Assembly: GCF_054482595.1 (NCBI RefSeq) | Contig: NZ_CM137008.1 | DNA length: 64,000 bases | Strand: one strand, 5' to 3' | Shown: positions 1 through 64,000 of the stretch, piece by piece | How the letters are laid out: the number at the start of each line of letters is the position of its first letter | How positions within the stretch are numbered: position 1 is the stretch's first letter | The notes under the pieces: model-generated | What the model was told of the DNA's origin: nothing | Databases searched by the model: none | What the model saw: only the letters and a program-made list of their open reading frames with translations | Translations under genes and position numbers: made by a program

Positions 1-819
1 GACCATCCGAACCCTTTAGCCGCACGCCAGGCTATTTGCGACATATTCCTTAAACGCATCGTTAAAGGGAAAGGGCTGGATGTCATTGTTGATAAAACAG
101 GCGAAGAACCAATGCCGACACCATGGACGGTCTTTGAACTGGTCAAGGCAATCAGTAACGTCGATCACAGCTGGAAAGAGTTCATGCTGATCGACATGGG
201 CGGCGCAACCACCGATGTTTATTCCGCCTGTGCCAACACGCTCTCGCCCGACACCGTTTTACACGGCGTACCGGAACCCTTCGTAAAACGGACGGTGGAA
301 GGCGATCTGGGAATGCGCGTCTCGGCAGTGGTGGTTGGTGAAAGTGCGAAAGAGTTAGTCAATGTGAATTTTGCTCAGCAACCCGCACAGCTGGACGCTT
401 TTTATCATTACCTCCGTCATCTAGTCGCTCATCCCGACTACTTACCCGCAAATGCAGAAGAGAAATATTTCGATACCGTCCTGGCCGGACTGTGTGTGGG
501 TTATGCCACCGAAAGACATGCGGGCACCAAAAAAGAGGTCTGCACCTGCGTCGGCAATGTCGATTTACAGATGGGACGTGACCTGACAACCGTGCGTAAA
601 GTCGTCGGATCCGGCGGATGGCTCTCGCGTGCCAGTCAGTTCGATATGCATCACTGGTTGAAATTCCGCGAGTTAAACGACGACGGTAAACGCATTCTCT
701 TACCGACCGAATTTGAATATTACCGCGATTCCCGGGGGCTATTACCACTGCTGGCAAACGTCGCCAGAGTCGATCCGCTGGCCGCCGCGCGCACCAGTAT
801 TCAATGCTTAACCCTATAA
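1..819 (+). CDS. glmL: Glutamate mutase-associated protein GlmL/MutL (reactivating chaperone-like), 5'-truncated by the window edge
   Basis: Frame 1 is open from nt 1 to the stop at 817-819 (the listed ORF begins at an internal Met at 112). It lies directly upstream of glmE in the conserved glmL-glmE-mal order known from Clostridium glutamate mutase operons. Confidence 0.7.
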   Translation, partial: DHPNPLAARQAICDIFLKRIVKGKGLDVIVDKTGEEPMPTPWTVFELVKAISNVDHSWKEFMLIDMGGATTDVYSACANTLSPDTVLHGVPEPFVKRTVEGDLGMRVSAVVVGESAKELVNVNFAQQPAQLDAFYHYLRHLVAHPDYLPANAEEKYFDTVLAGLCVGYATERHAGTKKEVCTCVGNVDLQMGRDLTTVRKVVGSGGWLSRASQFDMHHWLKFRELNDDGKRILLPTEFEYYRDSRGLLPLLANVARVDPLAAARTSIQCLTL

Positions 820-837
820 CAATTAAGGCTGCAATCA

Positions 838-2283
838 ATGGAACTTCGAAATAAGAAATTAACCCATGACGAATTCATGACCGAGCGGCAACAGGTACTG
901 AAAACCTGGGAAACCGGCAAGGATGTTGAAAACTTTGAAGATGGCGTTAAATACCAACAAAACATTCCTGAGCATAAACGCTTCTCTCATGCCCTGCTGA
1001 AAGCAGACAAGGAAGGTAACACCCTTAGCCAACCGCGCGCAGGTGTGGCGCTGATGGACGAACACATCGAACTACTGAAAACACTGCAAGAAGAGTGCGA
1101 TCTGCTGCCGAGCACTATCGATGCATATACCCGTCTGAATCGGTACGAAGAAGCGGCTGTAGGGATTAAAAAATCCATCGAAGCCGGAACCTCTAAACTG
1201 AACGGTTTACCGGTAGTTAACCACGGCGTCGCAGCTTGCCGTCGCCTCACCGAAACCCTGCAAAAACCGCTACAGATCCGCCACGGCACGCCAGATGCGC
1301 GTCTGCTGGCTGAAATCTCGATGGCCAGTGGCTTTACCAGTTATGAAGGCGGCGGCATTTCCTACAACATTCCGTATGCCAAACGCGTAACGCTGGAAAA
1401 ATCGATCCGCGACTGGCAGTACTGCGACCGTTTAATGGGGATGTATGAAGAACACGGGATCCGCATCAACCGCGAACCGTTTGGCCCACTAACAGGTACG
1501 CTGATCCCGCCGTTTATCTCGCACTCTATCGCGATAATCGAAGGCTTGCTGGCGCTGGAACAGGGTGTGAAATCTATCACCGTTGGTTATGGACAGGTCG
1601 GCAGCCTGACGCAGGATGTTGCGGCGATCCAGTCTCTGCGTGAACTTGCACACGAATATTTTCAGAGCTATGGCTATACCGACTATGAATTAAGTACCGT
1701 GTTTCACCAGTGGATGGGCGGCTTTCCGGAAGACGAATCGAAAGCGTTCGCTATTATCTCATGGGGCGCAGCCGTCGCGGGGATGTCTGGTGCCACCAAA
1801 GTCATCACCAAAAGTCCGCACGAAGCCTGGGGCATCCCGACTGCCGCTGCCAACATTCAGGGGCTGAAAGCCTCCCGCCAGATGCTCAACATGGTCAACG
1901 AGCAGAAATTCCCGCCGTGCCCTGCGGTTGAACTGGAAATTGAACTGATTAAGAGCGAGGTTCGCGCGGTACTGAATAAAGTGTTCGAACTGGGTAATGG
2001 TGATATTGCGCGCGGTACGGTGCTGGCATTTGAAGCGGGCGTACTGGATGTGCCGTTTGCGCCAGCCGCCTGCAACGCGGGCAAAATTCTTCCGGTCCGA
2101 GACAACACCGGCGCGATACGCGTACTGGAAGCCGGAGCCGTTCCATTGCCAAAAGATATTCTCGACCTCCACCACGATTACGTTGCGGAACGCGCACGCT
2201 TTGAAGGACGCCAACCGACATTCCAGATGGTTGTAGATGACATCAATGCTGTATCCCACAGTAAATTAATAGGAAGACCATAA
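838..2283 (+). CDS. glmE: Glutamate mutase E (epsilon, catalytic) subunit, methylaspartate mutase
   Basis: 481 aa; the translation aligns along its length with my recollection of Clostridium GlmE (MEL.NKK..., PRAGVALLDEHIELL, GGGISYN.PYAK, TVFHQWMGGFP.DESKAF, SFQMV.DDI.AV). Stop overlaps the mal start (TAATG). Confidence 0.9.
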   Translation: MELRNKKLTHDEFMTERQQVLKTWETGKDVENFEDGVKYQQNIPEHKRFSHALLKADKEGNTLSQPRAGVALMDEHIELLKTLQEECDLLPSTIDAYTRLNRYEEAAVGIKKSIEAGTSKLNGLPVVNHGVAACRRLTETLQKPLQIRHGTPDARLLAEISMASGFTSYEGGGISYNIPYAKRVTLEKSIRDWQYCDRLMGMYEEHGIRINREPFGPLTGTLIPPFISHSIAIIEGLLALEQGVKSITVGYGQVGSLTQDVAAIQSLRELAHEYFQSYGYTDYELSTVFHQWMGGFPEDESKAFAIISWGAAVAGMSGATKVITKSPHEAWGIPTAAANIQGLKASRQMLNMVNEQKFPPCPAVELEIELIKSEVRAVLNKVFELGNGDIARGTVLAFEAGVLDVPFAPAACNAGKILPVRDNTGAIRVLEAGAVPLPKDILDLHHDYVAERARFEGRQPTFQMVVDDINAVSHSKLIGRP

Positions 2284-3524
2284 TGAAAATAAAACAGGCT
2301 CTGTTCACCGCTGGCTACTCCTCATTCTATTTCGATGACCAGCAGGCGATAAAAAACGGAGCGGGTCATGACGGCTTTTTTTATACTGGGGAGCCGGTAA
2401 CACAGGGGTTTAACACCGTACGTCAGGCCGGGGAGTGCGTATCGGTACAGTTGATTCTGGAAAACGGCGCGGTCGCTGTAGGTGACTGTGCTGCCGTACA
2501 GTATTCTGGGGCAGGTGGTCGCGATCCACTGTTCCTCGCAGAGCACTTTATTCCGTTCCTCAACGACCATATCAAGCCATTACTGGTAGGCCGCGATGTG
2601 GATGCTTTCCTGCCGAATGCCCGTTTCTTCGACAAATTGCGTATTGACGGCAACTTGCTGCATACCGCCGTGCGCTACGGATTATCACAGGCGCTGCTTG
2701 ATGCTACCGCGCTGGCAACCGGCCGTCTGAAAACTGAAGTGGTCTGTGATGAATGGCAGTTGCCACGCGTGGCGGAATCCATTCCATTATTTGGTCAGAG
2801 CGGCGACGATCGATATATCGCCGTCGATAAGATGATCCTTAAAGGCATCGACGTGCTGCCCCATGCGCTGATTAATAACGTCGAAGAGAAGCTGGGCTTT
2901 AAAGGTGAAAAACTGCGCGAATATGTCCGCTGGTTGTCGGATCGCATTCTAAGCAAGCGCACCAGCGCACGCTACCACCCTACCCTGCACATCGATGTAT
3001 ACGGCACTATCGGTCTGATCTTCGATATGGATACGCTTCGCTGTGCGCAATACATCGCCAGCCTGGAAAAAGAAGCGCAAGGCCTGCCGCTCTACATTGA
3101 AGGGCCGGTCGATGCCGGTAACAAGCCCGATCAAATTCGCCTGCTGACCGCGATTACCAAAGAGCTGACGCGCCTCGGTTCCGGCGTGAAAATTGTGGCC
3201 GATGAATGGTGTAACACCTACCAGGATATTGTTGATTTCACTGATGCCGCCAGTTGTCACATGGTGCAAATCAAAACCCCGGATCTGGGCAGTATTCACA
3301 ACATCGTCGATGCGGTTCTTTACTGCAATAGCCACAGCATGGAAGCGTACCAGGGCGGCACCTGCAATGAAACTGATGTCAGTGCCCGCACCTGTGTCCA
3401 CGTCGCCCTTGCCGCTCGCCCCATGCGTATGCTGGTAAAACCAGGGATGGGCTTTGACGAAGGCCTCGATATCGTCTTCAACGAAATGAATCGTACTATC
3501 GCGCTGTTGCAGGCTAAGGATTAA
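2283..3524 (+). CDS. mal: 3-methylaspartate ammonia-lyase (methylaspartase)
   Basis: 413 aa, N-terminus MKIKQALFTAGYSSFYFDDQQAIKNGAGHDGF... matches enterobacterial methylaspartase (Citrobacter-type) as I recall it; enolase-superfamily length; 1-nt overlap with glmE. Confidence 0.9.
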   Translation: MKIKQALFTAGYSSFYFDDQQAIKNGAGHDGFFYTGEPVTQGFNTVRQAGECVSVQLILENGAVAVGDCAAVQYSGAGGRDPLFLAEHFIPFLNDHIKPLLVGRDVDAFLPNARFFDKLRIDGNLLHTAVRYGLSQALLDATALATGRLKTEVVCDEWQLPRVAESIPLFGQSGDDRYIAVDKMILKGIDVLPHALINNVEEKLGFKGEKLREYVRWLSDRILSKRTSARYHPTLHIDVYGTIGLIFDMDTLRCAQYIASLEKEAQGLPLYIEGPVDAGNKPDQIRLLTAITKELTRLGSGVKIVADEWCNTYQDIVDFTDAASCHMVQIKTPDLGSIHNIVDAVLYCNSHSMEAYQGGTCNETDVSARTCVHVALAARPMRMLVKPGMGFDEGLDIVFNEMNRTIALLQAKD

Positions 3525-3527
3525 CAA

Positions 3528-4898
3528 ATGGCTCGTTCTTTTAAAGTCTTATCGCCAACGGCAATCCTCGGGTATGGATTCCCGGAAGAGAGCTTCCGCA
3601 AAGCGATGGCAGAATCGCCCGATCTGATCGCCGTTGATGCAGGCTCTTCCGATCCAGGCCCCCACTACCTCGGGGCAGGCAAACCGTTTACCGATCGCGC
3701 AGGGGTCAAGCGCGATCTGCGCTATATGATCACCGCAGGCGTGCAAAATAATATACCGGTGGTGATCGGAACGGCTGGCGGTTCTGGTGCCGCACCACAC
3801 CTGGAGTGGTGCCGAGAAATAATTCATGAGATTGCCCGGGAAGAGCACCTCTCGTTCTCGATGGCGTTGATCCCGGCAGACGTTGACAAAGCCATCGTCC
3901 ACCAGGCGCTGGATAACGGCAAAATCACGGCGCTGGATTTTGTCCCGCCGTTAACCCACGACGCGATTGACGAAAGTACGTATATCGTCGCGCAAATGGG
4001 CATCGAACCCTTCCAGCGGGCGCTGAAAGAACGCGCGCAAGTGGTGCTGGGCGGGCGCGCTTACGACCCGGCCTGCTTTGCTGCGCTCCCGATCATGCAA
4101 GGCTTTGATGAAGGTCTGGCGCTGCATTGTGGGAAAATCCTTGAATGCGCGGCAATCGCCGCAACGCCCGGCTCAGGCTCTGACTGTGCGATGGGCATCA
4201 TTGATGACAACGGCTTTACGCTGAAGACATTTAATCCGAAGCGTAAATTTACCGAAACGTCAGCAGCTGCACACACACTGTATGAGAAATCCGATCCCTA
4301 CTTCCTGCCAGGACCTGGCGGCGTGTTGAACCTGAAAGGCTGCACATTTAAAGCAGTCAATGACGGCGAAGTCTACGTCAGCGGTTCTAAGCATGAAGAA
4401 ACGCCGTATGCCCTGAAACTGGAAGGTGCACGACGGGTGGGCTTCCGCTGTCTGACCATCGCCGGAACGCGCGACCCGATTATGATCGCCGGGATCGATA
4501 AAATCATCGATGAAGTCAAAACCAGCGTTTCGCGTAACCTGTCGCTCGACGATGACAGCATTCGCATCAATTTCCACCTGTACGGCAAAAACGGGGTGAT
4601 GGGAGACCATGAACCGATGCAAACTGCCGGGCATGAGCTGGGGATTGTCCTTGATGTAGTTGCACCGACCCAGGAAATTGCCAACAGCGTTTGCTCGCTG
4701 GTGCGCTCTACCATGCTGCACTACGGCTATGAAAACCGCATCGCTACCGCAGGTAATCTGGCGTTCCCGTTCTCCCCTTCTGATATCCAGGGCGGGCCGG
4801 TATACGAATTTTCCATATATCACCTGATTGAAGCCAACGACGCTCTGCGTTTTGATTTCCATATTGAACAGGTGACGCCAGAAGGAGTTCAGGCATGA
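3528..4898 (+). CDS. DUF1446 family protein (AtuA-like), function unknown
   Basis: 456 aa; motifs resembling the AtuA/DUF1446 family (GGRAYDPACFAALP..., GKILECAA); starts 4 nt after the mal stop with no promoter space. Family assignment is from memory, not a search. Confidence 0.6.
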   Translation: MARSFKVLSPTAILGYGFPEESFRKAMAESPDLIAVDAGSSDPGPHYLGAGKPFTDRAGVKRDLRYMITAGVQNNIPVVIGTAGGSGAAPHLEWCREIIHEIAREEHLSFSMALIPADVDKAIVHQALDNGKITALDFVPPLTHDAIDESTYIVAQMGIEPFQRALKERAQVVLGGRAYDPACFAALPIMQGFDEGLALHCGKILECAAIAATPGSGSDCAMGIIDDNGFTLKTFNPKRKFTETSAAAHTLYEKSDPYFLPGPGGVLNLKGCTFKAVNDGEVYVSGSKHEETPYALKLEGARRVGFRCLTIAGTRDPIMIAGIDKIIDEVKTSVSRNLSLDDDSIRINFHLYGKNGVMGDHEPMQTAGHELGIVLDVVAPTQEIANSVCSLVRSTMLHYGYENRIATAGNLAFPFSPSDIQGGPVYEFSIYHLIEANDALRFDFHIEQVTPEGVQA

Positions 4899-5212
4899 AA
4901 CAGTCAATTGTCTCACTGGCGCAAGTCATTCGTTCGAAAAATGCCGGACCTTACGAACTGGTTTTAGATATTTTATTTAAAACGAAAGAAAACTATGAGC
5001 GAGTTAAATCATCAGGGCAATTAACCCCAGAACTGATTGCGCGCTTATATCATGTTGAACCTGACTTTATTCATCGTATTGTCTGGTTTGATCCTTCTAA
5101 CGCAGTAAAAATCGTCATGCCACGAGATATTATCTCCGGGAATGTAGGTGACAATGATGTCTATGGTGCACAGCAACATGCACCTTTATTAAATATGAGT
5201 TTCGATTTGTAA
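4895..5212 (+). CDS. DUF4387-like small protein, usual partner of DUF1446/AtuA-like proteins
   Basis: 105 aa; start ATG overlaps the stop of the upstream DUF1446 gene (ATGA), implying translational coupling; motif IRSKNAGPYELVLDI... resembles DUF4387 as recalled. Confidence 0.55.
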   Translation: MKQSIVSLAQVIRSKNAGPYELVLDILFKTKENYERVKSSGQLTPELIARLYHVEPDFIHRIVWFDPSNAVKIVMPRDIISGNVGDNDVYGAQQHAPLLNMSFDL

Positions 5213-5295
5213 AAATCCGAATACTTTTAGCCAACTGACATCCCGTCACTTATTGCAGTTCAACACTTCAGCTATTTGTAAGGTTGTAATAGCAG

Positions 5296-5327
5296 GTAGA
5301 TGCCTGAATCTCTATTCAGGCATCTAC
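5296..5327 (+). terminator. Perfect 14-bp-stem hairpin (gtagatgcctgaat-ctct-attcaggcatctac) followed by a U-rich tract; putative terminator/attenuator
   Basis: Read directly from the sequence between the DUF4387 stop (5212) and the transporter start (5373); arms are exact reverse complements. Confidence 0.5.
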
Positions 5328-5372
5328 TTCTCCTGATTCTGATTTATCGCCGTGCACCTGATGGAGGAAAAA

Positions 5373-6653
5373 ATGAAGACAATAAGTTTAACCACGATGA
5401 TTCTTTTGGCGCTGGTACTTGGAATGATTATCGGCGTAGTGCTCAATAACACTGCTTCACCGGAAACCGCAAAACTCTATGCGCAAGAAATATCGATATT
5501 CACGACGATTTTCTTACGACTGATAAAAATGATTATCGCTCCGTTAGTGGTCTCTACCCTGGTGGTAGGTATTGCTAAAATGGGCGATGCCAAAGCCCTT
5601 GGTCGTATTTTTTCTAAAACACTCTTTTTATTTATTTGCGCCTCATTGCTGTCAATTGCCTTAGGCTTGATAACGGTAAATTTCTTCATGCCAGGTACAG
5701 GAATTAATTTTGTTGCACACGGTGCCGAAACCACCGGAGTGGTCGCGGCAGAACCCTTTACGCTAAAAGTATTTATTTCGCATGCTTTCCCCACCAGCAT
5801 TGTCGATGCCATGGCGCACAATGAAATTTTGCAAATCGTGGTGTTCTCAATTTTCCTCGGCTGTAGCCTGACGGCGATTGGCGAGAAAGGCAGCGCCATC
5901 GTTCACGCCTTAGATTCGCTGGCACATGCCATGTTAAAGCTGACTGGCTACGTCATGCTCTTCGCTCCCCTGACCGTATTCGCTGCTATTTCAGCATTGA
6001 TTGCTGAACGAGGACTGGCAGTTATGGTGAGCGCCGGGATCTTTATGGGTGAATTTTATTTCACCATGTTATTACTTTGGGTGCTGCTTATCGGTCTGGC
6101 CATCGTTTATGTCGGCCCCTGCATCAGACGCCTGACCCGCGCCCTTTCGGAACCCGCCCTGCTGGCATTTACCACATCCAGTTCTGAAGCGGCTTTTCCG
6201 GGAACGCTTGAAAAACTGGAGCAATTTGGCGTTTCCCCCAAAATTGCCAGCTTTGTCTTACCCATTGGCTACTCATTTAATCTCGTTGGATCAATGGCCT
6301 ACTGCTCCTTCGCTACAGTTTTCATCGCCCAGGCCTGCAATATCCATTTATCCATCGGTGAACAAATCACCATGCTGTTGATCCTGATGTTGACCTCGAA
6401 AGGAATGGCTGGCGTACCACGCGCCTCAATGGTGGTTATCGCCGCCACGCTCAACCAGTTCAATATTCCGGAAGCGGGGCTGATCTTGCTGATGGGCGTT
6501 GATCCGTTCCTTGATATGGGGCGTTCCGCGACAAACGTCATGAGCAACGCAATGGGCGCTGCGATGGTGAGTCGGTGGGAAGGCGAACATTTCGGCGAGG
6601 GCTGTCGGGGTAAAGCATTAAAACCCAATGAATCGAACGTTGCTCTGCCCTGA
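5373..6653 (+). CDS. Dicarboxylate/amino acid:cation symporter (DAACS family; GltP/DctA-like), probable glutamate or C4/C5-dicarboxylate uptake
   Basis: Hydrophobic multi-TM translation typical of the GltP/DctA family. I chose ATG 5373 (MKTISL...) because GGAGG at 5363-5367 sits 5 nt upstream; the listed ORF starts at GTG 5352. Confidence 0.75.
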   Translation: MKTISLTTMILLALVLGMIIGVVLNNTASPETAKLYAQEISIFTTIFLRLIKMIIAPLVVSTLVVGIAKMGDAKALGRIFSKTLFLFICASLLSIALGLITVNFFMPGTGINFVAHGAETTGVVAAEPFTLKVFISHAFPTSIVDAMAHNEILQIVVFSIFLGCSLTAIGEKGSAIVHALDSLAHAMLKLTGYVMLFAPLTVFAAISALIAERGLAVMVSAGIFMGEFYFTMLLLWVLLIGLAIVYVGPCIRRLTRALSEPALLAFTTSSSEAAFPGTLEKLEQFGVSPKIASFVLPIGYSFNLVGSMAYCSFATVFIAQACNIHLSIGEQITMLLILMLTSKGMAGVPRASMVVIAATLNQFNIPEAGLILLMGVDPFLDMGRSATNVMSNAMGAAMVSRWEGEHFGEGCRGKALKPNESNVALP

Positions 6654-6760
6654 GGGGGATCTTAAGCAATCAGAAGCCAATGACTACGCATTTTTATAAG
6701 CCGGATCATGAAGTTAGACGGCAATTAAGTAACACTAACGTTTAAGGTGAAAAGTGAAAT

Positions 6761-8413
6761 ATGTCCAAACCATTTATCTGGCAAGAACCGTTTCTACAAA
6801 ATAAAGACGGTACAGAATATACATTAATTAGCGATCAGCATATTACAGTAACGGAATTAGACGGCGAAGAAGTGATAAAAATTGCTCCTGAAGCATTAAC
6901 GCTGCTTGCCCGGCAGGCATTTTATGAAGCCTCTTTTTTCTTACGTTCCGCTCATTTGCAACAGGTCGCCAGCATTCTTAACGATCCGCAGGCCAGTAGT
7001 AATGATAAATACGTTGCGTTGCAGTTATTACGTAATGCTGAAGTCTCAGCAAAAGGGGTATTACCCAACTGTCAGGATACCGGCACCGCAACTATTATTG
7101 CCAGTAAAGGGCAACAGATATGGACCGGAGGTAACGACGCCGAAGCCTTAAGCAAAGGCATTTACACCACTTTTCAGGAAAATAATCTGCGCTTTTCACA
7201 AAATGCGCCGCTGGATATGTATACCGAAGTCAATACGCAAACCAATCTCCCGGCGCAGATTGATATCAGCGCTGTCGCTGGTGATGTGTACCATTTTCTC
7301 TGTGTTAATAAAGGGGGCGGCTCCGCCAATAAAGCCGCGCTTTATCAGGAAACCAAATCCTTATTGCAACCAGAAAAACTGACCGCATTTTTAATCGAAA
7401 AAATGAAATCGCTGGGCACCGCTGCCTGCCCGCCTTACCACATCGCCTTTGTCGTCGGAGGGCTTTCAGCCGATCAAACCTTAAAAGTTGCCAAGCTGGC
7501 CTCAACGAAATATTACGACAATTTGCCCACCAGCGGAAACGAGCAGGGACAAGCATTCCGTGATATTGAGCTGGAAAAAGCGTTGCTCGAGGCCAGTCAG
7601 CAATTTGGTATTGGTGCACAATTTGGGGGGAAATATTTCGCTCATGATATTCGCGTCATTCGTCTGCCGCGTCACGGTGGCTCTTGCCCGATAGCTATGA
7701 CGCTCTCCTGTTCTGCCGATCGCAATATCAAAGCAAAAATTAACAAACACGGTATCTGGCTGGAAAAACTCGAACACAATCCGGGGCAATATATTCCAGC
7801 CTCATTGCGGGAAGAAAATCACGCGCAACATGTACAACTGGATCTAAACCGTCCGTTGCGTGACGTGATGCTGGATCTCGCCAGATTACCGGTAGGTACC
7901 CGCGTGTCGTTAAGTGGTCCCATCGTAGTGGCGCGCGATATCGCCCACGCCAAAATAAAAGCGCGGCTGGATAGCGGCGAATCGATGCCGGAGTACCTGA
8001 AGCATCATATTGTCTATTACGCTGGCCCGGCGAAAACACCGGAGAACATGGCCTGCGGTTCACTGGGTCCAACCACGGGCGGTCGAATGGACGGTTATGT
8101 CGATACCTTCCAGGCAGCTGGCGGCAGTCTGGTGATGTTATCGAAAGGTAACCGCAGCCAGCAGGTCACCGATGCCTGTCACAAACATGGCGGCTTCAAT
8201 CTGGGAAGTATTGGCGGTGCAGCTGCGTTACTGGCGCAAGAATATGTCAAAAGTCTGCGTTGCCTGGAATACCCGGAGCTGGGTATGGAAGCGGTGTGGA
8301 TGATGGAAGTGGAAAATCTGCCCGCATTCATCCTGGTAGATGATAAAGGCAATAATTTCTTTAGTCAGTTTGAGCAGCAACATCGCTGCGCCAGTTGCCC
8401 TGCGGGACATTAA
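6761..8413 (+). CDS. fumD: Class I (Fe-S) fumarate hydratase family protein, likely mesaconase/fumarase FumD
   Basis: 550 aa; N-terminal half with Cys-containing motifs (PNCQDTGTA) and C-terminal half typical of FumA/FumB-type hydratases; sits in the methylaspartate cluster, where mesaconate hydration is the expected next step. Confidence 0.8.
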
Positions 8414-8422
8414 GGAAAATGA

Positions 8423-9025
8423 ATGGAAGCGCGAATTTCAACTGAACGGCATGTGCAGCGCCAACAGAAATTGAAGGAACAGGTCGATACGCGCGTCGCA
8501 GCGGCGATAGAGAAAAAAGGGATCTTGATTGTTTTCACCGGCAACGGCAAAGGGAAATCCACTGCCGCGTTTGGTACTGTGACGCGCGCGGTGGGTCATG
8601 GCAAAACGGTGGGGGTTGCGCAGTACATCAAGGGGCAATGGGACAACGGCGAATACAACCTTCTCCAGCCGCTGGGGGTTGAGTTTCATATAATGGGAAC
8701 CGGTTTTACCTGGGAGACTCAGAACCGGCAAGCGGATATCGACGCGGCGAAAGAGATCTGGTCGGAAAGCAAACGGATGCTGGCTGACAAGCGTTACGAC
8801 TTAGTGGTGCTTGATGAGCTGACCTATATGCTGGCTTACCATTATCTGGATACCGAAGAAGTGATCGCTTCTCTGCAAAACCGCCCGGCACAACAAAGTG
8901 TCATTGTCACCGGACGCGGTTGCCACAGTCAGATATTAAAAATGGCGGATACGGTAAGCGAAATCCGCCCCGTCAAACATGCTTTTGATAACGGCATACA
9001 GGCCCAGCCGGGTATCGACTGGTAA
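8423..9025 (+). CDS. ATP:cob(I)alamin adenosyltransferase (CobA/BtuR family)
   Basis: 200 aa; P-loop region IVFTGNGKGKSTAAFG and overall similarity to BtuR/CobA as recalled; SD AAGGA upstream; 9 nt after the fumD stop. Confidence 0.8.
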   Translation: MEARISTERHVQRQQKLKEQVDTRVAAAIEKKGILIVFTGNGKGKSTAAFGTVTRAVGHGKTVGVAQYIKGQWDNGEYNLLQPLGVEFHIMGTGFTWETQNRQADIDAAKEIWSESKRMLADKRYDLVVLDELTYMLAYHYLDTEEVIASLQNRPAQQSVIVTGRGCHSQILKMADTVSEIRPVKHAFDNGIQAQPGIDW

Positions 9026-9032
9026 TAACTGC

Positions 9033-9051
9033 GCCTGGCATCCCGCCAGGC
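9033..9051. terminator. Short hairpin (gcctgg-N7-ccaggc) between the convergent stops of the adenosyltransferase gene and the LysR gene; possible bidirectional terminator
   Basis: Inverted repeat read from the sequence; the flanking U-tract is weak. Confidence 0.35.
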
Positions 9052-9058
9052 ACAGGTT

Positions 9059-9964
9059 TTACATCTCCTGCGGTACGACCGATTTCGCCAGCATCCATTC
9101 ACGAAATTGCTGCAAGTGCGGTGAGTCAGACTTCTCTTCCTGCCACGTCATAATAAAACGATTACCGGTACGAATAGGCACATCACAGGGGATCACCATA
9201 TCGCCACTATCCAAATCATGTTGAATAGCGAACCGTGGTAACAGCGCCACGCCGAGATTAGAGCGCACGGCGGCAATCAGCATTGAAAGCAAATCGAAAC
9301 GTGGTCCGTTATTGACCAGCGGACTGCTAACGCCAGATAAAGCAAACCACTCTTCCCAGCCAGTAATACGGGTGCTTTGATGCAGAAGCGGTAACTCAGT
9401 AAGCAGTTCTGCCACTGACAGCTTTTGATCGGACATTGCAAGCAAACTGCCGCTGCATACCGGCAAAATCTCCTCATCAAAGAGATATTCTACTTCCGCC
9501 CAGGGCGCGCAAAAATTTTCGCGCATAATGACAGCATCGTACTCCCGATTAAGAAAATCGCCGTTATTAGCTAAAGAATGAATATTAACAATAATATCGG
9601 GATGTAACTTTGTGAATTCATGTAAATTTGGGATCAACCAGTGGGTACTAAAAGTAGGATTAACGGCAAGTTCAATAACCTGAACCGTAGGCTGCCAGGT
9701 CATAATGGTATTGGTATCGCGTTCCAGCTTATTTAATGTTTCTTTTACTATCCCCAGGTAATACTTCCCTGTATCATTAAGAAAAATGCGTTTTTTAGAG
9801 TGTGAAAATAACGGAGTACGTAAAAATTCCTCCAGCGCACTTACTTGTCTGAATACTGCACTTTGGGTTAACGCTAACTCCTCTGCCGCTCTGGTATAAC
9901 TTTCATGACGTGCGACGACCTCAAAAGTCACCAGCAGTTCCGTTTTAGGTATTTTCCCTCGCAT
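9059..9964 (-). CDS. LysR-family transcriptional regulator
   Basis: 301 aa; N-terminal HTH typical of LysR-type regulators (FEVVARHESYTRAAEELALTQSAVFRQVSALEE) and a C-terminal substrate-binding-like domain. Confidence 0.85.
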   Translation of the reverse strand: MRGKIPKTELLVTFEVVARHESYTRAAEELALTQSAVFRQVSALEEFLRTPLFSHSKKRIFLNDTGKYYLGIVKETLNKLERDTNTIMTWQPTVQVIELAVNPTFSTHWLIPNLHEFTKLHPDIIVNIHSLANNGDFLNREYDAVIMRENFCAPWAEVEYLFDEEILPVCSGSLLAMSDQKLSVAELLTELPLLHQSTRITGWEEWFALSGVSSPLVNNGPRFDLLSMLIAAVRSNLGVALLPRFAIQHDLDSGDMVIPCDVPIRTGNRFIMTWQEEKSDSPHLQQFREWMLAKSVVPQEM

Positions 9965-10530
9965 AATGCCGTCCCTTAAAAATAGTTTAAACCATCAAAA
10001 ATACATTACTTATTACGAAGTAATGGTAACCAAAGCAGCAATAAATAATTTATAAGAATCATGATTGACATTTATAAACCAGTAAGGCTGGCGTGACAAA
10101 TATCTTAATCAGATAATAATAATCCGAAAAGCACAGCGCCTTTCGAATTATCCGGAATCACATTAAGTGAAAATTATTAAATTGATATCATTTATCATAT
10201 CTGTGGATATTATGATAAACAATCAACAAAGATTTTATTTTTGATTTATAGCATATCCATCTAAGAATTTTTGCGATGCTGCAATATCCGGGGTAAAGAC
10301 CCGATCCTGGCTGACAAATGGCACGACTTGACGAAAAGCGGTGAACATCGCTTTTGTTGATTTACTTAACGCTACGGTCAAACGCTGGGAAGCCAGTGCA
10401 TCAGGTAACGATTCGAAATTCGCCGTCGTTCTTATTCGTGGCTTGCGGTCGGTCGCGGCAATCCACAGTGGCTGTGGTCATGCAGTCAAGCCTGCAGTCA
10501 GATTTCGACCGTGGTTAACCGTTTAAGACA

Positions 10531-10557
10531 TAAAAAAGGCCATCATACGATGGCCAA
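10531..10557 (-). terminator. Intrinsic terminator of the sdh-suc operon
   Basis: GC hairpin followed by a U-run on the minus strand (A-run 10532-10537 on plus). Confidence 0.7.
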
Positions 10558-10630
10558 CCATGTCGAAACCGACAGCCCTTCGCCATTCCTGTAGAGGGAA
10601 GCGGCGAGGGCTATTTCTTATTACAGATAT
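10531..10630 (-). ncRNA. sdhX: sucD 3'UTR-derived sRNA (SdhX/RybD-like), ending at the sucD intrinsic terminator
   Basis: About 100 nt between the sucD stop (10631-10633) and a terminator hairpin (ggccatc-atacg-atggcc, 10538-10556) with a U-run on the minus strand. That SdhX is made from the sucD 3'UTR is established knowledge; identity was not verified by alignment. Confidence 0.5.
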
Positions 10631-11500
10631 TTATTTCAGAACAGTTTTCAGTGCTTCACCGATATCCGCCAGGCTGCGAACGGTTTTCACGCCTGCGGCT
10701 TCCAGAGCAGCGAATTTCTCATCCGCAGTCCCTTTCCCACCGGCAATGATGGCACCCGCGTGGCCCATACGTTTGCCTTTCGGCGCAGTCACACCAGCGA
10801 TGTAACCCACAACTGGCTTGGTAACGTGCTCTTTGATGTACGCAGCTGCTTCTTCTTCAGCGCTACCGCCGATCTCACCGATCATCACGATCGCTTCGGT
10901 CTGCGGATCTTTTTCGAACATTTCGAGAATGTCGATAAAGTTAGAGCCAGGGATCGGGTCACCGCCGATACCGACACAGGTCGACTGACCGAAACCGTAA
11001 TCCGTGGTCTGTTTAACCGCTTCATAGGTCAGTGTACCGGAACGGGAAACGATACCCACTTTACCCGGTTTGTGAATGTGACCCGGTTGGATACCAATTT
11101 TGCATTCACCCGGGGTGATAACGCCTGGGCAGTTCGGGCCGATCATACGAACGCCGGCTTCATCCAGTTTCACTTTCACAGTCAGCATATCCAGCGTCGG
11201 GATGCCTTCAGTGATGGTGATAATCAGTTTGATGCCTGCGTCGATGGCTTCCAGAATGGAGTCTTTGCAGAACGGTGCTGGTACGTAGATAACAGAAGCG
11301 GTAGCGCCAGTAGCAGCAACAGCTTCACGCACTGTGTTGAACACCGGCAGGCCGAGGTGGGTAGTACCGCCTTTACCTGGGGTTACGCCGCCAACCATTT
11401 TAGTGCCGTATGCAATGGCCTGTTCTGAGTGGAAAGTCCCCTGGCTACCGGTAAAGCCCTGGCAGATAACCTTGGTGTTTTTATCAATTAAAATGGACAT
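10631..11500 (-). CDS. sucD: Succinyl-CoA synthetase alpha subunit
   Basis: 289 aa, translation matches E. coli SucD as recalled ([45 protein letters not shown]...). Confidence 0.97.
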
Positions 11501-12666
11501 TATTTCCCCTCCACTGCGGCAACAACCTGCTGAGCTGCATCCGTCAGACCTTTTGCTGCAATAATATTCAGGCCGCTGTCAGCCAGTTTCTTCGCGCCGA
11601 GTTCGGCGTTGTTACCTTCCAGACGTACCACGACCGGTACGTTAACACCCACTTCCGCTACCGCGCCGATGATACCGTCAGCGATCAGGTCGCAACGAAC
11701 GATACCGCCGAAGATGTTAACCAGAACGGCTTTCACTTTGTCGTCAGAGAGAATGATTTTGAACGCTTCGGTTACACGTTCTTTGGTTGCGCCGCCGCCA
11801 ACGTCCAGGAAGTTAGCCGGTTCGCCGCCGTGCAGTTTAACGATGTCCATCGTACCCATCGCCAGACCTGCGCCGTTAACCATACAACCGATGTTACCGT
11901 CCAGCGCAACGTAGTTCAGTTCCCACTGTGCAGCCTGTGCTTCACGTGAATCTTCCTGCGACTGGTCACGCATTTCGCGCAGATCAGGCTGGCGGAACAG
12001 TGCGTTGCCATCAGCGCCCAGTTTGCCGTCGAGGCAAATCAGATCGCCCTGTTTGGTAATGACCAGCGGGTTGATTTCGATCAGCGCTAGGTCGCGCTCC
12101 AGGAAAATGGTCGCCAGGCCCATGAAGATTTTGGTGAACTGCTGAACCAGTTTACCTTCCAGACCCAGTTTGAACGCCAGCTCGCGTCCCTGATACGGCA
12201 TCGGGCCAGTCAGCGGATCAAGCGCAACTTTATGGATCAGGTGCGGAGTTTCTTCCGCCACTTTTTCGATTTCCACGCCGCCTTCGGTGGAGGCCATAAA
12301 GACCACACGACGGGAACTACGGTCTACAACGGCACCGAGATACAGCTCTTTAGCGATATCGGTCGCTGCTTCAACCAGAATCTGGTTAACCGGTTGGCCA
12401 TTGGCATCTGTTTGATACGTTACCAGACGCTTGCCGAGCCAGTTTTCTGCAAAAGCACGGATGTCTTCTTTGCTGTTTACAACTTTCACACCGCCCGCTT
12501 TACCGCGGCCACCAGCGTGAACCTGACATTTCACTACCCACGGACCGGCACCGATTTTTGAAGCGGCTTCTTCTGCTTCGCGCGGAGTAGTACAGGCATA
12601 ACCCACCGGTGCTGGTAAGCCATAGCGGGCAAACAGTTGTTTTGCCTGATATTCATGTAAGTTCAT
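11500..12666 (-). CDS. sucC: Succinyl-CoA synthetase beta subunit
   Basis: 388 aa, [61 protein letters not shown]...; 1-nt overlap with the sucD start. Confidence 0.97.
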
Positions 12667-12750
12667 GTGTTCTGTCCATCCTTCAGTAATCGTTATCTTT
12701 TAAACCGTAGACCGAATATTTCGTATCGCTCCCGGGTATTGTCGGTCACC

Positions 12751-12990
12751 CGTAGGCCTGATAAGACGCGCAAGCGTCGCATCTGGCATCGCTTGTCGGA
12801 TGCGGCGCAAGCGCCTTATCCGACCTACATCGGTGCTCCCCGTAGGCCTGATAAGACGTGTAAGCGTCGCATCAGGCATCGCTTGTCGGATGCGACGCGA
12901 GCGCCTTATCCGACCTACATCGGTGCTTCCCGTAGGCCTGATAAGACGCGTTAAGCGTCGCATCAGGCTTCAATTGCCGGAGAAGGCGAT
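12751..12990. repeat. Tandem ~90-bp BIME/REP array (about 2.5 copies) in the sucB-sucC spacer
   Basis: Unit starts at 12751, 12841 and 12931 (cgtaggcctgataagacg...); each unit holds REP-type palindromes (gcctgataagacg / cggatgcggcg...cgccttatccg). Confidence 0.85.
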
Positions 12991-13031
12991 AATGTCTTAC
13001 CCGGTCTACAGTGCAGGTGAAGCTTAAACTA

Positions 13032-14249
13032 CTAAACGTCCAGCAGCAGACGTGTCGGATCTTCCAGCAACTCTTTGATCGTTACCAGGAAGCCCACGGA
13101 TTCGCGACCATCGATCAGACGGTGATCGTAGGACAGCGCCAGATACATCATCGGCAGGATCTCAACCTGACCATTCACAGCCATCGGACGATCTTTGATA
13201 GCGTGCATACCCAGAATTGCGCTCTGCGGCGGGTTGATGATCGGCGTAGACATCAGGGAACCGAACACACCACCGTTGGTGATGGTGAAGTTACCACCGG
13301 TCAGATCTTCAACCGTCAGCTTGCCGTCACGGCCTTTAACTGCAAGCTCTTTGATTTTCTTCTCGATGTCTGCCATGCCGAGGGTATCGACATCACGCAG
13401 TACCGGCGTCACCAGGCCGCGCGGCGTAGAAACCGCCATGCTGACGTCGAAATAGTTGTGGTAAACCACGTCATCGCCGTCGATAGAAGCATTCACTTCC
13501 GGGTAACGTTTCAGGGCTTCAACCACCGCTTTCACGTAGAAGGACATAAAGCCCAGACGGATGCCGTGGCGTTTTTCAAACGCTTCACCGTACTGCTTAC
13601 GCAGATCCATAATCGGCTTCATGTTGACTTCGTTGAACGTGGTCAGCATGGCGGTGGAGTTTTTCGCTTCCAGCAGACGCTCTGCCACACGCTTACGCAG
13701 GCGAGTCATCGGGACACGTTTTTCACTACGTGCAGCCAGAGCCGGTTGCGCTGCCGAAGCAGCCGCTGCCGGAGCAGACTCTTTCGCCGGGGCTTTCGCC
13801 AGATGTTTTTCCACATCTTCACGGGTCAGACGACCACCCACACCGGTGCCTTTAATGGCGCTGGCGTCGAGGTTGTGTTCAGCCAGCAGGCGACGGATCG
13901 CCGGGCTTAACGCATCGTTGTTTTGCTCTTCCAGAGACGCCTGCTGGCGTTGCGCCGGTGTGGACGCTTTCTCTTCAGATTTGGCGCTGGTTTCTTTACC
14001 GGCGCTGTTGCCTTCACGCAGGCGACCAAGGATCTGACGAGACGTTACCGTTGTACCTTCATCTTCCAGAACCGCATCCAGAATGCCGTCTGCTGATGCC
14101 GGTACTTCCAGTACCACTTTGTCAGTTTCGATTTCTACCAGCACTTCATCACGTACGACTGCGTCGCCGGGTTTTTTATGCCAGGTTGCGACGGTGGCAT
14201 CGGCTACGGATTCAGGCAGGTCAGGGACCAGAATATCTACGCTACTCAT
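13032..14249 (-). CDS. sucB: 2-oxoglutarate dehydrogenase E2 (dihydrolipoyl succinyltransferase)
   Basis: 405 aa, lipoyl domain N-terminus ([29 protein letters not shown]...) and catalytic C-terminus. Confidence 0.97.
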
Positions 14250-14263
14250 TGTGTATCCTTTAT

Positions 14264-17065
14264 TTATTCGACGTTCAGCGCGTCATTAACCAGATCTTGT
14301 TGCTGTTTCTGGTGAACGGACATATACCCTACCGCCGGAGAGGCGGAGGCCGGGCGGCCTGCATAACGCAGAGAAGCCCCAAACGGAATCACTTCACGGA
14401 AATGATGCTGGCTGCAGTACCATGCGCCCTGGTTGAGCGGCTCTTCCTGGCACCAGACAAAATCCTTGACGTGAGCAAACTGCTGCAACACTTCCTGCAT
14501 CGCTTTATGCGGGAACGGGTAGAGTTGCTCGATACGCACAATGGCGACATCGTGTTGATTGTTCTTACGACGTTGTTCCAGCAGGTCGTAATAAACCTTA
14601 CCAGAACACATCACTACGCGCTTCACGCCCTTCGGATCAAGCTCGTCGATTTCACCGATGGCTGGCAGGAAGGTGCCGTTCGCCAGTTCTTCGAGGCTGG
14701 AAACCGCCAGCGGATGACGCAGCAGGGATTTCGGCGACATCACGACCAGCGGACGACGCATCCCGCGCAGCGCCTGACGACGCAGCATGTGGTAAACCTG
14801 TGCCGGGGTAGACGGTACGCACACCTGCATGTTTTGCTCAGCACAAAGTTGCAGATAACGTTCCAGACGCGCGGAGGAGTGCTCCGGCCCCTGCCCTTCG
14901 TAACCGTGCGGCAGCAACATCACCAGGCCACACATCCGGCCCCATTTCTGCTCGCCAGAGGAGATGAACTGGTCGATAACCACCTGTGCGCCGTTGGCGA
15001 AGTCACCGAACTGCGCTTCCCAGATGGTCAGGGTGCGTGGTTCTGCGGTGGCATAACCGTATTCAAACGCCAGCACGGCTTCTTCAGAAAGTACGGAGTC
15101 CCAGACACGGAACGCGCCCTGGCCGTTATGGATGTGTTGCAGCGGCGTGTAAGTGGAACCGTTAGACTGGTTGTGGATCACCGCGTGGCGGTGGAAGAAG
15201 GTACCGCGACCGGAGTCTTCACCCGACAGGCGAACCGGAATGCCTTCATCAACCAGCGTGGCGTAAGCGAGGTTTTCCGCGCCGCCCCAGTCGAACAGTT
15301 TCTCACCGGCTGCCATTGCCTGGCGATCGCCATAAATCTTGGCAACGCGAGACTGCATTTCAACTGCTTCCGGCACCGTGCTGATGCGTTTCGCCAGCTC
15401 CTGCAGGCGCTTCATCTCAACTTTGTTCGGGTACTCTTCGTCCCATTCGTGGTTGAGATACGGCGACCAGGTGAAAGAGTGCATGTTCATCGGACGCCAC
15501 TCTGCCACTACGCAATCGCCAGCATCCAGCGCATCGCGGTACAGGTTAACCATCTCGGTGGCATCTTCCAGCGTCGCCACTTTTTCCTGCTCCAGCTTGT
15601 CAGCATAGATTTTGCGCGGCGTCGGATGTTTTTTGATTTTCTGATACATCAGCGGCTGGGTTGCGCTCGGCTCGTCGGCTTCGTTGTGGCCGTGACGGCG
15701 GTAGCACACCAGGTCGATGAAGACATCACGTTTAAAGGTGTTACGGAAATCGAGCGCCAGACGGGTCACAAAGGCAACGGCTTCCGGATCATCCGCGTTA
15801 ACGTGGAAAATCGGTGCCTGAACCATCTTACCGATATCAGTACAGTACGGTGTAGAACGAGCATCCAGCGGATTAGAGGTGGTGAAACCAACCTGGTTGT
15901 TGATAACGATACGTACCGTACCGCCAACTTCATAACCACGCGCTTTCGACATGTTCAGAGTTTCCTGAACCACGCCCTGCCCGGTCACTGCGGCGTCACC
16001 GTGGATGGTGATTGGCAGCACTTTGTTGCTGCTCGGCTCATCAAGTCTGTCCAGACGGGCACGAACAGAACCGATAACTACCGGGCTTACAATCTCAAGG
16101 TGAGACGGGTTAAACGCCAGCGCCAGGTGCACCAGGCCGCCATCGGTCTGGAAGTCAGACGAGAAGCCCATGTGGTATTTCACGTCACCCGTGCCGAGGT
16201 GTTCTTTATGTTTACCGGCAAACTCGTCGAACAAGTCTTGCGGTTTTTTACCCAGCACGTTCACCAGCACGTTCAGACGACCACGGTGCGCCATCCCGAG
16301 AACCACTTCGCGGGTGCCGCTGTTGCCAGCGTGGCGAATCATCTCTTTAAGCATCGGGATTAACGCGTCACCGCCTTCCAGCGAGAAGCGTTTTGCGCCA
16401 GGGAATTTTGCGCCGAGGTAACGTTCAAGGCCTTCAGCGGCGGTCAGTTCGCTTAGGAAGCGTTTTTTCTCTTCGCTATTGAAAGTCGCGCGACCAGACT
16501 CGATACGCTGTTGGATCCAGCGTTTTTCTTCGGTGCTGGTGATGTGCATATACTCGGCACCAATCGGGCCGCAGTAGGTTTGCTTGAGGGCTTCCAGCAG
16601 CTCGCCGAGTTTCATGGTTTCTTTGCCGCTGGCAAATGAACCAACGTTGAAGGTCTCCTGGAAGTCTGCTTCTGTCAGATCGTGGAAAGACGGATCCAGA
16701 TCGGCCACTTTATCTTGCTGCCACAGTCCCAGCGGATCGAGATTCGCATGCTGGTGACCACGGAAGCGGTATGCGTTAATGAGCTGCAGGACTTTTACCT
16801 GCTTCACATTGGTGTCAGGGTCGGAGATCGTTGAAGAGTAACGTGAAGCGTCTTTCGCCAGGCGGCGGAAATATTCACGCGTTTGAGAGTGGAATTGATC
16901 CGGTTTGACTCCCGTACCAGGTAACTGCTGGAACGTCGAACGCCAGTTAGCGTCAACCGAGTCAGGATCGGTTAAGAAGTCTTCATAGAGCTGTTCTATC
17001 CAGCTCTGGTTTGCGCCAGAGAGGTAAGAAGAGTCCAACCAGGCTTTCAAAGCGCTGTTCTGCAT
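14264..17065 (-). CDS. sucA: 2-oxoglutarate dehydrogenase E1 component
   Basis: 933 aa, [50 protein letters not shown]... Confidence 0.97.
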
Positions 17066-17239
17066 CGTGATCCCTTAAGCATCTTTTTTATGCTTACTTC
17101 GCCGTGGATACTACCACGCACAGTGATGTGCGTGCCGGGGTTCACTTGCGAGCTCTTGTCTACGTAGTGGCTCGCGAAGGAACCTTTAAAAACTGTCTTA
17201 GTGTCAGGGGCAGTTTTTAAAGATTTCCTGCATTTCTTT

Positions 17240-17365
17240 GTTACGCCTGATGCGCTGCGCTTATCAGGCCTACGGGTAATGACTTGTAGGCCGGATAAGG
17301 CGTTCACGCCGCATCCGGCACTGGTTGCCTGATGCGACGCTTGCGCGTCTTATCAGGCCTACGGT
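17240..17365. repeat. REP/BIME palindromic elements in the sdhB-sucA intergenic region (which also carries the internal suc promoter)
   Basis: Several gcctgatgcg...cttatcaggcctac and ggccggataaggcgttcacgccgcatccggc palindromes. Confidence 0.8.
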
Positions 17366-18082
17366 TTACGCATTACGTTGCAACAACATCGACTTGATAT
17401 GACCGATGGCGCGCGTCGGGTTCAGCCCCTTCGGACATACACTGACGCAGTTCATGATGCTGTGACAGCGGAATACACTGAATGCATCGCTCAAACCGTC
17501 GAGGCGGCTGTCAGTCTCGGTATCACGGCTATCGATCAGAAAACGATATGCCGCTAACAAGCCTGCCGGGCCGATAAACTTATCGGGATTCCACCAGAAA
17601 GACGGACAAGAGGTTGAACAACATGCGCAGAGAATACATTCATACAGCCCGTCGAGTTTTTCGCGCTGCTCTGGCATCTGTAAATGCTCGCGAGCTGGCG
17701 GATTTTGTTCATTATTCAACAGGTAAGGCTTAATTTTCTCATATTGCGCATAGAATTGTCCCATGTCTACCACCAAATCGCGGATCACCGGTAAACCTGG
17801 CAGAGGGCGAATCACAATCTTCTTGCCCGGCTGGTTGAGTGCCGAAATCGGGGTAATACAGGCCAGACCATTCTTGCCGTTCATGTTCAGACCGTCGGAA
17901 CCGCACACACCTTCACGACAGGAGCGACGGAACGACAGGCTGGGATCTTTCTCTTTCAGCTGGATAAGCGCATCCAGCAGCATCATGTCGCGACCTTCAT
18001 CCGCTTCCAGGGTGTAATCCTGCATACGCGGAGCATCATCAACATCCGGGTTATAACGATAAATTGAAAACTCGAGTCTCAT
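17366..18082 (-). CDS. sdhB: Succinate dehydrogenase iron-sulfur subunit
   Basis: 238 aa, MRLEFSIYRYNPDVDDAPRMQDYTLEADEGRDMMLLDALIQLKEKDPSLSFRRSCREGVCGSDG... Confidence 0.97.
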   Translation of the reverse strand: MRLEFSIYRYNPDVDDAPRMQDYTLEADEGRDMMLLDALIQLKEKDPSLSFRRSCREGVCGSDGLNMNGKNGLACITPISALNQPGKKIVIRPLPGLPVIRDLVVDMGQFYAQYEKIKPYLLNNEQNPPAREHLQMPEQREKLDGLYECILCACCSTSCPSFWWNPDKFIGPAGLLAAYRFLIDSRDTETDSRLDGLSDAFSVFRCHSIMNCVSVCPKGLNPTRAIGHIKSMLLQRNA

Positions 18083-18097
18083 TTTCCTGTCTCCGCA

Positions 18098-19864
18098 TTA
18101 GTAAGTACGAATCTTCGGCGGGAATGCCGGGCGCAGTTTCGGTTCCATGTTGACGCTTCGGCGCGTCATGGATTCCGACTCTGGCAGATACAGGGAGTGG
18201 CACAGCCAGTTTTCATCATCGCGATCCGGGAAGTCGAAGCGGCTATGTGCGCCACGGCTTTCGGTACGGAAGTTGGCAGAAACAGCCGTTGCATACGCCG
18301 TTTCCATCAGGTTATCCAGTTCCAGACACTCAACGCGCTGGGTGTTGAACTCGCTGGAAGTGTCATCCAGACGGGCATTTTTCAGACGCTCGCGGATAAC
18401 TTTCAACTGCTCAAGCCCTTTCGCCATCGCATCACCTTCACGGAAGACCGAGAAGTTATGCTGCATACATTCTTGCAGCGCTTTACGGATCGCAACCGGA
18501 TCTTCACCGTTACGGTTGTTGTTCCAGCGGTTCAGGCGATCCAGAGACGCTTCTACATCAGACTCGCTGGCATCGCGCAGTGCGCCCTGCTCGGCGATAG
18601 ACTCTTGCAGATGCAGGCCAGCAGCGCGACCAAAGACCACCAGGTCCAGCAGCGAGTTACCGCCAAGACGGTTAGCGCCGTGTACCGATACACAGGCAAT
18701 TTCACCCACCGCGAACAGCCCCGGAACAACCACATCTTCGCCTTTCTCATTCACAGTCAGCGCCTGACCGGTAACTTTGGTCGGAATACCGCCCATCATG
18801 TAGTGACAGGTTGGGATAACCGGAATCGGCTCTTTCACCGGATCAACGTGAGCGAAGGTACGGGAAAGCTCCAGGATACCCGGCAGACGGGATTCGAGAA
18901 CTTCTTTACCCAGGTGATCGAGTTTCAGTTTCGCGTGTGGCCCCCACGGACCATCACAGCCGCGACCTTCACGGATTTCGATCATGATGGAACGCGCCAC
19001 CACATCACGGCCCGCCAGGTCTTTGGCGTTCGGCGCATAACGCTCCATAAAGCGTTCGCCATGTTTGTTCAGCAGATAACCGCCTTCACCACGGCAACCT
19101 TCGGTGACCAGTACGCCCGCACCGGCAATGCCGGTCGGGTGGAATTGCCACATTTCCATATCCTGCACCGGTACGCCTGCGCGGATAGCCATGCCGACAC
19201 CGTCGCCAGTGTTAATGTGGGCGTTAGTGGTGGACTGATAAATACGCCCTGCCCCGCCAGTCGCCAGCACGGTAGCGCGGGCTTTGAAATAAACCACTTC
19301 ACCGGTTTCGATGCACAGTGCGGTACAACCCACCACCGCGCCATCCTGGTTTTTCACCAGATCCAGCGCATACCACTCGGAGAAAATGGTGGTGTGGTTT
19401 TTCAGGTTCTGCTGATAAAGCGTGTGCAACAGTGCGTGACCGGTACGGTCAGCCGCTGCCGCAGTGCGTGCCGCCTGCTCGCCGCCGAAGTTTTTCGACT
19501 GACCGCCAAACGGACGTTGATAGATACGACCATCATCGAGACGCGAGAACGGCAGGCCCATGTGTTCGAGTTCCAGAATCGCTTCCGGCCCGGTTTTACA
19601 CATATATTCAATCGCGTCCTGGTCACCGATATAGTCCGACCCTTTCACGGTGTCGTACATATGCCATTCCCAGTTATCTTCATGGGTATTACCCAGCGCA
19701 ACGGTAATGCCGCCTTGCGCAGAAACGGTATGGGAACGGGTCGGGAAGACTTTAGAGAGCAGCGCACAGGTCTGGCCGCTCTGGGAAATTTGCAGCGCCG
19801 CGCGCATACCTGCGCCGCCGGCACCAATCACAACTGCATCAAATTCTCTGACTGGCAATTTCAT
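18098..19864 (-). CDS. sdhA: Succinate dehydrogenase flavoprotein subunit
   Basis: Start set at [23 protein letters not shown]... (588 aa, matching E. coli SdhA as recalled); the listed ORF adds 4 upstream codons. The start ATG overlaps the sdhD stop. Confidence 0.96.
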
Positions 19865-20211
19865 CACACACCCCACACCACAACGAATCCATAAATCACG
19901 TAAACCACCAGTGCAACGACAATCACCAGTTGCAGCATCAGGCGCAAAGCCAGCGGTTTAACGTAGTCGGTCAACACCTGCCACATGCCGATCCAGGCAT
20001 GGATCAAGATAGAAAACAGCGCCAGCAGGGTGAACACTTTGGTGAACGCAGAGGCGAAGAAACCGATCCAGACTTCATATGTCAGCTCGCCACTGGTGGC
20101 GAAAAAACCGACCATATAAATGATGTAGAGCGTCAGGACGATAGCGGTAGCGCGAACGAGGATGAAATCATGTACGCCATTGCGTCCTAATGCGGAGGCG
20201 TTGCTTACCAT
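19864..20211 (-). CDS. sdhD: Succinate dehydrogenase membrane anchor subunit
   Basis: 115 aa hydrophobic protein; position and overlap in the sdhCDAB operon. Confidence 0.95.
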
Positions 20212-20594
20212 ACGAGGACTCCTGCGAGAAGTGAAAGCACGACAGTAATAACAAAGGAGATTTTGGCGGAGCGTTTACCCGCTTCGAATGTTTCTTCCAG
20301 ATAGCCAAAATCCATCATCATGTGGCGAATACCTACGACGACGTGATACGCCAGAGCGGTAAGGATGCCCCACATGATAAATTTGACGAAGAAGCTGCCC
20401 ATAATCGCGGAAGCTTGCTCGAAACCTTCAGGGGAAGAGAGGCTGGTACCCAGAAGCCACAGCAGGATACCCACTGCAACAAAGGTGATCACACCGGAAA
20501 CGCGATGGAGAATGGACGCTATCGCCGTGATGGGGAACCGGATGGTCTGTAGGTCCAGATTAACAGGTCTTTGTTTTTTCACATTTCTTATCAT
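20205..20594 (-). CDS. sdhC: Succinate dehydrogenase cytochrome b556 subunit
   Basis: Start set at [34 protein letters not shown]... (129 aa); the listed ORF adds 5 codons upstream. Confidence 0.93.
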
Positions 20595-21302
20595 GAATAA
20601 CGCCCACATGCTGTTCTTATTATTCCCTGGGGACTACGGGCACAGAGGTTAACTTTCTGTTACCTGGAGACGTCGGGATTTCCTTCCTCCGGTCTGCTTG
20701 CGGGTCAGACAGCGTCCTTTCTATAACTGCGCGTCATGCAAAACACTGCTTCCAGATGCGAAAACGACACGTTACAACGCTGGGTGGCTCGGGATTGCAG
20801 GGTGTTCCGGAGACCTGGCGGCAGTATAGGCCGTTCACAAAATCATTACAATTAACCTACATATAGTTTGTCGGGTTTTATCCTGAACAGTGATCCAGGT
20901 CACGATAACAACATTTATTTAATTTTTAATCATCTAATTTGACAATCATTCAACAAAGTTGTTACAAACATTACCAGGAAAAGCATATAATGCGTAAAAG
21001 TTATGAAGTCGGTATTTCACCTAAGATTAACTTATGTAACAGTGTGGAAGTATTGACCAATTCATTCGGGACAGTTATTAGTGGTAGACAAGTTTAATAA
21101 TTCGGATTGCTAAGTACTTGATTCGCCATTTATTCGTCATCAATGGATCCTTTACCTGCAAGCGCCCAGAGCTCTGTACCCAGGTTTTCCCCTCTTTCAC
21201 AGAGCGGCGAGCCAAATAACAAACGGGTAAAGCCAGGTTGATGTGCGAAGGCAAATTTAAGTTCCGGCAGTCTTACGCAATAAGGCGCTAAGGAGACCTT
21301 AA
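20595..21302. promoter_or_regulatory. Divergent gltA / sdhCDAB control region
   Basis: 708-bp AT-rich non-coding spacer between the divergent gltA and sdhC starts. That this region carries the gltA and sdh promoters with ArcA/CRP/Fnr/Fur control is established knowledge; individual sites were not mapped here. Confidence 0.7.
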
Positions 21303-34844: not shown

Positions 34845-36263
34845 TTATTTCCCCTTCCGCGCCGCCTCATACGCTGCCAACGTTTGTACTCTCGCCTCTT
34901 TGTGCTCGACTATCGGTTGCGGATAATCCAGCTTCACACCTGCTTTCTCAGCCCACTTCCACGGCTCATGCACCGATTTCCCCGGTACATTGCGCAGTTC
35001 CGGTAGCCACTGGCGGATAAACTCGCCTTCGCGGTCAAATTTCTCGCCCTGGGTTGTCGGGTTGAAAATACGAAAATACGGCGCTGCATCAGTACCCGTA
35101 GAAGCCGCCCACTGCCAGCCACCGTTATTGGCTGCCGAATCACCATCAATCAGCTGCGACATGAAATATCGCTCGCCTTCGCGCCAGTTGATCAACAAAT
35201 CTTTCACCAGAAAACTGGCTGTAATCATCCGTAGCCTGTTATGCATCCAGCCAGTGCTGTTAAGCTGACGCATGGCAGCATCGACAATCGGGTATCCCGT
35301 TTTGCCTTCCTGCCAGGCCTGTAAATGTGCGGGATTGCTCTGCCACTGCACACGATCCGTCCAGGCAATAAATGGACGATGTTTACACAACGAGGGGTGA
35401 TACGTTATCAGGTGACGGTAAAACTCGCGCCAGATCAGCTCATTAAGCCAGACACTACCGGCCCCACCGTCCAGCGCCTGCGGCTGTTCCGCCAACAGGC
35501 GATGCAAACACTGGCGAGGTGATAACCCGCCCGTTGCCAGGCTGGCGGACAAACGGCTGGTGCCTTCCACTGCCGGAAAATCTCGTTGTTGCTCATACTC
35601 TCCGGCACCGTTCTGGCAAAACTGGCGTAATTGCGCAATCGCCGCTTTTTCTTCCACCGGGAAATGCGCAGTATCGAAAGACTGACGAGGATAATTTAGC
35701 GTAATGGATGGCGCGGGCTTTATCGATCCGCTACTACGAACTTTTGGTGCAGCGACGCACTCCGGCATCCCTTCCCGCAGCCGTTTCAGCCAGGCATTCT
35801 TAAAAGGCGTAAAGACTTTGTACATCTCGTGATTGCCAGTCATCACCGCCCCCGGCGGCAGGATCACGCTGTCATCAAATCCTTCACACACCACGTTACG
35901 CAGCGCTCTTTCAACGTCCACATCCCGCGCCCGCTCATTCACCTCATACTGATAGTTATAAAAAAGATGAGTAACGCTGTTTTCCGCGCACACCTGTTTA
36001 ACTAATTCGACGCTGGCGACAAAGTCATCCACTTCACGGAACAATAAAGGAATACCTTTTTCCGCCAGCGCGATTTGTAGCCCGTTCAGTTGAGCATTGA
36101 TAAGTTCAGCCTGACGCGGCGACATATTATGCGCCGCCCACTGGCGTGGTGTAGCGATATACAACGCCAGCACGCGTGCAGACGAATTGCGGCAGGCGGC
36201 AGCCAGCGCGAGATTATCGTGCAGACGTAAATCCTGGCGAAACCAGACCAGATGGGTAGTCAT
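34845..36263 (-). CDS. phr: Deoxyribodipyrimidine photolyase
   Basis: 472 aa, MTTHLVWFRQDLRLHDNLALAAACRNSSARVLALYIATPRQWAAH... Confidence 0.96.
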   Translation of the reverse strand: MTTHLVWFRQDLRLHDNLALAAACRNSSARVLALYIATPRQWAAHNMSPRQAELINAQLNGLQIALAEKGIPLLFREVDDFVASVELVKQVCAENSVTHLFYNYQYEVNERARDVDVERALRNVVCEGFDDSVILPPGAVMTGNHEMYKVFTPFKNAWLKRLREGMPECVAAPKVRSSGSIKPAPSITLNYPRQSFDTAHFPVEEKAAIAQLRQFCQNGAGEYEQQRDFPAVEGTSRLSASLATGGLSPRQCLHRLLAEQPQALDGGAGSVWLNELIWREFYRHLITYHPSLCKHRPFIAWTDRVQWQSNPAHLQAWQEGKTGYPIVDAAMRQLNSTGWMHNRLRMITASFLVKDLLINWREGERYFMSQLIDGDSAANNGGWQWAASTGTDAAPYFRIFNPTTQGEKFDREGEFIRQWLPELRNVPGKSVHEPWKWAEKAGVKLDYPQPIVEHKEARVQTLAAYEAARKGK

Positions 36264-36769
36264 AAAACTCCTGAATGGCGCAAGTTAATCACACGCGGCC
36301 AAAGTTCGAAATAACGCTGCCCTGAAAGCCAGGCGTCAGGATAAAGCGCCATATAGTGTTTGATACGCATCAGCGGCGCAAGAAGCGGTTGCTCGCCACG
36401 GCGATAACTGTCGATAAGCGCTGCCAGCTGCTGGCGTTCTGTGGAATCAATATGCGGGCGAAAATAACCCTGAACGTGCATCAAAACGTTGGTGTGATCT
36501 CGCGGGTTGGCAGGATGAGAAAGCAAAACAATTACGCGTTGGTAGTACTGGTTGTAATAGTCATCCAGATTTTGCCACCGATGAATATCAGCCACAAACG
36601 GGCCAAGTTTGCGGTATTCCGGCTGGGAATGCGCCAGAAAGACGAGTTTATAGCGGCTGTGATAATCGAGAAGCGCCCCGCGCGTTAAGCCTCGCTCTTT
36701 AAGACGGTGTAACTCCTGCAAAGCAAAAATGCGGATAAGGGTGCTGTCATCAAATCGTTGTAGATTCAT
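36260..36769 (-). CDS. ybgA: DUF1722 protein, co-transcribed with phr
   Basis: 169 aa; 4-nt overlap with the phr start. Confidence 0.9.
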   Translation of the reverse strand: MNLQRFDDSTLIRIFALQELHRLKERGLTRGALLDYHSRYKLVFLAHSQPEYRKLGPFVADIHRWQNLDDYYNQYYQRVIVLLSHPANPRDHTNVLMHVQGYFRPHIDSTERQQLAALIDSYRRGEQPLLAPLMRIKHYMALYPDAWLSGQRYFELWPRVINLRHSGVL

Positions 36770-36942
36770 TACTGCTCCTGAACGGTTTACAGGAGTAAGT
36801 GTAGACGATGGTAAATGAATTTTGTGGGGTTATGCTTTCTTCCCTACCAAGCTGTTATATCCAGTTCAAAAACAATCATTTTACATCATCATCAAAGCAG
36901 CGAATACTTGACCGATTGGTAGTACCGCTGCATATTTCACCA

Positions 36943-37200
36943 TCAATTATATTTTATAATTTGTTGTATTGCTGACTTTATATTGCCAATGACATCCTCA
37001 TCATTAAATTCATTTAATATATTTTTTAGAATAGGATGTAGTTTAATATCACCTAAAATACCTGCCAAAATAATAACTTCATCAAAAATTATGTTTTTTT
37101 GCAGTTCATAAATTATAGCAGTTATAACACGATTATCTTTTCTTTCTGCCAGTCCGCTTATAGCTTCAATTCTGGCACAATCATTCTTATCTGTCAGCAT
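36943..37200 (-). CDS. Hypothetical 85-aa ORF with HEAT/PBS-lyase-like repeat character; possibly a gene fragment
   Basis: AT-rich ORF just downstream of the H-rpt transposase gene; repeat-like segments (ARIEAISGLAERKDNRVITAIIYELQ). Weak support. Confidence 0.3.
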   Translation of the reverse strand: MLTDKNDCARIEAISGLAERKDNRVITAIIYELQKNIIFDEVIILAGILGDIKLHPILKNILNEFNDEDVIGNIKSAIQQIIKYN

Positions 37201-37212
37201 TCCAGGGCAAGA

Positions 37213-38349
37213 TTACGAAAGCCCGCTCCCCGCAAGGACTGACGCCAGATAGTTTCTGTCCATGGCTGCTTTTCGCATCTTACGTCTTAACCCTGCCTTG
37301 AATACCTTATCATTCGTCAAAATATTAATAGCAATGTGCCGTATCCCTGAAAATAATTCTGCTGCATTTCCTCTTCTTATTTTGCAGTCGTCTTCATTCA
37401 TTACCACGTCCAGACGCCAGTGCAGCTTATTCTCCACGTGCCAGTGGTTTCGGATTGCTGTGGCGAACTTCTCTGCGGTTAAATCAGCAGAACTGATATA
37501 ATATCTGACCGTCATTTCTGGCTCTTTCTTTTGTTCTGCTATTATGGACCGAAAGGAGACTGCCACGCATAATTTCTTCAGCCCTTTCCATTCAAACGTG
37601 AAATCAATAAGTTCATCAGGGACATCGCAAACATTATGAAGACGGATCTCTTCTCTGCCGTGACTCTTTTCACTCATTGCGTAACTGTCATGCTCTGGAT
37701 TATTTAATTCTTTCAGTGGAAATTTTTCCTCAAAGGCTTTATTAAGCCGCCCCTGATTTCCTTTTACAGCGAATAAATAATCACCGCCCTGTTTTTGTAT
37801 CTTCTCTGCGATATCTTTCTGGCAACCCATCGCATCAGTTGTGATAATTTTTCCTTTAATATCCAGCATGTTAAGAAGTTCAGGGATAGCTGTAATCTCA
37901 TTAGATTTCTCATCCGTCTTGATCTGTCCGATGACCAGACTGTGCATTGTTGAGAACGCACTAATGACATGAATCGCTCCCCTGCGGCGACTCTTGTCAT
38001 AAGAGTGCCGGAGCGTTTTTCCATCAATTGCAATGACGTCTTTATCATCTGAAGAATGGCAGTCACGCATCCAGTTAATAAAGCACTCGTGAAATTTTGC
38101 AGGACTGATACAGGATACAACTCTGGCAATGGTATCGTGAACAGGAATACCATTTTCAAAATCACCATATTGCTTCAAAAAATCGAGATGTGTTTCCCCA
38201 AAATCCTCTATATCTTCCCAGCCTTCTGCACCAGAAATAACGGCACAAATAGTCAACAGTAGAATATCCGATAATTTATGCTCCACTTTCCAGGCTTGTC
38301 TGTAATCAGGGATAATAGAAATATGTTCCATCAATTTTTTAAGTTCCAT
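37213..38349 (-). mobile_element. H-rpt (H repeat-associated) element of an Rhs locus: intact 378-aa ISAs1-family transposase-like ORF
   Basis: 378 aa, [64 protein letters not shown]... matches the YhhI/H-rpt protein family; element ends not determined. Confidence 0.85.
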
Positions 38350-38987
38350 TTTGTTCTCCTTAATTATGTAAGGAGTATTTGATCATGTATAAGCAATAAA
38401 AAACAGCTTCAGGTAATGAGGAATATCTCAATTTTTAAACATAAAATGCGAATTATTTAGTACAAAAAGTGAACTTCTGATGATCTTTCCCTGTGATTGC
38501 TTCCCGTTTCCCGATACGGCGGCGCGGGGAGTCATAAAGGTAAGAAATTTCCAGCAGTACAGCGTCCTATTGTTCACGGCGGTAATGCACCAACCAGTAT
38601 TGGCTATCGTAGTGATAACCGTGTAACCTGCCGCCGCATCGCGTATCTAATGTTCATTCTTTTCCATAAACCGTCCGTACACATTGTGATAGTAAAAATA
38701 CAATACATCTTCGCTGATGCGGTTATTCTGCTGCATGTGGGGAGCGCCGAATACTGCTCCCGGTATGGCCAGTAATTACTATTTAGTACGACGTTAGGGG
38801 GAGTCACTTAATCTCACAGATACTTCAAGTAACAGATGAAAATCGCTCCTGAAATGAAAAAAGAAATTTTTTTGAATGTGTTCCTGTCAAATCAAGTGGT
38901 TTTTTCGTCGATATGTAGAGTCATATTGTACACAAAATTGTTACGAAACACACCTTGGTAAAATATTTGAATCGACTGTACAGTGGA

Positions 38988-39290
38988 TTATTTTGTGTGT
39001 ATTACATTCAACACTTGCCCATCTTTTTTCGCTATTAGTATTGTAAAATTTCCTCCTAAAGTCTTCGGTTGTTTTCCCTCGATTTTCCAACAATTATTGT
39101 CATCTGTAATACTATATGGTTTCTGAAATTCTGCTTTTTCTTTCCCGTATACATATTTAATGTAAACATATGATAATTCCAAAGCCATTTCACGACTATT
39201 TACTAAAATTTCCACTGGATTTTCTTTTCCAAATACTTGTTATGATATTGTAAACAATATCATAATAAGTAATATTAGTGAGTTTCTCAT
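38988..39290 (-). pseudogene. Small secreted-protein ORF interrupted by an in-frame TAA at codon 17 (plus-strand 39240-39242)
   Basis: From ATG (39288-39290, minus strand) the frame reads MRNSLILLIMILFTIS-TAA-QVFGKENPVEILVNSREMALELSYVYIKYVYGKEKAEFQK...HTK. A signal-peptide-like N-terminus continues in the same frame across a single stop. Confidence 0.5.
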
Positions 39291-39458
39291 GTTCTACACC
39301 TATCGAATCTCAAAAGCTGTGGGTAAAACATTACATTCAGAATATATGATATTCTTACCATCGGAATCCATTTTTCCAAATCGACCTTCTGGTGTACCTG
39401 GATATCCATTAAGAACATGTTTTTCCGAATGGTTAATTTATTCTCTCAGGAAGATGTT

Positions 39459-40028
39459 TTATTTTTCTTCACTACGAAGCAGTTCATGCTGTATTTTTGT
39501 TAAACATTCGTAAGACTCATCTTTGTTCGGGAGATGTGCTGTCATTCGAGCATAAGTTGGCTTCTCATCTTTAAAATATTTAACCATGATTGAATTATCA
39601 AGGACTGCCAACAACTGAGCTGGATCACTGCTCTTTTTTTGATAGATACCCGCTCTTATATAACTTCTAAACCGATCGCCGAGAAACGCCGTTTTTTCTG
39701 CTGTATTTATCAACTCCTGCAACGTTCCTTTGATGGCATGATTTTCATTAAGGCGTAGTGACCCGACACGAATTAAGAGTCTCGCCCCGCTTGATGTGAA
39801 TTTATTATTTTTACATGTACCCAGTTCTGTTTGCCAATAATACTCACCGATGTCCTCATTCTGATACCATCTCCACATGGCTTTATTATTTAAGACAGGA
39901 AACGCGGAAAAAATAGTACCCTTAGCGAAAATAGTAAAACAATCATGATCTTTAGCTTGTATTTCGCAATCAGCTATAACACCAAAATTAACAAATATCA
40001 TCAGCAAAAAGAACAAAACTCTTTTCAT
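39459..40028 (-). CDS. Putative Rhs immunity protein (periplasmic; signal peptide)
   Basis: 189 aa, [19 protein letters not shown]|DCEIQ...; its ATG overlaps the rhs stop (ATGA); AT-rich like the Rhs C-terminal tip. It may correspond to K-12 ybfC, but this was not verified. Confidence 0.65.
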
Positions 40029-43000
40029 TTTCTTATTCCTCTCGATGTTCTCTGTTTCATTTTAGCTAAAATTTCACCCAAATCATCTATCCCTGCTGTT
40101 GCTGGCCCATCGGGTTTATTAATGTCTGGGAATAAATAGGGTTCTGCACAAGTATATCCTGGTGGTAATTGAGTTGTTGGCCAATTTGTCTGTGGCAGGT
40201 AATCACTTGCTGTCTTTGTATCCATCCCTGGATACTGGGGATCATCCTGTGGCGTACAAGTCAGATTTGGTTTTACCCACTTCCTGCAATACAGTGTGTA
40301 GTCGTAAGGGCTTAATGCTCTGAAGAATGTTTTGAAAACATTAGGCGCACTACTGGCCTGGTCAATAGGATATGGCAGTCTTAATTGTTTCGCTATGTCT
40401 GGCAATTTACTTGGATCGGGCGTAGGCGGTTTGTTGGGTCTCGCTCCATATCCGCCATTATTTAAGTGTCCATATTTTGATGCCAGTCCCATTGAATCTA
40501 TATACTGAACCGGATTCAACGGATACTGATAAAAATTCCATCCCCCCTTCAGTCCAATCGGATCCTGAGTGATATACCTCCCCTGCAGCGGGTCATAATA
40601 GCGGTGGCGGTTGTAATACAGGCCGGACTCCTCATCATACTGCTGACCCGGCAGGCGGATGAGCTGCTGCAGCTGGTGCGGGTTCTCTTCATTCAGCTGG
40701 TTACCCCATTCATCGTATTCTGCGTACCACGCTGTTGTCCCTTCCGTGCTGATAAGCGCCAGCGGCAGGCCGCGATGGTCGCAGTGGTACAGGTGGATTT
40801 TTCGCGCCGGCGTGTACACCGGGTCCATCTGGTTTTGCATCTGCTTCACCGTCAGGCCGCACGATGCCAGCCAGCGGCGGCTTTCCTCACTCACCCGGTC
40901 AGCCAGGATTTCACTTTCCAGCCGGTCGAGCATCTGCACCAGCACCGGCGGGAACACCACACTGCCACCGTCTTCACCGCCGGACTGCTGAAGGGCATCC
41001 GCCAGGCTGCGGCGCTGCGTTCTGGCCAGTTCACCGGTGGCAGTTTCAACTCTGATGAGTGGTGTGAAGCTCCCCGGCTGATAAATCGTCTGGATGCGGG
41101 TTCTGTCGTTCTGTATCGTGGTCAGGCGGTCGCCATCCCAGCCGTACCAGGTCACTTGCGGTTTCCGTGACAGCGACATCCAGCCCGTCAGGTCCCGTTC
41201 ACGTCGCCATACCCGTTTTGCCACCCTGCGGCCCAGCGGGTCGTAAAGATAGCGGCTTTCGACCAGCGGCTCTGCATATTGTGTCCGCGTGTAGTGCACC
41301 AGCCGGTGCTGACTGTCGTAATGGTACCGGTGGGTGCGCTCATCATCCGTGCGGATAACCCCTTCCGGGATGAGGTCGGTTTTCTCTGTCAGTCTGCCGT
41401 GACGGTCATACCGGTAAAGATAGTGCGCGTCACGGGCGATACGGTTATCCGGCCACATGCTGAGGGTGCTGTCCGGGTGCAGCTCCGGGTCGGGCAGGCG
41501 GTTACCTGCCGGGTCCGTGGCATACGGGATGCGGATATCAAGGTTCGCTGCCGTGGTGTGAACGCCGGTCAGCCTGCCGGAGTCGCTGTAGCTGTAACTC
41601 CGGGTATGGCGCGGGCTGCTGATGCGGATGAGTTCGCCGTTGTCGTTCCAGGTGTAATCGCGGTCAGACTGCAGGCTGTTCAGGTGCTGGCTCTGTAACT
41701 GCCCGGCAGGGGTATAAGCGGTGGTGAGTTCATAATGGCCGAAGCTGCGCAGCGTTTCCCGGTGCAGGCGGTCGCGGGTGAAATCCACCAGCGGTGTGTC
41801 GCCGAGCTTCATGCCTGACAGCCAGCCGCTGCCGTAGGTCAGCCATTCCACGGCGGGCAGGCTGTCCGGTATACAGCGGTTCGCCAGCCCCTGCGCGTTG
41901 TAAGCGTGTCTGGTCTCATGCTGCCAGAGCAGTGCTTCCGTCTGCGGGTGATGCACCGTCTGACGCTCACCGGTCAGGCGGCCTTTCTCATCATACCTGT
42001 AATGCACCGCTACCCGGTGCCCTTCGCTGATATGGCTGATGTCTGTCAGCCAGCCACGTTCGTCATACCGCCACCGCTCTGCGGTTTCACCCTTCACGGT
42101 GCGGTGCGTGAGGCGGTCTGCTTCGTCATAGTGCCAGTGGGTGACCAGACCCTCATCCTCGCTGCGGATAAGTTTGCCGGTCAGGTCGTGGTGATAATGC
42201 TGTGTGCGGCCGTCAAAGCCGGTTTCCTGTATCAGCCGGTCGAGTACATCGTAACGGAAGGTGGTGTGGCTGCCGTTTTCACTGGTCAGGCGGATGACCC
42301 GTCCGGCAGCATCGTATTCCATACTGCGCGTCAGACCGCCCTGCGTGGTACGGATGGCCTTTCCCCACGCATCGTACTGTGTCCCGTTTCTGCTGCCGTC
42401 CGGAGCAATGACGGCGGTCAGGTCACCGGCGGCGTTGTATTCATACCGCATTTCATGGCCCTGCATGTCTTTCACGGCAATTAACCGTCCACGGCTGTCG
42501 TATGCGCGGTACTGACTCAGCCCTTCCTCGCGGTGCACCGCCGTCATCTGCCCGAAACGGTCATGGTCATAACGGGTTACATAACCGGAACAGTCGGTGA
42601 AGCTCAGCAACTGGCCGTAACGGCTCCACGTCATGGTTTTCCGGCTGCCGGTGGCATCGTCCGTTGCGCAGGGTAAGTCACTGTGTGGATTATCATAACG
42701 GTAGCGGGTGATATCGCCGTCAGGGGCGGTTTCCTGAATCAGACGGCCGGATTCATCATATTCCCGGCGCATTTCCAGCCCGTCAGGCCCGGTGGCTGAC
42801 GTTAACTGGCTGTGGTGGTTATAGTAAAATGCCGATGCCCTGCCATCCGGTGTGGTGATGCGCGTGATGAGTCCCGTCACCACATCCGGGCTGTATTCTG
42901 TTGTCCGGCCTGCGGCATCCGTCTGTGCCTTAAGCCTGCCCACCGCATCAAACTGACTCTGCGTGACGCTGCCGTCCGCGTGTTCCTTTTTCACCACCCG

Positions 43001-44224
43001 CTTCAGCCCGCCTTCGCCCTGCGTGTGCAGCACTTCACGGCGGTCCAGGCTGTCGGTGATGGTGATGCGGTTTTGCTCATAACAGTAGGTGTAGCTTAAG
43101 CCCGCCGGGTTAAGCTGCTCTGTCACCCGCCCGTCGCTGTCGTAACGGTAACGGATTTCCGGTCGGCCCGTGTGACGGTGCGCCACCATCCGGCCCCGGT
43201 ATTTATCATCGTAAGTAAAGCTGCGCACCTGTGTATTGCTGCGGTCATACACCGCCGCCAGTTCGCCGCGTGGCGTCCAGCCATAGCGCACCAGCGGCGC
43301 GGCTGGCAGGTTGTCCGGGTATTCCGGGTCGTGCGTCAGCCACACGGCAGACAGACGGATGCCGTTGTCCCGGCCATATTCGGTGTAACCCGGCAGGGTA
43401 TCAGGAAAAGCGGACGGTTCCGTCCCGCCGGAAGAGGCCTGCTGCCGGGCTTCTTCTGCCCGCTGCGCCTGCGTGGTCAGTACCAGCCGGAAGTGACGCC
43501 CGGCACCATCCGTCACGCCGGTGATTTCGCCGCTGAATTCACCGGCGGCTTCGCGGTGGAACGTCTGTGTGCGCCCGAAGCGGTCCACCAGCCCGGTCAG
43601 TACCCGGTACGGCGGCAGCGGCGCAGGCAGCACCTCATCCGCTTCCGGCACCCGCTCACACCAGCCGAGCAGCCACCACGGCCCCTGCGGACTGTTTGTC
43701 GCCAGATAACGATGCGGACTTAAGCGGAGTTCTTCCGGCAGCGCCTGCCAGAGTGCGGCCAGCCGGTGACCTTCATCCAGTTTCGCCACGCCGCCGCGCA
43801 CCAGCCACAGTGACTCGCTGCGGCTGTAACCGTCCTCACCGGGAAACAGGTGCTCAAAATACAGGCTTCTGCCGCCGTTATCACTGAGTATCAGTGTGTT
43901 ATCGCGCAGCTGTAAGCGGATATCCGCAGGCATTTTCCAGCCGGGGCCGAGGCTCCCCACCGGCGCGGGCGTTTTTGTCCGGTAACTGCTGTAGGTGCGG
44001 GAGAGAATGAACGGCAGCGGGGCGGGCAGGGCGATGTCGGTTTCACCGGGAAGGACCTTTGCACCGAGCAGCGGATTGACCGGATGGCCGGACGTCACCC
44101 CGCCGGGGCACACCGAACAGGCCACGCCGGTGGGGGCACCAATACGTACCCCGGCTGAACCCTGGACAATGCTACCGCCATACTGCGTCATGTCGCCCTG
44201 ACGCGCCGCCGGTTTTCCGCTCAT
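40025..44224 (-). CDS. rhsC: Rhs family protein (RhsC-type): PAAR-like N-terminus, YD-repeat shell, variable C-terminal toxin tip
   Basis: 1399 aa, [42 protein letters not shown]...; many YD/RYxYD repeats; core ends near ...[16 protein letters not shown] (40484-40498), followed by a 152-aa AT-rich tip (40028-40483). Confidence 0.93.
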
Positions 44225-44466
44225 CTGCTCATCCTTGTATTATCGGGTTATTTGTCCGCTGACAGGCAAAACCCTACAGATTTATAAGAAAGCCTTAAGT
44301 GAGATATCCGTCAGATAGAAACAATTAGGAAAATATTTATATATATTTCATGAATATATGTTTCGATTGGTATAACGGTGTCTAAATATTCCTCTGAACA
44401 TCTTCCTGATACAAAAAACCGCCAGCGTTTCCGCTGGCGGTTTTCAATGTATTCAGAACTCAGCAA

Positions 44467-44673
44467 TCAATAAAAATCACCGGTTGCCTTTTCGGCCTGA
44501 TCCATCCACACCGGTTTATCGCTGGTTTTCGACCAGACGCGATGCAGGTAGCTGTAAAAGCGGGCGCGGTCTTTCCAGAAAAGCATGAAAGGCAGCGCCA
44601 GAACGCCCGCTGCAACCGCATAAGTACGGCGTAAAAAGATAAGCCATGCTGGATATTCTCTGTAGAGTTCCAT
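44467..44673 (-). CDS. ybfA: DUF2517 small protein
   Basis: 68 aa, [68 protein letters not shown]. Confidence 0.9.
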
Positions 44674-44885
44674 ACTTTTCTCCCCCTTTTGTATCTACCC
44701 GGTGAATGGCACCGGAAAATGAATTTGTTTATCTGATGAAAATAGTACCGCCTTTTGTGTAATTTTACTACTCATCCGACCACTTATTTTTGCTTATTGA
44801 TGGTTTATTTACATTCACCCTGTAATTAAGTTACACAAAAGTTAAATTAATACTAAACATTAGTTAAATCATGGCTTTTGCCATT

Positions 44886-44908
44886 TTTATACTTTTTTTA
44901 CACCCCGT
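44886..44908 (+). promoter_or_regulatory. KdpE response-regulator binding site in the kdpFABC promoter
   Basis: TTTATA-N5-TTTACA direct half-sites within catttttatactttttttacaccccg, about 80-100 nt upstream of kdpF; matches the KdpE operator as I recall it. Confidence 0.65.
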
Positions 44909-44984
44909 CCGCAGATTTTTGCGAAATCTTTGCAGCCAGAATTCTACCCTTCCGGTATCACTTTTAGGCCACTGGAGGTGCACT

Positions 44985-45074
44985 GTGAGTGCAGGCGTGA
45001 TAACCGGCGTATTGCTGGTGTTTTTATTACTGGGTTATCTGGTTTATGCCCTGATCAATGCGGAGGCGTTCTGA
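44985..45074 (+). CDS. kdpF: K+-transporting ATPase small subunit KdpF
   Basis: 29 codons from a GTG start: (M)[28 protein letters not shown]; stop overlaps the kdpA ATG (TGATG). Confidence 0.85.
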
Positions 45075-46747
45075 TGGCTGCGCAAGGGTTCTTACTGATC
45101 GCCACGTTTTTACTGGTGTTAATGGTGCTGGCGCGTCCTTTAGGCAGCGGGCTGGCGCGGCTGATTAATGACATTCCTCTTCCAGGTACAGCGGGCGTTG
45201 AACGCGTACTCTTTAGCGCGCTTGGCGTCTCTGACCGTGAGATGAACTGGAAGCAGTATCTCTCAGCCATTCTTGGCCTGAATATGCTGGGGCTGGCGGT
45301 GCTGTTTTTTATGTTGCTCGGTCAGAACTATCTGCCGCTTAATCCGCAACAACTGCCGGGGCTGTCGTGGGATCTGGCGCTGAATACCGCCGTCAGCTTT
45401 GTCACCAATACCAACTGGCAAGCTTACAGCGGTGAAACCACGTTGAGCTATTTCAGCCAGATGGCGGGTTTAACGGTGCAAAACTTTCTTTCTGCCGCCA
45501 GCGGGATTGCGGTGATTTTTGCCCTCATCCGCGCGTTTACCCGCCAGAGCATGAGCACACTCGGGAATGCCTGGGTCGATCTGCTACGCATCACGTTATG
45601 GGTGCTAGTCCCTGTGGCGTTGTTGATCGCACTGTTTTTTATTCAACAAGGTGCGCTGCAAAACTTTCTGCCCTATCAGGCAGTGAATACCGTTGAAGGA
45701 GCGCAACAGCTGTTACCCATGGGGCCAGTAGCTTCTCAGGAAGCGATCAAGATGCTCGGTACTAACGGCGGTGGCTTCTTTAATGCCAACTCGTCGCATC
45801 CGTTTGAAAACCCAACCGCACTGACCAACTTCGTGCAGATGCTGGCGATCTTCTTGATCCCAACAGCGCTGTGCTTTGCCTTTGGTGAAGTGACGGGCGA
45901 TCGCCGCCAGGGGCGCATGTTGCTGTGGGCGATGTCAGTGATTTTTGTCATCTGCGTAGGCGTGGTGATGTGGGCAGAAGTTCAGGGTAATCCTCATCTG
46001 CTGGCGCTCGGCGCAGACAGCAGCATCAATATGGAAGGTAAAGAGAGCCGTTTCGGCGTGCTGGTCAGTAGCCTGTTTGCGGTCGTGACTACGGCGGCGT
46101 CCTGTGGCGCGGTGATTGCGATGCATGATTCGTTTACCGCTCTCGGTGGCATGGTGCCGATGTGGCTGATGCAAATTGGTGAAGTGGTATTCGGCGGTGT
46201 CGGTTCTGGTCTTTACGGCATGATGCTGTTTGTCCTGCTGGCGGTGTTTATTGCCGGGCTGATGATTGGTCGTACACCGGAATATCTGGGTAAAAAAATC
46301 GACGTACGTGAGATGAAACTGACTGCACTGGCGATTCTGGTCACCCCGACGCTGGTGCTGATGGGCGCGGCGCTGGCAATGATGACCGACGCCGGACGTA
46401 GCGCCATGCTCAACCCTGGCCCGCATGGTTTTAGCGAAGTGCTGTACGCCGTGTCATCCGCCGCTAACAACAACGGCAGCGCCTTTGCCGGATTAAGCGC
46501 CAACTCTCCGTTCTGGAACTGTTTACTGGCGTTCTGCATGTTTGTCGGTCGCTTCGGGGTGATTATCCCGGTGATGGCAATTGCCGGTTCGCTGGTGAGT
46601 AAAAAGAGCCAACCCGCCAGCTCCGGCACGCTGCCAACGCACGGCCCGCTGTTTGTTGGCCTGTTAATCGGCACCGTGTTGCTGGTTGGCGCACTGACCT
46701 TTATCCCTGCCCTGGCGCTTGGTCCGGTGGCGGAATATCTCTCCTGA
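45074..46747 (+). CDS. kdpA: K+-transporting ATPase subunit A
   Basis: 557 aa from [38 protein letters not shown]...; the listed ORF is extended upstream. Confidence 0.96.
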
Positions 46748-46769
46748 TGATATTGAGTGAGCACTGAAT

Positions 46770-48818
46770 ATGAGTCGTAAACAACTGGCGCTATTCGAAC
46801 CAACACTTGTCGTTCAGGCGCTGAAAGAAGCGGTGAAAAAATTAAACCCGCAGGCGCAATGGCGCAATCCGGTGATGTTTATCGTCTGGATCGGCAGTCT
46901 GCTGACCACCTGTATTAGCATCGCGATGGCAAGCGGTGCGATGCCCGGCAATGCGCTGTTTAGCGCGGCCATTAGCGGTTGGCTGTGGATCACCGTACTG
47001 TTCGCTAATTTCGCCGAGGCGCTGGCAGAAGGCCGCAGTAAAGCGCAGGCCAACAGTCTGAAAGGGGTGAAAAAAACTGCTTTTGCTCGCAAGCTGCGCG
47101 AACCGAAATATGGCGCTGTGGCAGACAAAGTTCCTGCCGATCAACTGCGTAAAGGTGACATCGTGCTGGTAGAAGCTGGCGATATTATCCCCTGCGATGG
47201 TGAAGTCATTGAAGGCGGCGCATCGGTCGATGAAAGCGCCATCACCGGGGAATCGGCACCGGTGATCCGTGAATCCGGTGGCGATTTTGCCTCCGTCACT
47301 GGCGGCACGCGTATTCTTTCTGACTGGCTGGTGATTGAGTGTAGCGTTAACCCCGGCGAGACATTTCTGGATCGGATGATCGCGATGGTGGAAGGCGCAC
47401 AGCGACGTAAAACGCCGAACGAGATTGCCCTGACCATCCTGCTGATTGCCCTGACTATCGTCTTTTTACTGGCAACCGCCACGCTGTGGCCGTTTTCTGC
47501 GTGGGGCGGTAATGCAGTCAGTGTAACGGTACTGGTGGCGCTGCTGGTCTGTCTGATCCCAACCACTATTGGCGGCCTGTTGTCAGCGATCGGCGTCGCC
47601 GGGATGAGTCGGATGCTGGGCGCGAATGTGATTGCCACCAGCGGACGTGCAGTTGAAGCGGCAGGTGACGTTGACGTTCTGCTGCTGGATAAAACCGGCA
47701 CCATCACACTCGGTAACCGTCAGGCATCGGAGTTTATCCCTGCGCAGGGCGTGGATGAAAAAACGCTGGCTGACGCCGCACAACTGGCTTCGCTGGCTGA
47801 TGAAACGCCGGAAGGCCGCAGTATTGTGATCCTCACCAAGCAGCGTTTTAACCTGCGCGAGCGCGATGTGCAGTCGCTCCATGCCACCTTTGTACCGTTT
47901 ACTGCGCAAAGCCGGATGAGCGGGATCAACATCGACAACCGCATGATCCGTAAAGGTTCTGTCGATGCCATTCGCCGCCATGTTGAGGCTAACGGTGGTC
48001 ACTTCCCTGCCGATGTTGATCAAAAAGTCGATCAGGTTGCGCGTCAGGGGGCCACGCCGCTGGTGGTGGTGGAAGGTTCTCGTGTGCTGGGCGTTATTGC
48101 GCTGAAAGATATCGTTAAAGGCGGCATTAAAGAACGCTTCGCGCAACTGCGCCAAATGGGCATTAAAACGGTGATGATTACCGGCGATAACCGTCTGACT
48201 GCCGCCGCGATAGCTGCAGAAGCGGGCGTCGATGATTTCCTCGCCGAAGCGACACCGGAGGCCAAGCTGGCATTGATTCGTCAGTATCAGGCGGAAGGTC
48301 GTTTGGTAGCGATGACCGGCGACGGCACCAACGATGCTCCGGCGCTGGCGCAAGCAGATGTCGCGGTGGCGATGAACTCCGGTACTCAGGCGGCGAAAGA
48401 AGCGGGCAATATGGTGGATCTCGACTCTAACCCGACCAAGTTGATCGAGGTGGTGCACATTGGCAAACAGATGCTGATGACCCGTGGCTCGCTGACCACC
48501 TTCAGCATTGCCAACGATGTGGCGAAATACTTCGCCATTATTCCGGCGGCGTTCGCGGCAACGTATCCGCAGTTAAATGCGCTGAACATCATGCGCCTGC
48601 ATTCGCCCGACTCCGCCATTCTCTGTGCGGTCATTTTCAACGCCTTGATTATCGTCTTTTTGATTCCCCTGGCGTTAAAAGGTGTGAGTTATAAACCGCT
48701 TACCGCTTCTGCCATGTTGCGCCGTAAGTTATGGATTTACGGTCTGGGTGGGCTGCTGGTGCCGTTTATTGGTATCAAAATCATTGATTTACTGCTGACC
48801 GTTTGCGGTCTGGTGTGA
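46770..48818 (+). CDS. kdpB: K+-transporting P-type ATPase subunit B
   Basis: 682 aa, P-type ATPase motifs ([23 protein letters not shown]). Confidence 0.97.
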
Positions 48819-48826
48819 GGTTTACC

Positions 48827-49399
48827 ATGCGTGGATTACGTCCGGCGTTATCGACATTTATCTTTCTGTTATTGATTACTGGCGGCGTTTACCCGCTGCT
48901 GACCACCGCGCTGGGGCAATGGTGGTTTCCCTGGCAGGCCAACGGTTCGTTGATCCGTGAAGGTGATACGGTGCGCGGTTCGGCATTAATCGGGCAGAAT
49001 TTTACCGACAACGGCTATTTTCAGGGTCGCCCGTCGGCAACGGCAGAAATGCCCTATAATCCACAGGCTTCTGGCGGGAGCAATCTGGCAGTCAGTAACC
49101 CGGAGCTGGATAAACAGATAGCCGCACGCGTTGCCGCATTACGGGCCGCTAACCCGGATGCCAGCACGAGCGTTCCGGTTGAACTGGTGACGGCATCGGC
49201 AAGCGGGCTGGACAATAACATCACCCCACAAGCGGCGGCCTGGCAGATCCCACGCGTAGCGAAAGCGCGTAATCTCAGCGTTGAACAGCTCACGCAACTG
49301 ATCGCAAAATACAGCCAACAACCACTGGTGAAATATATCGGCCAGCCGGTCGTCAACATTGTCGAACTCAATCTGGCGCTGGATAAACTTGATGAATAA
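48827..49399 (+). CDS. kdpC: K+-transporting ATPase subunit C
   Basis: 190 aa from [27 protein letters not shown]...; the listed ORF is extended upstream. Confidence 0.93.
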
Positions 49400-52076
49400 C
49401 GAACCCTTACGTCCCGACCCCGATCGTCTGCTGGAACAAACTGCCGCGCCGCATCGGGGGAAGCTGAAAGTTTTCTTCGGTGCCTGTGCAGGCGTCGGGA
49501 AGACCTGGGCGATGCTGGCGGAAGCCCAGCGACTGCGGGCGCAAGGGCTGGATATTGTGGTTGGCGTGGTAGAAACCCACGGGCGGAAAGATACCGCCGC
49601 AATGCTGGAAGGGCTGGCTGTTCTGCCGCCAAAACGCCTGGCGTACCGTGGGCGGCACATCAGCGAGTTTGATCTCGATGCTGCCCTCGCCCGCCGTCCG
49701 GCGCTGATCTTAATGGACGAACTGGCGCACAGTAATGCGCCAGGTTCTCGTCATCCTAAACGCTGGCAGGATATCGAAGAACTGCTGGAAGCTGGCATTG
49801 ATGTTTTCACAACCGTCAACGTTCAGCATCTGGAAAGTCTGAATGATGTGGTCAGCGGCGTCACCGGAATTCAGGTACGGGAAACCGTGCCCGATCCTTT
49901 TTTCGATGCCGCCGACGACGTGGTGCTGGTGGACTTGCCCCCGGACGATCTGCGCCAGCGGCTGAAAGAAGGCAAAGTCTATATTGCCGGGCAGGCGGAG
50001 CGCGCCATTGAACATTTTTTCCGCAAAGGCAATCTGATCGCCCTGCGCGAACTGGCACTGCGCCGTACTGCCGATCGCGTTGATGAGCAAATGCGCGCCT
50101 GGCGGGGGCATCCTGGCGAAGAGAAAGTCTGGCACACGCGCGACGCGATCCTTTTATGCATCGGCCATAACACCGGCAGTGAGAAACTGGTCCGCGCGGC
50201 GGCGCGGCTGGCGGCGCGGCTGGGTAGCGTCTGGCACGCGGTGTATGTTGAAACCCCTGCCCTGCATCGCTTACCGGAGAAAAAACGTCGGGCAATTCTC
50301 AGCGCCTTACGTCTGGCGCAGGAGCTGGGCGCGGAGACGGCAACACTTTCTGATCCAGCGGAAGAGAAAGCGGTAGTGCGTTATGCCCGTGAACATAATC
50401 TCGGCAAGATTATTCTCGGTCGCCCAGCCTCGCGCCGCTGGTGGCGTCGGGAAACGTTTGCTGACCGACTGGCGCGCATCGCCCCCGATCTCGATCAGGT
50501 GCTGGTCGCGCTTGATGAACCACCCGCCCGCACGATTAACAACGCGCCGGATAGCCGCTCTTTTAAAGACAAGTGGCGGGTACAGATTCAGGGATGCGTG
50601 GTTGCCGCCGCGTTATGCGCCGTTATCACCTTAATTGCCATGCAGTGGCTGATGGCGTTTGATGCCGCCAACCTGGTGATGCTGTATCTACTTGGCGTGG
50701 TGGTGGTGGCGCTATTTTATGGACGCTGGCCTTCGGTGGTTGCTACCGTCATTAATGTGGTGAGTTTCGATCTCTTTTTTATCGCCCCACGCGGCACGCT
50801 CGCCGTCTCTGATGTGCAATATCTGCTGACCTTCGCGGTGATGTTAACCGTCGGGCTGGTGATCGGGAACCTTACTGCGGGTGTGCGTTATCAGGCACGG
50901 GTAGCCCGTTACCGCGAGCAACGCACACGGCACTTATATGAAATGTCGAAAGCTCTGGCGGTGGGCCGCAGTCCGCAGGACATCGCCGCCACCAGCGAAC
51001 AATTTATTGCCTCCACGTTTCATGCCCGCAGTCAGGTGTTGTTGCCCGATGACAACGGTAAATTGCAGCCGTTAACACATCCGCAAGGAATGACGCCGTG
51101 GGACGATGCCATCGCGCAGTGGAGTTTTGATAAAGGCCTGCCTGCGGGTGCGGGCACCGACACGTTACCCGGCGTGCCGTACCAGATTTTGCCGTTAAAA
51201 AGCGGTGAGAAAACCTACGGGTTGGTGGTGGTGGAACCGGGGAATCTGCGCCAGTTGATGATCCCGGAACAGCAGCGCCTGCTGGAGACGTTTACGCTGT
51301 TAGTCGCCAATGCGCTTGAGCGGCTGACGCTGACCGCCAGCGAAGAACAGGCGCGGATGGCAAGCGAACGTGAACAGATCCGCAACGCCCTGCTGGCGGC
51401 GCTTTCGCATGATTTACGCACTCCGCTCACGGTGTTGTTCGGTCAGGCAGAAATCTTAACGCTCGATCTGGCAAGCGAAGGATCACCCCACGCCCGCCAG
51501 GCCAGCGAGATTCGTCAGCATGTGCTGAACACTACCCGACTGGTGAATAATCTACTGGATATGGCGCGAATTCAGTCCGGCGGCTTTAATTTGAAGAAAG
51601 AGTGGTTAACGCTGGAAGAAGTAGTCGGCAGCGCGCTGCAAATGCTGGAACCGGGTTTATCGTCGCCCATCAATCTTTCTCTGCCAGAACCGCTGACCTT
51701 AATCCACGTTGACGGGCCACTCTTTGAACGGGTGCTGATTAATTTGCTGGAGAACGCAGTGAAATATGCGGGTGTGCAGGCCGAAATTGGTATCGATGCC
51801 CACGTTGAGGGCGAAAATCTACAACTGGATGTCTGGGATAACGGCCCCGGACTTCCGCAAGGCCAGGAGCAGTCGATTTTTGATAAGTTTGCTCGTGGGA
51901 ATAAAGAGTCGGCAGTCCCGGGTGTAGGGCTTGGGCTGGCAATTTGTCGGGCGATTGTGGATGTACACGGCGGCACCATTACCGCGTTCAACCGACCGGA
52001 AGGTGGTGCCTGTTTTCGTGTTACACTTCCCCAGCAAACCGCTCCTGAACTTGAAGAATTTCATGAGGATATGTGA
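49392..52076 (+). CDS. kdpD: Sensor histidine kinase KdpD
   Basis: 894 aa from [42 protein letters not shown]...; overlaps the kdpC end by 8 nt. Confidence 0.96.
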
Positions 52077-52750
52077 CAAACGTTCTGATTGTTGAAGATG
52101 AACAGGCTATTCGTCGCTTTCTGCGCACGGCGCTGGAGGGCGACGGGATGCGCGTCTATGAGGCCGAAACGCTGCAACGCGGCTTGCTGGAGGCGGCTAC
52201 CCGTAAGCCAGATTTGATTATTCTCGATCTTGGCCTGCCCGATGGTGATGGGATTGAGTTTATCCGCGACCTGCGCCAGTGGAGCGCGGTGCCGGTGATT
52301 GTGCTTTCCGCACGCAGCGAAGAGAGCGACAAAATCGCCGCGCTGGATGCCGGAGCGGATGATTATCTAAGTAAGCCGTTTGGCATTGGCGAATTGCAGG
52401 CCCGTCTGCGCGTCGCTTTACGCCGCCACTCCGCCACCGCCGCGCCCGATCCGCTGGTGAAATTCTCCGATGTTACCGTCGATTTAGCCGCCCGCGTGAT
52501 TCACCGGGGTGAGGAAGAGGTGCATCTCACGCCGATTGAGTTTCGCCTGCTGGCAGTGCTGCTCAACAACGCCGGAAAAGTGCTCACCCAGCGCCAACTC
52601 CTTAACCAGGTGTGGGGGCCAAACGCGGTCGAACACAGTCATTATTTGCGTATTTATATGGGACATCTGCGACAAAAACTGGAGCAAGACCCGGCCCGGC
52701 CTCGCCATTTTATTACTGAAACTGGGATTGGTTATCGGTTTATGCTTTAG
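52073..52750 (+). CDS. kdpE: Response regulator KdpE (OmpR family)
   Basis: 225 aa, [60 protein letters not shown]...; 4-nt overlap with kdpD. Confidence 0.96.
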   Translation: MTNVLIVEDEQAIRRFLRTALEGDGMRVYEAETLQRGLLEAATRKPDLIILDLGLPDGDGIEFIRDLRQWSAVPVIVLSARSEESDKIAALDAGADDYLSKPFGIGELQARLRVALRRHSATAAPDPLVKFSDVTVDLAARVIHRGEEEVHLTPIEFRLLAVLLNNAGKVLTQRQLLNQVWGPNAVEHSHYLRIYMGHLRQKLEQDPARPRHFITETGIGYRFML

Positions 52751-52761
52751 GGGCTGAATTG

Positions 52762-52858
<97 letters not shown>

Positions 52859-52870
52859 AGTCATAAGTAA

Positions 52871-52901
52871 AAAAGGGCGATCTTGCGACCGCCCTTTTTT
52901 T
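52871..52901. terminator. Bidirectional intrinsic terminator shared by convergent kdpE and pgm
   Basis: aaaagggcg-(loop)-cgcccttttttt: a GC stem flanked by an A-run and a T-run. Confidence 0.75.
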
Positions 52902-52912
52902 ATTTAATGTGT

Positions 52913-54553
52913 TTACGCGTTTTTCAGAACTTCGCTAACAATCTCAACCGCTTCTTTCTCAATCTGCTTGCGATGTTCTTCACCGAGGAAGCTTTCGCAG
53001 TAGATCTTATATGCGTCTTCCGTGCCTGACGGACGCGCGGCGAACCAGCCGTTGTCAGTCATCACTTTCAGACCGCCAATAGAAGCACCGTTGCCCGGAG
53101 CAGCAGTCAGGCGCGCGGTGATCGGGTCACCAGCCAGGGTGCTGGCGCTCACCATTTCCGGAGACAGCTTAGACAGCGCCGCTTTTTGTGCGGAAGTCGC
53201 AGCTGCCTGCAAACGGTTGTAGCTCGGCGCACCAAAGCGTTTTGCCAGTTCGTTGTAGTGTTCCTGCGGGTTCTTACCGGTGACAGCGGTGATTTCCGCC
53301 GCCAGCAGACACATGATGATGCCGTCTTTGTCGGTGGACCACGGCGTGCCGTCGAAACGCAGGAAGGAAGCCCCTGCGCTCTCTTCGCCGCCAAAGCCGA
53401 AGCTGCCGTCGAACAGACCATCAACAAACCATTTGAAACCTACCGGGACTTCTACCAGTTTACGGCCCAAGTCGTTGACCACACGGTCGATCATCGCAGA
53501 AGAAACCAGCGTTTTACCAACGGCAACATCTTTGCCCCACTGCGGACGATGCTGGAACAGGTAGTTGATTGCCACCGCCAGGTAGTGGTTCGGATTCATC
53601 AAACCTGCCGGAGTGACGATACCGTGACGGTCATAATCCGGGTCGTTAGCAAACGCCAGATCGAACTTATCACGCAGTGCCAGCAGGCCCGCCATCGCAC
53701 ACTCGGAGGAGCAGTCCATACGGATCGCGCCGTCTTTATCAAGGTGCATAAAGCGGAAGGTTTGATCGACCTGATCGTTAACGATGGTCAGGTTGAGGTT
53801 GTAATACTCGCCAATACGCTTCCAGTATTCGATACCGGAACCGCCCAGCGGATCAACGCCAAGCGTCAGGCCCGCTTTCTGAATCGCCGCCATATCAACG
53901 ATATCGGCCAGCCCTTCCACGAACGGCTGCACCAGATCCTGCTCTTTCACATGACCGGATGCCATCGCTTCGTCGAGGGAGATACGCTTCACGCCTTTCA
54001 GGCCATCGGCCAGCAGTGCGTTGGCACGATCTTCCACCACTTTAGTGACGTTGGTATCAGCCGGGCCACCATTTGGCGGATTGTACTTGATACCACCATC
54101 TTCCGGCGGGTTATGGGACGGTGTAATCACGATACCGTCTGCCAGCGGGCCACCTTTTTTATTGTGAACCAGGATGGCATTGGAAACGGCAGGCGTCGGG
54201 GTGAAGCCATTGTTTTCCTGCACAATAACATCTACGCCGTTCGCTGCCAGCACTTCCAGAACGGAAATAAATGCAGGTTCGGACAGGGCGTGAGTATCTT
54301 TACCCACATAGCAAGGGCCAGTGATGCCGTTTTTCGCACGTTCTTCAGCAATTGCCTGAGCGATCGCCAGAATGTGCGGCTCGTTAAAGCTGTGGCGCGC
54401 TGCACTGCCACGGTGACCGGAAGTACCGAATTTCACCGCGTGCTCCGCATTCCCTGCTTCTGGTTTCAGTACATAATATTGCGCCGTCAGTTGGGCGACG
54501 TTAATCAAATCACTCTGTTGTGCAGGTTGGCCTGCACGATTGTGGATTGCCAT
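52913..54553 (-). CDS. pgm: Phosphoglucomutase
   Basis: 546 aa from [51 protein letters not shown]...; the listed ORF is extended upstream. Confidence 0.96.
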
Positions 54554-54578
54554 TGCTTTGTCCTTTGTCTGCAACGTT

Positions 54579-55124
54579 TTAGATAGTTCCGCAAACCTTC
54601 TCAATCAATTCCGCCGGGAATTGCATCGACTGCATGATGTGTTCGATCATGCTGCATTTACGGCCGGTGTTGGTGTTGGTGATCACCCAATACGGCGTGC
54701 CTGGCACATGTTTCGGCTTGGTCTGATTACCATTTTTCAGCAGCGTTTGTTCATCTGCCGCAAAGTAAACGCGTGTACGACCGTGCAACGATTCCGTTGC
54801 TTCGGCAAACGCCTGGGCGTCAAGAGAATATAGTGTAGACAACAGCAGCATAAAGCGATTGACCGCTCGCTTTTGCTCTGCGTATTCATCCGAAAGCAGA
54901 AGTTCACGCATTGCGCGAACCTTGTCTTTAATCGTTTTGACCGGCTTCGCTTCGACGATAGCAGGTGACGCAACGCGAACCTCTTTCGTCACCGGAGCAG
55001 CAGGCTGTGATGCGGCGGAAAATTTCAACATACGCCGTAAAATGTCGGATGCGCTCTCGCCGATATGCTTAGTGTGGCTGGCAATATAGCTGTAGAGTTC
55101 ATCATCAACTTCAATCGTTTTCAT
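54579..55124 (-). CDS. seqA: Replication-initiation negative regulator SeqA
   Basis: 181 aa from [35 protein letters not shown]... Confidence 0.96.
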
Positions 55125-55308
55125 CTTAATCCAGTGCAGTGTCTTAGCTGAATACAAGTCGCCAGGAGTATATGAATAAATCCCGGCAGCGGATAGCGTC
55201 AAGCCTGGCTTGCAGAAAAACTCGGAATAAACCTTATTTGTTGCAGCCCTGTGGCACAATGGTCAACATAATACCCTAACCCGACAACGCGAAAAAAAGA
55301 ACTTTGCC

Positions 55309-56073
55309 ATGAAATTGAATATCCGCGCGCAAACTGCACAAAACCAGCACAATAATTCTCCCATCGTTCTTGTCCATGGTCTGTTTGGCAGCCTCGACAA
55401 CCTTGGCGTACTGGCTCGCGATCTGGTAAACGATCACAATATCATCCAGGTTGATATGCGTAACCACGGTCTTTCACCGAGAGATCCGGTAATGAATTAC
55501 CCGACGATGGCGCAGGATCTTGTTGATACCCTGGATGCACTGCAGATCGACAAAGCAACATTTATCGGTCACTCCATGGGCGGTAAAGCGGTAATGGCAC
55601 TTACTGCACTGGCCCCCGATCGCATCGATAAACTGGTGGCGATCGATATCGCACCGGTCGACTATCACGTACGCCGTCATGATGAGATTTTCTCGGCTAT
55701 CAACGCGGTCAGTGAATCGGACGCACAAACTCGCCAGCAAGCAGCAGCAATAATGCGCCAGCATCTTAATGAAGAAGGGGTGATTCAGTTTCTGTTGAAA
55801 TCTTTTGTTGACGGGGAGTGGCGCTTTAACGTGCCGGTATTGTGGGATCAGTATCCGCATATTGTGGGTTGGGAGAAAATCCCGGCATGGGATCACCCTG
55901 CCCTGTTTATCCCTGGTGGTAATTCTCCGTATGTTAGCGAGCAGTACCGTGATGATTTACTGGCACAATTTCCACAGGCACGGGCGCATGTGATTGCAGG
56001 CGCGGGTCACTGGGTCCATGCTGAAAAACCGGATGCGGTATTACGCGCTATCCGTCGCTATCTCAATGATTAA
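55309..56073 (+). CDS. ybfF: Alpha/beta-hydrolase esterase
   Basis: 254 aa, HGLFGS and GHSMGG motifs. Confidence 0.93.
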   Translation: MKLNIRAQTAQNQHNNSPIVLVHGLFGSLDNLGVLARDLVNDHNIIQVDMRNHGLSPRDPVMNYPTMAQDLVDTLDALQIDKATFIGHSMGGKAVMALTALAPDRIDKLVAIDIAPVDYHVRRHDEIFSAINAVSESDAQTRQQAAAIMRQHLNEEGVIQFLLKSFVDGEWRFNVPVLWDQYPHIVGWEKIPAWDHPALFIPGGNSPYVSEQYRDDLLAQFPQARAHVIAGAGHWVHAEKPDAVLRAIRRYLND

Positions 56074-56212
56074 CGCAACTGATTAAAAACCCAGCGTCCG
56101 CGTCGCTTTCCGCGCGTGGGCGTTGGCGTGACTCATCGCGCTGATGTATTATGGCGCGCTATCCATCCGGGCAGAGGCCTGGCTGATTGTTTCCCCCGAA
56201 GTCACCAAGATC

Positions 56213-56506
56213 ATGGCCAAAGAACAAACGGACCGTACGACATTAGATCTGTTCGCGCACGAGCGTCGACCGGGACGACCGAAAACAAATCCGCTTTCGC
56301 GCGATGAACAGCTGCGTATTAATAAACGCAACCAACTAAAACGCGACAAAGTACGTGGCCTTAAGCGTGTCGAACTGAAGCTGAACGCGGAAGCTGTCGA
56401 GGCGCTGAACGAGCTGGCGGAATCGCGCAATATGAGCCGTAGCGAACTGATCGAAGAGATGTTAATGCAGCAACTGGCGGCGCTGCGTAGTCAGGGCATC
56501 GTTTAA
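56213..56506 (+). CDS. ybfE: CopG/RHH-family DNA-binding protein (LexA-regulon member in K-12)
   Basis: 97 aa from [41 protein letters not shown]...; the listed ORF is extended upstream. Confidence 0.85.
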
Positions 56507-56645
56507 ATTTCCACTTTCATGTAGCACAGTGTGCAGTCCTGCTCGTTTGCTGATTCCGCAAGACTGCCTGTTCTGCTATGATTGCCTTTATCCGTGGGCA
56601 ATTTTCCACCCCCATTTCAATAAGTTTCAAGAGGTTATTTCACTC

Positions 56646-57176
56646 ATGGCTATCACTGGCATCTTTTTCGGCAGCGACACCGGTAATACCGAAAATATCG
56701 CAAAAATGATTCAAAAACAGCTTGGTAAAGACGTTGCCGATGTCCATGACATTGCAAAAAGCAGCAAAGAAGATCTGGAAGCTTATGACATTCTGCTGCT
56801 GGGCATCCCAACCTGGTATTACGGCGAAGCGCAGTGTGACTGGGATGACTTCTTCCCGACTCTCGAAGAGATTGATTTCAATGGCAAACTGGTTGCGCTG
56901 TTTGGTTGTGGTGACCAGGAAGATTACGCCGAATATTTCTGCGACGCATTGGGCACCATCCGCGACATCATTGAACCGCGCGGTGCAACCATCGTTGGTC
57001 ACTGGCCAACTGCGGGCTATCATTTCGAAGCATCAAAAGGTCTGGCAGATGACGACCACTTTGTCGGTCTGGCTATCGACGAAGACCGTCAGCCGGAACT
57101 GACCGCTGAACGTGTAGAAAAATGGGTTAAACAGATTTCTGAAGAGTTGCATCTCGACGAAATTCTCAATGCCTGA
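56646..57176 (+). CDS. fldA: Flavodoxin 1
   Basis: 176 aa from [63 protein letters not shown]... Confidence 0.97.
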
Positions 57177-57381
57177 TGTGATGCGGCGTAGACTCATGTC
57201 TACGCCGTATTAATAGATAATGCCAATCAAAATAATTGCTACAAATTTGTAACTTTTGCTGTTGTACCTGTACAATGTCCCGGTGTTCAAGTGGCCTTGC
57301 CGTTGTAAATGTAAGCTGTGCCACGTTTTTATTAACAATATTTGCCAGGGACTTGTGGTTTTCATTTAGGCGTGGCAATTC

Positions 57382-57399
57382 TATAATGATACGCATTAT
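57382..57399 (+). promoter_or_regulatory. Fur box in the fur/uof promoter region (autoregulation)
   Basis: ataatgatacgcattatc matches the consensus ataatgataatcattatc at 16 of 18 positions. Confidence 0.6.
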
Positions 57400-57472
57400 C
57401 TCAAGAGCAAATTCTGTCACTTCTTCTAATGAAGTGAACCGCTTAGTAACAGGACAGATTCCGCATGACTGA
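57386..57472 (+). CDS. uof: uof leader peptide, translationally coupled to fur
   Basis: 28 codons, MIRIISRANSVTSSNEVNRLVTGQIPHD, ending 8 nt inside fur; matches the known upstream-of-fur ORF as recalled. Confidence 0.7.
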   Translation: MIRIISRANSVTSSNEVNRLVTGQIPHD

Positions 57473-57911
57473 TAACAATACCGCCCTAAAGAAAGCTGGC
57501 CTGAAAGTAACGCTTCCACGTTTAAAAATCCTGGAAGTTCTTCAGGAGCCGGACAACCATCACGTCAGTGCGGAAGATTTATACAAACGTCTGATCGATA
57601 TGGGTGAAGAAATTGGTCTGGCTACGGTATATCGCGTACTGAACCAGTTTGACGACGCTGGTATCGTCACCCGCCACAATTTTGAAGGCGGTAAATCCGT
57701 ATTTGAACTGACACAGCAACATCACCACGATCACCTGATCTGCCTCGACTGCGGCAAGGTTATCGAATTTAGTGATGATTCCATCGAAGCGCGTCAGCGT
57801 GAAATTGCCGCAAAACATGGCATTCGCCTGACTAACCACAGTCTCTATCTTTACGGTCACTGTGCCGAAGGCGATTGCCGCGAAGATGAGCACGCGCACG
57901 AAGGCAAATAA
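57465..57911 (+). CDS. fur: Ferric uptake regulator
   Basis: 148 aa, MTDNNTALKKAGLKVTLPRLKILEVLQEPDNHHVSAEDLYKRLIDMGEEIGLATVYRVLNQFDDAGIV... Confidence 0.98.
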   Translation: MTDNNTALKKAGLKVTLPRLKILEVLQEPDNHHVSAEDLYKRLIDMGEEIGLATVYRVLNQFDDAGIVTRHNFEGGKSVFELTQQHHHDHLICLDCGKVIEFSDDSIEARQREIAAKHGIRLTNHSLYLYGHCAEGDCREDEHAHEGK

Positions 57912-57930
57912 GCCAGTCTGAACGAGAAAA

Positions 57931-57954
57931 GCCAACCTGCGGGTTGGCTTTTTT
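57931..57954. terminator. Bidirectional intrinsic terminator between fur and chiQ
   Basis: gccaacc-tgcg-ggttggc hairpin with a T6 run on plus and an A-run upstream. Confidence 0.8.
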
Positions 57955-57994
57955 ATGCAAGGGAAATAAGAAAAGCGAGAGTTACAGCTCTCAC

Positions 57995-64000: not shown

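Follow-up and report, generated by a model that had tools for sequence, protein, structure and literature searches.

The first 10,529 nucleotides of the window, by which we mean the whole 64,000-nucleotide stretch of DNA analysed, very likely constitute the enterobacterial methylaspartate-pathway cluster, a chromosomal accessory module in the variable interval between sucD and cydA. Positions 1-10529 contain the 3′ part of glmL, glmE, mal, an AtuA/DUF1446 gene, a DUF4387 gene, a gene for a DAACS-family symporter, fumD, a CobA-type adenosyltransferase gene and a convergent LysR-type regulator gene. Inspection of the open reading frames (ORFs) revealed that all fully contained cluster genes are intact, and the gene list and order of the original prediction, partial glmL included, were borne out. 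The cluster has been known and published since 2015 and is no new discovery; our analysis adds the match of the AtuA/DUF1446-DUF4387 pair to the citramalate lyase CmlAB, the colinearity of six genes, and at least five observed states of the sucD-cydA interval.

The right boundary of the cluster is sharply defined. Identity between the window and K-12 runs from sucD (10631-11500, minus strand) through the 101-nt sdhX sRNA in the sucD 3′UTR and its terminator (10530..10630, minus strand) and ends there, placing these core-genome elements outside the island; the end coordinate first proposed, 10530, was right to within 1-2 bases. The sdhX copy differs from the annotated K-12 sdhX by a single mismatch at the 3′ end, and its terminator hairpin lies at 10555-10538. 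At the same junction K-12 carries mngR-mngA-mngB in place of the cluster, in agreement with the prediction that no K-12-like mngR would follow the sucD terminator. The non-coding, AT-rich spacer from the LysR start to the boundary (9965..10529; 39% GC) presumably carries the lysR promoter; similar DNA was found in other Escherichia species only (loci L035 and L049), and comparison at the DNA level with Klebsiella and Citrobacter gave no similarity. Window position 1 is preceded by glmS and the opening 570 nt of glmL, as well as by two hypothetical ORFs and the island's left boundary towards cydA; these parts are known here from strain XH990 only, in which 2 of 10,630 positions differ from the window.

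A survey of complete E. coli genomes identified the cluster as at least 80% complete in 1,118 of 5,426 (20.6%), with DNA identity of at least 97.7% and intact ORFs, and the number of carriers lies between 1,118 and 1,134. This distribution, together with mngRAB at the K-12 site, confirms the predicted accessory status. The sucD-cydA interval exists in at least five states in E. coli, and the cluster also lies beside sucD in Klebsiella, Citrobacter, Salmonella and Pseudescherichia. We rejected a mobile genomic island: the part within the window contains no integrase, no IS element or transposase and no flanking direct repeats, the boundary is the sdhX terminator rather than a tRNA, and the same sucD-side position recurs in other genera. 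The "accessory island" originally described is thus accessory but not of the mobile-element type, and is better seen as one of the forms that a variable interval of the chromosome can take.

The same survey bears on whether E. coli carries the cluster in silent, decaying form and without current function, which we regard as highly improbable. Some lineages do hold remnants (E2348/69 has only glmS and an IS element, and one genome only a 486-bp glmE fragment), and O157:H7 ATCC 700728 showed neither expression nor activity under several conditions. However, the intact ORFs of the 1,118 genomes, dN/dS values of 0.03-0.2 for all nine genes (within-species comparisons included) and the intactness of every catalytic residue checked argue for continued function.

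Sequence comparison identified the glutamate mutase and methylaspartase components. The 819-nt 3′ part of glmL (mutL; 1..819, plus strand), encoding the accessory/reactivating protein of glutamate mutase, is cut by the window start; its product matches TIGR01319 with 459 bits (cut-off 204) over profile positions 223-456, and the gene would begin about 570 nt before the window. In XH990 a full-length glmL is annotated with glmS directly upstream, outside the window; the GlmS product begins MKKATLVIGVIGADCHAVGNK and includes D-C-H-A-V-G, the DxHxxG cobalamin-binding motif. The gene glmE (838..2283, plus strand), for the catalytic (epsilon) subunit of adenosylcobalamin-dependent glutamate mutase, encodes R67, R99, R148 and E170, which we take to correspond to the residues that bind substrate in the clostridial enzyme. 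GlmE reaches 863 bits against the TIGR01503 equivalog (cut-off 390) and aligns over its full length with the Clostridium cochlearium glutamate mutase (6H9E/1CCW; E 6e-191). These features predict glutamate mutase activity in E. coli.

The start of mal (2283..3524, plus strand), encoding 3-methylaspartate ammonia-lyase, shares 1 nt with the glmE stop. Mal scores 544 bits against TIGR01502 (cut-off 286), matches the Citrobacter amalonaticus enzyme 1KKO (E 5e-269) and C. tetanomorphum 1KCZ, and retains all ten of the active-site and metal residues checked in the enolase-superfamily active site (Q172, H194, D238, E273, D307, Q329, K331, T360, C361 and L384). The activity has been demonstrated by others for the O157:H7 and Citrobacter proteins, and the O157:H7 enzyme is functional in vivo (bioRxiv 10.1101/2025.11.12.688011).

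Further downstream, fumD (6761..8413, plus strand) encodes a class I [4Fe-4S] fumarase homologue that exceeds the NF011921 cut-off (1273 versus 1060 bits), aligns full-length with the Leishmania class I fumarate hydratase 5L2R and carries Cys104, Cys223 and Cys317 in the motifs CQDTG, ACPPYH and SCSADR. It is identical to O157:H7 FumD at 540 of 550 positions (98%), a protein characterised as a mesaconase/fumarase that prefers mesaconate 2-3-fold (PMC4682846), and is accordingly assigned as a mesaconase by similarity to that lineage. The proposed assignments of GlmE, Mal and FumD therefore held when each translation was aligned over its full length with characterised enzymes.

The two genes following mal extend the pathway. 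The AtuA/DUF1446 gene, cmlA (3528..4898, plus strand; Pfam AtuA PF07287), would encode the large subunit of a citramalate lyase unrelated to CitDEF, and the DUF4387 gene, cmlB (4895..5212, plus strand; Pfam PF14330, 134 bits), which overlaps cmlA by 4 nt, its small subunit; a large AtuA-family gene adjacent to a small DUF4387 gene is the arrangement of CmlAB. CmlA is 92.1% identical to the PDB entry 9ERQ/9EVF, "citramalate lyase subunit A/B", and CmlB matches chain B of 9ERQ, "Citramalate lyase, subunit B (cmlB)", with an E value of 5e-57. Both structures were released on 2025-10-22; 9ERQ is a citramalate complex that also contains AMPPNP. Their sequence is identical to the homologue in Klebsiella michiganensis DSM 25444, and the source of CmlAB is given as Raoultella planticola (bioRxiv 10.64898/2026.01.16.699985). 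Others have named the 92% identical CmlAB a citramalate lyase and put it to use as such, and in an engineered strain FumA and CmlAB alone suffice for growth on mesaconate. A search of the accessible literature found no primary paper on CmlAB, and the functional assignment draws on the name chosen by the depositors, the citramalate bound in 9ERQ and one preprint using CmlAB as a tool.

Genomic context supports this assignment. More than 50 loci of Enterobacterales, Rhodocyclales, Firmicutes and Dictyoglomaceae share the colinear order glmS-glmL-glmE-mal-cmlA-cmlB, cmlB always follows cmlA in the loci compared, and almost all of 61 sufficiently long loci from four phyla have mal, cmlA and cmlB side by side. 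No ORF in 1-10530 matches the citrate/citramalate lyase families of the classical, ACP-dependent CitDEF type. We conclude that the pair is probably a citramalate lyase giving pyruvate and acetate. Because the pair is 92% identical to the 9ERQ proteins, the island probably encodes all four steps from glutamate to pyruvate, acetate and NH3; the glutamate-to-mesaconate route first proposed is thus correct in its enzymes but stops too early, at mesaconate/citramalate. The AMPPNP in 9ERQ also raises the possibility that CmlAB may use ATP, for example through an acyl-phosphate intermediate, which would be new lyase chemistry.

A probable lyase within the cluster bears directly on whether the pathway instead ends in secreted (S)-citramalate or mesaconate acting on the host or on competitors, an idea explicitly raised by Kronen and Berg (PMC4682846) before any citramalate lyase was known, when O157:H7 extracts gave no detectable citramalate lyase activity. 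We consider this outcome very unlikely. The island has its own CmlAB directly after mal, where short gaps and overlaps between genes point to translational coupling, and CmlAB has been kept with the pathway across phyla under purifying selection. Moreover, since methylaspartase activity was also undetected, the assayed extracts came from cells that were not expressing the cluster at all.

A hairpin with a 16-bp stem (inverted repeat I12; 5294..5329, plus strand; -25.6 kcal/mol, z -4.7) separates cmlB from the transporter gene. It has no T-run, and GC-rich hairpins of unrelated sequence occupy the equivalent position in Klebsiella, Citrobacter, Salmonella and a further Escherichia species, while the corresponding hairpins of Yersinia and Hafnia do have a T-run. 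As a point against the overall pathway reading, the plus strand of the two gaps around the transporter gene (cmlB-transporter and transporter-fumD) yielded no sigma-70-like promoter. The hairpin is probably a partial terminator or RNA-stabilising element dividing two transcriptional modules.

The second module begins with the dicarboxylate/amino acid:cation symporter gene (5373..6653, plus strand), with GGAGG 7 nt ahead of the ATG at 5373. The protein can be assigned by family membership only: it scores 314 bits against the DctA profile NF002461 (cut-off 513) and 299.6 bits against the GltP profile NF008440 (cut-off 638). The DAACS part of the predicted glutamate/dicarboxylate symporter holds, and glutamate is its presumed substrate, both specific cut-offs being missed. 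The label GltP in PMC4682846 (Fig. 5), which would denote a glutamate/aspartate:proton symporter, is not supported, because the curated equivalog cut-off is not reached.

The next gene but one, of the cobO/cobA type (8423..9025, plus strand), would encode an ATP:cob(I)alamin adenosyltransferase supplying AdoCbl to glutamate mutase; it exceeds the TIGR00708 cut-off (245 versus 168 bits), matches Salmonella CobA (1G5R; E 3e-88) and has the P-loop GNGKGKST, in line with the AdoCbl-synthesis enzyme originally proposed. Convergent with it is the GcvA-like LysR-type gene (9059..9964, minus strand), whose product reaches 221 bits for the GcvA subfamily, under the cut-off of 288. Most Enterobacteriaceae loci with the cluster also have the regulator, and in Aromatoleum and Azoarcus a LysR of 44-45% identity sits next to glmS in divergent orientation. 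It is presumed to regulate the cluster; its targets are predictions of the same kind.

The transporter-fumD-cobO-lysR half differs from the rest of the cluster in composition (43-49% versus 53-56% GC), and its dS to another Escherichia species lies much above that of glmE-mal-cmlAB, which suggests that it has had its own history. In Yersinia, fumD and lysR flank the cluster on the opposite side, and in Morganella, Hafnia and Budvicia neither gene was found near it. These observations, a transporter slightly nearer to the DctA than to the GltP profile (under both cut-offs), and the growth on mesaconate conferred by FumA and CmlAB alone would all fit a different physiological substrate: a C5-dicarboxylate or amino-dicarboxylate from outside the cell, for example mesaconate, (S)-citramalate or 3-methylaspartate, imported by the DAACS symporter, with FumD and CmlAB as the core and Mal and glutamate mutase as feeders or a side branch. 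We judge this unlikely, given that across all lineages examined the linked partners of cmlAB are glmSLE-mal and not fumD or the transporter, that the dedicated B12 adenosyltransferase would be useful to glutamate mutase only, and that strong purifying selection acts on the glutamate mutase genes.

Under the preferred reading, glutamate breakdown by the methylaspartate pathway, the DAACS symporter would bring in the substrate, presumably glutamate, and the CobA-type enzyme would convert salvaged cob(I)alamin to AdoCbl. GlmS-GlmE would convert (S)-glutamate to (2S,3S)-3-methylaspartate, with GlmL maintaining mutase activity; Mal would release ammonia to give mesaconate, which FumD, an oxygen-sensitive Fe-S enzyme, would hydrate to (S)-citramalate for cleavage by CmlAB. 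The LysR-type regulator would turn the genes on upon some signal. The pathway is expected to run in vivo anaerobically with external B12. Against this, Kronen and Berg (PMC4682846) found that O157:H7 ATCC 700728 neither grew anaerobically on glutamate nor was stimulated by it, and its extracts contained neither methylaspartase nor citramalate lyase activity.

It is conceivable, though we hold it only tentatively and at rather less than an even chance, that the module gives carriers a self-sufficient, B12- and anaerobiosis-dependent use of gut glutamate as carbon, nitrogen and energy source, silenced through LysR in laboratory media pending a host or microbiota signal. Such silencing, if real, would explain the 2015 negatives, and the island would be a niche determinant, for instance for O157:H7 in cattle. 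The physiological interest lies in when E. coli expresses the cluster and whether this aids gut colonisation by O157:H7 and other carriers. For annotation, the RefSeq names "acyclic terpene utilization AtuA family protein" (cmlA) and "DUF4387 domain-containing protein" (cmlB) mask the probable completeness of the pathway in more than 1,000 E. coli genomes. The sucD-cydA interval also offers a compact case of alternative metabolic cassettes at one site, mannosylglycerate use versus glutamate breakdown.

Among known systems, the closest is the cluster of O157:H7 ATCC 700728 described by Kronen and Berg in 2015 (PLoS One, PMC4682846), who characterised its FumD; it is this exact cluster, and the original prediction rightly stated that pathogenic E. 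coli lineages were already known to carry one like it. The order is the same (GlmS, GlmL/MutL, GlmE, Mal, DUF1446, "GltP", FumD, CobA, LTTR), the DNA is 99.1% identical to the O157:H7 copies with no substantive sequence difference, and prevalence is similar (26.5% of E. coli in 2015 versus 20.6% of complete genomes here). That study assigned DUF1446 no function, did not mention DUF4387 and left the fate of citramalate open. It described all carriers as (opportunistic) pathogens, whereas some of the carriers here were isolated from animals (a healthy duck and an otter), from river water or from food.

The island pair corresponds to the CmlAB of 9ERQ/9EVF as its E. coli orthologue. The haloarchaeal methylaspartate cycle has glutamate mutase and methylaspartase in common with the cluster; according to PMC5592240, mesaconate there passes to mesaconyl-CoA by a CoA-transferase and onward through a hydratase, whereas the mesaconyl-CoA genes are absent here and the mesaconase and lyase would act on free acids. 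With the clostridial pathway of C. tetanomorphum and C. cochlearium the cluster shares four chemical steps, GlmE and Mal being clear orthologues. The mesaconase is a two-subunit MesAB in clostridia and a single-chain, FumA-like class I fumarase here, and citramalate is cleaved by an ACP-containing CitDEF-type lyase there but putatively by CmlAB (AtuA plus DUF4387) in this island, which has no cit-like genes. Relative to the clostridial pathway, the enterobacterial module further brings its own adenosyltransferase, DAACS transporter and LysR regulator.

Gene content and family assignment were established from the ORF list together with NCBIfam and Pfam profiles. The 3′ part of glmL (plus strand, ending at 819) matches TIGR01319 with 459 bits over profile positions 223-456 only, as the window begins inside this gene. 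It is followed on the same strand by glmE, encoding methylaspartate mutase subunit E (838-2283; TIGR01503, 863 bits versus a cut-off of 390), mal, encoding methylaspartate ammonia-lyase (2283-3524; TIGR01502, 544 versus 286), cmlA (3528-4898; Pfam AtuA, PF07287) and cmlB (4895-5212; Pfam DUF4387, PF14330), the last two with no NCBIfam match. NCBIfam holds no model for either gene, and their RefSeq/PGAP labels still read "acyclic terpene utilization AtuA family protein" and "DUF4387 domain-containing protein", respectively. Further along the plus strand lie a DAACS symporter gene (5352/5373-6653), which scores under the cut-offs of both DctA (314 versus 513) and GltP (300 versus 638), fumD, encoding a class I fumarate hydratase of the NF011921 type (6761-8413; 1273 versus 1060), and cobO, encoding a cob(I)yrinic acid a,c-diamide adenosyltransferase (8423-9025; TIGR00708, 245 versus 168). 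A GcvA-like LysR regulator gene (9059-9964; 221, under the cut-off of 288) and, from the ORF list, sucD (10631-11500) occupy the minus strand. Every item in the gene list of the original prediction was right.

Comparison with structurally characterized proteins extended these assignments to individual residues. The alignment of GlmE with the C. cochlearium crystal structure covers the whole protein (E 6e-191), and R67, R99, R148 and E170 are retained; we take these to be the substrate-holding arginines and glutamate of that structure. Mal matches Citrobacter amalonaticus MAL (1KKO; E 5e-269) and also C. tetanomorphum 1KCZ, with no gaps over residues 1-409, and has Q172, H194, D238, E273, D307, Q329, K331, T360, C361 and L384. 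FumD residues 18-536 match the Leishmania class I enzyme 5L2R, cysteines 104, 223 and 317 fall in the conserved motifs CQDTG, ACPPYH and SCSADR, and 540 of 550 residues are identical to a protein of an O157:H7 genome. On the cofactor side, the adenosyltransferase matches Salmonella CobA (1G5R; E 3e-88) and carries the P-loop GNGKGKST, while GlmS of the near-identical E. coli strain XH990 starts with the DxHxxG cobalamin-binding motif.

Purifying selection acts on every cluster gene, with dN/dS values of 0.03-0.2 throughout in comparisons with O157:H7, another Escherichia species and Klebsiella grimontii; the alternative that the cluster is a silent remnant has little support. Proteomic up-regulation of "FumD" in O157:H7 was considered as evidence of cluster expression and rejected, since the protein concerned is K-12 YdhZ (P0ACX5), a different protein that shares the name.

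Beyond the first three steps, both Cml proteins have matches in PDB entries 9ERQ/9EVF: CmlA, of the AtuA family, corresponds to chain A (E 1e-291; 420 of 456 residues identical) and CmlB, with its DUF4387 domain, to chain B (E 5e-57). In these entries the chains were named by the depositors "Citramalate lyase, subunit A (cmlA)" and "subunit B (cmlB)". Their sequence is identical to that of the Klebsiella michiganensis DSM 25444 homologue, encoded in the same cluster adjoining sucD, and neither the ORF list nor NCBIfam revealed a CitDEF-type gene in the island. Growth on mesaconate has been reported to be Cml-dependent, with label reaching acetyl-CoA (bioRxiv 10.64898/2026.01.16.699985); our literature search found no primary paper on the CmlAB enzyme. 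Two rival readings, that citramalate is a secreted end product and that the module serves C5-dicarboxylate use, likewise have little support. The solved citramalate lyase complex 9ERQ contains the ATP analogue AMPPNP. CmlA has invariant glycine-rich segments (G81, A83-G85 and G87; D37, G39-S40 and D42-P45) that could be candidate phosphate-binding loops.

A CmlA scan of species-representative genomes yielded 61 loci, whose synteny was then tabulated by tblastn. The order glmS-glmL-glmE-mal-cmlA-cmlB is colinear in Escherichia, Klebsiella, Citrobacter, Enterobacter, Lelliottia, Buttiauxella and Salmonella, and the same six-gene order recurs in Yersinia, Morganella, Hafnia and Budvicia. It is also kept in Aromatoleum and Azoarcus (70% identity), Telmatospirillum, Desulfotomaculum copahuensis, Clostridiales/Bacillota MAGs and Dictyoglomaceae (49% identity). 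Taken together, the match of CmlAB to citramalate lyase and this colinear synteny make it most probable that all four steps of the methylaspartate pathway are encoded in the island. The B12-dependent route from glutamate to mesaconate originally proposed for these genes is supported; it stopped short of the complete-pathway reading that the CmlAB match provides. Near-copies of the enterobacterial cmlA region also occur in a locus labelled "MAG: Collinsella sp." (L006; 99% identical) and in a 384-bp contig labelled "Marinilabiliaceae bacterium JC040" (L065; 90%); these are most likely binning or contamination artefacts in public assemblies rather than products of horizontal transfer.

Within the cluster, the spacings between glmE, mal, cmlA and cmlB (-1, +3 and -4 nt) suggest that these four genes form one translationally coupled unit. 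A 160-nt gap 3′ of cmlB, before the symporter gene, contains a strong hairpin (5294-5329; -25.6 kcal/mol, z -4.7) whose 14-16-bp stem is perfectly paired. The same gap in other genera holds hairpins of unrelated sequence, so that the structure is kept and the sequence is not; those of Yersinia and Hafnia resemble intrinsic terminators in carrying a T-run. GC content is lower in the downstream half (symporter, fumD, cobO and lysR), at 43-49% versus 53-56%, and dS to another Escherichia species is far higher, at 1.2-1.9 versus 0.2-0.7. Yersinia has fumD and lysR on the opposite side of glmS, Morganella, Hafnia and Budvicia lack both genes in the vicinity, and two Escherichia species have the cluster without the symporter gene and cobO. 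These differences in GC content, dS and gene placement therefore indicate that the cluster comprises two modules of different history, with glmSLE-mal-cmlAB as the conserved core and an accessory set that varies.

In Aromatoleum and Azoarcus, a LysR gene whose product is 44-45% identical stands directly divergent from glmS, an arrangement that supports, without proving, a role of the LysR protein as regulator of the core operon. Neither a cobalamin riboswitch nor any other Rfam family was detected in the island or in the glmS upstream region. A promoter and terminator scan gave no enrichment over shuffled sequences, and it returned no plus-strand promoter in the cmlB-transporter and transporter-fumD gaps, activator-dependent promoters being beyond its reach. 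The only Rfam matches were two tandem REP-type naRNA4 elements outside the island, between sucC and sucB on the minus strand (12755-12825 and 12845-12915; 74.8 and 67.3 bits). The sucB-sucC spacer measures 365 bp here, whereas O157:H7 strain 7636, CFT073-like strains and E2348/69 have one of only some 93 bp; the REP content of this operon-internal spacer therefore varies between strains.

The part of the island upstream of the window was read from XH990, which differs from window 1-10630 by two bases (665 and 9094); many other genomes match this stretch at a reported identity of 100.0%. Gene order in XH990 runs from cydA through two hypothetical ORFs, glmS, glmL, glmE, mal, cmlA, cmlB, the symporter gene, fumD, cobO and lysR (reverse) to sucD (reverse); at the same site K-12 has sucD, sdhX, mngR, mngA, mngB and cydA. 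Identity to K-12 spans sucD and the 101-nt sdhX with its terminator and breaks at about 10529/10530, bearing out the predicted island end at 10530. The 566-bp LysR-sdhX spacer was considered as a gene remnant and this idea was dropped; in comparison with other genera, it is common only to other Escherichia species.

On its left side the island extends beyond the window and ends in the DNA upstream of cydA, roughly 400-500 bp from the start codon. The whole island measures about 14 kb; its right-hand 10.5 kb are inside the window, whereas glmS and the 5′-terminal 570 nt of glmL are outside. The junction falls inside the long cydA upstream region (about 8180-8700 of the XH990 locus L001 versus 8612-9459 of the K-12 locus L003). 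Only the proximal 400-500 bp before the start codon are common to the island strain and K-12, and the distal cydAB regulatory DNA of island carriers may therefore differ from that of K-12. In E. coli the island includes the two hypothetical ORFs upstream of glmS (L001 8986-9930 and 10012-10434; 314 and 140 aa), which lie in AT-rich DNA. NCBIfam and PADLOC gave no hit for either one. Copies turned up only in Escherichia-like loci (L005, plus L007 for hypA alone at 50% identity) and in no other genera.

Across 5426 complete E. coli genomes, the cluster (window 838-9964) has matches in 1134, with at least 80% of it present in 1118 (20.6%) at 97.7-100% identity; the cydA-proximal island end (hypA-hypB-glmS) has matches in 1135 and K-12 mngRAB in 3884. 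The sucD-cydA interval exists in at least five states in the species: mngRAB as in K-12, the glm island as in the window, mngRAB with a tetratricopeptide-repeat (TPR) protein gene in strain Esc18, a TPR pseudogene alone in CFT073, and a hybrid in a derivative of EPEC O127:H6 E2348/69 (locus L066, 9003-14279) that reads sucD, mngR, truncated mngA, ISEc13, glmS, hypB, hypA, cydA. This hybrid suggests either an ancestor with both cassettes followed by IS-mediated deletion, or recombination at IS copies. The TPR gene is found on the cydA side of the interval, intact in Esc18 beside mngRAB of 91% identity (L067 23659-24852) and as the lone pseudogene in CFT073 (L068 1683-2798).

Given this prevalence and the multi-state interval, the description "accessory" is correct. 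A mobile-element island finds no such backing: no integrase, IS or flanking direct repeats were found in the window part, and the cluster also adjoins sucD in Klebsiella, Citrobacter, Salmonella enterica subsp. arizonae and diarizonae, and Pseudescherichia.

Collectively, the island is very probably a four-step AdoCbl-dependent module that converts glutamate to pyruvate, acetate and ammonia. E. coli does not synthesise B12 de novo, so an external corrinoid would be needed. The same property of E. coli is stated in a 2025 preprint, which also found O157:H7 MAL functional in vivo (bioRxiv 10.1101/2025.11.12.688011). Anoxia would be needed as well, because the Fe-S cluster of class I fumarases is oxygen-labile (PMC4682846). 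The symporter substrate, the LysR targets and signal, in vivo use by E. coli and the role of the nucleotide in the CmlAB crystal are parts of this model that we infer. Four useful corrections result: the pathway reads as complete, parts of the island lie beyond the window, the sucD-cydA interval has several states, and the name FumD collides with that of K-12 YdhZ.

The initial interpretation was right and already published: Kronen and Berg (2015; PMC4682846) described the same cluster from Enterobacteriaceae and gave its frequency as 26.5% among E. coli and 90.6% among O157:H7 strains, with GltP, FumD, CobA and LTTR in the legend of their Fig. 5 and the DUF1446 gene noted downstream of mal. 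Their recombinant FumD from O157:H7 ATCC 700728 was a mesaconase/fumarase preferring mesaconate 2-3-fold; they found no citramalate lyase activity, cluster expression or growth on glutamate, and left the "further fate of citramalate" open. The system is thus already known, and the one step left open in 2015 has since been filled by others.

Follow-up and report, generated by a model that had tools for sequence, protein, structure and literature searches.

The glmS gene and candidate promoter expected upstream of a window-cut glmL in the known methylaspartate-pathway cluster of Escherichia coli

What precedes a gene that is entered halfway by the first base of a sequence, and how far can the missing part be supplied from close relatives? 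The stretch of DNA analysed here (64,000 nt, referred to below as the window) raises this question, as its frame 1 is free of stop codons from base 1 onwards and runs for 272 codons before it reaches a TAA at positions 817-819. The original prediction held that this frame is a glmL gene cut by the window edge, and that the operon promoter and glmS, a gene for a B12-binding protein of about 140 aa that normally precedes glmL, are not visible and should lie upstream; it further took the surrounding segment to be an island.

The family match of the open frame confirms the first of these claims. On the evidence of TIGR01319 (528.7 bits, cutoff 204; model positions 186-456 of 456) and Pfam MutL, PF13941 (E 1.4e-72; positions 185-446 of 450), window 1-819 is the C-terminal 59% of a genuine glmL and no chance ORF. 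The equivalog NF040745 gives 278 bits, below its cutoff of 475, because 190 GlmL residues are missing from the fragment; the full-length GlmL of E. coli XH990 scores 510.5. In that genome glmL encodes 462 aa (L001 11431-12819, where L001 denotes XH990 locus coordinates and L001 12001 corresponds to window base 1), with the 5' 570 nt (i.e. 190 codons) falling outside the window, and in the common part the two proteins differ by one residue. A T for A at window 665, which is private to the window and not present in XH990, results in GlmL Y412F. The gene is encoded between those for the S and E subunits of the mutase (glmE at window 838, glmS upstream in relatives), and the end coordinate of 837 that had originally been given to the feature is explained by the glmE ATG at 838. 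For GlmL itself no solved structure was detectable by sequence, and its role as a reactivase/chaperone acting on glutamate mutase is presumed. Neither glmS nor the operon promoter was found in the window, as had been claimed, and a scan of the + strand of window 1-837 yielded no sigma-70-like or terminator-like site. The features at this end of the window are the following.

1..819, + strand: 3' part of glmL (methylaspartate/glutamate mutase accessory protein GlmL/MutL), codons 191-462 plus TAA; TIGR01319, PF13941
820..837, + strand: glmL-glmE spacer of 18 nt with a ribosome-binding site, AAGG, at 825-828; read from the sequence
838..2283, + strand: glmE, glutamate mutase catalytic E (epsilon) subunit, 481 aa, intact; TIGR01503, 863 bits, model 1-480
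2283..3524, + strand: mal, methylaspartate ammonia-lyase, 413 aa; TIGR01502, 543.8 bits, and Pfam MAAL_N and MAAL_C
3528..4898, + strand: AtuA-like (DUF1446) protein, 456 aa; PF07287, E 9e-19
4895..5212, + strand: DUF4387 protein, 105 aa, start overlapping the stop of the AtuA-like gene; PF14330, E 2.6e-39
5373..6653, + strand: GltP-like dicarboxylate/amino acid:cation symporter; PF00375, E 2.8e-102, and annotation
6761..8413, + strand: fumD, class I fumarase/mesaconase; Pfam Fumerase and Fumerase_C
8423..9025, + strand: cobO/cobA-type ATP:cob(I)alamin adenosyltransferase; PF02572, E 5e-64
9059..9964, - strand: LysR-type transcriptional regulator (LTTR), convergent with the operon; HTH_1 and LysR_substrate domains
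9965..10523, no strand: right end of the segment that is absent from K-12, i.e. an AT-rich region upstream of LysR and, after it, GC-rich non-coding DNA (10290-10523); blastn, base-level junction alignment
10524..10630, - strand: 3' region of sucD shared with K-12 (sdhX sRNA in K-12), terminator hairpin at 10555-10538; K-12 comparison

The whole window is colinear with E. coli XH990 (NZ_CP019359.1), with 17 substitutions and no indels, and positions 1-5300 are matched in 1131 of 5426 complete E. coli genomes. The best matches, AHM21C2872I and W619, score just under a perfect 25-kb match, which is consistent with a few mismatches, and the closest genomes differ from the window by about 3 SNPs per 25 kb; over positions 1-5300 the top 13 genome matches carry one mismatch each and the collection holds no exact match. 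The upstream layout presented here is extrapolated from these near-identical relatives (99.97% identical) and not read from the source genome. In XH990, W619 and AHM21C2872I the upstream order and the encoded proteins are identical, GlmS and GlmL included, and in XH990 the layout reads as follows.

Left of the orphan ORFs, opposite strand: cydA (genome comparison)
L001 8986-9930, upstream of the window: hypothetical ORF, 314 aa
L001 10012-10434, upstream of the window: hypothetical ORF, 140 aa
Between the 140-aa ORF and glmS: AT-rich intergenic region of 547 nt, which would hold the control region of the operon
L001 10982-11431 (-1019 to -570 from window base 1): glmS, 149 aa

There is, judged from these relatives, a high probability that the same gene order holds in the source genome. 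The cydA upstream region that is shared with K-12 would then end about 3,445 nt before window base 1, and would be followed by about 430 nt of very AT-rich DNA, the 314- and 140-aa orphan ORFs, the 547-nt intergenic region and glmS. Overall, it is in our view very likely that window 1-819 is the window-cut glmL of the known methylaspartate-pathway cluster, preceded by the layout found in its relatives.

By its family and structural matches, the 149-aa ORF upstream of glmL is GlmS, the B12-binding S (sigma) subunit. The protein (WP_021556604.1) is identical in XH990, W619 and AHM21C2872I, and, tested on these closest genomes, was matched by the equivalog NF002612 ('methylaspartate mutase subunit S'; 253.5 bits, cutoff 110); it also matched TIGR01501 (246.2 bits, cutoff 135.8) and the Pfam B12-binding family PF02310. 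The DxHxxG motif of base-off/His-on cobalamin binding provides the histidine ligand to cobalt, and D14-C-H16-A-V-G19 of GlmS aligns with this motif in 1i9c_A and 1cb7_A, the GlmS chains of Clostridium cochlearium (E about 1e-49; 1.3e-49 for 1i9c_A). The glmS stop codon (TGA, L001 11429-11431) overlaps the glmL ATG (11431-11433) by one base in the configuration TGATG, which suggests that the two genes are translationally coupled.

The expectation of an upstream glmS of about 140 aa is thus borne out by the intact gene in the three closest genomes, and the premise that glmS normally precedes glmL holds in 13 out of 13 loci from other enterobacterial species. These loci were collected by scanning a single genome per species for relatives of GlmL, and cover Escherichia clades, E. 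whittamii, Citrobacter, Klebsiella, Lelliottia, Salmonella diarizonae and Pseudescherichia, together with two metagenome bins that are labelled Collinsella and Citrobacter and have an E. coli-like sequence. Within E. coli, glmS DNA is present in 1135 of the 5426 complete genomes, in all of them at >=95% identity and in 1134 at >=80% coverage, and its carriers are the same population as those of the rest of the cluster (1135 versus 1131 for window 1-5300). The original prediction had expected both the glmS ORF and the junction with the core genome to be found within 2-3 kb upstream of the window; in the relatives the ORF does lie within this range, whereas the K-12 junction lies about 3.44 kb away and hence beyond it, because the two orphan ORFs are situated between the cydA region and glmS.

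For these orphan ORFs (35-42% G+C) no matches were found in Pfam, NCBIfam or PADLOC, and a comparison with PHROGs gave only one, insignificant match (E 0.11). Their homologues form only five clusters, all of close relatives (65-96% identity), the sole named one coming from E. coli. Both ORFs are absent from the loci of Klebsiella, Pseudescherichia and E. whittamii and are fragmented in Escherichia sp. MOD1-EC7003; an AlphaFold model was unusable (mean pLDDT 45).

The region in front of glmS is poorly conserved as a whole, with a mean identity of only 62% in an alignment of the 365 nt upstream of glmS from 13 genomes. It does contain a 21-nt box, TTTTGAAAATAGATCAATTGC (L001 10848-10868; 114-134 nt before the glmS ATG and 1153-1133 nt upstream of window base 1), which, bar one T/C position, does not vary among 13 sequences that represent 6 genera. 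The box holds a GATC site and a dyad, TGA-N7-TCA, of the T-N11-A type that is bound by LysR-family regulators. This dyad, TGAAAATAGATCA (L001 10851-10863), is invariant in the 13 sequences and is centred 44 nt before a near-invariant TATTAA (L001 10901-10906; 81 nt before the glmS ATG and 1100-1095 nt upstream of window base 1). Box and TATTAA are separated by exactly 33 poorly conserved nt in 11 of the 12 sequences that yielded a -10-like hexamer, with an invariant ACACT in between. If TATTAA represents the -10 element, the dyad would be centred near -56 and the -35 region would be weak, as expected for an activator-dependent promoter. Transcription probably begins at a promoter of this kind upstream of glmS.

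Generic searches of the same region were negative: a sigma-70/terminator scan of the 547 nt upstream of glmS gave no match on the + strand, with counts equal to those in shuffled sequences, and Rfam revealed no cobalamin riboswitch or other family in the glmS upstream region (E<=1) or in window 1-11000 (gathering threshold). RNAalifold detected no conserved structure in the 90-nt leader over 13 species, although in each of them a GC hairpin is folded directly behind TATTAA.

The glmS promoter would most likely be served by the LysR regulator of the cluster, the gene of which is found with the cluster in E. coli, Salmonella, Enterobacter and Yersinia. In E. coli this gene lies beyond cobO, at the distal end, and is convergent with the operon; only in Yersinia is it divergent from the glm-containing operon. 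On this basis and given the type of the dyad, TTTTGAAAATAGATCAATTGC may tentatively, and with considerable doubt, be assigned as the operator of the regulator; if the assignment is true, the box provides a direct handle on the question why the expression conditions of the enterobacterial glutamate-mutase pathway remain unfound. In Yersinia the box is not kept within 3 mismatches, only the core ATCAATTG being left. The locus of Yersinia enterocolitica (L021) is rearranged: the LysR gene, with fumD-cobO behind it, is divergent from those for SUMT, a GHMP-kinase, GlmS and GlmL, so that cobalamin-synthesis genes are fused into the glm operon.

Two other regulatory assignments were considered. A possible autoregulatory operator, TTAAAAATAGTTTAA, 12 nt upstream of the LysR ATG (window 9976-9990), was downgraded: it is a 3-mismatch match to the box, of which 1.65 are expected by chance per window, and the site is not conserved upstream of the Salmonella LysR gene. 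A reading of the box as an FNR/CRP site was rejected on the spacing of the half-sites, as TTGA and TCAA are 7 nt apart in the box and the half-sites of the FNR/CRP consensus are 6 nt apart. The Yokenella LysR homologue P0084 turned out to be a paralogue that lies outside any glm cluster.

The cluster as such is already known, and the observation from which we started is a routine window-edge note on a published cluster. Kronen and Berg (2015, PLoS One, PMC4682846) described the same cluster in O157:H7, and reported it in 26.5% of E. coli and in 90.6% of O157:H7 strains. Gene identity and order are shared with the cluster as given in that paper (GlmS, GlmL/MutL, GlmE, Mal, DUF1446, DUF4387, GltP, FumD, CobA/CobO and LTTR; here glmS-glmL-glmE-mal-DUF1446-DUF4387-gltP-fumD-cobO plus the convergent LysR gene), and so is the chromosomal site, from cydA to sucD. 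The cluster enzymes have 98-100% protein identity to those of an O157:H7 genome (e.g. 98% for FumD), and the differences are only at the strain level: the upstream DNA is 98.9% identical, the 314-aa hypothetical protein is 95% identical and the Y412F of the window GlmL is private. In the parts of PMC4682846 that were available, the two orphan ORFs, the junctions and the upstream box are not discussed.

At a greater distance, the S-L-E order is shared with glmS-glmL-glmE of Clostridium cochlearium and mutS-mutL-mutE of C. tetanomorphum (PDB 1cb7, 1ccw, 1i9c). GlmS is matched at E 1e-49 with the DxHxxG motif kept, and GlmE over its full length at E about 1e-190 (1cb7_B, and 6h9e_B at E 6e-191). 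The clostridial clusters, as described in PMC4682846, contain a two-subunit mesaconase, MesAB, and genes for citramalate lyase. In the enterobacterial cluster their place is taken by FumD, which is single-chain, together with DUF1446/DUF4387, a symporter, an adenosyltransferase and an LTTR, and there is no citramalate lyase.

Based on the characterised Clostridium enzymes and the work on FumD of O157:H7, which was characterised as a mesaconase (PMC4682846), the following mechanism can be inferred. GltP (the name given to the symporter in PMC4682846), likely a glutamate importer, would take up glutamate, after which GlmS and GlmE would form an adenosylcobalamin-dependent mutase that yields (2S,3S)-3-methylaspartate, with GlmL as its presumed reactivating chaperone and CobO adenosylating, in this scheme, the imported corrinoid. 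Mal would then remove ammonia from methylaspartate to give mesaconate, and FumD would hydrate mesaconate to (S)-citramalate, the fate of which was left unknown by Kronen and Berg (PMC4682846). The start of mal overlaps the stop of glmE by 1 nt. The AtuA-like gene is located downstream of mal in every related locus that is long enough to show it, and the DUF1446/DUF4387 pair (window 3528-5212), with its overlapping stop and start, follows mal in all of these loci. A whole-word literature search found no functional study of DUF1446/DUF4387, and the pair readily suggests itself as a candidate for whichever step beyond mesaconate or citramalate is unexplained. The inducer of the cluster, the fate of citramalate and the role of DUF1446/DUF4387 are questions that were posed earlier in the literature.

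In terms of structure, the mutase of this lineage is complete, as the S, L and E subunits, the lyase, the mesaconase, the adenosyltransferase, the transporter and the regulator are all intact. A view that is compatible with this structural explanation, and which we consider quite possible, is that the genes are intact and the cluster is ordinarily cryptic or silenced, e.g. by H-NS acting on the upstream DNA of 28-42% G+C, with a function only in a special niche where an external corrinoid and an unknown inducer are at hand. It would fit with the report that in O157:H7 neither expression of the cluster nor Mal activity nor a growth benefit was detected under any condition tried (PMC4682846), with the very AT-rich character of the left 2.4 kb, and with a -35 region that is weak and non-conserved and gives no consensus sigma-70 match. 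Nevertheless, all genes show purifying conservation between genera (74-97% aa identity), which argues for regular use somewhere, as does the invariant upstream box.

Both ends of the variable segment in which the cluster resides could be fixed by comparison with K-12 MG1655, the left one about 3.44 kb before the window begins and the right one at window ~10523. At the left end, the sequence that XH990 and MG1655 have in common stops at L001 ~8556 (blastn), about 3,445 nt upstream of window base 1 and 373 nt upstream of the K-12 cydA ATG, that is inside the cydA upstream region; similarity decays gradually there, in AT-rich DNA. At the right end, the shared sequence resumes at L001 ~22524, i.e. 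window ~10524, adjoining the sucD/sdhX terminator hairpin, and the junction is sharp and coincides with the position of the K-12 mngR stop codon. A segment of 13,967 bp thereby takes the place of a K-12 segment of 5,929 bp with mngR-mngA-mngB, the genes for 2-O-alpha-mannosyl-D-glycerate utilisation, which occupy the same interval from the sucD/sdhX terminator to the cydA upstream region and are unrelated to the genes of the glm cluster. The mngRAB segment is found in 3887 of the 5426 genomes versus 1135 for the glm cluster, and mng is absent from the locus in XH990 and in O157:H7 Z1835.

Two observations concern the junctions themselves. Comparison of L001 8181-8556 with K-12 771085-771458 shows that the two have no more than the 373 nt in front of the cydA ATG in common, and as a consequence more distal control elements of cydAB, if there are any, differ between cluster-positive and K-12-like strains. 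On the right, about 230 nt of GC-rich DNA (window 10290-10523) contain no credible ORF and have no similarity to MngR; the stretch may be what is left of an older gene. A tblastn search for remains of mngR at this junction found nothing.

With the ends in place, the notion of an island can be weighed. It applies only loosely: it stands as far as the patchy presence among strains is concerned (1131-1135 of 5426 genomes, with cydA and sucD as flanks), and it does not stand with respect to mobility genes, tRNA and flanking repeats. In XH990 and O157:H7 Z1835 no integrase, tRNA or IS element is annotated in the cydA-sucD interval, and no 9-mer is common to the two junctions. The base composition is mixed. 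At 51-57% G+C the enzyme genes resemble the core genes next to them; AT-rich are only the left 2.4 kb (28-42% G+C) and the DUF4387-gltP region and LysR end (34-47%).

The genome context in other genera points in the same direction. Klebsiella, Salmonella, Citrobacter sedlakii and Pseudescherichia likewise carry the cluster in the suc-cyd interval. On its left it borders on cydA in three Klebsiella species, Pseudescherichia vulneris and three non-coli Escherichia, loci in which the two orphan ORFs are absent or pseudogenised; on the right, the LysR gene of Salmonella adjoins sucD. In C. sedlakii (L015 1-5552) mngB, mngA and mngR, 83-86% identical to those of K-12, are located directly upstream of glmS, and this side-by-side presence of mng and glm argues for differential loss and against simple insertion. 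Lelliottia, Enterobacter and Yersinia have the cluster at other places, next to cobalamin-biosynthesis or other genes, which implies that movement has also occurred. Most simply, mng and glm can be read as accessory modules that lie side by side in an old suc-cyd interval and were differentially retained, or exchanged by means of flanking homology.

That the segment would instead be a recently acquired foreign genomic island, as opposed to an old and patchily retained suc-cyd module, we consider rather unlikely. Its presence in only ~21% of the E. coli genomes, the AT-rich segment ends and orphan ORFs and the other locations in Lelliottia, Enterobacter and Yersinia would agree with recent acquisition, yet they have to be set against the failure to find an integrase, tRNA, IS or junction repeats, the core-like composition of the enzyme genes, the conserved neighbours, namely cydA on the left in Klebsiella, Pseudescherichia and the cryptic Escherichia clades and sucD on the right in Salmonella, and the coexistence of mngB-mngA-mngR and the glm module in C. 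sedlakii.

The start of the window within glmL might also be read as a physical truncation, that is a contig end or an insertion that interrupts the gene in the source assembly. The window taken by itself would be compatible with either; the reading is nevertheless very improbable, as the window measures exactly 64,000 nt and is colinear with complete chromosomes without an indel, the break does not fall at a recognisable repeat or IS end, and the frame runs on seamlessly in every relative. The gene is cut because the 64-kb window happens to begin inside it.

Also very improbable is the reading of a decayed cluster in which glmS was lost or disrupted upstream, leaving a mutase that is unable to bind B12: the upstream layout is indeed taken from relatives and not from the source, one of the 1135 genomes (ST2747, H70) has only 72% of glmS aligned and the window GlmL carries its private Y412F, but glmS is full-length at >=95% identity in 1134 of the 1135 cluster-bearing genomes, GlmS is intact and identical in the three closest ones and all nine downstream genes in the window are intact, the other cluster genes being full length and without any sign of decay.

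The substitutions that separate the window from XH990 are not evenly spread, as 8 of the 17 are located within 172 nt of a GC-rich Rhs core gene (window 41978-42149). The pattern resembles a short tract of recombination or gene conversion between copies of Rhs; adjoining the tract are AT-rich genes for Rhs tips and immunity and an ISEc1 transposase (window ~37000-40000).

Follow-up and report, generated by a model that had tools for sequence, protein, structure and literature searches.

FumD of E. coli O157:H7 was characterised as a mesaconase by Kronen and Berg in 2015, and the E. coli gene cluster was reported to show no expression under the conditions tried (PMC4682846). In Clostridium tetanomorphum, citramalate lyase is of the CitDEF type (EC 4.1.3.22); it is homologous to citrate lyase and is built from three subunits, one of them an acyl carrier protein bearing a phosphoribosyl-dephospho-CoA prosthetic group, with CitC/X/G needed for activation. 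Mesaconase-made (S)-citramalate is likewise disposed of by succinyl-CoA:citramalate CoA-transferase together with a CitE/HpcH-like (S)-citramalyl-CoA lyase, a route that most enterobacteria lack (PMC4682846). A two-subunit citramalate lyase, CmlAB, is represented by PDB entries 9ERQ and 9EVF, released in October 2025, whose chains are titled "Citramalate lyase, subunit A (cmlA) / B (cmlB)" and whose entry titles name AMPPNP and citramalate, and ADP and pyruvate, as ligands. The cmlAB genes of Raoultella planticola have been used in engineered E. coli, where they converted citramalate to pyruvate and acetate in vivo without CoA: growth of an acetyl-CoA auxotroph on mesaconate needed the cmlAB plasmid, and label from mesaconate was found in leucine (bioRxiv 10.64898/2026.01.16.699985). 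This growth required earlier laboratory evolution, and none ever occurred on RS-citramalate (bioRxiv 10.64898/2026.01.16.699985). Synthetic-biology groups already use CmlAB because neither CoA nor an acyl carrier protein is needed. Our literature search for the Cml enzyme found this 2026 preprint but not a primary biochemical paper, and a 2025 article by the Berg group (PMC12290011) makes no mention of Cml.

Here we analysed a stretch of 64,000 nucleotides (the window) that carries a corresponding gene pair on the plus strand: cmlA (3528..4898), for the 456-aa large subunit of the AtuA/DUF1446 family, and cmlB (4895..5212), for the 105-aa DUF4387 small subunit. The stop codon TAA of the preceding gene mal lies at 3522-3524 and is followed by the spacer CAA and the cmlA ATG at 3528. 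The stop codon TGA of cmlA occupies 4896-4898 and the ATG of cmlB begins at 4895, and the tetranucleotide ATGA is common to the two. An earlier sequence-only reading of the window had described this pair with its ATGA overlap directly after mal, and the open reading frame list together with the raw sequence bears out both the positions and the coupling. It had also placed the start 4 nt after mal; the adjacency stands, while the spacer measures 3 nt and the ATG begins at the fourth base. Shine-Dalgarno-like motifs, AAGGA and GAAGGAG, were found about 8 nt 5' of the cmlA and cmlB starts, respectively. No sigma-70-like site was found between mal and cmlAB, and terminator-like matches in the region showed no excess over shuffled sequence. 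Exactly the same two coding sequences are annotated by RefSeq in a 100% identical E. coli chromosome. The proposed DUF1446 and DUF4387 assignments were checked with profile models and both Pfam matches were significant, that of CmlA to AtuA (PF07287, formerly DUF1446) with E 1.5e-17 and 64 bits over residues 63-394 and that of CmlB to DUF4387 (PF14330) with E 2.9e-39 and 134 bits over residues 6-101 of 105. Judged by its weak Pfam match, CmlA is a divergent subfamily of AtuA.

Comparison with PDB entries identified the pair more closely. Window CmlA is 92% identical to chain A of 9ERQ/9EVF over residues 1-456 (E 1.3e-291), and window CmlB is about 85% identical to chain B over residues 1-104 (E 5.2e-57). 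An AF2 model of window CmlA (pLDDT 86) superposes on 9evf_A with a TM-score of 0.94, and the invariant Gly-rich motifs DAGSxDPGP, GTAGGSGA, PGSGSD and LPGPGG are kept in the window protein. These results make it very probable that cmlA and cmlB encode the two subunits of a citramalate lyase that works without CoA or ACP, co-transcribed with the glutamate mutase and methylaspartase genes and completing the methylaspartate route. As an orthologue that lies in a conserved gene context and retains the conserved residues, the E. coli pair is expected to have the same activity as its 92%-identical counterpart. The earlier guess that the pair acts on citramalate, possibly with ATP, as the missing cleavage step is supported by the 9ERQ/9EVF match and by the orthologous cmlAB of the preprint, and the inference from sequence alone was essentially right; the accompanying statement that such proteins have no established biochemical function is out of date, given the CmlAB structures and the 2026 preprint. 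The citramalate-lyase role of the pair is already known, from structures of October 2025 and in use by January 2026, and the discovery of this lyase belongs to others.

The pair lies in an E. coli island with the order glmS-glmL-glmE-mal-cmlA-cmlB-gltP-like-fumD-cobO and with a LysR gene in divergent orientation. Several E. coli chromosomes match the first 10 kb of the window at 100% identity, 1134 of the 5426 complete genomes of E. coli carry the island segment, and RefSeq places the glmS-to-LysR island of an identical E. coli locus between cydA and sucD. On the upstream side, the window begins within glmL, whose start lies outside it and whose 3' part (1..819, plus strand) encodes the glutamate mutase accessory/reactivating protein (NCBIfam TIGR01319, E 1.6e-137; RefSeq). 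It is followed on the same strand by glmE for methylaspartate (glutamate) mutase subunit E (838..2283; TIGR01503, 863 bits, cut-off 390) and mal for 3-methylaspartate ammonia-lyase (2283..3524; TIGR01502, 544 bits, cut-off 286), and these NCBIfam assignments agree with the GlmL/GlmE/Mal context already noted for the pair. Downstream, also on the plus strand, are a gene for a DctA/GltP-type dicarboxylate/amino acid:cation symporter presumed to take up glutamate (5373..6653; NCBIfam DctA and GltP matches, both below the equivalog cut-offs, with start and name from RefSeq), fumD for the class I fumarase acting as mesaconase, which converts mesaconate to (S)-citramalate (6761..8413; NF011921, 1273 bits, cut-off 1060), and cobO for cob(I)yrinic acid a,c-diamide adenosyltransferase, which makes adenosyl-B12 for glutamate mutase (8423..9025; NF004637/TIGR00708). 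The divergent gene on the minus strand (9059..9964) encodes a LysR-family protein with NCBIfam LysR/GcvA-like matches and is the presumed regulator of the cluster.

Within the 160 nt that separate cmlB from the symporter gene, RNA folding of 5205-5375 (MFE -42.3 kcal/mol, z -2.4) shows a 15-bp hairpin with the loop CUCU (5295..5328, plus strand); no U-run follows it. This hairpin could be a partial terminator or an mRNA stabiliser that divides the upstream five genes from gltP-fumD-cobO. The lack of a canonical citramalate-cleaving gene in the window, on which the sequence-only reading had relied, held for positions 1-60000, in which no cit genes were present; for 10001-60000 no citrate/citramalate-lyase-like genes are annotated in a collinear locus of 99.97% identity. 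Nor is such a gene annotated in the 12 kb upstream of the window. Further downstream, at about 37200-44200, ybgA and ybfA enclose genes for an ISEc1 (ISAs1-like) transposase, an NTF2-fold immunity protein and an RHS core protein, going by how the collinear locus L088 is annotated (offset +10000). These genes are ordinary variable E. coli content and are unrelated to cmlAB.

The conservation of this arrangement was analysed in a scan with one genome per species, which returned 575 loci with relatives, the best 80 of which (57-93% identity) were analysed. Among these best 80, a cmlB homologue lies directly 3' of cmlA in all 78 loci with sufficient flank, 65 of the 72 judgeable loci have mal immediately before cmlA in the same orientation, GlmE is encoded in 63 loci and class I fumarase in 38. 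Loci from Riflebacteria, Aminicenantes, Lentisphaerae, Spirochaetes, Firmicutes and Betaproteobacteria share the arrangement GntR-glmS-glmL-glmE-mal-cmlA-cmlB. When the open reading frames of the 80 loci were clustered in an unbiased manner, the neighbours that recurred were limited to genes of the pathway, regulatory and B12-related genes, a transporter and glutaminase, and neither a CitDEF-type lyase nor a citramalyl-CoA lyase appeared near the cmlAB homologues. A LysR gene accompanies cmlAB in 19 of the 80, 16 of these being Enterobacterales, and a uroporphyrinogen-III C-methyltransferase gene is found beyond the LysR gene in 16 Enterobacterales loci. When positions 1-9964 of the window were compared with L006-L018 (Klebsiella, Citrobacter and Salmonella loci), it emerged that about 15 Enterobacterales loci have a gene for glutaminase A inserted after the symporter gene and before fumD. 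The E. coli cluster carries neither of these two genes, and its fumD comes directly after the symporter gene.

In seven of the judgeable loci mal is not directly upstream of cmlA (L031, L063, L065, L069, L075, L078 and L081), and inspection of all of these except L075 found no mal or glm genes in the locus. The six mal/glm-free pairs belong to Shewanella (L063, L081), Accumulibacter (L031), Desulfospira (L065), Haliea (L078) and a Deltaproteobacteria MAG (L069), and are 56-68% identical to the window pair. In Shewanella, cmlAB adjoins hrpA. In L069, the sole companion of cmlAB is a class I fumarase of two subunits encoded downstream, an arrangement in keeping with a shorter route from mesaconate to pyruvate. 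The stand-alone pairs suggest that the lyase also serves mesaconate or citramalate from other sources.

Public databases present the pair under different names. CmlA appears as 'acyclic terpene utilization AtuA family protein', 'DUF1446' or '3-methylaspartate ammonia-lyase', and CmlB as 'DUF4387' or, in UniRef, 'Acyl-CoA synthetase'; neither NCBIfam (release 20, June 2026) nor PADLOC has a model for CmlA or CmlB. The third of the CmlA names, carried by many entries, would favour another reading, in which the E. coli pair is an accessory or regulator of methylaspartase/glutamate mutase or an enzyme for another C5 acid such as mesaconate or methylaspartate. The same reading draws on relatives of 40-44% identity that sit in unrelated contexts (L085, L086 and L087, corresponding to P0154, P0163 and P0175), which mean that family membership alone does not set the substrate. 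The legacy label was nevertheless rejected as meaningless, since the true Mal is encoded by the adjoining gene according to NCBIfam and the Mal label was flagged by Kronen and Berg as given for an 'unknown reason' (PMC4682846). In addition, the 92% identity is to a crystallised citramalate lyase from the same gene cluster, and the pair of L069 with only a class I fumarase fits the sequence mesaconate to citramalate to cleavage. We therefore regard a function other than citramalate cleavage as very improbable. RefSeq, Pfam and NCBIfam lag behind in that the pair is still placed in AtuA-family/DUF4387, and the methylaspartase and acyl-CoA synthetase names are wrong. Since the relatives of 40-44% identity occur in unrelated contexts, the citramalate assignment is limited to the mal-linked subfamily of roughly 55% identity or more.

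With citramalate lyase as the preferred assignment, cmlAB would be co-transcribed and translationally coupled with the glutamate mutase and methylaspartase genes, and together with FumD the cluster would specify the route from glutamate through (2S,3S)-3-methylaspartate, mesaconate and (S)-citramalate to pyruvate and acetate. In Enterobacterales, CmlAB would then take the place of the clostridial three-subunit CitDEF-type citramalate lyase. The enzyme would bind an adenine nucleotide beside its substrate, as the ligands of the crystallised orthologue suggest, and the readings of the cleavage step differ in the part that this nucleotide plays. All other known lyases of the citrate/citramalate type begin by turning the carboxylate into a thioester, and deprotonated acetate is a very poor leaving carbanion. 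If the C4 carboxylate were transiently activated as an acyl phosphate, retro-aldol cleavage between C2 and C3 would become chemically feasible, and if the phosphoryl group were handed back afterwards, the reaction would be net ATP-neutral; the recycled phosphoryl group would parallel the recycled acetyl-thioester of citrate lyase. Such a catalytic role of the nucleotide, in which an acyl phosphate forms transiently and its phosphoryl group is recovered, is the reading that we favour at roughly even chances, because the other lyases make a thioester first and because the depositors chose a non-hydrolysable analogue for the substrate complex. The nucleotide might instead be purely structural or allosteric, acting as an energy-charge sensor, with a plain retro-aldol reaction on the free acid. 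General chemistry speaks against this, given that the acetate carbanion is a poor leaving group and that other such lyases use a thioester, and the choice of AMPPNP for the substrate complex suggests that ATP and citramalate turn over; we consider a purely structural or allosteric role rather less likely. ATP could also be a stoichiometric co-substrate of the same enzyme, so that citramalate and ATP yield pyruvate, acetyl phosphate and ADP and acetate kinase regains the ATP. Stoichiometric use of ATP appears unlikely, and acetyl phosphate rather than acetate as the true product, which this would entail, is to be doubted to the same degree.

A third conserved gene, encoding a P-loop protein of about 285-317 aa, begins 0-1 nt after cmlB in 46 of the 80 loci (for example L004:11712-12662 and L002:11677-12618, with 44 further loci among L027-L084). 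It is present in essentially all non-Enterobacterales loci, and in no Enterobacterales locus, nor in the window. The protein has the Walker A motif GAEGSGKST, its Pfam matches were only at the P-loop level (E > 0.08), no NCBIfam model matched, and the PDB gave a weak match to an ABC ATPase (E 2e-4). The R. planticola cmlAB genes are functional in E. coli without this gene (bioRxiv 10.64898/2026.01.16.699985). Clustering at 50% identity divides the wider AtuA/DUF4387 family into about 2,400 groups, and such relatives, among them fused fungal forms and the AtuA of Pseudomonas, lie in unrelated contexts. The pairs or fusions of L085, L086 and L087 are 41-44% identical: the pair of L086 adjoins a gene for a DHDPS-like aldolase and is accompanied by genes for an amidohydrolase and a peptide permease, and in the fungal genome of L087 the two modules form a single 608-aa AtuA/DUF4387 fusion. 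We tentatively propose, as a possibility somewhat short of an even chance, that the Cml module has more parts and relatives than recognised: the P-loop NTPase may assist or regulate the nucleotide-binding lyase, and the wider AtuA/DUF4387 family may be a large class of nucleotide-assisted lyases that free acetate or similar fragments from other hydroxy acids.

With the proposed function, cmlAB would close a gap that has been explicit since 2015, the disposal of (S)-citramalate in E. coli O157:H7 and other enterobacteria, and about a fifth of complete E. coli genomes would encode everything needed for the B12-dependent conversion of glutamate to pyruvate, acetate and ammonia. CmlAB represents a new fold family without informative structural relatives, and its chemistry is of the citrate lyase type but involves neither CoA nor an acyl carrier protein. 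Compared with the clostridial CitDEF-type lyase, it does the same job with an unrelated sequence and binds a nucleotide instead of using a thioester; CmlA and CmlB gave no Pfam or NCBIfam matches to CitE, CitF or CitD. The CoA-transferase/citramalyl-CoA lyase route differs in that it depends on CoA, yields acetyl-CoA and uses protein families unrelated to CmlAB, and no significant structural or sequence similarity was found between CmlAB and TIM-barrel lyases, whether HpcH/CitE-like citramalyl-CoA lyase or the DRE-TIM aldolases of the HMG-CoA lyase type. AtuA has long been tentatively named as an acetate-releasing lyase (PMC4847356). The AtuA of Pseudomonas and Thauera (acyclic terpene utilisation) has the same two Pfam modules, but with DUF1446 fused to DUF4387 in a protein of about 600-615 aa. 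Its proposed acetate-releasing cleavage beside a tertiary alcohol would be chemically analogous to that of CmlAB, whereas its substrate would be a CoA ester, its operon is different and it is distant from CmlA (64 bits with the Pfam AtuA model). The closest described system is the CmlAB of the Raoultella planticola/Klebsiella group. The loci of Klebsiella, Citrobacter and Salmonella share the order glmS-glmL-glmE-mal-cmlA-cmlB-gltP-...-fumD-cobO with the E. coli cluster, in which the glutaminase gene found between gltP and fumD in many other Enterobacterales is absent. Both enzymes have two subunits of 456 and 105 aa, and with about 36 and about 16 substitutions, respectively, nothing of substance differs between them.

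Follow-up and report, generated by a model that had tools for sequence, protein, structure and literature searches.

A real, selected RNA hairpin, an element of an ordinary kind in a new place, sits in the gap that separates the enzyme genes of the Escherichia coli methylaspartate island from its symporter gene. Quite possibly, although this is put forward tentatively, the intra-operon stem-loop blocks RNA decay, terminates transcription weakly at most and tunes the expression of the genes upstream of it against that of the genes downstream. The hairpin refines the operon map of a glutamate-fermentation island that about one in five E. coli carry, and provides a worked example of a single-copy hairpin held by compensatory evolution.

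The hairpin and its gene setting

The window, i.e. the whole 64,000-nucleotide (64-kb) stretch of DNA that was analysed, is derived from E. coli, and the region is 100% identical to the corresponding part of many complete genomes. The island it contains is the methylaspartate (glutamate fermentation) cluster, which is present in 1123-1124 of the 5426 complete E. coli genomes, O157:H7 among them, with a single hairpin site per genome in all of the island-bearing complete genomes. In the RefSeq annotation, the glmS, glmL and glmE genes (glutamate mutase), the methylaspartate ammonia-lyase gene, and the genes coding for an AtuA-family and a DUF4387 protein are located 5' of the hairpin. Located 3' are the genes for a dicarboxylate/amino acid:cation symporter, for FumD (class I fumarate hydratase) and for CobO, followed by a convergent LysR-family gene. 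This gene order agrees with the earlier note, which had placed the hairpin between the enzyme genes on one side and the transporter, fumD and adenosyltransferase genes on the other. The methylaspartate-pathway cluster was described by Kronen and Berg, who demonstrated that the fumarase FumD is a mesaconase, and in whose work methylaspartate ammonia-lyase activity was undetected in cells under previously published growth conditions (PMC4682846). A literature search on the locus tags and the regulation of the cluster retrieved only this 2015 study and no transcript data for the locus. On the basis of its annotation, CobO should supply the adenosylcobalamin cofactor of the mutase. The features relevant to the hairpin are as follows:

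5210-5212, + strand: stop codon TAA of the DUF4387 gene, with which the upstream enzyme block ends (ORF 4895..5212; as annotated by RefSeq for strain XH990, where the region is identical)
5213-5372, + strand: untranslated spacer between the DUF4387 and symporter genes, 160 nt, with homologous spacers at 28 further enterobacterial loci
5294-5295, + strand: 5' side of a possible two-pair extension of the stem (A5294-U5329 and G5295·U5328), found in the minimum-free-energy and centroid structures
5296-5309, + strand: left arm of the hairpin, GTAGATGCCTGAAT, columns 88-101 of the spacer alignment, pairing with columns 113-126
5310-5313, + strand: loop CTCT (CUCU in the RNA), from the sequence and the fold
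5314-5327, + strand: right arm of the hairpin, ATTCAGGCATCTAC, the two arms being 100% complementary
5328-5345, + strand: U-poor, pyrimidine-rich tail UUCUCCUGAUUCUGAUUU, including the tandem CTGATT CTGATT (5333-5344)
5363-5367, + strand: Shine-Dalgarno sequence GGAGG of the symporter gene
5373-5375, + strand: start codon ATG of the symporter gene (5373-6653), from RefSeq CDS coordinates transferred from L001, with a translation usable as a query
9029-9055, + strand: operon-end hairpin CTGCGCCTGGC-ATCCC-GCCAGGCACAG followed by GUUUUAC, after cobO, from the sequence, folding energy and tail score
9059-9964, convergent: LysR-family gene

The arms form the exact 14-bp inverted repeat with a 4-nt loop that had been reported at 5296-5327. 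It begins 83 nt past the DUF4387 stop codon and ends 45 nt ahead of the symporter ATG, the gap of about 45 nt having likewise been given correctly. Among the perfect inverted repeats of the whole 64-kb window it is the longest; a perfect 14-bp stem with a loop of 3-10 nt is expected there approximately 0.002 times by chance (64000 x 8 / 4^14), and the arm sequence has no second copy within the window. The folding-energy calculation that had been proposed as a check supports the structure. In a 66-nt context the RNA folds at -25.2 kcal/mol, whereas its shuffles average -12.7 (z = -4.3; none of 200 as good), and the isolated 32-mer reaches -20.9 kcal/mol. For the minus strand the value is nearly equal to that of the plus strand, at -24.5 kcal/mol, as is expected of any palindrome, and the G5295·U5328 pair is possible in the + strand RNA only. 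The spacer as a whole scores 77.6 bits (E = 3e-15) against the covariance model of the spacer (R1), a score that is not independent as the window sequence forms part of the training alignment.

Covariation across genera and variation within E. coli

In a junction scan comprising one genome per species, the DUF4387-symporter junction was observed in approximately 47 Enterobacterales loci, and a stable hairpin (-12 to -34 kcal/mol) occupies the gap in every lineage that has it. The spacer alignment includes 29 orthologous spacers, those of E. coli, Escherichia sp. L007 and 27 members of the Citrobacter group; the aligned taxa include Escherichia sp. MOD1-EC7003, Citrobacter, Enterobacter, Lelliottia, Buttiauxella, Pluralibacter and S. 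enterica arizonae. The orthologous hairpins keep the register but differ in sequence, e.g. GGCGTGCGTCTGAGC...GCTCAGGCGCACGCC, and the Trabulsiella spacer also has a hairpin at the same place. RNAalifold recovers the hairpin from the alignment. Two-sided changes are observed in 13 of the 16 helix pairs, 91.9% of the cells are paired across the 29 spacers, and the observed covariation values are equalled in none of 500 shuffles, while slid-partner controls pair at 29-40%. Approximately seven double changes distinguish E. coli from Citrobacter and approximately five distinguish it from Escherichia sp. L007. Judging from these aligned sequences, the hairpin structure has been maintained by selection, through compensatory change, while the sequence itself diverged.

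G·U cells outnumber A·C cells by 44 to 13 in the hairpin helix and by 50 to 3 in a second, neighbouring hairpin located upstream. Such an asymmetry is not what a DNA cruciform, an antisense RNA or the correction of one arm by the other would produce, so that selection acts on the + strand RNA, and the substitution pattern fits only a sense-strand RNA as the selected structure. The loop, which is 4 nt long in E. coli and Escherichia sp. and 7-11 nt long elsewhere, is conserved in neither sequence nor length, and this free variation suggests a structural role that is independent of a specific loop sequence. At the Shine-Dalgarno sequence of the symporter gene, the block GATGGAG is invariant in all 29 aligned spacers.

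These data also bear on whether the repeat functions at the level of the DNA, as an operator for a dimeric regulator (e.g. the LysR-family protein encoded at 9059-9964) or as a cruciform. A perfect 32-bp dyad in a cluster with a LysR-family gene would suit such a role, but the arms covary rather than being conserved and the spacing between them ranges from 4 to 11 nt among the orthologues, on which grounds the operator and LysR-box reading was rejected. Furthermore, G·U is tolerated while A·C is avoided, the dyad reads T-N12-A rather than the T-N11-A of LysR boxes, and no similar dyad was seen upstream of glmS when this region was read by eye. A DNA-level site is therefore highly improbable.

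The motifs of the hairpin recall those of repetitive extragenic palindromes. As in the Z-type REP/BIME elements (GTAGGCCTGATAAG...CATCAGGC), it has GTAG or CTAC ends and a GCCTGA...TCAGGC stem, is of similar size and is extragenic. The GTAG (5296-5299), GCCTGA...TCAGGC(ATC) and CTAC (5324-5327) motifs are common to the hairpin and the Z-type REPs, and the spaced motif otherwise occurs only in REPs within the window. Unlike the REPs, which are imperfect palindromes, the hairpin is a perfect palindrome with one copy per genome, and its GTAG and CTAC tetranucleotides, on either side, lie inside the stem, where they pair with one another. When scored with a REP covariance model (R2) trained on nine of the window's REPs, it reaches only 8.8 and 7.8 bits (E about 1-2), compared to 24-66 bits for real REPs. 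It is moreover found at one location per genome in 1123 genomes and at one location in the window, where a REP would be expected in multiple copies, and the view in the earlier note that it is not of the REP type is thus upheld. Searches against Rfam 15 with E. coli positions 4800-5800 and the C. braakii spacer gave chance-level matches only (E at least 2.5) and a scan of the whole window gave nothing relevant; the naRNA4 family matches the real REP clusters of the window and not the hairpin site.

Four spacer haplotypes occur among the island-bearing E. coli genomes:

Perfect hairpin, stem unchanged: ~53% of island-bearing genomes
A5300G, giving a G·U pair: ~13% of island-bearing genomes
A5318G, giving a U·G pair: ~27% of island-bearing genomes
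T5325C, giving an A·C mismatch: a few percent of island-bearing genomes

Approximately 47% of the island-bearing genomes thus lack the perfect form, and three of the eight polymorphic spacer sites are situated within the stem, one of these breaking a pair. The stem is not specially conserved within E. coli, where the independent substitutions are too few for a selection test. A metagenome scan yielded only the known E. coli haplotypes and one loop variant, and the L007-type spacer is absent from the 5426 E. coli genomes. In one strain, an IS1 element is inserted inside the left arm.

The unreduced polymorphism of the stem, the frequency of imperfect forms and the motifs held in common with the Z-type REPs would all be compatible with a relic of little present function, namely a decayed REP-like element or a former terminator palindrome kept perfect in some E. 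coli lineages by template-switch ('quasipalindrome') correction and not by selection. Such an origin is nonetheless very improbable, given the low scores with the REP model, the single copy and the retention of pairing despite many double substitutions between genera that are near saturation at synonymous sites, while the strand-specific excess of G·U is not expected from arm correction at the DNA level.

Termination, read-through and RNA decay

An efficient intrinsic terminator which ends the enzyme operon, with the symporter gene, fumD and cobO transcribed from a promoter of their own, is distinctly unlikely at this site. The hairpin would form a stable stem-loop in the nascent RNA and, as in intrinsic terminators and leaky attenuators, it is followed by a pyrimidine-rich tail starting with UU. 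However, it differs from intrinsic terminators in its 14-16 bp stem, which is longer and at its base more AT-rich than is typical, and in the lack of a U run. The E. coli tail UUCUCCUG has four U in eight positions, only two of them contiguous, and the full hairpin was not reported by the terminator scan (at least five T in eight) as the tail fails the T-run rule. In 24 of the 27 Citrobacter-group spacers the stem is followed by ACCCUACA, with two more differing by one base, while the tail in Escherichia sp. L007 is CCCCUACG. Both of these homologous tails have one U among the first eight nucleotides, and the E. coli, Citrobacter-group and L007 tails all fail the scan.

By a classical tail score, the E. 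coli hairpin is borderline at 3.49, compared to 3.14 for the operon-end hairpin after cobO, which the operon shares with the convergent LysR-family gene. As the tail scores like that of the operon-end hairpin, some termination is possible in E. coli. A classical discriminant similarly places the 14-bp form near the borderline, with d = +9.5 or -10.2 depending on the tail-summing method; where the two U are joined to the stem, as in the predicted minimum-free-energy fold, the tail starts with CUCCUG and the same discriminant is -14.5 or -38.9. A Rho loading site was considered and rejected, the C/G ratio of the E. coli spacer being only 1.0-1.5.

The terminator reading gains some support from the same junction in other genera. 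Y. alsatica has a canonical terminator of ten pairs followed by TTTTTTCT and Morganella has a terminator-like site, both of which pass the terminator scan, while the Hafnia junction has UUUUACCC and fails it. The tails tend to be more U-rich in Yersinia, Hafnia and Morganella, where fumD was not found in the downstream sequence examined past the symporter gene. U-poor tails accompany fumD and cobO downstream, as would be expected if read-through is needed there; with an efficient terminator, fumD and cobO would lose the pathway's own regulation.

A separate downstream unit would also need a promoter. The promoter search which had been suggested for the segment past the hairpin identified no sigma-70-like site before the Shine-Dalgarno sequence, and promoter scans of low power identified none on the + strand anywhere in the spacer; the empty scan is weak evidence because it also finds none upstream of glmS. 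The Yokenella and Enterobacter ENT03 spacers measure 61-64 nt, and are somewhat shorter still as the true ATG lies a few nt upstream. In both, the distance from the end of the core stem to the ATG is approximately 20-30 nt, too short for a promoter to fit.

The U-poor tail, the lack of a promoter-like site and the lack of promoter room in Yokenella and ENT03 argue against the proposal in the earlier note that the hairpin splits the island into two transcription units. Most likely, the nine genes constitute a single unit, within which an RNA structure sets the enzyme-to-transporter ratio. The associated suggestion that catalysis is uncoupled from uptake is not borne out either, as the mesaconase FumD and CobO are also encoded 3' of the hairpin; the presence of these pathway genes downstream makes read-through physiologically sensible. 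Among the functions that had been offered for the hairpin, a processing/stability element or an attenuator is the best reading, while a clean terminator is disfavoured by the tail, which fails the T-run rule.

In the preferred reading, that of a decay barrier inside one operon, glmS, glmL, glmE, the methylaspartate ammonia-lyase gene, the AtuA and DUF4387 genes, the hairpin, the symporter gene, fumD and cobO would be transcribed as one long mRNA, with the stem-loop forming in the 160-nt spacer during the passage of RNA polymerase. Most polymerases would read through because the 3' tail is U-poor, and a minority at most would terminate. The 14-16-bp stem would present a barrier to 3'-to-5' exonucleases as well as a structural insulator, and either cleavage in the AU-rich tail or occasional termination would leave the upstream enzyme segment ending in a protective hairpin. 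The net effect would be a ratio of upstream to downstream products that is set after transcription, rather than by two independent units.

Hairpins that stabilise mRNAs between cistrons include the malE-malF REP stem-loops of E. coli and those in the puf operon of Rhodobacter. The hairpin in the methylaspartate island resembles these stabilisers in several respects: it is a stable sense-strand stem-loop in an untranslated gap between genes of what is most likely one operon; it lacks a good U-tract after the stem; it follows a gene block that may have to be expressed at another level than the genes downstream; and its structure is conserved while its sequence is not. Unlike the malE-malF REP stem-loops, the island hairpin is single-copy and falls outside the REP family.

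A candidate leader of the symporter gene

The conserved distance between the hairpin and the ATG and the retention of the element in Trabulsiella fit a role for the symporter gene at least as well as they fit a decay barrier. The hairpin might belong, as one of its stems, to a structured RNA, either a 5' leader or an intercistronic regulator, through which the translation of the symporter or the stability of its message is controlled; this is possible, if on balance unlikely. Once processed, such an RNA could stabilise the 5' end of the message; it could also provide a ribosome standby site or insulator, or form part of a switch for a ligand, protein or small RNA. Indications of such a role come from the Citrobacter-type spacers, in which the mean pairwise identity is 0.74, compared to 0.54-0.55 at the 4-fold sites of the flanking genes. 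The blocks ATTCATGCGGTTGGTCA, CCCTACA and CCGATGGAGT and the loop of the second hairpin are (nearly) invariant, and the second hairpin covaries in six of its nine pairs. The E. coli copy, however, lacks most of the conserved blocks as well as the second hairpin, and the E. coli spacer has an identity of only 0.44 to that of C. braakii, while the DUF4387 coding sequences of the two are 0.81 identical.

By hand count, the hairpin is located approximately 41-46 nt from the ATG in E. coli, L007, the Citrobacter group and Trabulsiella. In the last of these taxa, the whole element is retained (96.5 bits) before an intact symporter gene, while AtuA and DUF4387 are gone and decay has left of the upstream operon a frameshifted remnant of approximately 120 nt. 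Set against this, the identity of the Trabulsiella spacer is 0.55-0.60, no better kept than the adjacent pseudogene remnant at 0.64.

The long-range helices that would join the parts of a leader are without compensatory support, with P3 showing one-sided changes only and P1 none at all. P1 adjoins the Shine-Dalgarno sequence and, when the alignment is read by eye, is broken at two pairs in Trabulsiella; a role for it as a Shine-Dalgarno-sequestering helix (CCAUUGG with CCGAUGG) was rejected on the lack of covariation and on this break. The predicted accessibility of the Shine-Dalgarno sequence is likewise unremarkable. The Citrobacter-type spacer resembles structured transporter leaders and riboswitches in that the hairpin is located approximately 45 nt ahead of a transporter start codon, and in having two covarying hairpins and invariant unpaired blocks whose conservation exceeds that of synonymous sites. 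It differs from riboswitch-like leaders in that no Rfam family is matched, the joining helices do not covary and E. coli keeps only this hairpin.

Two further readings of the spacers were rejected. A small ORF in the Citrobacter spacer, starting with the ATG in TTCATGCGG, is contradicted by loop length differences that are not multiples of three and by the covariation of the stems. A repeated spacer motif is not indicated, as the additional matches to GGTTGGTCA and CCGATGGAG elsewhere in the loci fall in coding sequence.

In its more specific form, where the hairpin is the variable stem of a leader RNA of approximately 165 nt that precedes the methylaspartate-cluster symporter gene in the Enterobacteriaceae and senses a metabolite, protein or small RNA, the leader reading is improbable. 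Such an RNA would be undescribed, since no Rfam family matches it, and E. coli would carry a reduced form of it. The Citrobacter-type spacer looks like a candidate regulatory RNA without an earlier description and is the part that merits experiment, although the practical consequence is small unless the candidate is real. The features of this candidate leader are its two covarying hairpins, the invariant single-stranded GCGGUUGGUCA, CCCUACA and CCGAUGGAG segments and a conserved distance of approximately 45 nt to the start codon.

Sequence divergence and disruption at the DUF4387-symporter spacer

Across window positions 4050-5210, the AtuA-family and DUF4387 genes of E. coli share 93-100% identity with those of Escherichia sp. 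MOD1-EC7003, while directly past the DUF4387 stop codon the identity falls to ~75-80%. Because of the position of this drop, the spacer between the DUF4387 and symporter genes is identified, by sequence comparison, as the site of a recombination breakpoint. Immediately 3' of the hairpin the motif CTGATT is tandemly duplicated (window 5333-5344), as opposed to the single copy in the spacer of the related Escherichia sp. In the complete genome of strain 100416, an IS1 element has replaced the junction's DUF4387 side and abuts the hairpin within its left arm, at window 5302/5303.

In Trabulsiella odontotermitis (L032:6500-7000) the symporter gene is intact and the spacer element is still present, despite the reduction of the upstream operon to a frameshifted DUF4387 3' end of ~120 nt, which adjoins aspC. 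Several promoter-like sites occur in this AT-rich remnant.

The Citrobacter-group spacer

In the Citrobacter-group loci the DUF4387-symporter spacer is ~165 nt long, an example being:

L028:6832-7003, DUF4387-symporter spacer

In the alignment of 29 orthologous enterobacterial spacers (A2), conservation of the Citrobacter-group spacer is well above that of synonymous sites (0.74 vs 0.54) and invariant blocks are present. A second hairpin is formed by alignment columns 24-32 pairing with 52-60, with covarying arms and a conserved loop. No Rfam family matches this spacer, which may represent a leader RNA that has yet to be described.

Gene content, operon end and distribution of the island

The AtuA-family and DUF4387 genes (window 3528-5212) lie within the glutamate-fermentation cluster and remain next to it in at least 12 genera. 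Downstream, cobO and the LysR-family gene converge, leaving 33 nt between their ends, and one hairpin is common to both:

9029-9062, convergent gene ends with the common hairpin, followed by GTTTTAC

The actual end of the operon probably lies at this hairpin.

A contig labelled as a 'Collinsella sp.' metagenome-assembled genome (JAIJJM010000101.1) encodes proteins 97-100% identical to those of the E. coli island, and its spacer matches the E. coli one exactly; the contig's label is probably a product of binning contamination. One of the 1125 records matching the region is a plasmid, and the region has thus been located off the chromosome at least once.

REP clusters and a further palindrome

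Five canonical REP/BIME clusters, matching Rfam naRNA4 and ES036, provided the reference for testing REP membership, and the REP model scores 24-66 bits on them. These clusters and a separate palindrome lie in the window as follows:

12750-12975, REP/BIME cluster
17240-17365, REP/BIME cluster
34706-34821, REP/BIME cluster
39234-39271, near-perfect 18-nt palindrome, TACTTGTTATGATATTGT / ACAATATCATAATAAGTA, arms 2 nt apart
52756-52863, REP/BIME cluster
60176-60348, REP/BIME cluster

The palindrome at 39234-39271 looks like an operator.

Follow-up and report, generated by a model that had tools for sequence, protein, structure and literature searches.

The gene at positions 8423-9025 of the DNA analyzed here (a stretch of 64,000 nucleotides from contig NZ_CM137008.1 of NCBI RefSeq assembly GCF_054482595.1, hereafter the window) is by family an intact CobA/BtuR/CobO-type ATP:corrinoid adenosyltransferase gene, with a predicted activity to match. 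The explanation that we favor, and consider probable, is that its product works as a CobA-type ATP:co(I)rrinoid adenosyltransferase and is made together with FumD, the gene being the last of a glutamate mutase/methylaspartase/mesaconase cluster. To judge from the sequence comparisons below, it is a paralogue of long standing, which branches as the sister of BtuR from all Enterobacterales. The genes and signals around it are as follows; the start of glmL lies before the window.

1..819, + strand: 3' part of glmL (mutL), glutamate mutase accessory and putative reactivating protein (RefSeq; PF13941 MutL in orthologous clusters)
838..2283, + strand: glmE, glutamate (methylaspartate) mutase E subunit, adenosylcobalamin-dependent (ORF and RefSeq; PF06368 in orthologues)
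2283..3524, + strand: mal, methylaspartate ammonia-lyase (ORF, RefSeq and orthologous clusters)
3528..5212, + strand: AtuA/DUF1446-family gene (3528-4898) and DUF4387 gene (4895-5212), both conserved cluster members
5373..6653, + strand: dicarboxylate/amino acid:cation symporter, GltP-like (RefSeq, 11374-12654 minus an offset of 6001; PF00375 in orthologues)
6761..8413, + strand: fumD, class I fumarate hydratase/mesaconase, 550 aa, directly upstream of cobA (ORF and RefSeq)
8411..8422, + strand: fumD stop codon TAA overlapping a Shine-Dalgarno sequence TAAGGAA, then 6 nt before the cobA ATG (sequence)
8423..9025, + strand: cobA, island-type (RefSeq cobO, WP_000388204.1; ORF, PF02572, TIGR00708 and 1G5R alignment)
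9029..9060, no strand assigned: GC-rich hairpin with core stem GCCTGGC/GCCAGGC, then TTTT, in the 33-nt gap between cobA and the convergent lysR
9059..9964, - strand: lysR, LysR-type regulator, convergent with cobA (ORF and RefSeq; same position in all cluster copies)

The cobA gene, its product and its signals

From cydA to sucD, the RefSeq annotation reads two hypotheticals, glmS, glmL, glmE, mal, the AtuA-family gene, the DUF4387 gene, the symporter, fumarate hydratase and cobO, with the LysR gene convergent. The glmS, glmL, glmE and mal genes are therefore annotated in the same cluster as cobA, and the preliminary description was right to set the adenosyltransferase alongside GlmL. The glmE product is presumed to be the enzyme that the cobA product serves, and the fumD orthologue of O157:H7 has been characterized biochemically (PMC4682846). 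This region is 99.9-100% identical to E. coli XH990 and others, and in E. coli K-12 the site is occupied by mngR-mngA-mngB instead of the cluster.

An ATG-to-TAA open reading frame of 200 codons lies exactly at 8423-9025 on the + strand, separated from fumD by a spacer of 9 nt. Its product matches PF02572 (CobA_CobO_BtuR) over the entire profile (1-172 of 172, E = 5e-64, 216 bits against the Pfam cutoff of 25.7), as well as the NCBIfam equivalog TIGR00708 'cobA' (245 bits, cutoff 167.75) and NF004637 (294 bits, cutoff 185). The closest solved structure is Salmonella enterica CobA 1G5R (also 1G5T, 1G64 and 4HUT; E = 3e-88): residues 6-200 of the window protein align with residues 2-196 of 1G5R without gaps at 68% identity, and the two are predicted to share the same fold. 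E. coli BtuR is 67% identical, again with no internal gaps, the window protein having four extra N-terminal residues. The only Pfam match besides PF02572 is a weak one to PF12557 (an N-terminal motif), and no Pfam match placed the protein in the PduO-type or EutT-type families. Given the reading frame, the profile and structure matches and the position next to fumD, the preliminary description, which had reported a 200-aa CobA/BtuR-family enzyme immediately after fumD, is correct as to coordinates, length and family. The gene is real and was rightly identified; at the level at which it was claimed, it is already known and ordinary.

Residues of the window protein are numbered four higher than those of Salmonella CobA, such that Phe91 and Trp93 become F95 and W97, and position 165 becomes Ser169. 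The P-loop (Walker A) reads GNGKGKST (G40-T47), against GNGKGKTT as the MgATP-binding motif; the replacement of Salmonella Thr42 by Ser within it is conservative, fixed in the cluster-linked clade described below, and the common state in outgroups. Equivalents of Salmonella Arg9, Arg51, Asp127, Glu128, Arg161 and His164 are all found. The loss of the P-loop and active-site residues had been named in advance as the observation that would count against the assignment, and alignment to BtuR/CobA finds all of them in place. Over 81 Enterobacterales sequences (16 cluster-linked and 65 housekeeping), 76 positions are invariant, catalytic residues included, and among these are G40-N-G-K-G-K45, T47, F95, W97, D131, E132, R165 and H168 in window numbering. 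F95 and W97 are also invariant in 11 outgroups and 116 further representatives; Phe91 and Trp93 are reported, in the title of Moore et al. 2012, to generate four-coordinate cob(II)alamin.

The fumD-cobA junction has a common form in all 16 loci: the TAAGGAA of the window is TAAGGAG in 14 of the 15 orthologues and TAAGGGG in the remaining one, followed in each case by 6 nt and ATG. This conserved arrangement of stop codon and Shine-Dalgarno sequence suggests that fumD and cobA are co-transcribed and translationally coupled. No promoter-like site that could serve cobA separately was found on the + strand between 7098 and 10093, and promoter-like sites are no more numerous than in shuffled sequence. 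Downstream of cobA, the hairpin at 9029-9060 (RNA fold of -22.7 kcal/mol, z = -4.3 against shuffles) is probably a weak two-way terminator. A simple terminator scan called no classical terminator after cobA, and it missed this hairpin because the T-run is short. In a permissive Rfam scan of 15 kb, spanning the cluster and its neighbors cydA and sucD, neither a B12 riboswitch nor any other Rfam family was detected.

Distribution, age and selection

When 5426 complete E. coli genomes were examined with a sensitive DNA search, the housekeeping btuR gene (yciK-btuR followed by rluB, about 68% DNA identity to the window gene) was found in 5422, as the preliminary description had supposed in saying that E. 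coli already has a btuR elsewhere (67% identical in protein). The cluster cobA was found in 1121 of these genomes (20.7%), always at full length and with 97-100% identity; 40 copies were sampled, and each is annotated as an intact CDS. Cluster-bearing E. coli genomes have two places for an adenosyltransferase gene. The glmE-mal segment is present in 1131 genomes, with at least 80% coverage in 1121; since cobA is likewise found in 1121, it is a constant part of the E. coli cluster.

A scan across species, each represented by a single genome, split the loci by identity into two clearly distinct groups. The first comprises 15 loci at 80-85% identity, from several Citrobacter, Salmonella enterica subsp. 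arizonae and diarizonae, Klebsiella michiganensis, Lelliottia, Buttiauxella and a Raoultella MAG. Searches with the neighboring proteins (tblastn) recovered the order glmL-glmE-mal-atuA-DUF4387-gltP-fumD-cobA, with lysR following, at every one of the 15, and within the fetched DNA sucD lies just beyond the cluster in eight. The second group comprises 65 loci at no more than 70% identity, all of them yciK-btuR and nearly all with rluB downstream within the fetched DNA. At least 10 genomes are represented in both groups, by one locus in each. The cluster arrangement around cobA is the same in Enterobacter cloacae and Salmonella enterica, save that an additional gene, for a glutaminase, stands between those for the transporter and FumD; the Salmonella cluster also has, next to sucD, a gene for a PocR-type regulator and a uroporphyrinogen methyltransferase-like gene. 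These additional genes agree with Fig. 5 of Kronen & Berg 2015.

In neighbor-joining trees with 200 bootstrap replicates and 11 outgroups, the cluster-linked sequences form a clade in 200/200 replicates, the Enterobacterales housekeeping sequences in 156/200, and the two together are separated from the outgroups in 188/200. These values mark the gene as an old paralogue. Recent duplication of E. coli btuR can be set aside, as the cluster-linked clade branches outside all Enterobacterales BtuR and is in fact slightly nearer to the BtuR of Pectobacterium (70%) than to that of E. coli (67%). Nor does the window gene belong to the housekeeping btuR group by context: its upstream neighbor is fumD and its downstream neighbor lysR, and the same holds for the 15 orthologues. 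Of the earlier claim of a second copy, what survives is that there is an extra gene beside btuR, at a separate place; that it is a recent btuR duplicate is not borne out by the tree.

The median dN/dS is 0.043 in the cluster-linked clade and 0.026 for housekeeping btuR from the same genomes, indicating that cluster cobA is under purifying selection. Decay into a pseudogene is ruled out by this dN/dS of about 0.04 and by the full length of the gene in all 1121 genomes. Synonymous sites are saturated between E. coli and other genera for both cobA and btuR.

The preliminary description had also called the cluster an island. This is overstated, and the cluster is better described as an accessory segment, present in 21% of E. 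coli. No mobility genes (integrase or transposase) are annotated between cydA and sucD, and the GC content of glmS through cobA (0.51-0.56) resembles that of the flanking core genes (0.52-0.56), with only a stretch of 34-38% GC beside cydA deviating. In Citrobacter, Salmonella and Klebsiella the cluster likewise lies on the sucD side, a constant site across genera. Among 72,556 plasmid records, the only matches were to records of 0.4-4.9 Mb, which are evidently chromosomes or very large replicons, so that genuine plasmid copies are absent. Recent horizontal import or plasmid mobility is rejected on these grounds, together with the saturated synonymous divergence.

Proposed role and alternatives

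The comparative evidence gives good support to the proposal that cobA would provide a dedicated supply or regeneration of coenzyme B12 for glutamate mutase, a connection to which linkage, selection and analogy all point. A need for extra capacity is consistent with findings in E. coli K-12, where growth on pseudocobalamin is held back by the native btuR level and evolved lines raise yciK-btuR mRNA 5- to 15-fold (PMC11841063). The chemistry can be sketched from the Salmonella CobA paradigm. MgATP would be bound by the P-loop, and cob(II)alamin would be held four-coordinate by the Phe95/Trp97 pair; flavodoxin or free reduced flavin would then give one electron to bring the cobalt to Co(I), which would attack the C5' of ATP to yield adenosylcobalamin. 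E. coli does not make B12 and imports non-adenosylated corrinoids, and glutamate mutase loses its cofactor through side reactions; for these reasons, induction of the cluster would raise the adenosylating capacity at the time when the mutase needs its coenzyme. GlmL would release damaged cofactor, which the cobA product would re-adenosylate. As E. coli has no de novo B12 pathway, the enzyme must act on salvaged or released corrinoids.

Several observations count against the favored explanation, among them the missing B12 riboswitch, the unexpressed cluster and the lost Arg165 (see below). Kronen & Berg 2015 found no condition under which the cluster was expressed in E. coli O157:H7 ATCC 700728, whether hydroxo-, cyano- or adenosylcobalamin was supplied or left out. 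The clostridial glutamate mutase clusters in the legend of their Fig. 4 are without an adenosyltransferase, so the mutase in general needs no linked one. Because BtuR and EutT are already present, the extra cobA copy may not be strictly required. One could go further and see in it a redundant duplicate that travels with the cluster and has no function there, and the existence of BtuR and EutT in E. coli, together with the failure to see expression, is what such a reading would have in its favor. We strongly disfavor it and give it hardly any probability, given that the dN/dS is low, the gene is full length in the E. coli genomes and in every genus examined, the catalytic residues are all invariant, and the clade is old yet intact.

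The difference between the two clades at Salmonella position 165 is one small new point. All 65 housekeeping Enterobacterales enzymes have Arg here, as do the two nearest outgroups, and the 16 genes of the cluster-linked clade all encode Ser, Thr or Ala. The residue is never Arg in the 116 further cluster-linked representatives (51 Ala, 43 Ser, 18 Thr, and one each of Asn, Val and Lys). The acidic residue at 166 (Asp or Glu in the housekeeping enzymes) is replaced in the cluster-linked clade by Gln, Leu or Arg, and a four-residue N-terminal extension, M-E-A/T-R, is conserved in all of its proteins. Further clade-fixed changes, in Salmonella numbering, are T42S, I/V62A, P70D, Q85H, V86I, A88G, L121Y and L140T. 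Together with Arg9, Arg165 is a putative docking residue for flavodoxin FldA in the housekeeping enzyme of Salmonella and E. coli; in the work of Buan & Escalante-Semerena from 2005, the two residues reportedly matter for FldA-dependent adenosylation and not for catalysis. Of this pair the window protein has the first (R13) and has Ser169 in place of the second. Without Arg165, the usual reductant route may not hold as it stands, and we treat altered FldA docking as a lead and not as a result.

It is conceivable, if rather unlikely, that the enzyme is instead a specialized partner of the mutase that has diverged in how it receives electrons or hands over its product, using another reductant or free flavin in place of docked FldA and perhaps delivering directly to GlmS/GlmL. 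The pattern at 165, the lost acidic state at 166, the conserved extension and the reported FldA role of Arg9 and Arg165 would all fit, and PduO-type enzymes pass adenosylcobalamin directly to methylmalonyl-CoA mutase. To our knowledge, a dedicated or escort role has so far been described only for PduO-type and EutT-type adenosyltransferases. Against this reading, the Arg9 equivalent is kept in every sequence compared, no obvious reductase is encoded in the cluster, and the docking role of 165 is itself putative. Position 165 also varies among more distant family members, so Arg is not a family-wide requirement there and its loss is compatible with membership, and at sites 42, 88, 121 and 133 it is the cluster-linked clade that keeps the outgroup state and the housekeeping clade that has changed.

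This retention of ancestral states at several sites also weakens a further reading, which we consider improbable: that the paralogue adenosylates corrinoids that are poor substrates for BtuR (pseudocobalamin, other cobamides or incomplete corrinoids), and thereby widens the range of cofactors open to glutamate mutase. CobA-type enzymes already have a broad corrinoid range, with the lower ligand displaced, which speaks against a need for such a specialist. What commends the idea is that clade-specific substitutions fall at Salmonella 85, 86 and 88, just before the Phe91/Trp93 loop, and that, as noted above, the dosage of BtuR is limiting in K-12 for the use of pseudocobalamin, which is abundant in the gut (PMC11841063).

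Relation to known systems

The gene is already known from its RefSeq annotation and from Kronen & Berg 2015 (PLoS One 10:e0145098), where the same gene appears in Fig. 5 as 'CobA, cob(I)alamin adenosyltransferase', the legend listing GltP, FumD, CobA and the LysR regulator beside glutamate mutase and methylaspartase. That paper labels CobA only, with no sequence, phylogeny, comparison with btuR or activity. The share of E. coli strains with the cluster is put there at 26.5%, compared with 20.7% of complete genomes here; the paper also places the cluster in most O157:H7 and names the clusters of Yersinia enterocolitica and Morganella morganii. The Sakai locus tag of the window gene should be ECs0756; in the literature searched, no paper mentioning ECs0755, ECs0756 or ECs0761-0764 was found, and no paper on the gene beyond Kronen & Berg 2015.

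The importance of the gene is modest: with it, an accessory cluster that is carried by roughly one in five E. coli, and by many Citrobacter, Enterobacter, Salmonella and Klebsiella, comes with a cofactor-activation step of its own. This is relevant to activating the silent glutamate-to-citramalate pathway, or to engineering mesaconate or citramalate production, where the cofactor form and the presence of cobA should be controlled. The paired paralogues, at 67% identity and with the same catalytic residues and a different putative reductant-docking site, also constitute a natural experiment on the electron source of CobA-type enzymes.

Compared with Salmonella CobA and E. coli BtuR, the window protein belongs to the same Pfam and NCBIfam family and length class, aligns without gaps at 67-68% identity and has the same catalytic residues; it differs in its separate clade (200/200), the N-terminal extension, the clade-fixed changes and the loss of Arg165. 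The loci differ as well, BtuR being encoded at yciK-btuR and the window gene at glm-mal-fumD. CobO of Pseudomonas denitrificans shares the PF02572 family, and RefSeq names the window gene cobO, but the Pseudomonas enzyme acts on cobyrinic acid a,c-diamide in de novo aerobic B12 synthesis (PMC7242693).

The closest parallel in logic is with PduO of the pdu and EutT of the eut systems, in which the genes for an adenosylcobalamin-dependent enzyme and its reactivating factor are accompanied by one for an adenosyltransferase, which regenerates the coenzyme locally (PMC7242693); the family and these dedicated enzymes are reviewed in PMC7242693 and PMC4083273. PduO with PduGH, and EutT with EutA, follow the same logic as that proposed for cobA with GlmL. 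PduO and EutT nevertheless belong to protein families unrelated to that of the window protein, and the glm-mal-fumD cluster is without microcompartment genes and without a dedicated reductase such as PduS. To a B12 specialist an operon-borne adenosyltransferase will come as no surprise, such enzymes being long established in pdu and eut; here the client-linked enzyme is of the CobA type and forms a conserved clade of its own.

The AtuA/DUF1446–DUF4387 pair and the transporter–fumD gap

Two genes of the cluster, an AtuA/DUF1446-family gene and a DUF4387 gene, overlap by 4 nt, and in each cluster copy seen, in all genera, this pair is flanked by mal and the transporter gene.

3528-4898, +, AtuA/DUF1446-family gene, 456 aa
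4895-5212, +, DUF4387 gene, 105 aa

Both genes are obvious candidates for the step that these bacteria would take beyond (S)-citramalate (PMC4682846). Further along the E. coli cluster, the transporter gene and fumD are separated by just 107 nt (6654-6760); at this position the loci of Enterobacter cloacae and Salmonella enterica carry a glutaminase gene (PF04960).

L085 7255-8256 and L087 7244-8245, glutaminase gene (PF04960), 333 aa

Judged by the spacing between transporter gene and fumD, the Citrobacter, Klebsiella and Lelliottia loci also have a glutaminase gene there.

Replicons and other genes of the window

When the plasmid collection was searched, the cluster was found on records labelled as plasmids (H73-H76, the matches in that collection), with lengths of 4.9 Mb, 730 kb and 416 kb; these are evidently chromosomes or very large replicons under a wrong label. 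The lone place labelled as plasmid in the E. coli genome searches is probably explained by the same mislabelling.

Flavodoxin FldA is the known reductant of Salmonella CobA, and fldA, a core gene adjoining fur, shares the 64-kb window with the cluster cobA; most likely its map position near cobA is coincidental. The window also holds an RHS element; 3' of its core gene lie ybfC and a gene for NTF2-fold immunity, and an ISEc1-family transposase adjoins this region.

about 56646-57176, +, fldA (flavodoxin FldA)
about 37213-44224, -, RHS element core protein, about 1400 aa

Edges of the accessory segment

On the cydA side, between cydA and glmS and just 5' of the window, two hypothetical genes lie in DNA with a GC content of 34-38% (2987-4435 of L001, the matching E. 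coli cydA-to-sucD region). Nowhere else is the composition foreign in the segment that stands in place of the K-12 genes mngR-mngA-mngB. On the other side, downstream of sucD, there is a strong terminator-like hairpin with TTTTTT directly behind it.

10538-10555, -, terminator-like hairpin

Because this hairpin sits at the site of the 3' end of the K-12 sRNA gene sdhX, the sucD-sdhX end appears intact next to the accessory segment. Unlike E. coli, which lacks them, Salmonella enterica carries genes for a TP_methylase (uroporphyrinogen methyltransferase-like), a PocR/AraC-type regulator and an Asp/Glu racemase between the cluster and sucD (L087, L088 11993-14845).

Follow-up and report, generated by a model that had tools for sequence, protein, structure and literature searches.

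What lies between the gene of a LysR-type regulator and the sucD terminator of E. coli is the question raised by positions 9965-10530 of the window, the window being the whole stretch of 64,000 nucleotides analysed here (contig NZ_CM137008.1, RefSeq assembly GCF_054482595.1). A sequence-only reading had taken this interval for a non-coding, AT-rich junction between island and core DNA, carrying a palindrome that might serve the adjacent regulator as operator. The regulator is a member of the methylaspartate island (coordinates of all features are collected in Table 1) and is composed of the Pfam domains HTH_1 and LysR_substrate. Its top NCBIfam model was GcvA, with 221 bits against a cut-off of 288 and hence below it, and its top match among solved structures was also GcvA (8y6u, E 1.3e-42).

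The island occupied the entire cydA-sucD interval, where mngR-mngAB of K-12 were gone, and its left end lay beside cydA in both forms of the island, the present one and a longer one. The spacer next to the LysR gene was found in 980 of 5426 complete E. coli genomes, without annotated feature, and was 100% identical in O157:H7 genomes; strain XH990 was 100% identical to the window over the whole query. In the majority of the remaining complete genomes mngR adjoined sucD, which defines a presence/absence polymorphism at this site. One or two of the matches to the interval among E. coli genomes fell on plasmid-classed records. No integrase or transposase was annotated between cydA and sucD, and no tRNA gene that might have served as integration target was present in window 1-14000. 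Within the island, a 200-aa cobO-like frame stood between the LysR and fumarase genes in C. braakii, S. arizonae and the window, and none appeared at this place in the ORF list of E. whittamii (L009 3840-4178), whose adenosyltransferase gene may be disrupted.

The right-hand insertion boundary had been predicted to fall within 9965-10530, and alignment with the sucD-mngR sequence of K-12 bore this out: the breakpoint was located at 10524, where similarity to K-12 begins, and matches to K-12 covered window 10524-10640. Most of the 5426 complete genomes likewise matched the query from 10524 onwards. Position 10524 corresponds to the mngR stop codon in K-12, where mngR converges on sucD. The boundary touched the U-tract of the sucABCD terminator and left both the terminator and the small RNA SdhX intact. 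At this end of the island, neither an IS element nor an integrase, a tRNA or a flanking repeat was involved. From the U-tract (about 10532) to the stop codon of sucD (10631-11500, minus strand), the 3' UTR was the same as in K-12. The SdhX region (10528-10630, minus strand), which lies in this 3' UTR, was intact with its seed TTCGACATGGT immediately ahead of the terminator stem; a permissive Rfam scan of 9800-10800 returned zero matches, SdhX included. Further inside the core, the odhB(sucB)-sucC spacer (window 12667-13031) differed in length between strains: K-12 and CFSAN061770 had 274 bp, EC200461 had 93 bp, and the window had 365 bp, as did XH990.

The description of the whole ~570 bp as AT-rich held for the part adjoining the LysR gene (9965-10234, 28.5% GC) but not for 10235-10530, which had a coding-like GC content of 47.3%. 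No ORF of at least 62 aa overlapped 9965-10630, in agreement with the earlier judgement that no convincing ORF is present, and the 61-codon GTG-initiated frame mentioned there does exist at 10341-10526 (plus strand). What had been missed is that half of the supposedly non-coding AT-rich stretch consists of pieces of two genes, one HAL-like (histidine ammonia-lyase-like) and one of the RtcB family. With the intact 556-aa protein of strain EC200461 as tblastn query, the two HAL pieces displayed 85% and 90% amino acid identity and lay in a single frame. They formed a continuous stub frame (TANFESLP...AINQK*, 10426-10235, minus strand) in which 63 of 556 codons were left; the last three nucleotides of the second piece (10429-10431) derived from a HAL site 190 bp further upstream. 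The two RtcB remnants were in different frames, and the 61-codon GTG frame ended in the true C-terminal frame of RtcB (PAVRFRPWLTV* vs PAVRFRPWLTFKA*). As a whole, 10235-10532 aligned with intact HAL and RtcB genes situated at the same site in other strains. A terminator-like palindrome on the plus strand (10334-10355) was discarded as a by-product, as it lies within the HAL stub and is non-palindromic in the intact gene.

Table 1. Features of the interval between the LysR-type regulator gene and sucD, and of its borders (window coordinates)
Feature	Position	Strand	Basis
LysR-type regulator gene, 301 aa, GcvA-like, member of the methylaspartate island	9059..9964	-	ORF, Pfam, NCBIfam, structure match
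True intergenic spacer, from the former HAL stop to the LysR start, 28.5% GC	9965..10234	-	GC content, colinearity with EC200461/ST648
Dyad of the sequence-only reading, CATTACTT-N6-AAGTAATG	10004..10025		perfect 8-nt arms
Hairpin, 15-bp stem, 5-nt loop (GCUGU), followed by AUUAUUAUC	10118..10152	-	fold and six-sequence comparison
Second dyad, TTTATCATA-N11-TATGATAAA, 9-bp arms, 16 nt downstream of the former HAL stop	10191..10219	-	RNA fold -8.9 kcal/mol
HAL/PAL/TAL (histidine-ammonia-lyase-like) remnant, last ~46 codons and stop	10235..10372	-	tblastn 40/47 identical, E 2e-23; blastn 87.5%
Second HAL remnant, codons ~378-397, fused in frame to the 3' piece	10368..10431	-	tblastn 18/20, E 2e-7; blastn 86.9%
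RtcB-family remnant, internal, about codons 375-394	10432..10488	+	57 nt, blastn 89.5% to EC200461 RtcB; frame 'WLWSCS'
RtcB-family remnant, last ~11 codons (PAVRFRPWLT..)	10491..10532	+	42 nt, blastn 96.2%, continuous into sucD
Right-hand island/core junction, first bases in common with K-12	10524..10531		K-12 matches, three-way sequence comparison
Intrinsic terminator of sucABCD/SdhX, core DNA	10528..10555	-	hairpin 10538-10555, U-tract (T-tract) 10528-10537

The intact counterparts of these pieces were encountered in strains with a longer island. Of the 5426 complete genomes, 142 matched the left part of the query at 80-90% identity, and two of them, EC200461 and ST648, were inspected (long-form coordinates L001 9336-17077 and L005 3141-4538 for EC200461; ST648 is L045). 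In both, an intact gene for a 556-aa HAL/PAL/TAL ammonia-lyase preceded the LysR gene on the same strand, and the spacer 9965-10234 was colinear with the LysR-HAL spacer at ~86-88% identity. The whole interval of EC200461 comprised HAL, then hutG, hutI, hutD, a permease gene and hutU, followed by a convergent gene for a 465-aa RtcB-family protein whose stop codon abuts the sucD/SdhX terminator. The intact EC200461 proteins carried the Pfam domains Lyase_aromatic (HAL) and RtcB (RtcB-family). The long form would be ancestral to that of the window, since stubs cannot be gained.

Some properties of the intact proteins deserve mention. The HAL-family protein of EC200461 (L001 9336-11006, minus strand) scored 277 bits against a cut-off of 539 for the hutH equivalog and displayed, as annotated, a hydrophobic, signal-peptide-like N-terminus (MKGLIRRVTVTVVLWSVCSIAMAKS). 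Such an N-terminus is, to our knowledge, unusual for a histidine ammonia-lyase, and the start codon of this gene may be misplaced. As for the 465-aa protein (L005 3141-4538, plus strand), NCBIfam models of the RtcB family matched only residues ~214-464, below their cut-offs, and none matched the N-terminal ~210 residues; Pfam RtcB spanned residues 63-464.

Comparison of the long form with the window revealed at least four deletions behind the scar, of about 8.9 kb, 190, 342 and 175 bp. In the lineage of the window, the ~8.9-kb deletion joined the middle of HAL to the 3' part of RtcB, and the three small deletions followed in a stepwise erosion. The small losses lay at short repeats: the 190-bp HAL loss between CGACGGYG direct repeats, the 342-bp in-frame HAL loss with its junction at an AAYGCCA repeat, and the 175-bp RtcB loss at GCAGTCA-like repeats. 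Escherichia sp. E1V33 had the RtcB-side endpoint and the GAACGACGG junction in common with the window, retained 190 bp more of HAL and displayed a 260-bp internal HAL loss of its own. The deletions encountered in E. whittamii, where HAL was retained over 315 bp together with part of hutU and the RtcB end, and in MOD1-EC7003, where RtcB was intact, were different ones. This shows that several Escherichia lineages lost the hut genes independently of one another. Very probably, the stretch 9965-10530 is a composite left by gene loss and not a dedicated regulatory region, its dyad being a chance palindrome and its hairpins the 3' structures of the lost operon.

The true spacer, colinear with its long-form counterpart, presumably holds the promoter and 5' UTR of the LysR gene. 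A minus-strand scan for sigma-70 promoters found none between the hairpins and the LysR ATG. The lone match on this strand (10259-10232) was set aside, as it was located within the HAL stub and as shuffles are expected to give just as many matches in total. Manual inspection yielded two candidates, TAAACT at 9989-9984 and TTGTCA-N17-TATAAA at 10099-10071 (minus strand), neither of which was flagged by the scan.

The best-conserved block of the spacer was the hairpin 10118-10152. In an 81-nt context it folded at -24.3 kcal/mol with a z score of -3.9, and none of 200 shuffles was as stable. Across six distinct Escherichia sequences, 97.8% of the cells were paired; five pairs varied one-sidedly and kept their pairing on the minus strand through G.U or another standard pair. 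Changes on both sides of a pair were not found among the six sequences, and the pattern is suggestive and not proof. The tail of this hairpin is an interrupted U-tract, and the consensus terminator scan did not report it. The hairpin is a candidate terminator or insulator left from the HAL/hut operon. The second dyad of the spacer (10191-10219) had a counterpart in MOD1-EC7003, TTATCACAT-N6-ATGTGATAA, with T>C/A>G replacements on both arms and a shorter loop, which favours a hairpin over a protein site of fixed spacing. To judge from folding and comparison, both gene-strand hairpins are most likely 3' structures or the terminator of the lost hut operon.

Another explanation, considered unlikely, ascribes a present function to these elements: the conserved hairpins 10118-10152 and 10191-10219 would separate the LysR gene from the hut operon as a working terminator or attenuator, or the dyad at 10004-10025 would be an Escherichia-specific, unusually spaced operator of the GcvA-like regulator, or both. 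If it were true, read-through from histidine catabolism would tune the regulator of glutamate fermentation in the long form of the island. Where the O157-type deletion has removed the hut genes, the hairpins would shield the regulator from read-through out of the sdh-suc operon, which is highly expressed and stands there 666 bp upstream of the LysR gene on the same strand.

Somewhat less probable still is the proposal of the sequence-only reading, in which the regulator would repress its own promoter through the dyad. Its description of the dyad was accurate: the cattac-N10-gtaatg element has perfect 8-bp arms, CATTACTT at 10004-10011 and AAGTAATG at 10018-10025, separated by a 6-nt spacer, and its near edge lies 40 bp upstream of the ATG at 9964, so that it covers the positions 40-61 bp upstream. 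It may overlap the -35 position if TAAACT (9989-9984), unflagged by the promoter scan, is the -10 element. In 2000 dinucleotide-preserving shuffles, though, a perfect dyad with 8-bp arms and a spacer of 0-20 nt arose in 19% of cases for the 270-bp spacer and in 22% for the 566-bp region, which is to say that a palindrome of this kind is expected in about one shuffle out of five. A longer perfect dyad, the one with 9-bp arms at 10191-10219, was present 170 bp away in the same spacer.

Conservation spoke in both directions. Between the two island types of E. coli, with a spacer divergence of ~14%, all 16 arm positions were unchanged and two of the six spacer bases had changed; invariant arms around a variable spacer were also found in E. 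whittamii. A dyad bound by a protein would show such a pattern, although the invariance of the arms is not significant (0.86^16 ~0.09). Among 34 loci with LysR orthologues (79-99% identity), the exact dyad was restricted to the window, a 99%-identical contig labelled Citrobacter MAG, and E. whittamii. It was broken without compensation in E1V33 (CCTTACTT...AAATAATG, two different pairs affected) and in MOD1-EC7003 (one arm changed at two positions, spacer shortened by 1 nt). It was absent upstream of all 29 orthologues from Citrobacter, Salmonella, Klebsiella, Enterobacter, Buttiauxella, Lelliottia, Pluralibacter and Raoultella, despite proteins that are 79-87% identical. In these other genera, Salmonella arizonae and diarizonae included, the sequence upstream of the LysR gene was unrelated to the dyad at its position.

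Upstream regions of the orthologues differed in further respects. The neighbouring gene varied by genus, being for instance a PocR/AraC regulator gene in Salmonella arizonae and a tetrapyrrole methylase gene in C. braakii. Nearer to the ATG, a TTAAAC-TATTTTT element was common to Citrobacter, Salmonella, Klebsiella, Buttiauxella and Escherichia and was not found in the group of Enterobacter, Lelliottia and Pluralibacter. Ribosome-binding sites were of the GGAAGA type in all non-Escherichia genera and AGGGA or TGGACGA in Escherichia. A block AATATAAC(T/A)C, located ~115 bp upstream of the LysR start, was conserved in nearly all non-Escherichia loci despite their differing flanking genes.

The architecture expected of such an operator was also considered. 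Regulators of this class typically bind an interrupted dyad with T-N11-A geometry, located in a divergent promoter region that is shared with the regulated operon, and GcvA represses its own gene. Here the centre of the dyad falls between bases and excludes a symmetric T-N11-A; symmetric T/A pairs lie N6, N8, N14 and N16 apart. There was no divergent target gene, the upstream neighbour being the co-oriented HAL gene (a stub in the window) and the methylaspartate genes being convergent or distant. Neither the presumed target promoter (547 bp upstream of glmS) nor the remainder of the island contained another copy of the dyad; the best match had 4 mismatches out of 16, which equals the shuffle expectation. 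Likewise, no GcvA-type box (ATTA-n7-TAAT with at most one mismatch) was present within 200 bp upstream of the LysR gene in Escherichia. The C. freundii group (at -51) and Salmonella (at -50/-51) did have one-mismatch matches to this geometry, which were rejected, being T-rich and not common to other genera.

Known GcvA sites are 15-bp boxes of the form ATTAG-n5-CTAAT (PMC5002191). The half-sites ATTAC/GTAAT of the dyad are one base off these, and the regulator is GcvA-like, but the two half-sites stand n10 apart instead of n5, a spacing that is longer by 5 bp or about half a helical turn. At chance level, unevenly conserved, present in a single copy, at odds with GcvA spacing and facing no divergent target, the dyad found no support as an autoregulatory operator. 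Judged from these statistics and comparisons, it is most likely an AT-rich palindrome that arose by chance and is confined to certain lineages.

A role of the same dyad in RNA is less probable again. It would act as a stem-loop in a long 5' UTR of the LysR mRNA, affecting stability or translation, with transcription starting upstream, for example from 10099-10071 (minus strand). The 8-bp stem does fold on the gene strand (-6.2 kcal/mol), and the upstream TTGTCA-N17-TATAAA is a promoter-like match in 10 of 12 positions that was missed by the scan since its last base is A. Yet the stem is weak and AU-rich, the disruptions in E1V33 and MOD1-EC7003 are uncompensated, and no conserved structure was predicted near the LysR start among 20 orthologues. 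An AU-rich long-range pairing around the LysR start codon was likewise dropped, RNAalifold having predicted zero pairs on these 20 orthologues. Finally, it is hardly credible that the 84-aa 'hypothetical protein' WP_001309348.1, annotated by PGAP over 10235-10490 in CFSAN061770 and CNREC_004-43, is the product of a genuine small gene, for its frame is a chimera that begins antisense to the RtcB stub, crosses two HAL stubs and ends at the HAL stop, is split by a frameshift in the window (48-aa and 26-aa frames), and is without annotation in XH990, whose sequence is identical there.

Gene loss, as the preferred reading, gives a plain meaning to an interval that stands unannotated, or at times as 'hypothetical protein', beside a well-studied operon in E. 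coli of the O157:H7 type: it is a deletion scar. Gene stubs joined into a chimera likewise account for the 84-aa ORF that some genomes have annotated, and the value of the whole lies mainly in annotation. The spacer bound to hold the promoter of the regulator is narrowed to 270 bp, and single AT-rich palindromes should, as a matter of caution, not be taken as operators. A modest evolutionary point is that the glutamate-fermentation island once adjoined a histidine-to-glutamate (hut) cluster. Since the breakdown of histidine yields glutamate, on which the adjacent fermentation genes act, the long island may encode one continuous route.

Composed of a spacer and a deletion scar, the interval is nothing out of the ordinary for an island already known, and it will not surprise a specialist. 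The glutamate-fermentation cluster of O157:H7, with its FumD mesaconase, was described by Kronen and Berg 2015 (PMC4682846), where the LysR gene appears as 'putative LTTR' in a figure legend. The genes of that cluster, namely glmS/L/E, mal, DUF1446/AtuA-like, gltP-like symporter, fumD, cob(I)alamin adenosyltransferase and putative LTTR, were found here in the same order. In the main text of that paper, no description was found of the interval between LTTR and sucD, of the hut/RtcB remnants or of the longer, hut-containing form. The sRNA SdhX (RybD) arises by processing of the sdhCDAB-sucABCD transcript at its 3' end, as described by Miyakoshi et al. 2019 (PMC6393394). Its seed UUCGACAUGGU, directly 5' of the terminator stem, is intact here together with the stem; SdhX itself, at 10528-10630, lies outside the finding and marks only where variable DNA may begin. 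With respect to GcvA, to which the present regulator is closest, the differences beyond spacing are a score below the family cut-off, the lack of a divergent partner gene and a site that is not conserved among orthologues. Like the pseudogene remnants and deletion scars of other strain-variable E. coli loci, the interval contains stubs, in and out of frame, of genes that are intact elsewhere, with junctions at short direct repeats and lineage-specific deletions, and in these respects it is a scar of the usual kind.

Follow-up and report, generated by a model that had tools for sequence, protein, structure and literature searches.

The window is a 64,000-nt stretch of contig NZ_CM137008.1 (assembly GCF_054482595.1), and the element considered here lies on its minus strand at the end of the succinyl-CoA synthetase genes (Table 1). 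The record of strain XH990, which is collinear with window positions 1-22700 and 99.98% identical to them, labels the last of these ORFs sucD (WP_000025458.1, succinate--CoA ligase subunit alpha); its annotation places sucC, sucB (odhB), sucA, and sdhCDAB upstream, with sucC, sucB, and sucA on the sucD strand. sucD is the last gene of the sdhCDAB-sucABCD operon, and the operon mRNA is the parent of the small RNA (sRNA) described below. The sRNA gene, sdhX, starts right after the sucD stop codon (TAA) on the same strand, where the minus-strand bases read AUAUCUGUAAUAAGAAAUAGCCCUCGCCGCUUCCCUCUACAGGAAUGGCGAAGGGCUGUCGGUUUCGACAUGGUUGGCCAUCGUAUGAUGGCCUUUUUUAU, and the 3' UTR runs from position 10630 down to approximately 10530. 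Other RNA elements were also found in the window by Rfam. REP/BIME-type palindromic repeats of the naRNA4 (CssrE) family lie at 12755-12825 and 12845-12915, both on the minus strand in the sucB-sucC spacer, and a further naRNA4 match at 17289-17359 on the plus strand falls in the sdhB-sucA spacer by collinearity with XH990; the sRNA ES036 (CssrF) is matched over its full length at 34740-34782 on the minus strand (73.4 bits; gathering score, 37.6).

Table 1. Features of the sdhX locus and its flanks, in window coordinates
Feature	Position	Strand	Basis or remark
FumD, class I fumarase	6761-8413		
cobO	8423-9025		
LysR-family regulator	9059-9964	-	
Decayed 3' end of convergent rtcB-family gene	10432..10529	+	tblastn, and blastn against the NZ_OZ501598.1 gene
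sdhX, full-length 101-nt form (sucD 3' UTR)	10530..10630	-	Match to K-12 b4764
Putative short form, like Salmonella 38-nt SdhX2 (seed and terminator)	10532..10569	-	Last 38 nt to end of U-tract
Rho-independent terminator	10532..10555	-	Terminator scan and fold; equal to K-12; presumed Hfq-binding 3' module
Conserved seed UUCGACAUGGU	10557..10567 (core CGACAU, 10565..10560)	-	Exact match to seed in PMC6393394
Small 4-bp hairpin	RNA positions 58-69	-	Predicted fold
G62	10569	-	G in window; base needed for E. coli fdoG repression
5' G+C-rich stem-loop	10574..10612 (RNA positions 19-57)	-	MFE structure; includes E. coli-specific region pairing with katG Shine-Dalgarno sequence
C34	10597	-	In 5' stem-loop; katG-pairing region
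sucD, succinyl-CoA synthetase alpha subunit	10631..11500	-	289-aa ORF

The curated K-12 ncRNA sdhX (b4764, NC_000913.3 765050-765150), annotated in MG1655 as "small regulatory RNA SdhX" directly after sucD, aligns with window positions 10630..10530 of the minus strand at 100 of 101 positions. The sole difference, A for G at SdhX position 100, lies just past the terminator U-tract and is very unlikely to affect function; the seed, C34, G62, the stem-loops, the terminator hairpin, and the U6 tail are all as in K-12. The first-pass annotation had described an SdhX-like sRNA at 10531-10630, a span that agrees to within 1 nt with the 101-nt K-12 annotation, and had proposed alignment with K-12 sdhX as the check, with an absence of similarity counting against the assignment; the alignment finds seed and terminator identical, and the "SdhX-like" RNA is in fact SdhX itself. 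A search of the whole window with Rfam 15 at gathering thresholds matched no family to sdhX, and at E <= 10 over positions 10300-10800 there were chance-level terminator matches only (isrD, 17.3 bits; gathering score, 37); since no family of the library reached threshold here, this result carries no weight against the identification. The element is thus almost certainly the gene that in E. coli encodes the Hfq-dependent sRNA SdhX (formerly RybD), which derives from the sdhCDAB-sucABCD mRNA at its 3' end, and as such is an already known feature in its K-12 form, real but ordinary.

The terminator of sdhX consists of a 7-bp hairpin with five G-C pairs (GGCCAUC-GUAU-GAUGGCC; RNA positions 76-93, window positions 10555..10538) and a U6 tail directly after it at 10537..10532. 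A consensus terminator scan, run separately from the fold, reports the same site, with GGCCATCGTATGATGGCC at 10555..10538 of the minus strand and then TTTTTT. A bidirectional terminator that would also serve the convergent rtcB-family gene is unsupported, as the hairpin read on the plus strand is followed by AACCATG and has no T-run. The scan also gave a terminator-like hairpin, AAAAGCGGTGAACATCGCTTTT followed by GTTGATTT, at 10334-10355 on the plus strand, where a non-coding spacer separates the LysR-family gene from the rtcB remnant; terminator-like sites are no more numerous in this region than chance predicts.

The conserved primary target of SdhX is ackA, and its seed, UUCGACAUGGU with the core CGACAU, immediately precedes the terminator; a 38-nt 3' form containing only seed and terminator is sufficient for repression (Miyakoshi et al., PMC6393394). 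The seed in the window ends one base ahead of the terminator hairpin. SdhX positions 64-73 (UUCGACAUGG) and K-12 ackA positions -2..+8 (CCAUGUCGAG) form 10 contiguous pairs, one of which is G-U, and 5415 of 5424 E. coli genomes carry the 70-nt ackA start region at 99% identity or above. Two further targets have been described for E. coli SdhX: repression of fdoG requires G62 and repression of katG occurs via a non-conserved region upstream of the seed, the two pairings having been tested with C34G and G62C plus compensatory mutations (PMC6393394). Because ackA, fdoG, and katG lie outside the window, their target sites were checked in K-12 only, together with conservation among E. coli genomes. 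Duplex prediction between SdhX and ackA positions -40..+30 gave over-long duplexes that unfold the terminator (-26 to -33 kcal/mol); it was discarded because it ignores intramolecular structure, and the 10-bp seed pairing was instead read straight from the sequences.

Island genes were considered as local targets of SdhX and rejected, since the number of seed complements is at chance level: allowing up to one mismatch, CCATGTCGAA occurs at eight sites window-wide (4.95 +/- 2.2 expected), and the sole exact match is the sdhX seed itself, on the opposite strand. The two non-seed sites that were compared with ORFs are at 190-199, which is antisense to glmL and not at a gene start, and at 61485-61494, which lies inside a 554-aa ORF (60358..62022, minus strand) on the opposite strand and is likewise not at a gene start; the latter site is just past an ORF at 60916..61482 (plus strand) and 85 nt into another at 61400..61696 (plus strand). 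The island gene for FumD (start at 6761) was also rejected as a target; it begins with AUGUCC, not AUGUCG, and offers only five pairs with the core seed.

A rival reading is that the region functions only as the operon terminator and 3' UTR, protecting the sucD mRNA and yielding no trans-acting RNA in this strain background. The scan leaves no doubt that a terminator is there, and removing the 3' UTR in its entirety lowers SucD protein, from which it follows that the region has a cis role (PMC6393394). However, the sequence is that of the K-12 allele, for which trans control of ackA, fdoG, and katG was shown by compensatory mutations, conservation covers the seed as well as the ackA site, and cis and trans roles are compatible with each other; a purely cis-acting element is therefore very improbable.

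SdhX is cut by RNase E from the approximately 10-kb sdhCDAB-sucABCD mRNA and depends on Hfq; it is reported to have no transcription start site or conserved promoter of its own and to be lost in an rne-ts mutant (PMC6393394). By the same route, in the strain studied here, transcription from the sdh/suc promoters would run through sucD and stop at the hairpin and U6 tail (10555..10532); RNase E would cleave the mRNA once close to the stop codon of sucD and a second time upstream of the seed, freeing forms of approximately 100 nt and 38 nt that both carry the terminator and whose U-rich 3' end would be bound by Hfq. The single-stranded seed (10567..10557) would then pair with the ackA start-codon region and repress acetate kinase synthesis, thereby tying acetate metabolism to expression of the TCA cycle; in E. 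coli, G62 would add repression of fdoG and the upstream C-rich stretch around C34 repression of katG. The short form is placed in the window by analogy with published SdhX (PMC6393394), and its putative 5' end falls at GG/UUU, a motif resembling an RNase E site.

An alternative origin for the sRNA, by transcription from a promoter of its own within sucD (in the manner of MicL within cutC) and not by processing, is also very improbable. A weak σ70-like match (9 of 12 positions) does lie inside sucD on the minus strand at 11076..11049, but approximately 420 nt separate it from the 5' end of the sRNA downstream, such matches are no commoner in the region than in shuffled sequence (four found in and after sucD; 2.3 +/- 1.6 expected), and the published evidence on start sites and on the rne-ts mutant, given above, also speaks against it. 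This absence of any promoter excess fits biogenesis of SdhX by processing.

The predicted fold of the 3' UTR has a minimum free energy (MFE) of -41.3 kcal/mol, compared with -25.0 +/- 3.5 kcal/mol in 200 dinucleotide shuffles (z = -4.67; none of the 200 as good), and K-12 sdhX has a predicted structure and energy equal to those of the window copy. The description of the region in the first-pass annotation as two GC-rich stem-loops that end in a U-rich terminator is accurate, and the structure, on which fold and terminator scan agree, is beyond chance. The idea that the hairpins are chance structure or a REP-like repeat at an island junction is already refuted: REP/BIME-type elements do occur elsewhere in the same operon, but the fold outperforms every shuffle, no Rfam repeat family matches at sdhX, and carrying genomes have a median of one copy (highest, two), found directly after sucD in all records whose annotation was read.

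Conservation of SdhX at the species level has been published (Figure 1A of PMC6393394). Of the 5426 complete E. coli genomes, 5424 carry 80% or more of the 101-nt element; the matching records comprise 4225 at 99% identity or above and 1194 at 95-99%. The sdhX query also had two matches on plasmids, and one of the 5426 genomes was without any match. In RefSeq/PGAP records no feature is annotated under the sdhX match, and among the records read an ncRNA feature is present in K-12 only.

Variation within the element was followed in an alignment of seven genomes with four different downstream contents, a small sample and not a census. The seed (positions 64-74) and the terminator stem are invariant in all seven copies; the variable positions are 36 (stem 1 loop), 45 and 46 (stem 1), 62 (G to A in one strain), 83 (terminator loop), and 100. 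The strain with the natural G62A substitution, at the base required for fdoG repression, is 100416 (NZ_CM128593.1; position 212 of the extracted locus L010 corresponds to SdhX position 62). A second natural variant was seen in strain FDAARGOS_944 (NZ_CP065613.1; locus L006, 6143-6912), in which an IS1 element interrupts the SdhX seed at the site corresponding to window positions 10558-10566, with TCGACATGG as its 9-bp target duplication; in this one strain the insertion thus cuts the sdh-suc transcript off from both seed and terminator. Such natural variants may possibly shift the SdhX target set between E. coli lineages.

Just past the terminator the window and K-12 diverge. Homology to K-12 ends 0-3 nt past the U-tract, and the K-12 sequence reaches the mngR stop codon, reverse-complemented, 2 nt after sdhX. 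Genomes of the window type lack mngR-mngA-mngB and carry in their place the FumD/methylaspartate (glutamate fermentation) cluster, which is known from O157:H7 and other enterobacteria (PMC4682846). In this type the interval between sdhX and cydA contains genes for a LysR-family regulator, CobO, a class I fumarate hydratase, a dicarboxylate symporter, a DUF4387 protein, an AtuA-family protein, methylaspartate ammonia-lyase, and glutamate (methylaspartate) mutase E, L, and S, together with two hypothetical genes; window positions 1-9964 hold the methylaspartate cluster including the glutamate mutase genes glmL and glmE, with glmS just outside the window. Of the 5426 genomes, 835 have the 564 nt directly past the terminator; O157:H7, O55:H7, and O145 are among them.

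Between the sdhX terminator and this cluster, and not part of the sRNA, is the remnant of an rtcB-family gene. Compared with the intact gene of NZ_OZ501598.1 it retains amino acids 375-393 and 451-462 (tblastn) and has suffered an internal deletion of approximately 175 nt (blastn) and a 1-nt frameshift. The TAA stop codon of the intact gene overlaps U98-A100 of the SdhX tail, and the window and the rtcB/hut type of genome have approximately 40 further bases in common past the U-tract. The first-pass annotation had the island begin immediately beyond the terminator. That holds in that variable DNA starts there, but the first approximately 100 nt are the rtcB remnant and not the cluster proper. 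As the variable DNA begins just past the terminator, downstream content does not affect either the sRNA or the terminator, and the earlier statement that acquisition appears to have preserved the sRNA is a reasonable one, with the K-12 mngR-mngAB genes as one of at least four alternative contents.

These alternatives between sdhX and cydA are mngRAB; the FumD/methylaspartate cluster; an rtcB-family gene with hut genes; and a TPR protein followed directly by cydA. The four types part from one another right after GGCCTTTTTT, within 0-3 nt of the U-tract. The position of the four junctions, together with the rtcB remnant, may mean that the breakpoint is set by selection acting on sRNA and terminator, and the persistence of the remnant in the window type that an arrangement with rtcB was displaced by the FumD cluster. 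It may be, although this is tentative and less likely than not, that the sdhX terminator is the fixed left edge of a hot spot of recombination and replacement extending to cydA.

The window copy corresponds to SdhX (RybD) of K-12 in its position after sucD, 101-nt length, seed, C34 and G62, stem-loops, and terminator, and differs in what follows: mngR in K-12, and in the window the rtcB-family remnant and then the LysR/FumD/methylaspartate cluster. Salmonella SdhX1 (87 nt) and SdhX2 (38 nt) have the same origin at the sucD 3' end, RNase E processing, seed core (CGACAU), terminator-based Hfq module, and founding target, ackA (PMC6393394). In contrast, conservation does not extend to the part upstream of the seed; in Salmonella the katG-pairing stretch is lacking and the position of G62 is occupied by U; consequently katG and fdoG are not regulated by the Salmonella sRNA, which acts on fumB and yfbV instead (PMC6393394), and the window carries the E. 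coli version. CpxQ (from cpxP) and NarS (from narK) are likewise Hfq-dependent sRNAs derived from 3' UTRs, in which the mRNA terminator forms the sRNA 3' end, release is by RNase E, and the seed is just upstream of the terminator (PMC6393394; PMC7038943); they differ from SdhX in parent genes, seeds, and targets and are analogues, not homologues.

SdhX is an experimentally characterized sRNA that couples expression of the TCA-cycle operon to acetate metabolism, and the present copy adds little to what is known of it. Since sdhX is unmarked in the non-K-12 RefSeq records read and has no Rfam match, readers and pipelines that work from sequence alone will keep "rediscovering" it. Its terminator marks a sharp, reused edge of a variable region, and because SdhX itself is unchanged in strains with the FumD/methylaspartate cluster, O157:H7 among them, regulation by SdhX can, on the strength of sequence identity, be assumed to operate there.

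Follow-up and report, generated by a model that had tools for sequence, protein, structure and literature searches.

A three-unit allele of the BIME-2 cluster in the sucB-sucC spacer of Escherichia coli

What kind of element is the tandem repeat that separates sucB from sucC, is it peculiar to one strain, and could it affect the operon in which it lies? The window (the whole 64-kb stretch of DNA that was analysed) carries both genes on its minus strand. The most probable answer, at roughly 0.85, is that the element represents the three-unit allele of the E. coli BIME-2 cluster between sucB and sucC, together with the roles proposed for it in gyrase action, in the fate of the transcript and in slippage. 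The kind of element, the variation in its copy number between strains and the sucB-sucC BIME-2 locus itself are all already described.

The original prediction was of a tandem duplication of about 90 bp between sucB and sucC, and this was recovered both by Tandem Repeats Finder and by a comparison of repeat families. The program reports a period of 90 bp with 2.4 copies, 93% matches and no indels at 12749-12968 (score 389), which is the sole tandem repeat in the 64-kb window to reach a score of at least 60. The comparison of repeat families gives two full 90-nt copies, at 12749-12838 and 12839-12928, which are 93% identical; because they differ at 6 of their 90 positions, the duplication in the window is not recent. 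A third copy starts at 12929, the initial 22 nt of which (12929-12950) are 100% identical, while the remainder is 73% identical at a spacing of 91 nt, that is, offset by one base. The prediction of three units with few substitutions is therefore right for two of them and wrong for the third, half of which is degenerate. The unit starts proposed in it (12751, 12841 and 12931) belong to the same array and are shifted in phase by 2 nt with respect to 12749, 12839 and 12929; its end at 12990 has to be moved, as this position falls inside a degenerate REP (12975-13009), and its spacer of 364 bp measures 365 bp (12667-13031).

Read in the sense of the transcript, the element consists of a degenerate y-like REP, then z2, y, z2, y and z2, and lastly a degenerate REP, so that three z2 and two y REPs stand between a degenerate REP at either end (Table 1). 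The first of these, Y0, is the decayed half of what had been taken for the third unit. The REP at the other extremity forms a right boundary that is common to the BIME-less allele (see below) and to other genera. GTAG or CTAC is present on every REP, and the linkers are 5 nt long between heads and 13-14 nt long between tails. Each of the five good REPs folds into an imperfect hairpin, with energies from -16 to -21.5 kcal/mol. Those y and z2 consensus patterns that have matches in the array are expected to give none by chance (100 shuffles). For the RNA of the whole spacer, the minimum free energy is -175.3 kcal/mol (z -8.9), and for that of the element (12707-13009), it is -150.8 kcal/mol (z -7.6).

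Table 1. Coordinates of the array, its component REPs, the neighbouring genes and the open reading frames, as positions in the window
Feature	Position	Strand	Remarks
Whole palindromic element, bounded by GTAG...CTAC	12707-13009	-	303 nt; BIME-2 array with a degenerate REP at either end
Degenerate y-like REP (Y0), GTAGACCGGGTAAGACATTATCGCCTTCTCCGGCA	12975-13009	-	weak hairpin, -8.3 kcal/mol; 73% identity to unit
z2 REP a, inverted orientation, CTAC end	12932-12969	-	hairpin, -21.5 kcal/mol
y REP 1, GTAG start	12884-12918	-	hairpin, -16.1 kcal/mol; y pattern match 12885-12918
z2 REP b	12842-12878	-	-17.9 kcal/mol; z2 pattern match 12842-12877, 1 mismatch
y REP 2	12794-12828	-	-18.8 kcal/mol; y pattern match 12795-12828
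z2 REP c	12752-12788	-	-16.3 kcal/mol; z2 pattern match 12752-12787, 1 mismatch
Degenerate terminal inverted REP ending CGGTCTAC	12707-12737	-	right boundary of the element
y + z2 pair, Rfam naRNA4 (RF02564) match	12845-12915	-	67.3 bits (gathering score 59.5)
y + z2 pair, Rfam naRNA4 (RF02564) match	12755-12825	-	74.8 bits (gathering score 59.5)
sucD	10631-11500	-	
sucC	11500-12666	-	downstream gene
sucC leader with ribosome-binding site AAGGA	12667-12706	-	40 nt, outside the repeat; cross-genus alignment
sucB stop TAG (13032-13034) and flank preceding the first REP	13010-13034	-	flank of 22 nt
sucB, annotated odhB (2-oxoglutarate dehydrogenase E2)	13032-14249	-	upstream gene
sucA	14264-17065	-	
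Open reading frame	12667-12954	+	95 aa
Open reading frame	12700-12963	-	87 aa
Open reading frame	12800-13027	+	75 aa
Open reading frame	12872-12973	-	

According to Ton-Hoang et al. (2012), BIME-2s combine z2 and y REPs in multiple tandem copies with a short linker, whereas BIME-1s combine z1 and y REPs in a single copy with a long L linker that contains an IHF site. In the window, inverted y and z2 REPs alternate, the head-to-head linker is only 5 nt long and there is no IHF-bearing L linker. The tandem copies are conserved within the locus (period 90, 93% matches), and the array lies wholly inside the 365-bp spacer with GTAG 5' of each imperfect palindrome. The idea of a REP-containing unit in a BIME array was thus correct and can be made more precise, since each 90-bp unit is a z2 REP with an inverted y REP, that is, a BIME-2. 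The BIME-1 reading, with its IHF site, was rejected on the basis of the z2-type REPs (37-38 nt), the short linkers, the tandem units and the lack of an IHF consensus; indeed, of the five matches to WATCAANNNNTTR in the window, none is within 12667-13031. An intrinsic (Rho-independent) terminator was also considered and rejected, as no terminator-like site (a G+C-rich hairpin with a U tract after it) was found on either strand of 12400-13300. A search of the spacer for promoter-like sites found none.

REPs also occur elsewhere in the window. A single BIME-2 unit upstream of sucA, presumably in the sdhB-sucA spacer, comprises a perfect y REP (17286-17319) and a perfect z2 REP (17327-17362), and isolated y-type REPs are present on the plus strand at 52761-52794 (1 mismatch) and 60181-60214 (0 mismatches to the y pattern). 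A match to the Rfam ES036 (CssrF) sRNA on the minus strand (34740-34782, 73.4 bits) adjoins a further y REP (34783-34816), which suggests that the ES036 family is a REP-associated sequence.

The flanks of the array have characteristics of their own. Tandem in-frame stops, TAG TAG, close sucB (13029-13034), and the first REP of the array begins 22 nt past the sucB stop; the effect of a REP on a stop codon that involves tmRNA requires the REP to be within about 15 nt of that codon. On the other side, the 40-nt leader of sucC (GGTTTAAAGATAACGATTACCTGAAGGATGGACAGAACAC) is almost invariant in Citrobacter, Salmonella, Klebsiella, Enterobacter and other genera (loci L010-L108), and its conservation far exceeds that of the remaining spacer. 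The pairing between Spot 42 and sucC's 5' end, which has been published, may be a constraint on this leader.

The original prediction also held that the number of units varies between strains. Ton-Hoang et al. (2012) had already described such variation in unit number at a given BIME locus, and a comparison of spacers in 5,426 complete E. coli genomes confirmed it here with alleles of 93, 274 and 365 bp. A 61-nt probe specific for the short allele matches 3,401 of these genomes, O157:H7 being among the carriers; their spacer is 93 bp long, has no BIME and contains, in place of the element, a 31-nt hairpin (GTAGACCGAC-11 nt-GTCGGTCTAC, -15.7 kcal/mol). Long alleles are present in 2,010 of the 5,426 genomes. 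The number of their units was obtained with a probe made of the two unique boundaries joined together, such that the span of the match reveals the number of units. This probe matched 1,902 genomes (a further 108 long-allele genomes, which it did not match, are outside the unit count), and in 59 evenly spaced rows of these 1,902, there were 39 alleles with three units (365 bp) and 20 with two (274 bp). The two-unit group in the sample includes the K-12 derivatives W3110, JM83 and HB101, and the spacer of K-12 MG1655 itself is 274 bp long with two units. None of the 59 sampled long alleles has one unit or four units, and hence the share of each of these two types in the long alleles is probably below about 5%. 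The rough shares are therefore about 63% without a BIME, about 23% with three units and about 12% with two; the three-unit allele of the window is a common one. In one strain with a partial probe match, BDSF8-3, the spacer is of the usual 365 bp and free of any IS insertion. Strains differ mainly in whether they carry the element at all, not in copy number alone, and spacer length (93, 274 or 365 bp) can serve as an easy marker of strains.

How might one allele have arisen from another? The two E. coli alleles have an unusual boundary in common, GTAGACCG...CGGTCTAC, which implies that one is derived from the other within the genus, in either direction. The central 15 nt of the short allele, ACGTGGATAGGGTGT, are absent from the long one, and the two therefore differ by the replacement of one sequence by another and not by a clean indel. 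In the hairpin of the 93-bp allele (L004 and L005, positions 368-460), the stem is of 12 bp (the GTAGACCGAC/GTCGGTCTAC arms plus two pairs) with a loop of 7 nt, and its outer 8 nt on each side recur at the ends of the BIME-bearing allele. As for changes in unit number, alignment shows that taking exactly one 91-nt unit away from the three-unit strain 2EC1 gives the K-12 allele; the junction lies within 27 nt that neighbouring units share. This is the product to be expected of slippage or unequal recombination, and units would be gained and lost at this locus by one or other of these processes acting between the 90-nt direct repeats.

The position of the element was followed in other species by a scan of species-representative genomes with the initial 23 nt of sucC, which yielded 104 loci, 65 of them with sucB upstream. 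The scan took in Escherichia whittamii and a truncated Escherichia sp. locus and left out E. albertii, E. fergusonii and E. marmotae. The spacers of the scanned loci are 69-152 nt long except in E. whittamii, where a spacer of 274 nt contains a two-unit BIME-2; the truncated Escherichia sp. locus shows the right end of the long allele. Of 68 spacers, 40 contain a palindrome bounded by GTAG...CTAC, namely 37 spacers of other species and the 3 E. coli alleles. It starts 21-26 nt past the sucB stop in all but two of the 40 and ends 37-42 nt before the sucC ATG (39-42 nt in all but one). Its length outside Escherichia is 27-33, 41, 50-52, 64-71 or 83 nt, and the long palindromes in Escherichia are of 212 or 303 nt; among the scanned loci, multi-unit arrays at this position are confined to Escherichia. 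By this comparison, the occupancy of the position by REP-type palindromes is old, and the content turns over. One locus labelled 'Enterobacter sp. 10-1' (L100) encodes a SucB C-terminus 100% identical to that of E. coli over the 60 residues compared and has an unrelated 121-nt spacer without a GTAG...CTAC element; its label or its history may be unusual.

What might such an array do? The work of Sutormin et al. (2019) bears directly on the K-12 allele. They describe multiple in vivo gyrase cleavage sites in the BIME-2 between sucC and sucB, which is among the BIME-2s that gyrase cuts most heavily in vivo, irrespective of transcription; they also report that cleavage favours y REPs and rises when transcription is blocked. 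In the portion of their table covered, the 166-bp K-12 element has 6, 4, 0 and 5 cleavage sites in the four conditions, and the neighbouring BIME-2 rows have 0 sites. The y REPs of the array, which lies in an operon that is long and highly transcribed, would be sites for the binding and cleavage of DNA by gyrase; one such REP would come with the extra unit.

The transcript offers another possible level of action, for which the best guide is REP325 between yjdM and yjdN. REP325 raises the mRNA of the upstream gene, yjdM, by stabilising it and cuts that of the downstream gene, yjdN, some 8-10-fold in a partly Rho-dependent manner. A REP preprint of 2026 adds that the effects of REPs are context-dependent and that half-lives are not uniformly changed by them. 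By analogy with REP325, the stable hairpins on the sdhCDAB-sucABCD transcript could slow 3'-to-5' decay upstream, in the sucAB part, and could partly attenuate transcription into sucCD; the sucAB:sucCD ratio would then be raised, as has been measured for the six-unit y/z2 array of REP325. An influence of the array on mRNA stability and operon polarity, as the original prediction had it, is plausible on these grounds. Any such function must be non-essential and the array may be near neutral, given that 63% of complete E. coli genomes have no BIME here.

Several other explanations have to be weighed against the BIME-2 cluster with local roles. One is that the repeat is an artefact of assembly or a private, recent duplication in a single strain. 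Beyond the general caution that repeats deserve, nothing speaks for it: the window matches the complete genome of E. coli DSM 103246 at 100% identity over the 501 bp that were compared; its haplotype, though a minority one, is matched at 99% or more in 211 genomes; three units are present in an estimated two-thirds of some 1,900 long alleles; and the 6 differences in 90 positions between the full units argue against a recent event. This explanation can be set aside with near certainty. It is just as hard to believe that the ORFs of 95, 87 and 75 aa encode small proteins, even though ORFs are present on both strands. RefSeq PGAP annotates no CDS over the array, no array ORF reaches the gathering score of a Pfam family, and 63% of genomes lack the region, the length of which changes in steps of 90 nt. 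Moreover, the ORFs stay open because a period of 90 nt is a multiple of three, so a frame free of stops in one unit recurs in phase in the next. They had been considered artefactual from the start, rightly so, and should not become gene calls. It is also improbable, if less extremely so, that the units are genes for RNAs of the naRNA4 type, which would bridge cruciform DNA with HU and thereby condense the chromosome. Two units on the transcribed strand do exceed the Rfam threshold (a covariance score of at least 59.5 bits), the third scoring 44.0 bits, and Qian et al. (2015) published a condensation of the nucleoid dependent on HU and naRNA4. However, RF02564 was modelled on REP325 (yjdM-yjdN), namely on its y-z2 unit, and the best match of the model in the window is the separate pair at sdhB-sucA (17286-17362, plus strand, 88.4 bits); this higher score means that the model recognises BIME-2 units in general and matches, in effect, any y-z2 pair. 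Furthermore, the REP preprint of 2026, whose group includes one of the authors of the original study, reports no measurable compaction of the nucleoid by REP325/naRNA4, and the sucB-sucC element is missing from most strains.

A more serious alternative is that the array is largely neutral or selfish, that is, repetitive DNA in a tolerant slot, spread or resized by RAYT/TnpA-REP or by slippage without any selected local effect. The element is dispensable, as most strains lack it (3,401 of 5,426 E. coli genomes), and the content of the slot differs between genera and between species. In addition, Ton-Hoang et al. (2012) showed that TnpA-REP binds GTAG-REPs and cuts at TGCC|TGAT and within CTAC, and both sequences are present in the z2 REPs of the window. 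Against this, the K-12 allele is a real gyrase site in vivo, according to Sutormin et al. (2019); a stable hairpin of some kind, found in 40 of 68 spacers at a constant distance from both genes, suggests that a structured element is favoured; and a selfish origin is, in any case, compatible with a local effect. On balance, neutrality has a substantial chance of being right, although somewhat less than an even one. A further and more tentative proposal, on which the odds are distinctly unfavourable, is that of a fixed slot between sucB and sucC, bounded by GTAG...CTAC in many genera of Enterobacteriaceae, in which the palindromic content has been replaced repeatedly (hairpins of 27-33 nt, one REP, two REPs and, in Escherichia, arrays of five or seven REPs), so that the split in E. 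coli (63% with the 31-nt hairpin, 37% with a BIME-2 of two or three units) would be a natural allelic series possibly setting the sucAB:sucCD ratio and the gyrase load. If selection does keep a structured element in this slot, both ratio and load could be tuned without touching coding sequences or promoters. With its three natural alleles, the locus would lend itself to testing whether expression ratios in an operon of central metabolism are adjusted by REP arrays.

The preferred reading, a three-unit allele of the known BIME-2 cluster, can finally be placed among the systems that it resembles. The closest is the K-12 BIME-2 at the same locus, listed as 'BIMEs2 ... sucB>-sucC>' by Sutormin et al. 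(2019), which has the same flanks, the same y/z2 architecture and the same degenerate terminal REPs. The K-12 allele contains two z2 REPs and one y REP in 274 bp, whereas the window has one extra 90-nt unit in 365 bp; the K-12-like alleles with three units are about 94% identical to the window and represent a different haplotype. REP325 likewise consists of tandem y-z2 units within an operon, between two co-oriented genes, but it has six of them and its effects on RNA have been measured. BIME-1s, also called RIB or RIP elements, share with the window array the pairing of inverted REPs in extragenic DNA; they differ in combining z1 with y around an L linker in a single copy, as opposed to z2 with y, 5-nt linkers and tandem repetition. 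The array is also similar to REPINs and to the REP doublets mobilised by RAYTs (Bertels and Rainey 2011; Ton-Hoang et al. 2012) in its inverted, GTAG-ended REP pairs, the type of substrate that TnpA-REP binds and cuts (Ton-Hoang et al. 2012). The difference here is that copy number at the sucB-sucC locus changes in steps of whole units, which homology-driven slippage explains equally well.

Follow-up and report, generated by a model that had tools for sequence, protein, structure and literature searches.

[quoted passage not shown] Four of five tested E. coli pairs with -4 nt spacing were strictly coupled in translation, and the contribution of the Shine-Dalgarno (SD) sequence to coupling differs between pairs (PMC6728339). 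Once the spacing reaches about +20 nt, coupling is gone (PMC10666635), and longer overlaps lower it in synthetic tests (PMC12548453). Since bioB and bioF overlap yet are uncoupled (PMC6728339), overlap by itself does not prove coupling. Among pairs relevant here, sucCD has been described as translationally coupled (PMC11751636), and an sdhD::gfp fusion gave background fluorescence by itself and became active when a translated sdhC' fragment preceded it (PMC1807950). Coupling of uof and fur is described in PMC11550727 and PMC6191717, both citing Vecerek 2007. For genes facing each other, Ju et al. 2019, as cited in 10.1101/2022.10.23.513370, present convergent pairs with overlapping termination sites as a prevalent class in E. 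coli.

The window, the whole stretch of 64,000 nucleotides analyzed here, is a segment of an E. coli chromosome reaching from glmL through sdh-suc and kdp to nagE. Between positions 19862 and 39862 the sequence is 100% identical to that of O157:H16 strain Santai (NZ_CP007592.1), with which the entire window is collinear except for about 20 SNPs and one 89-bp REP-type indel at about 17276-17344. All 53 complete RefSeq coding sequences are intact ORFs when mapped onto the window. There are 54 neighboring gene pairs, 45 of them co-directional, and in 14 of these 45 the downstream start lies at the upstream stop or slightly inside it, at spacings of -1, -4, -7, -8 or -11 nt. RefSeq PGAP and the curated K-12 annotation give the same junction geometry, with identical overlap lengths at every shared junction. 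The overlapping junctions, together with one convergent pair and two small ORFs, are the following.

2281-2285, plus strand: glmE stop and mal start, TAATG, 1-nt overlap at 2283
4895-4898, plus strand: AtuA (DUF1446) stop and DUF4387 start, ATGA, 4-nt overlap
11498-11502, minus strand: sucC stop and sucD start, TAATG, 1-nt overlap at 11500
19861-19866, minus strand: sdhD stop and sdhA start, TGATGA, 1-nt overlap at 19864 plus a tandem in-frame TGA
20205-20211, minus strand: sdhC stop and sdhD start, ATGGTAA, 7-nt overlap
21081-21097, plus strand: small ORFs ybgU and ybgV, 17-nt overlap, annotated in K-12 only, both intact in the window
26791-26794, plus strand: ybgP (chaperone) stop and ybgO (fimbrial subunit) start, ATGA, 4-nt overlap
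29044-29047, abrB on the plus and nei on the minus strand: convergent stops sharing CTAG, coding sequences overlapping by 4 nt
30595-30605, minus strand: pxpC stop and pxpA start, 11-nt overlap
31521-31527, minus strand: pxpB stop and pxpC start, ATGCTGA, 7-nt overlap
36260-36263, minus strand: ybgA stop and phrB start, ATGA, 4-nt overlap
40025-40028, minus strand: Rhs core protein stop and ybfC start, ATGA, 4-nt overlap, presumed toxin/immunity pair
45072-45076, plus strand: kdpF stop and kdpA start, TGATG, 1-nt overlap at 45074
49392-49399, plus strand: kdpC stop and kdpD start, ATGAATAA, 8-nt overlap
52073-52076, plus strand: kdpD stop and kdpE start, GTGA, 4-nt overlap
57465-57472, plus strand: uof leader peptide stop and fur start, 8-nt overlap

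The observation made in the initial annotation is thus real: recomputed ORF coordinates, in agreement with PGAP and K-12, recovered all 13 same-strand overlaps that it listed as well as the CTAG shared by the abrB and nei stop codons at 29044-29047. Its list lacked uof/fur, which falls beyond its range of 19862-52076, and that range also misses sucC/sucD, glmE/mal and DUF1446/DUF4387, which are located at 2283-11500. The ATGA that it gave for sdhD/sdhA was a misreading. This junction reads GTG TGA TGA AAT; the sdhD stop is the first TGA (19866-19864) and the sdhA ATG occupies 19864-19862, so that the two genes share one nucleotide in TGATG and the ATGA string borrows the second in-frame TGA.

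The overlaps had also been called frequent, which the counts do not support. Spacings of -8 to +6 nt were found in 14 of the 45 co-directional pairs (31%), close to the 707 of 2987 (24%) in the E. coli genome (p=0.16; background from PMC10666635), and in 9 of 24 pairs within 19862-52076 (p=0.09 against the same background). The window thus contains no more overlaps than is usual for E. coli. Nine of the 25 close pairs (-11 to +25 nt) sit exactly at -1 or -4, compared to 1.6 expected under uniform spacing (p=1e-5). Known heteromer subunits are encoded by 6 of the 14 overlapping pairs and by 4 of the 31 pairs that do not overlap (Fisher p=0.035), in agreement with 30.4% versus 6.8% for the genome-wide E. 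coli counterpart (PMC10666635). The spacing competent for coupling, about -8 to +10 nt, is found at 13 of the 14 overlaps (-1 to -8 nt), while pxpC/pxpA, at -11 nt, falls outside the -8 to +10 range taken as predictive in PMC10666635.

It is extremely improbable that these overlaps are annotation artefacts, with true starts lying farther downstream and the genes not overlapping. Nearer in-frame starts do exist for sdhA (TTG at +6), ybgO (GTG at +18), pxpC (ATG at +24), ybfC (TTG at +12 and ATG at +27) and kdpA (GTG at +42), and the SDs of kdpD and pxpA are weak. However, two independent annotations agree on the longer forms, and alternative starts, SD strength, Pfam/PDB homology and signal peptides were checked at the junctions. 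The alternative starts have much weaker SDs; the best SD is that of the annotated start in all cases except kdpE and kdpD. Pfam/PDB homology begins at residues 1-11 in most downstream proteins, and use of the closest alternative start farther downstream would, at 9 of 14 junctions, remove at least 25 residues of a Pfam domain beginning at residues 1-21. Alignments with up to 79 other species place the downstream starts at the E. coli N-termini as well.

Individual junctions illustrate this. The Pfam family MAAL_N matches Mal from residue 1, with no alternative start within 150 nt, and DUF4387 has no alternative start, its domain beginning at residue 6 behind an AAGGAG SD (-8.3 kcal/mol). SucD (SD GGAGGGG, -9.8 kcal/mol) carries its CoA_binding domain from residue 6, and PhrB (SD AGGAG, -6.9 kcal/mol) its DNA_photolyase domain from residue 5. 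The start of sdhD is preceded by AGGAG (-6.9 kcal/mol), and no further start occurs before +96. The pxpC start has the SD AAGGAGGG (-12.1 kcal/mol), and PxpC shows homology to its M. smegmatis homologue from residue 2 onward; in PxpA the LamB_YcsF domain begins at residue 3, the next start following only at +117. The KdpA domain begins at residue 11, so the downstream alternatives to the annotated start (SD GGAGG, -9.5 kcal/mol) would truncate it. For kdpD the next start, at +120, is inside the KdpD domain, which begins at residue 21, and KdpE has its receiver domain from residue 4 in an ORF whose 5' limit is at -6. YbgO (SD -6.4 kcal/mol) and YbfC (MKRVLFF...) both require the annotated start for their signal peptides, which need the N-terminal basic residues. 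The start-codon assignment therefore held up, the sole conceivable alternative being the TTG of sdhA, which would still leave a 5-nt gap within coupling range. No plausible revised start abolishes the overlaps, whose geometry cannot be explained by shifting start codons. At 10 of 14 junctions the anti-SD duplex is -6 kcal/mol or stronger with the SD inside the upstream ORF; weak duplexes were calculated for kdpD (-3.1 kcal/mol), fur (-4.0), mal (-4.2) and pxpA (-4.8).

Among the same-strand junctions, cross-species comparison covered sdhC/sdhD, sdhD/sdhA, sucC/sucD, pxpB/pxpC and pxpC/pxpA. All five keep a tight geometry between distantly related species, whereas the junctions that flank them drift. 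Among gammaproteobacteria, in species sets reaching from Escherichia to Vibrio and Alteromonadales, sdhC/sdhD spacing is -7 in 77 of 79 species and sucC/sucD spacing is -1 in 57 of 66. The spacing of pxpB/pxpC is -7 in 32/32 species, and pxpC and pxpA overlap in 26/26, with 18 species having the 11-nt overlap; the junctions on either side, ybgI/pxpB and pxpA/nei, vary from -8 to 3523 nt. In the 79 species compared for sdhD/sdhA, spacings of -1 (26 species), 0 (36), +1 (11), -4 (2), +3 (3) and +6 (1) occur and the start codon switches among ATG, GTG and TTG. What is conserved at sdhD/sdhA is thus the tight spacing and not the overlap itself.

On these results the junctions are of the normal intra-operon kind in E. 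coli, and termination-reinitiation coupling is quite probably the mechanism that acts at them. None of the same-strand overlaps has space for a promoter or a terminator, so by geometry both ORFs would be on one transcript. With the SD of the downstream gene located in the final codons of the upstream one, a ribosome ending the upstream ORF would be released beside the downstream start and could reinitiate there, with a varying amount of help from this SD. Production of the downstream protein would in this way be tied to that of the upstream protein. Such coupling suits complexes and partners, as in SdhCDA, SucCD, PxpBCA, KdpFA, the chaperone and its fimbrial subunit, the Rhs toxin and its immunity protein, and the sensor/regulator pair KdpDE, and the overlap packing most likely serves joint translation of partner proteins. 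In published work coupling is shown or suggested for just one or two of these pairs, the experiments on these very junctions concerning uof/fur and, indirectly, sdhC/sdhD; for most others we infer it as the likely mechanism. The interpretation of the overlaps as translational coupling in the initial annotation is therefore partly supported, by geometry, conservation and published tests of similar pairs, but not by overlap alone.

Two other readings accept the overlaps as real. One possibility, quite unlikely in our view, is that they are neutral products of genome compaction and stop/start turnover, each downstream gene being driven by its own SD. Most downstream starts have a good SD of their own, so independent initiation is possible, the strong SDs of pxpC, sucD, kdpA and DUF4387 being compatible with it too. 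The uncoupled bioB/bioF pair, the drift of sdhD/sdhA from -4 to +6 with changing start codons, and an overlap frequency that just equals the genome average would fit neutrality. The sdhD ribosome-binding site is also a predicted target of RyhB (PMC1807950); this counts against coupling, since the site could then be addressed separately. Neutral turnover, however, would not readily account for exact spacings kept in 77/79, 57/66 and 32/32 species where junctions with non-partner neighbors vary by hundreds of nucleotides, even if some of this conservation could stem from constraint on both overlapping protein ends. The enrichment of complex subunits among overlapping pairs, the dependence of sdhD::gfp on upstream translation and the coupling of four of five tested E. 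coli pairs also argue against it.

The other reading retains coupling and attributes it mainly to RNA unfolding, in which an elongating ribosome opens a downstream ribosome-binding site that is folded up with upstream coding sequence, giving access to a new 30S subunit with no reinitiation. Both models remain open in the field (PMC12548453), and the longer overlaps (-8, -11) and strong SDs would be in keeping with unfolding; in our analysis RNA folds were computed at abrB/nei only. We consider it unlikely as the main route, since 99 nt of upstream sequence was enough in the tested E. coli pairs and coupling drops steeply with spacing (PMC6728339, PMC10666635), which favors termination-reinitiation.

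The convergent abrB/nei junction is a separate case. The abrB TAG occupies 29045-29047 and the nei TAG is the complement of 29044-29046, and the zinc finger of Nei extends to its last residue, 263. Citrobacter youngae abrB and nei also overlap by 4 nt, there as TTAG. A terminator scan and folding revealed no terminator-like hairpin at either stop codon or past it, the number of terminator-like sites in the scanned abrB/nei region stayed within what shuffled sequence gives, and folds of the junction were unremarkable (z-scores +0.29 and -0.37). With CTAG shared, a terminator has no space between the two genes, so each mRNA would enter the antisense strand of the other gene. An overlap of the two transcript 3' ends, as initially proposed, is logically sound from the sequence provided that both genes are expressed. 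The pair resembles the ynaJ-uspE type with bidirectional termination sites (Ju et al. 2019, cited as above) in that the genes are convergent and the 3' transcript ends would have to overlap; it differs in that the coding regions themselves overlap and in that neither a hairpin nor a pausing element was detected at abrB/nei.

The Rhs/ybfC junction can be compared with Rhs toxin tip/immunity modules. The Rhs protein has nine Pfam RHS_repeat matches and an RHS domain at 1143-1179, followed by DPIGL and a variable tip of about 220 aa, and the start of a small downstream ORF lies on the rhs stop codon in ATGA. Tip and ybfC co-occur with the same ATGA junction as the orphan ybfO-ybfC of K-12. In contrast to such modules, YbfC bears a secretion signal, and neither the tip nor YbfC matched any Pfam family; its immunity function toward the tip is presumed from position. 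The uof-fur pair brings into this window a documented dependence of a downstream gene on upstream ORF translation, although uof is a regulatory leader ORF and does not form a partner-protein pair with fur. The same-strand overlaps as a whole represent ordinary, long-known gene packing of E. coli operons. They share with the pairs named at the outset the spacing classes (NTGA at -4, TAATG or TGATG at -1, and -8), an SD that lies within the upstream ORF, the enrichment in partner proteins and a frequency (31%) close to the 24% of the genome, and they differ from them in no way in kind, the window adding two junctions at -7 and one at -11.

When spacing was computed for all 54 adjacent gene pairs in the window from recomputed ORF coordinates, 45 pairs were co-directional and 14 of these overlapped. 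All 13 co-directional overlaps that the initial annotation had read from the sequence were among them, while the fourteenth, uof/fur, was absent from its list, although this is the overlap with documented coupling.

Overlaps between co-directional genes
2283: glmE/mal, 1 nt, TAATG
4895-4898: AtuA(DUF1446)/DUF4387, 4 nt, ATGA
11500, minus strand: sucC/sucD, 1 nt, TAATG
19864, minus strand: sdhD/sdhA, 1 nt, TGATG
20205-20211, minus strand: sdhC/sdhD, 7 nt, ATGGTAA
26791-26794: ybgP/ybgO, 4 nt, ATGA
30595-30605, minus strand: pxpC/pxpA, 11 nt
31521-31527, minus strand: pxpB/pxpC, 7 nt, ATGCTGA
36260-36263, minus strand: ybgA/phrB, 4 nt, ATGA
40025-40028, minus strand: rhs/ybfC, 4 nt, ATGA
45074: kdpF/kdpA, 1 nt, TGATG
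49392-49399: kdpC/kdpD, 8 nt, ATGAATAA
52073-52076: kdpD/kdpE, 4 nt, GTGA
57465-57472: uof/fur, 8 nt

The overlaps had been read correctly, save for a single motif and the range given. The sdhD/sdhA junction had been given as ATGA; its coding strand reads GTG TGA TGA AAT, the sdhD stop is the first TGA and the sdhA ATG starts on the last base of that TGA, giving a 1-nt TGATG overlap, while the ATGA string needs the second, tandem in-frame TGA. The range 19862-52076 holds for the remaining named junctions, but sucC/sucD, glmE/mal and DUF1446/DUF4387 lie outside it, at 2283-11500. Curated annotation of K-12 MG1655 gives an identical overlap length at every junction common to both strains. At 20990-21113 (+), the ORFs of YbgU (35 aa) and the GTG-initiated YbgV (10 aa) are intact with a 17-nt overlap at 21081-21097, which is annotated in K-12; PGAP has ybgU alone, as a "hypothetical protein".

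When 20 kb of the range was used as a query, the matches were E. coli chromosomes, with 100% identity to the O157:H16 strain Santai. The window corresponds, in reverse complement, to NZ_CP007592.1 positions ~1040805-1104715, apart from ~20 SNPs and one 89-bp REP-type indel at ~17276-17344. Because this indel shifts the coordinates, Santai annotations were transferred to window positions 1-17344 with a local BLAST offset. RefSeq places 55 CDS over the region, and all 53 complete ones were intact window ORFs after transfer, with start and stop present and no internal stops.

Gene order in the window
First part: glmL-glmE-mal-AtuA-DUF4387-symporter-fumarate hydratase-cobO, lysR, sucDCBA-sdhBADC (minus strand)
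Middle: ybgU, gltA, ybgDQPO, abrB, nei-pxpACB-ybgI (minus), dtpD, phrB-ybgA (minus), ISEc1
Last: immunity genes, ybfC-rhs (minus), ybfA, kdpFABCDE, pgm-seqA, ybfF, ybfE, fldA, uof-fur, chiQP, glnS, nagE

A methylaspartate-pathway cluster (glmL, glmE, mal, AtuA/DUF1446, DUF4387, dicarboxylate symporter, class I fumarate hydratase, cobO and a divergent LysR) occupies 1-9964, where K-12 has mngR-mngAB after sucD. At 52750-52913, pgm directly follows kdpE; this strain lacks the K-12 island ybfP-ybfG-ybfI-potE-speF-speFL, in which speF and potE also overlap by 4 nt.

Revised start codons, named in the initial annotation as what could remove the overlaps, were sought by listing in-frame ATG, GTG and TTG codons of each downstream gene from the ORF 5' limit to +150 nt and computing anti-SD duplex energies. 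No alternative starts were found in this interval for mal and DUF4387. The nearest downstream alternatives of sucD, sdhD, pxpA, phrB, kdpD, kdpE and fur lie 25-45 codons in and would remove conserved domain sequence, since the Pfam domains start at residues 1-21. The KdpA domain starts at residue 11, which excludes the alternatives at codons 15-18. For PxpC, the alternative ATG is codon 9, where the SD energy is -2.5 kcal/mol compared with -12.1 kcal/mol at the annotated start, and homology to M. smegmatis and yeast homologues runs from residues 2-3, before that ATG. YbgO (MRFAKGVLL...) and YbfC (MKRVLFF...) have predicted Sec-type signal peptides whose basic N-region requires the annotated ATG. 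Only for sdhA is another start conceivable, at the TTG of codon 3 (TTG +6); its homology begins at residues 5-8 and would be compatible with either start, and the conclusion would be unchanged because the resulting gap is 5 nt. The overlaps thus survive at the downstream genes examined and are not annotation artefacts, a possibility we reject as alternative starts were absent, domain-truncating, weaker in SD or incompatible with a signal peptide (or, for sdhA, left the 5-nt gap). Gene starts within the window are well annotated. An internal in-frame ATG of kdpE, codon 26 (52148, +), has an SD of -9.8 kcal/mol versus -6.1 kcal/mol at the annotated GTG; it is probably unused, since the first strand and acidic residues of the receiver domain would be lost.

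The overlaps had also been called frequent. Among 25 close pairs (-11 to +25 nt, with overlaps negative and gaps positive), 9 were exactly at -1 or -4, where uniform spacing would give 1.6 (p=1e-5), a phasing that is already known. Genome-wide, 707 of 2,987 unidirectional E. coli pairs (24%) lie at -8 to +6 nt and 820 at -8 to +10 (Huber et al. 2023, PMC10666635). The corresponding window counts were 14/45 (binomial p=0.16) and 16/45 (p=0.15); between 19862 and 52076 they were 9/24 and 10/24 (p=0.09). Enrichment over the genome was rejected on the window values (p=0.15-0.16): the rate is no higher than the E. coli average (14/45 vs 24%, p=0.16), and with counts near genome background, "frequent" therefore means as frequent as elsewhere in E. 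coli.

The convergent abrB and nei genes share CTAG at 29044-29047 exactly as described, their TAG stops having the central TA in common. The Nei zinc-finger domain extends to the last residue, 263, and the AbrB Pfam domain ends 9 residues ahead of the stop. Citrobacter youngae has the same 4-nt overlap as TTAG (TAA and TAG stops); it was the only other retrieved locus with both genes, as abrB is missing from most loci anchored on SdhA, which limits the cross-species comparison to one locus. CTAG occurs 5 times in the 64 kb (421, 12087, 29044, 32101 and 45605; 29044 is the stop overlap) versus ~249 expected from base composition, while TTAA, TCGA and GATC each occur 235-284 times. CTAG depletion is a well-known trait of E. 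coli, and the site is a curiosity, nothing more. A pattern scan for intrinsic or bidirectional terminators found 3 sites (2.1 expected from shuffles), none at or beyond either stop, and flanking RNA folds were no better than shuffled ones (z = +0.29, -0.37); a terminator at this junction was rejected on both grounds. With shared stops and no terminator candidate, each mRNA therefore enters the other gene's coding region if both are transcribed, and the proposed overlap of 3' transcript ends follows on that condition. Convergent genes of E. coli commonly have overlapping transcripts (Ju et al. 2019, in the statement citing it in 10.1101/2022.10.23.513370). Were the CTAG a selected device, convergent transcription or double-stranded 3' ends might set expression of the DNA-repair operon ybgI-pxpBCA-nei and of abrB against each other, with polymerase collision and RNase III cleavage as candidate routes.

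An Rfam scan returned nothing at any overlap junction; its hits were REP325/naRNA4 copies and ES036, and at the gathering threshold SdhX went unreported.

RNA elements
10532-10630 (-): sRNA SdhX, 99/101 nt aligned and 100% identical to K-12, directly 3' of the sucD stop
12755-12825 and 12845-12915 (-): naRNA4 (REP325-type), sucB-sucC spacer
17289-17359 (+): naRNA4 (REP325-type), sdhB-sucA spacer; the copy at ~17276-17344 is the 89-bp indel relative to Santai
34740-34782 (-): ES036 (CssrF) sRNA match, 149-nt spacer of convergent dtpD/phrB

The rhs/ybfC junction lies within 38988-44224 (-). The 1399-aa Rhs protein combines DUF6531, nine matches to the RHS repeat and an RHS core-end domain, after which comes a tip of ~220 aa; neither this tip nor YbfC has a Pfam match. 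Relative to K-12, the rhsC core is joined to the tip of the orphan ybfO and the ATGA junction to ybfC is retained; the K-12 rhsC tip and ybfB are missing. From its position, YbfC is a putative immunity protein, which is a reasonable reading of the gene order, although its Sec-type signal peptide is unusual for such a role. A further immunity gene, the orphan Imm-NTF2-2 (38988-39215), lies 243 nt further on, with no upstream toxin gene called. The segment 36943-38349 (-) holds an ISAs1-family ISEc1 (H-repeat) transposase and, after a 12-nt gap, an 85-aa ORF that matches no Pfam family; in K-12 this position carries the decayed H-repeat genes ybfQ/ybfL/ybfD.

One SdhA scan of species-representative genomes gave 80 loci with 10-kb flanks, spanning Escherichia albertii, Yersinia, Photorhabdus, Pantoea, Aeromonas, Vibrio and Alteromonadales among others; orthologues were found by tblastn and extended to stop and start codons.

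Spacing across species
sdhC/sdhD: -7 (ATGGTAA/G) in 77/79 species
sucC/sucD: -1 (TAATG) in 57/66; others -13, -4, 0, +2, +3
pxpB/pxpC: -7 in 32/32, AAGGAGGG conserved, down to 54% protein identity
pxpC/pxpA: overlap in 26/26 (-11 in 18, -4 in 4; -17, -14, -8 and -1 in one each)
sdhD/sdhA: -1 (26), 0 (36), +1 (11), -4 (2), +3 (3), +6 (1)
sdhA/sdhB: mostly +11 to +19 nt, SD within the spacer
ybgI/pxpB (flanking): +11 to +3523 nt
pxpA/nei (flanking): -8 to +2605 nt

The pattern fits selection on partner-gene junctions: at sdhC/sdhD, sucC/sucD, pxpB/pxpC and pxpC/pxpA the exact junction appears to be kept by selection, whereas neighbouring spacers drift. At sdhD/sdhA, tight abutment is conserved and the overlap itself is not; in Vibrio-like taxa sdhA starts with GTG or TTG in place of ATG. 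Part of the conservation could stem from constraint on both overlapping protein termini.

Translational coupling, the meaning given to the overlaps, is the standard reading and probably holds for the majority of pairs, but it has been demonstrated for few. The junction features are those that termination-reinitiation would be expected to use. The SD lies within the upstream coding sequence, at -6 kcal/mol or stronger for 10/14 junctions and weak for kdpD, fur, mal and pxpA. Spacing falls within -8 to +10 nt at 13/14 overlapping junctions; coupling is lost when spacing reaches ~20 nt (PMC10666635), and 4/5 native E. coli -4 pairs are strictly coupled, bioB/bioF being the exception (PMC6728339). 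Known heteromer subunits make up 6/14 overlapping and 4/31 non-overlapping pairs (Fisher p=0.035), and the genome-wide partner bias is 30.4% vs 6.8% (PMC10666635). An sdhD::gfp fusion with 60 nt of upstream sequence gave background fluorescence only and was active behind a translated lacZ'-sdhC' ORF (PMC1807950), consistent with sdhC/sdhD coupling, mRNA stabilisation being an alternative. Coupling of uof/fur is described in passages of PMC11550727 and PMC6191717 that cite Vecerek 2007, and sucC/sucD has been called coupled on the strength of its 1-nt overlap (PMC11751636). Literature searches turned up just a secondary statement for sucCD and, for the kdp junctions, no experiments on coupling. 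For pairs other than these three we infer coupling.

At the remaining junctions, initiation could be driven independently by SD sequences, an explanation that we regard as unlikely. Coupling there by RNA unfolding (PMC12548453) seems rather doubtful, and termination-reinitiation is favoured. The near-invariance of ATGGTAA at sdhC/sdhD could be kept for a predicted RyhB target site, beyond coupling alone; it is highly improbable that either this motif is fixed as a regulatory node or the abrB/nei CTAG is a selected device.

The phenomenon is textbook and already known, its frequency in the window is average, and the importance of the overlaps is small beyond quality control. The conservation of the junctions agrees with published genome-wide analyses and introduces no new principle, and the Sdh, Suc, Pxp and Kdp partner junctions follow the textbook stop/start overlap linked to co-ordinated translation.
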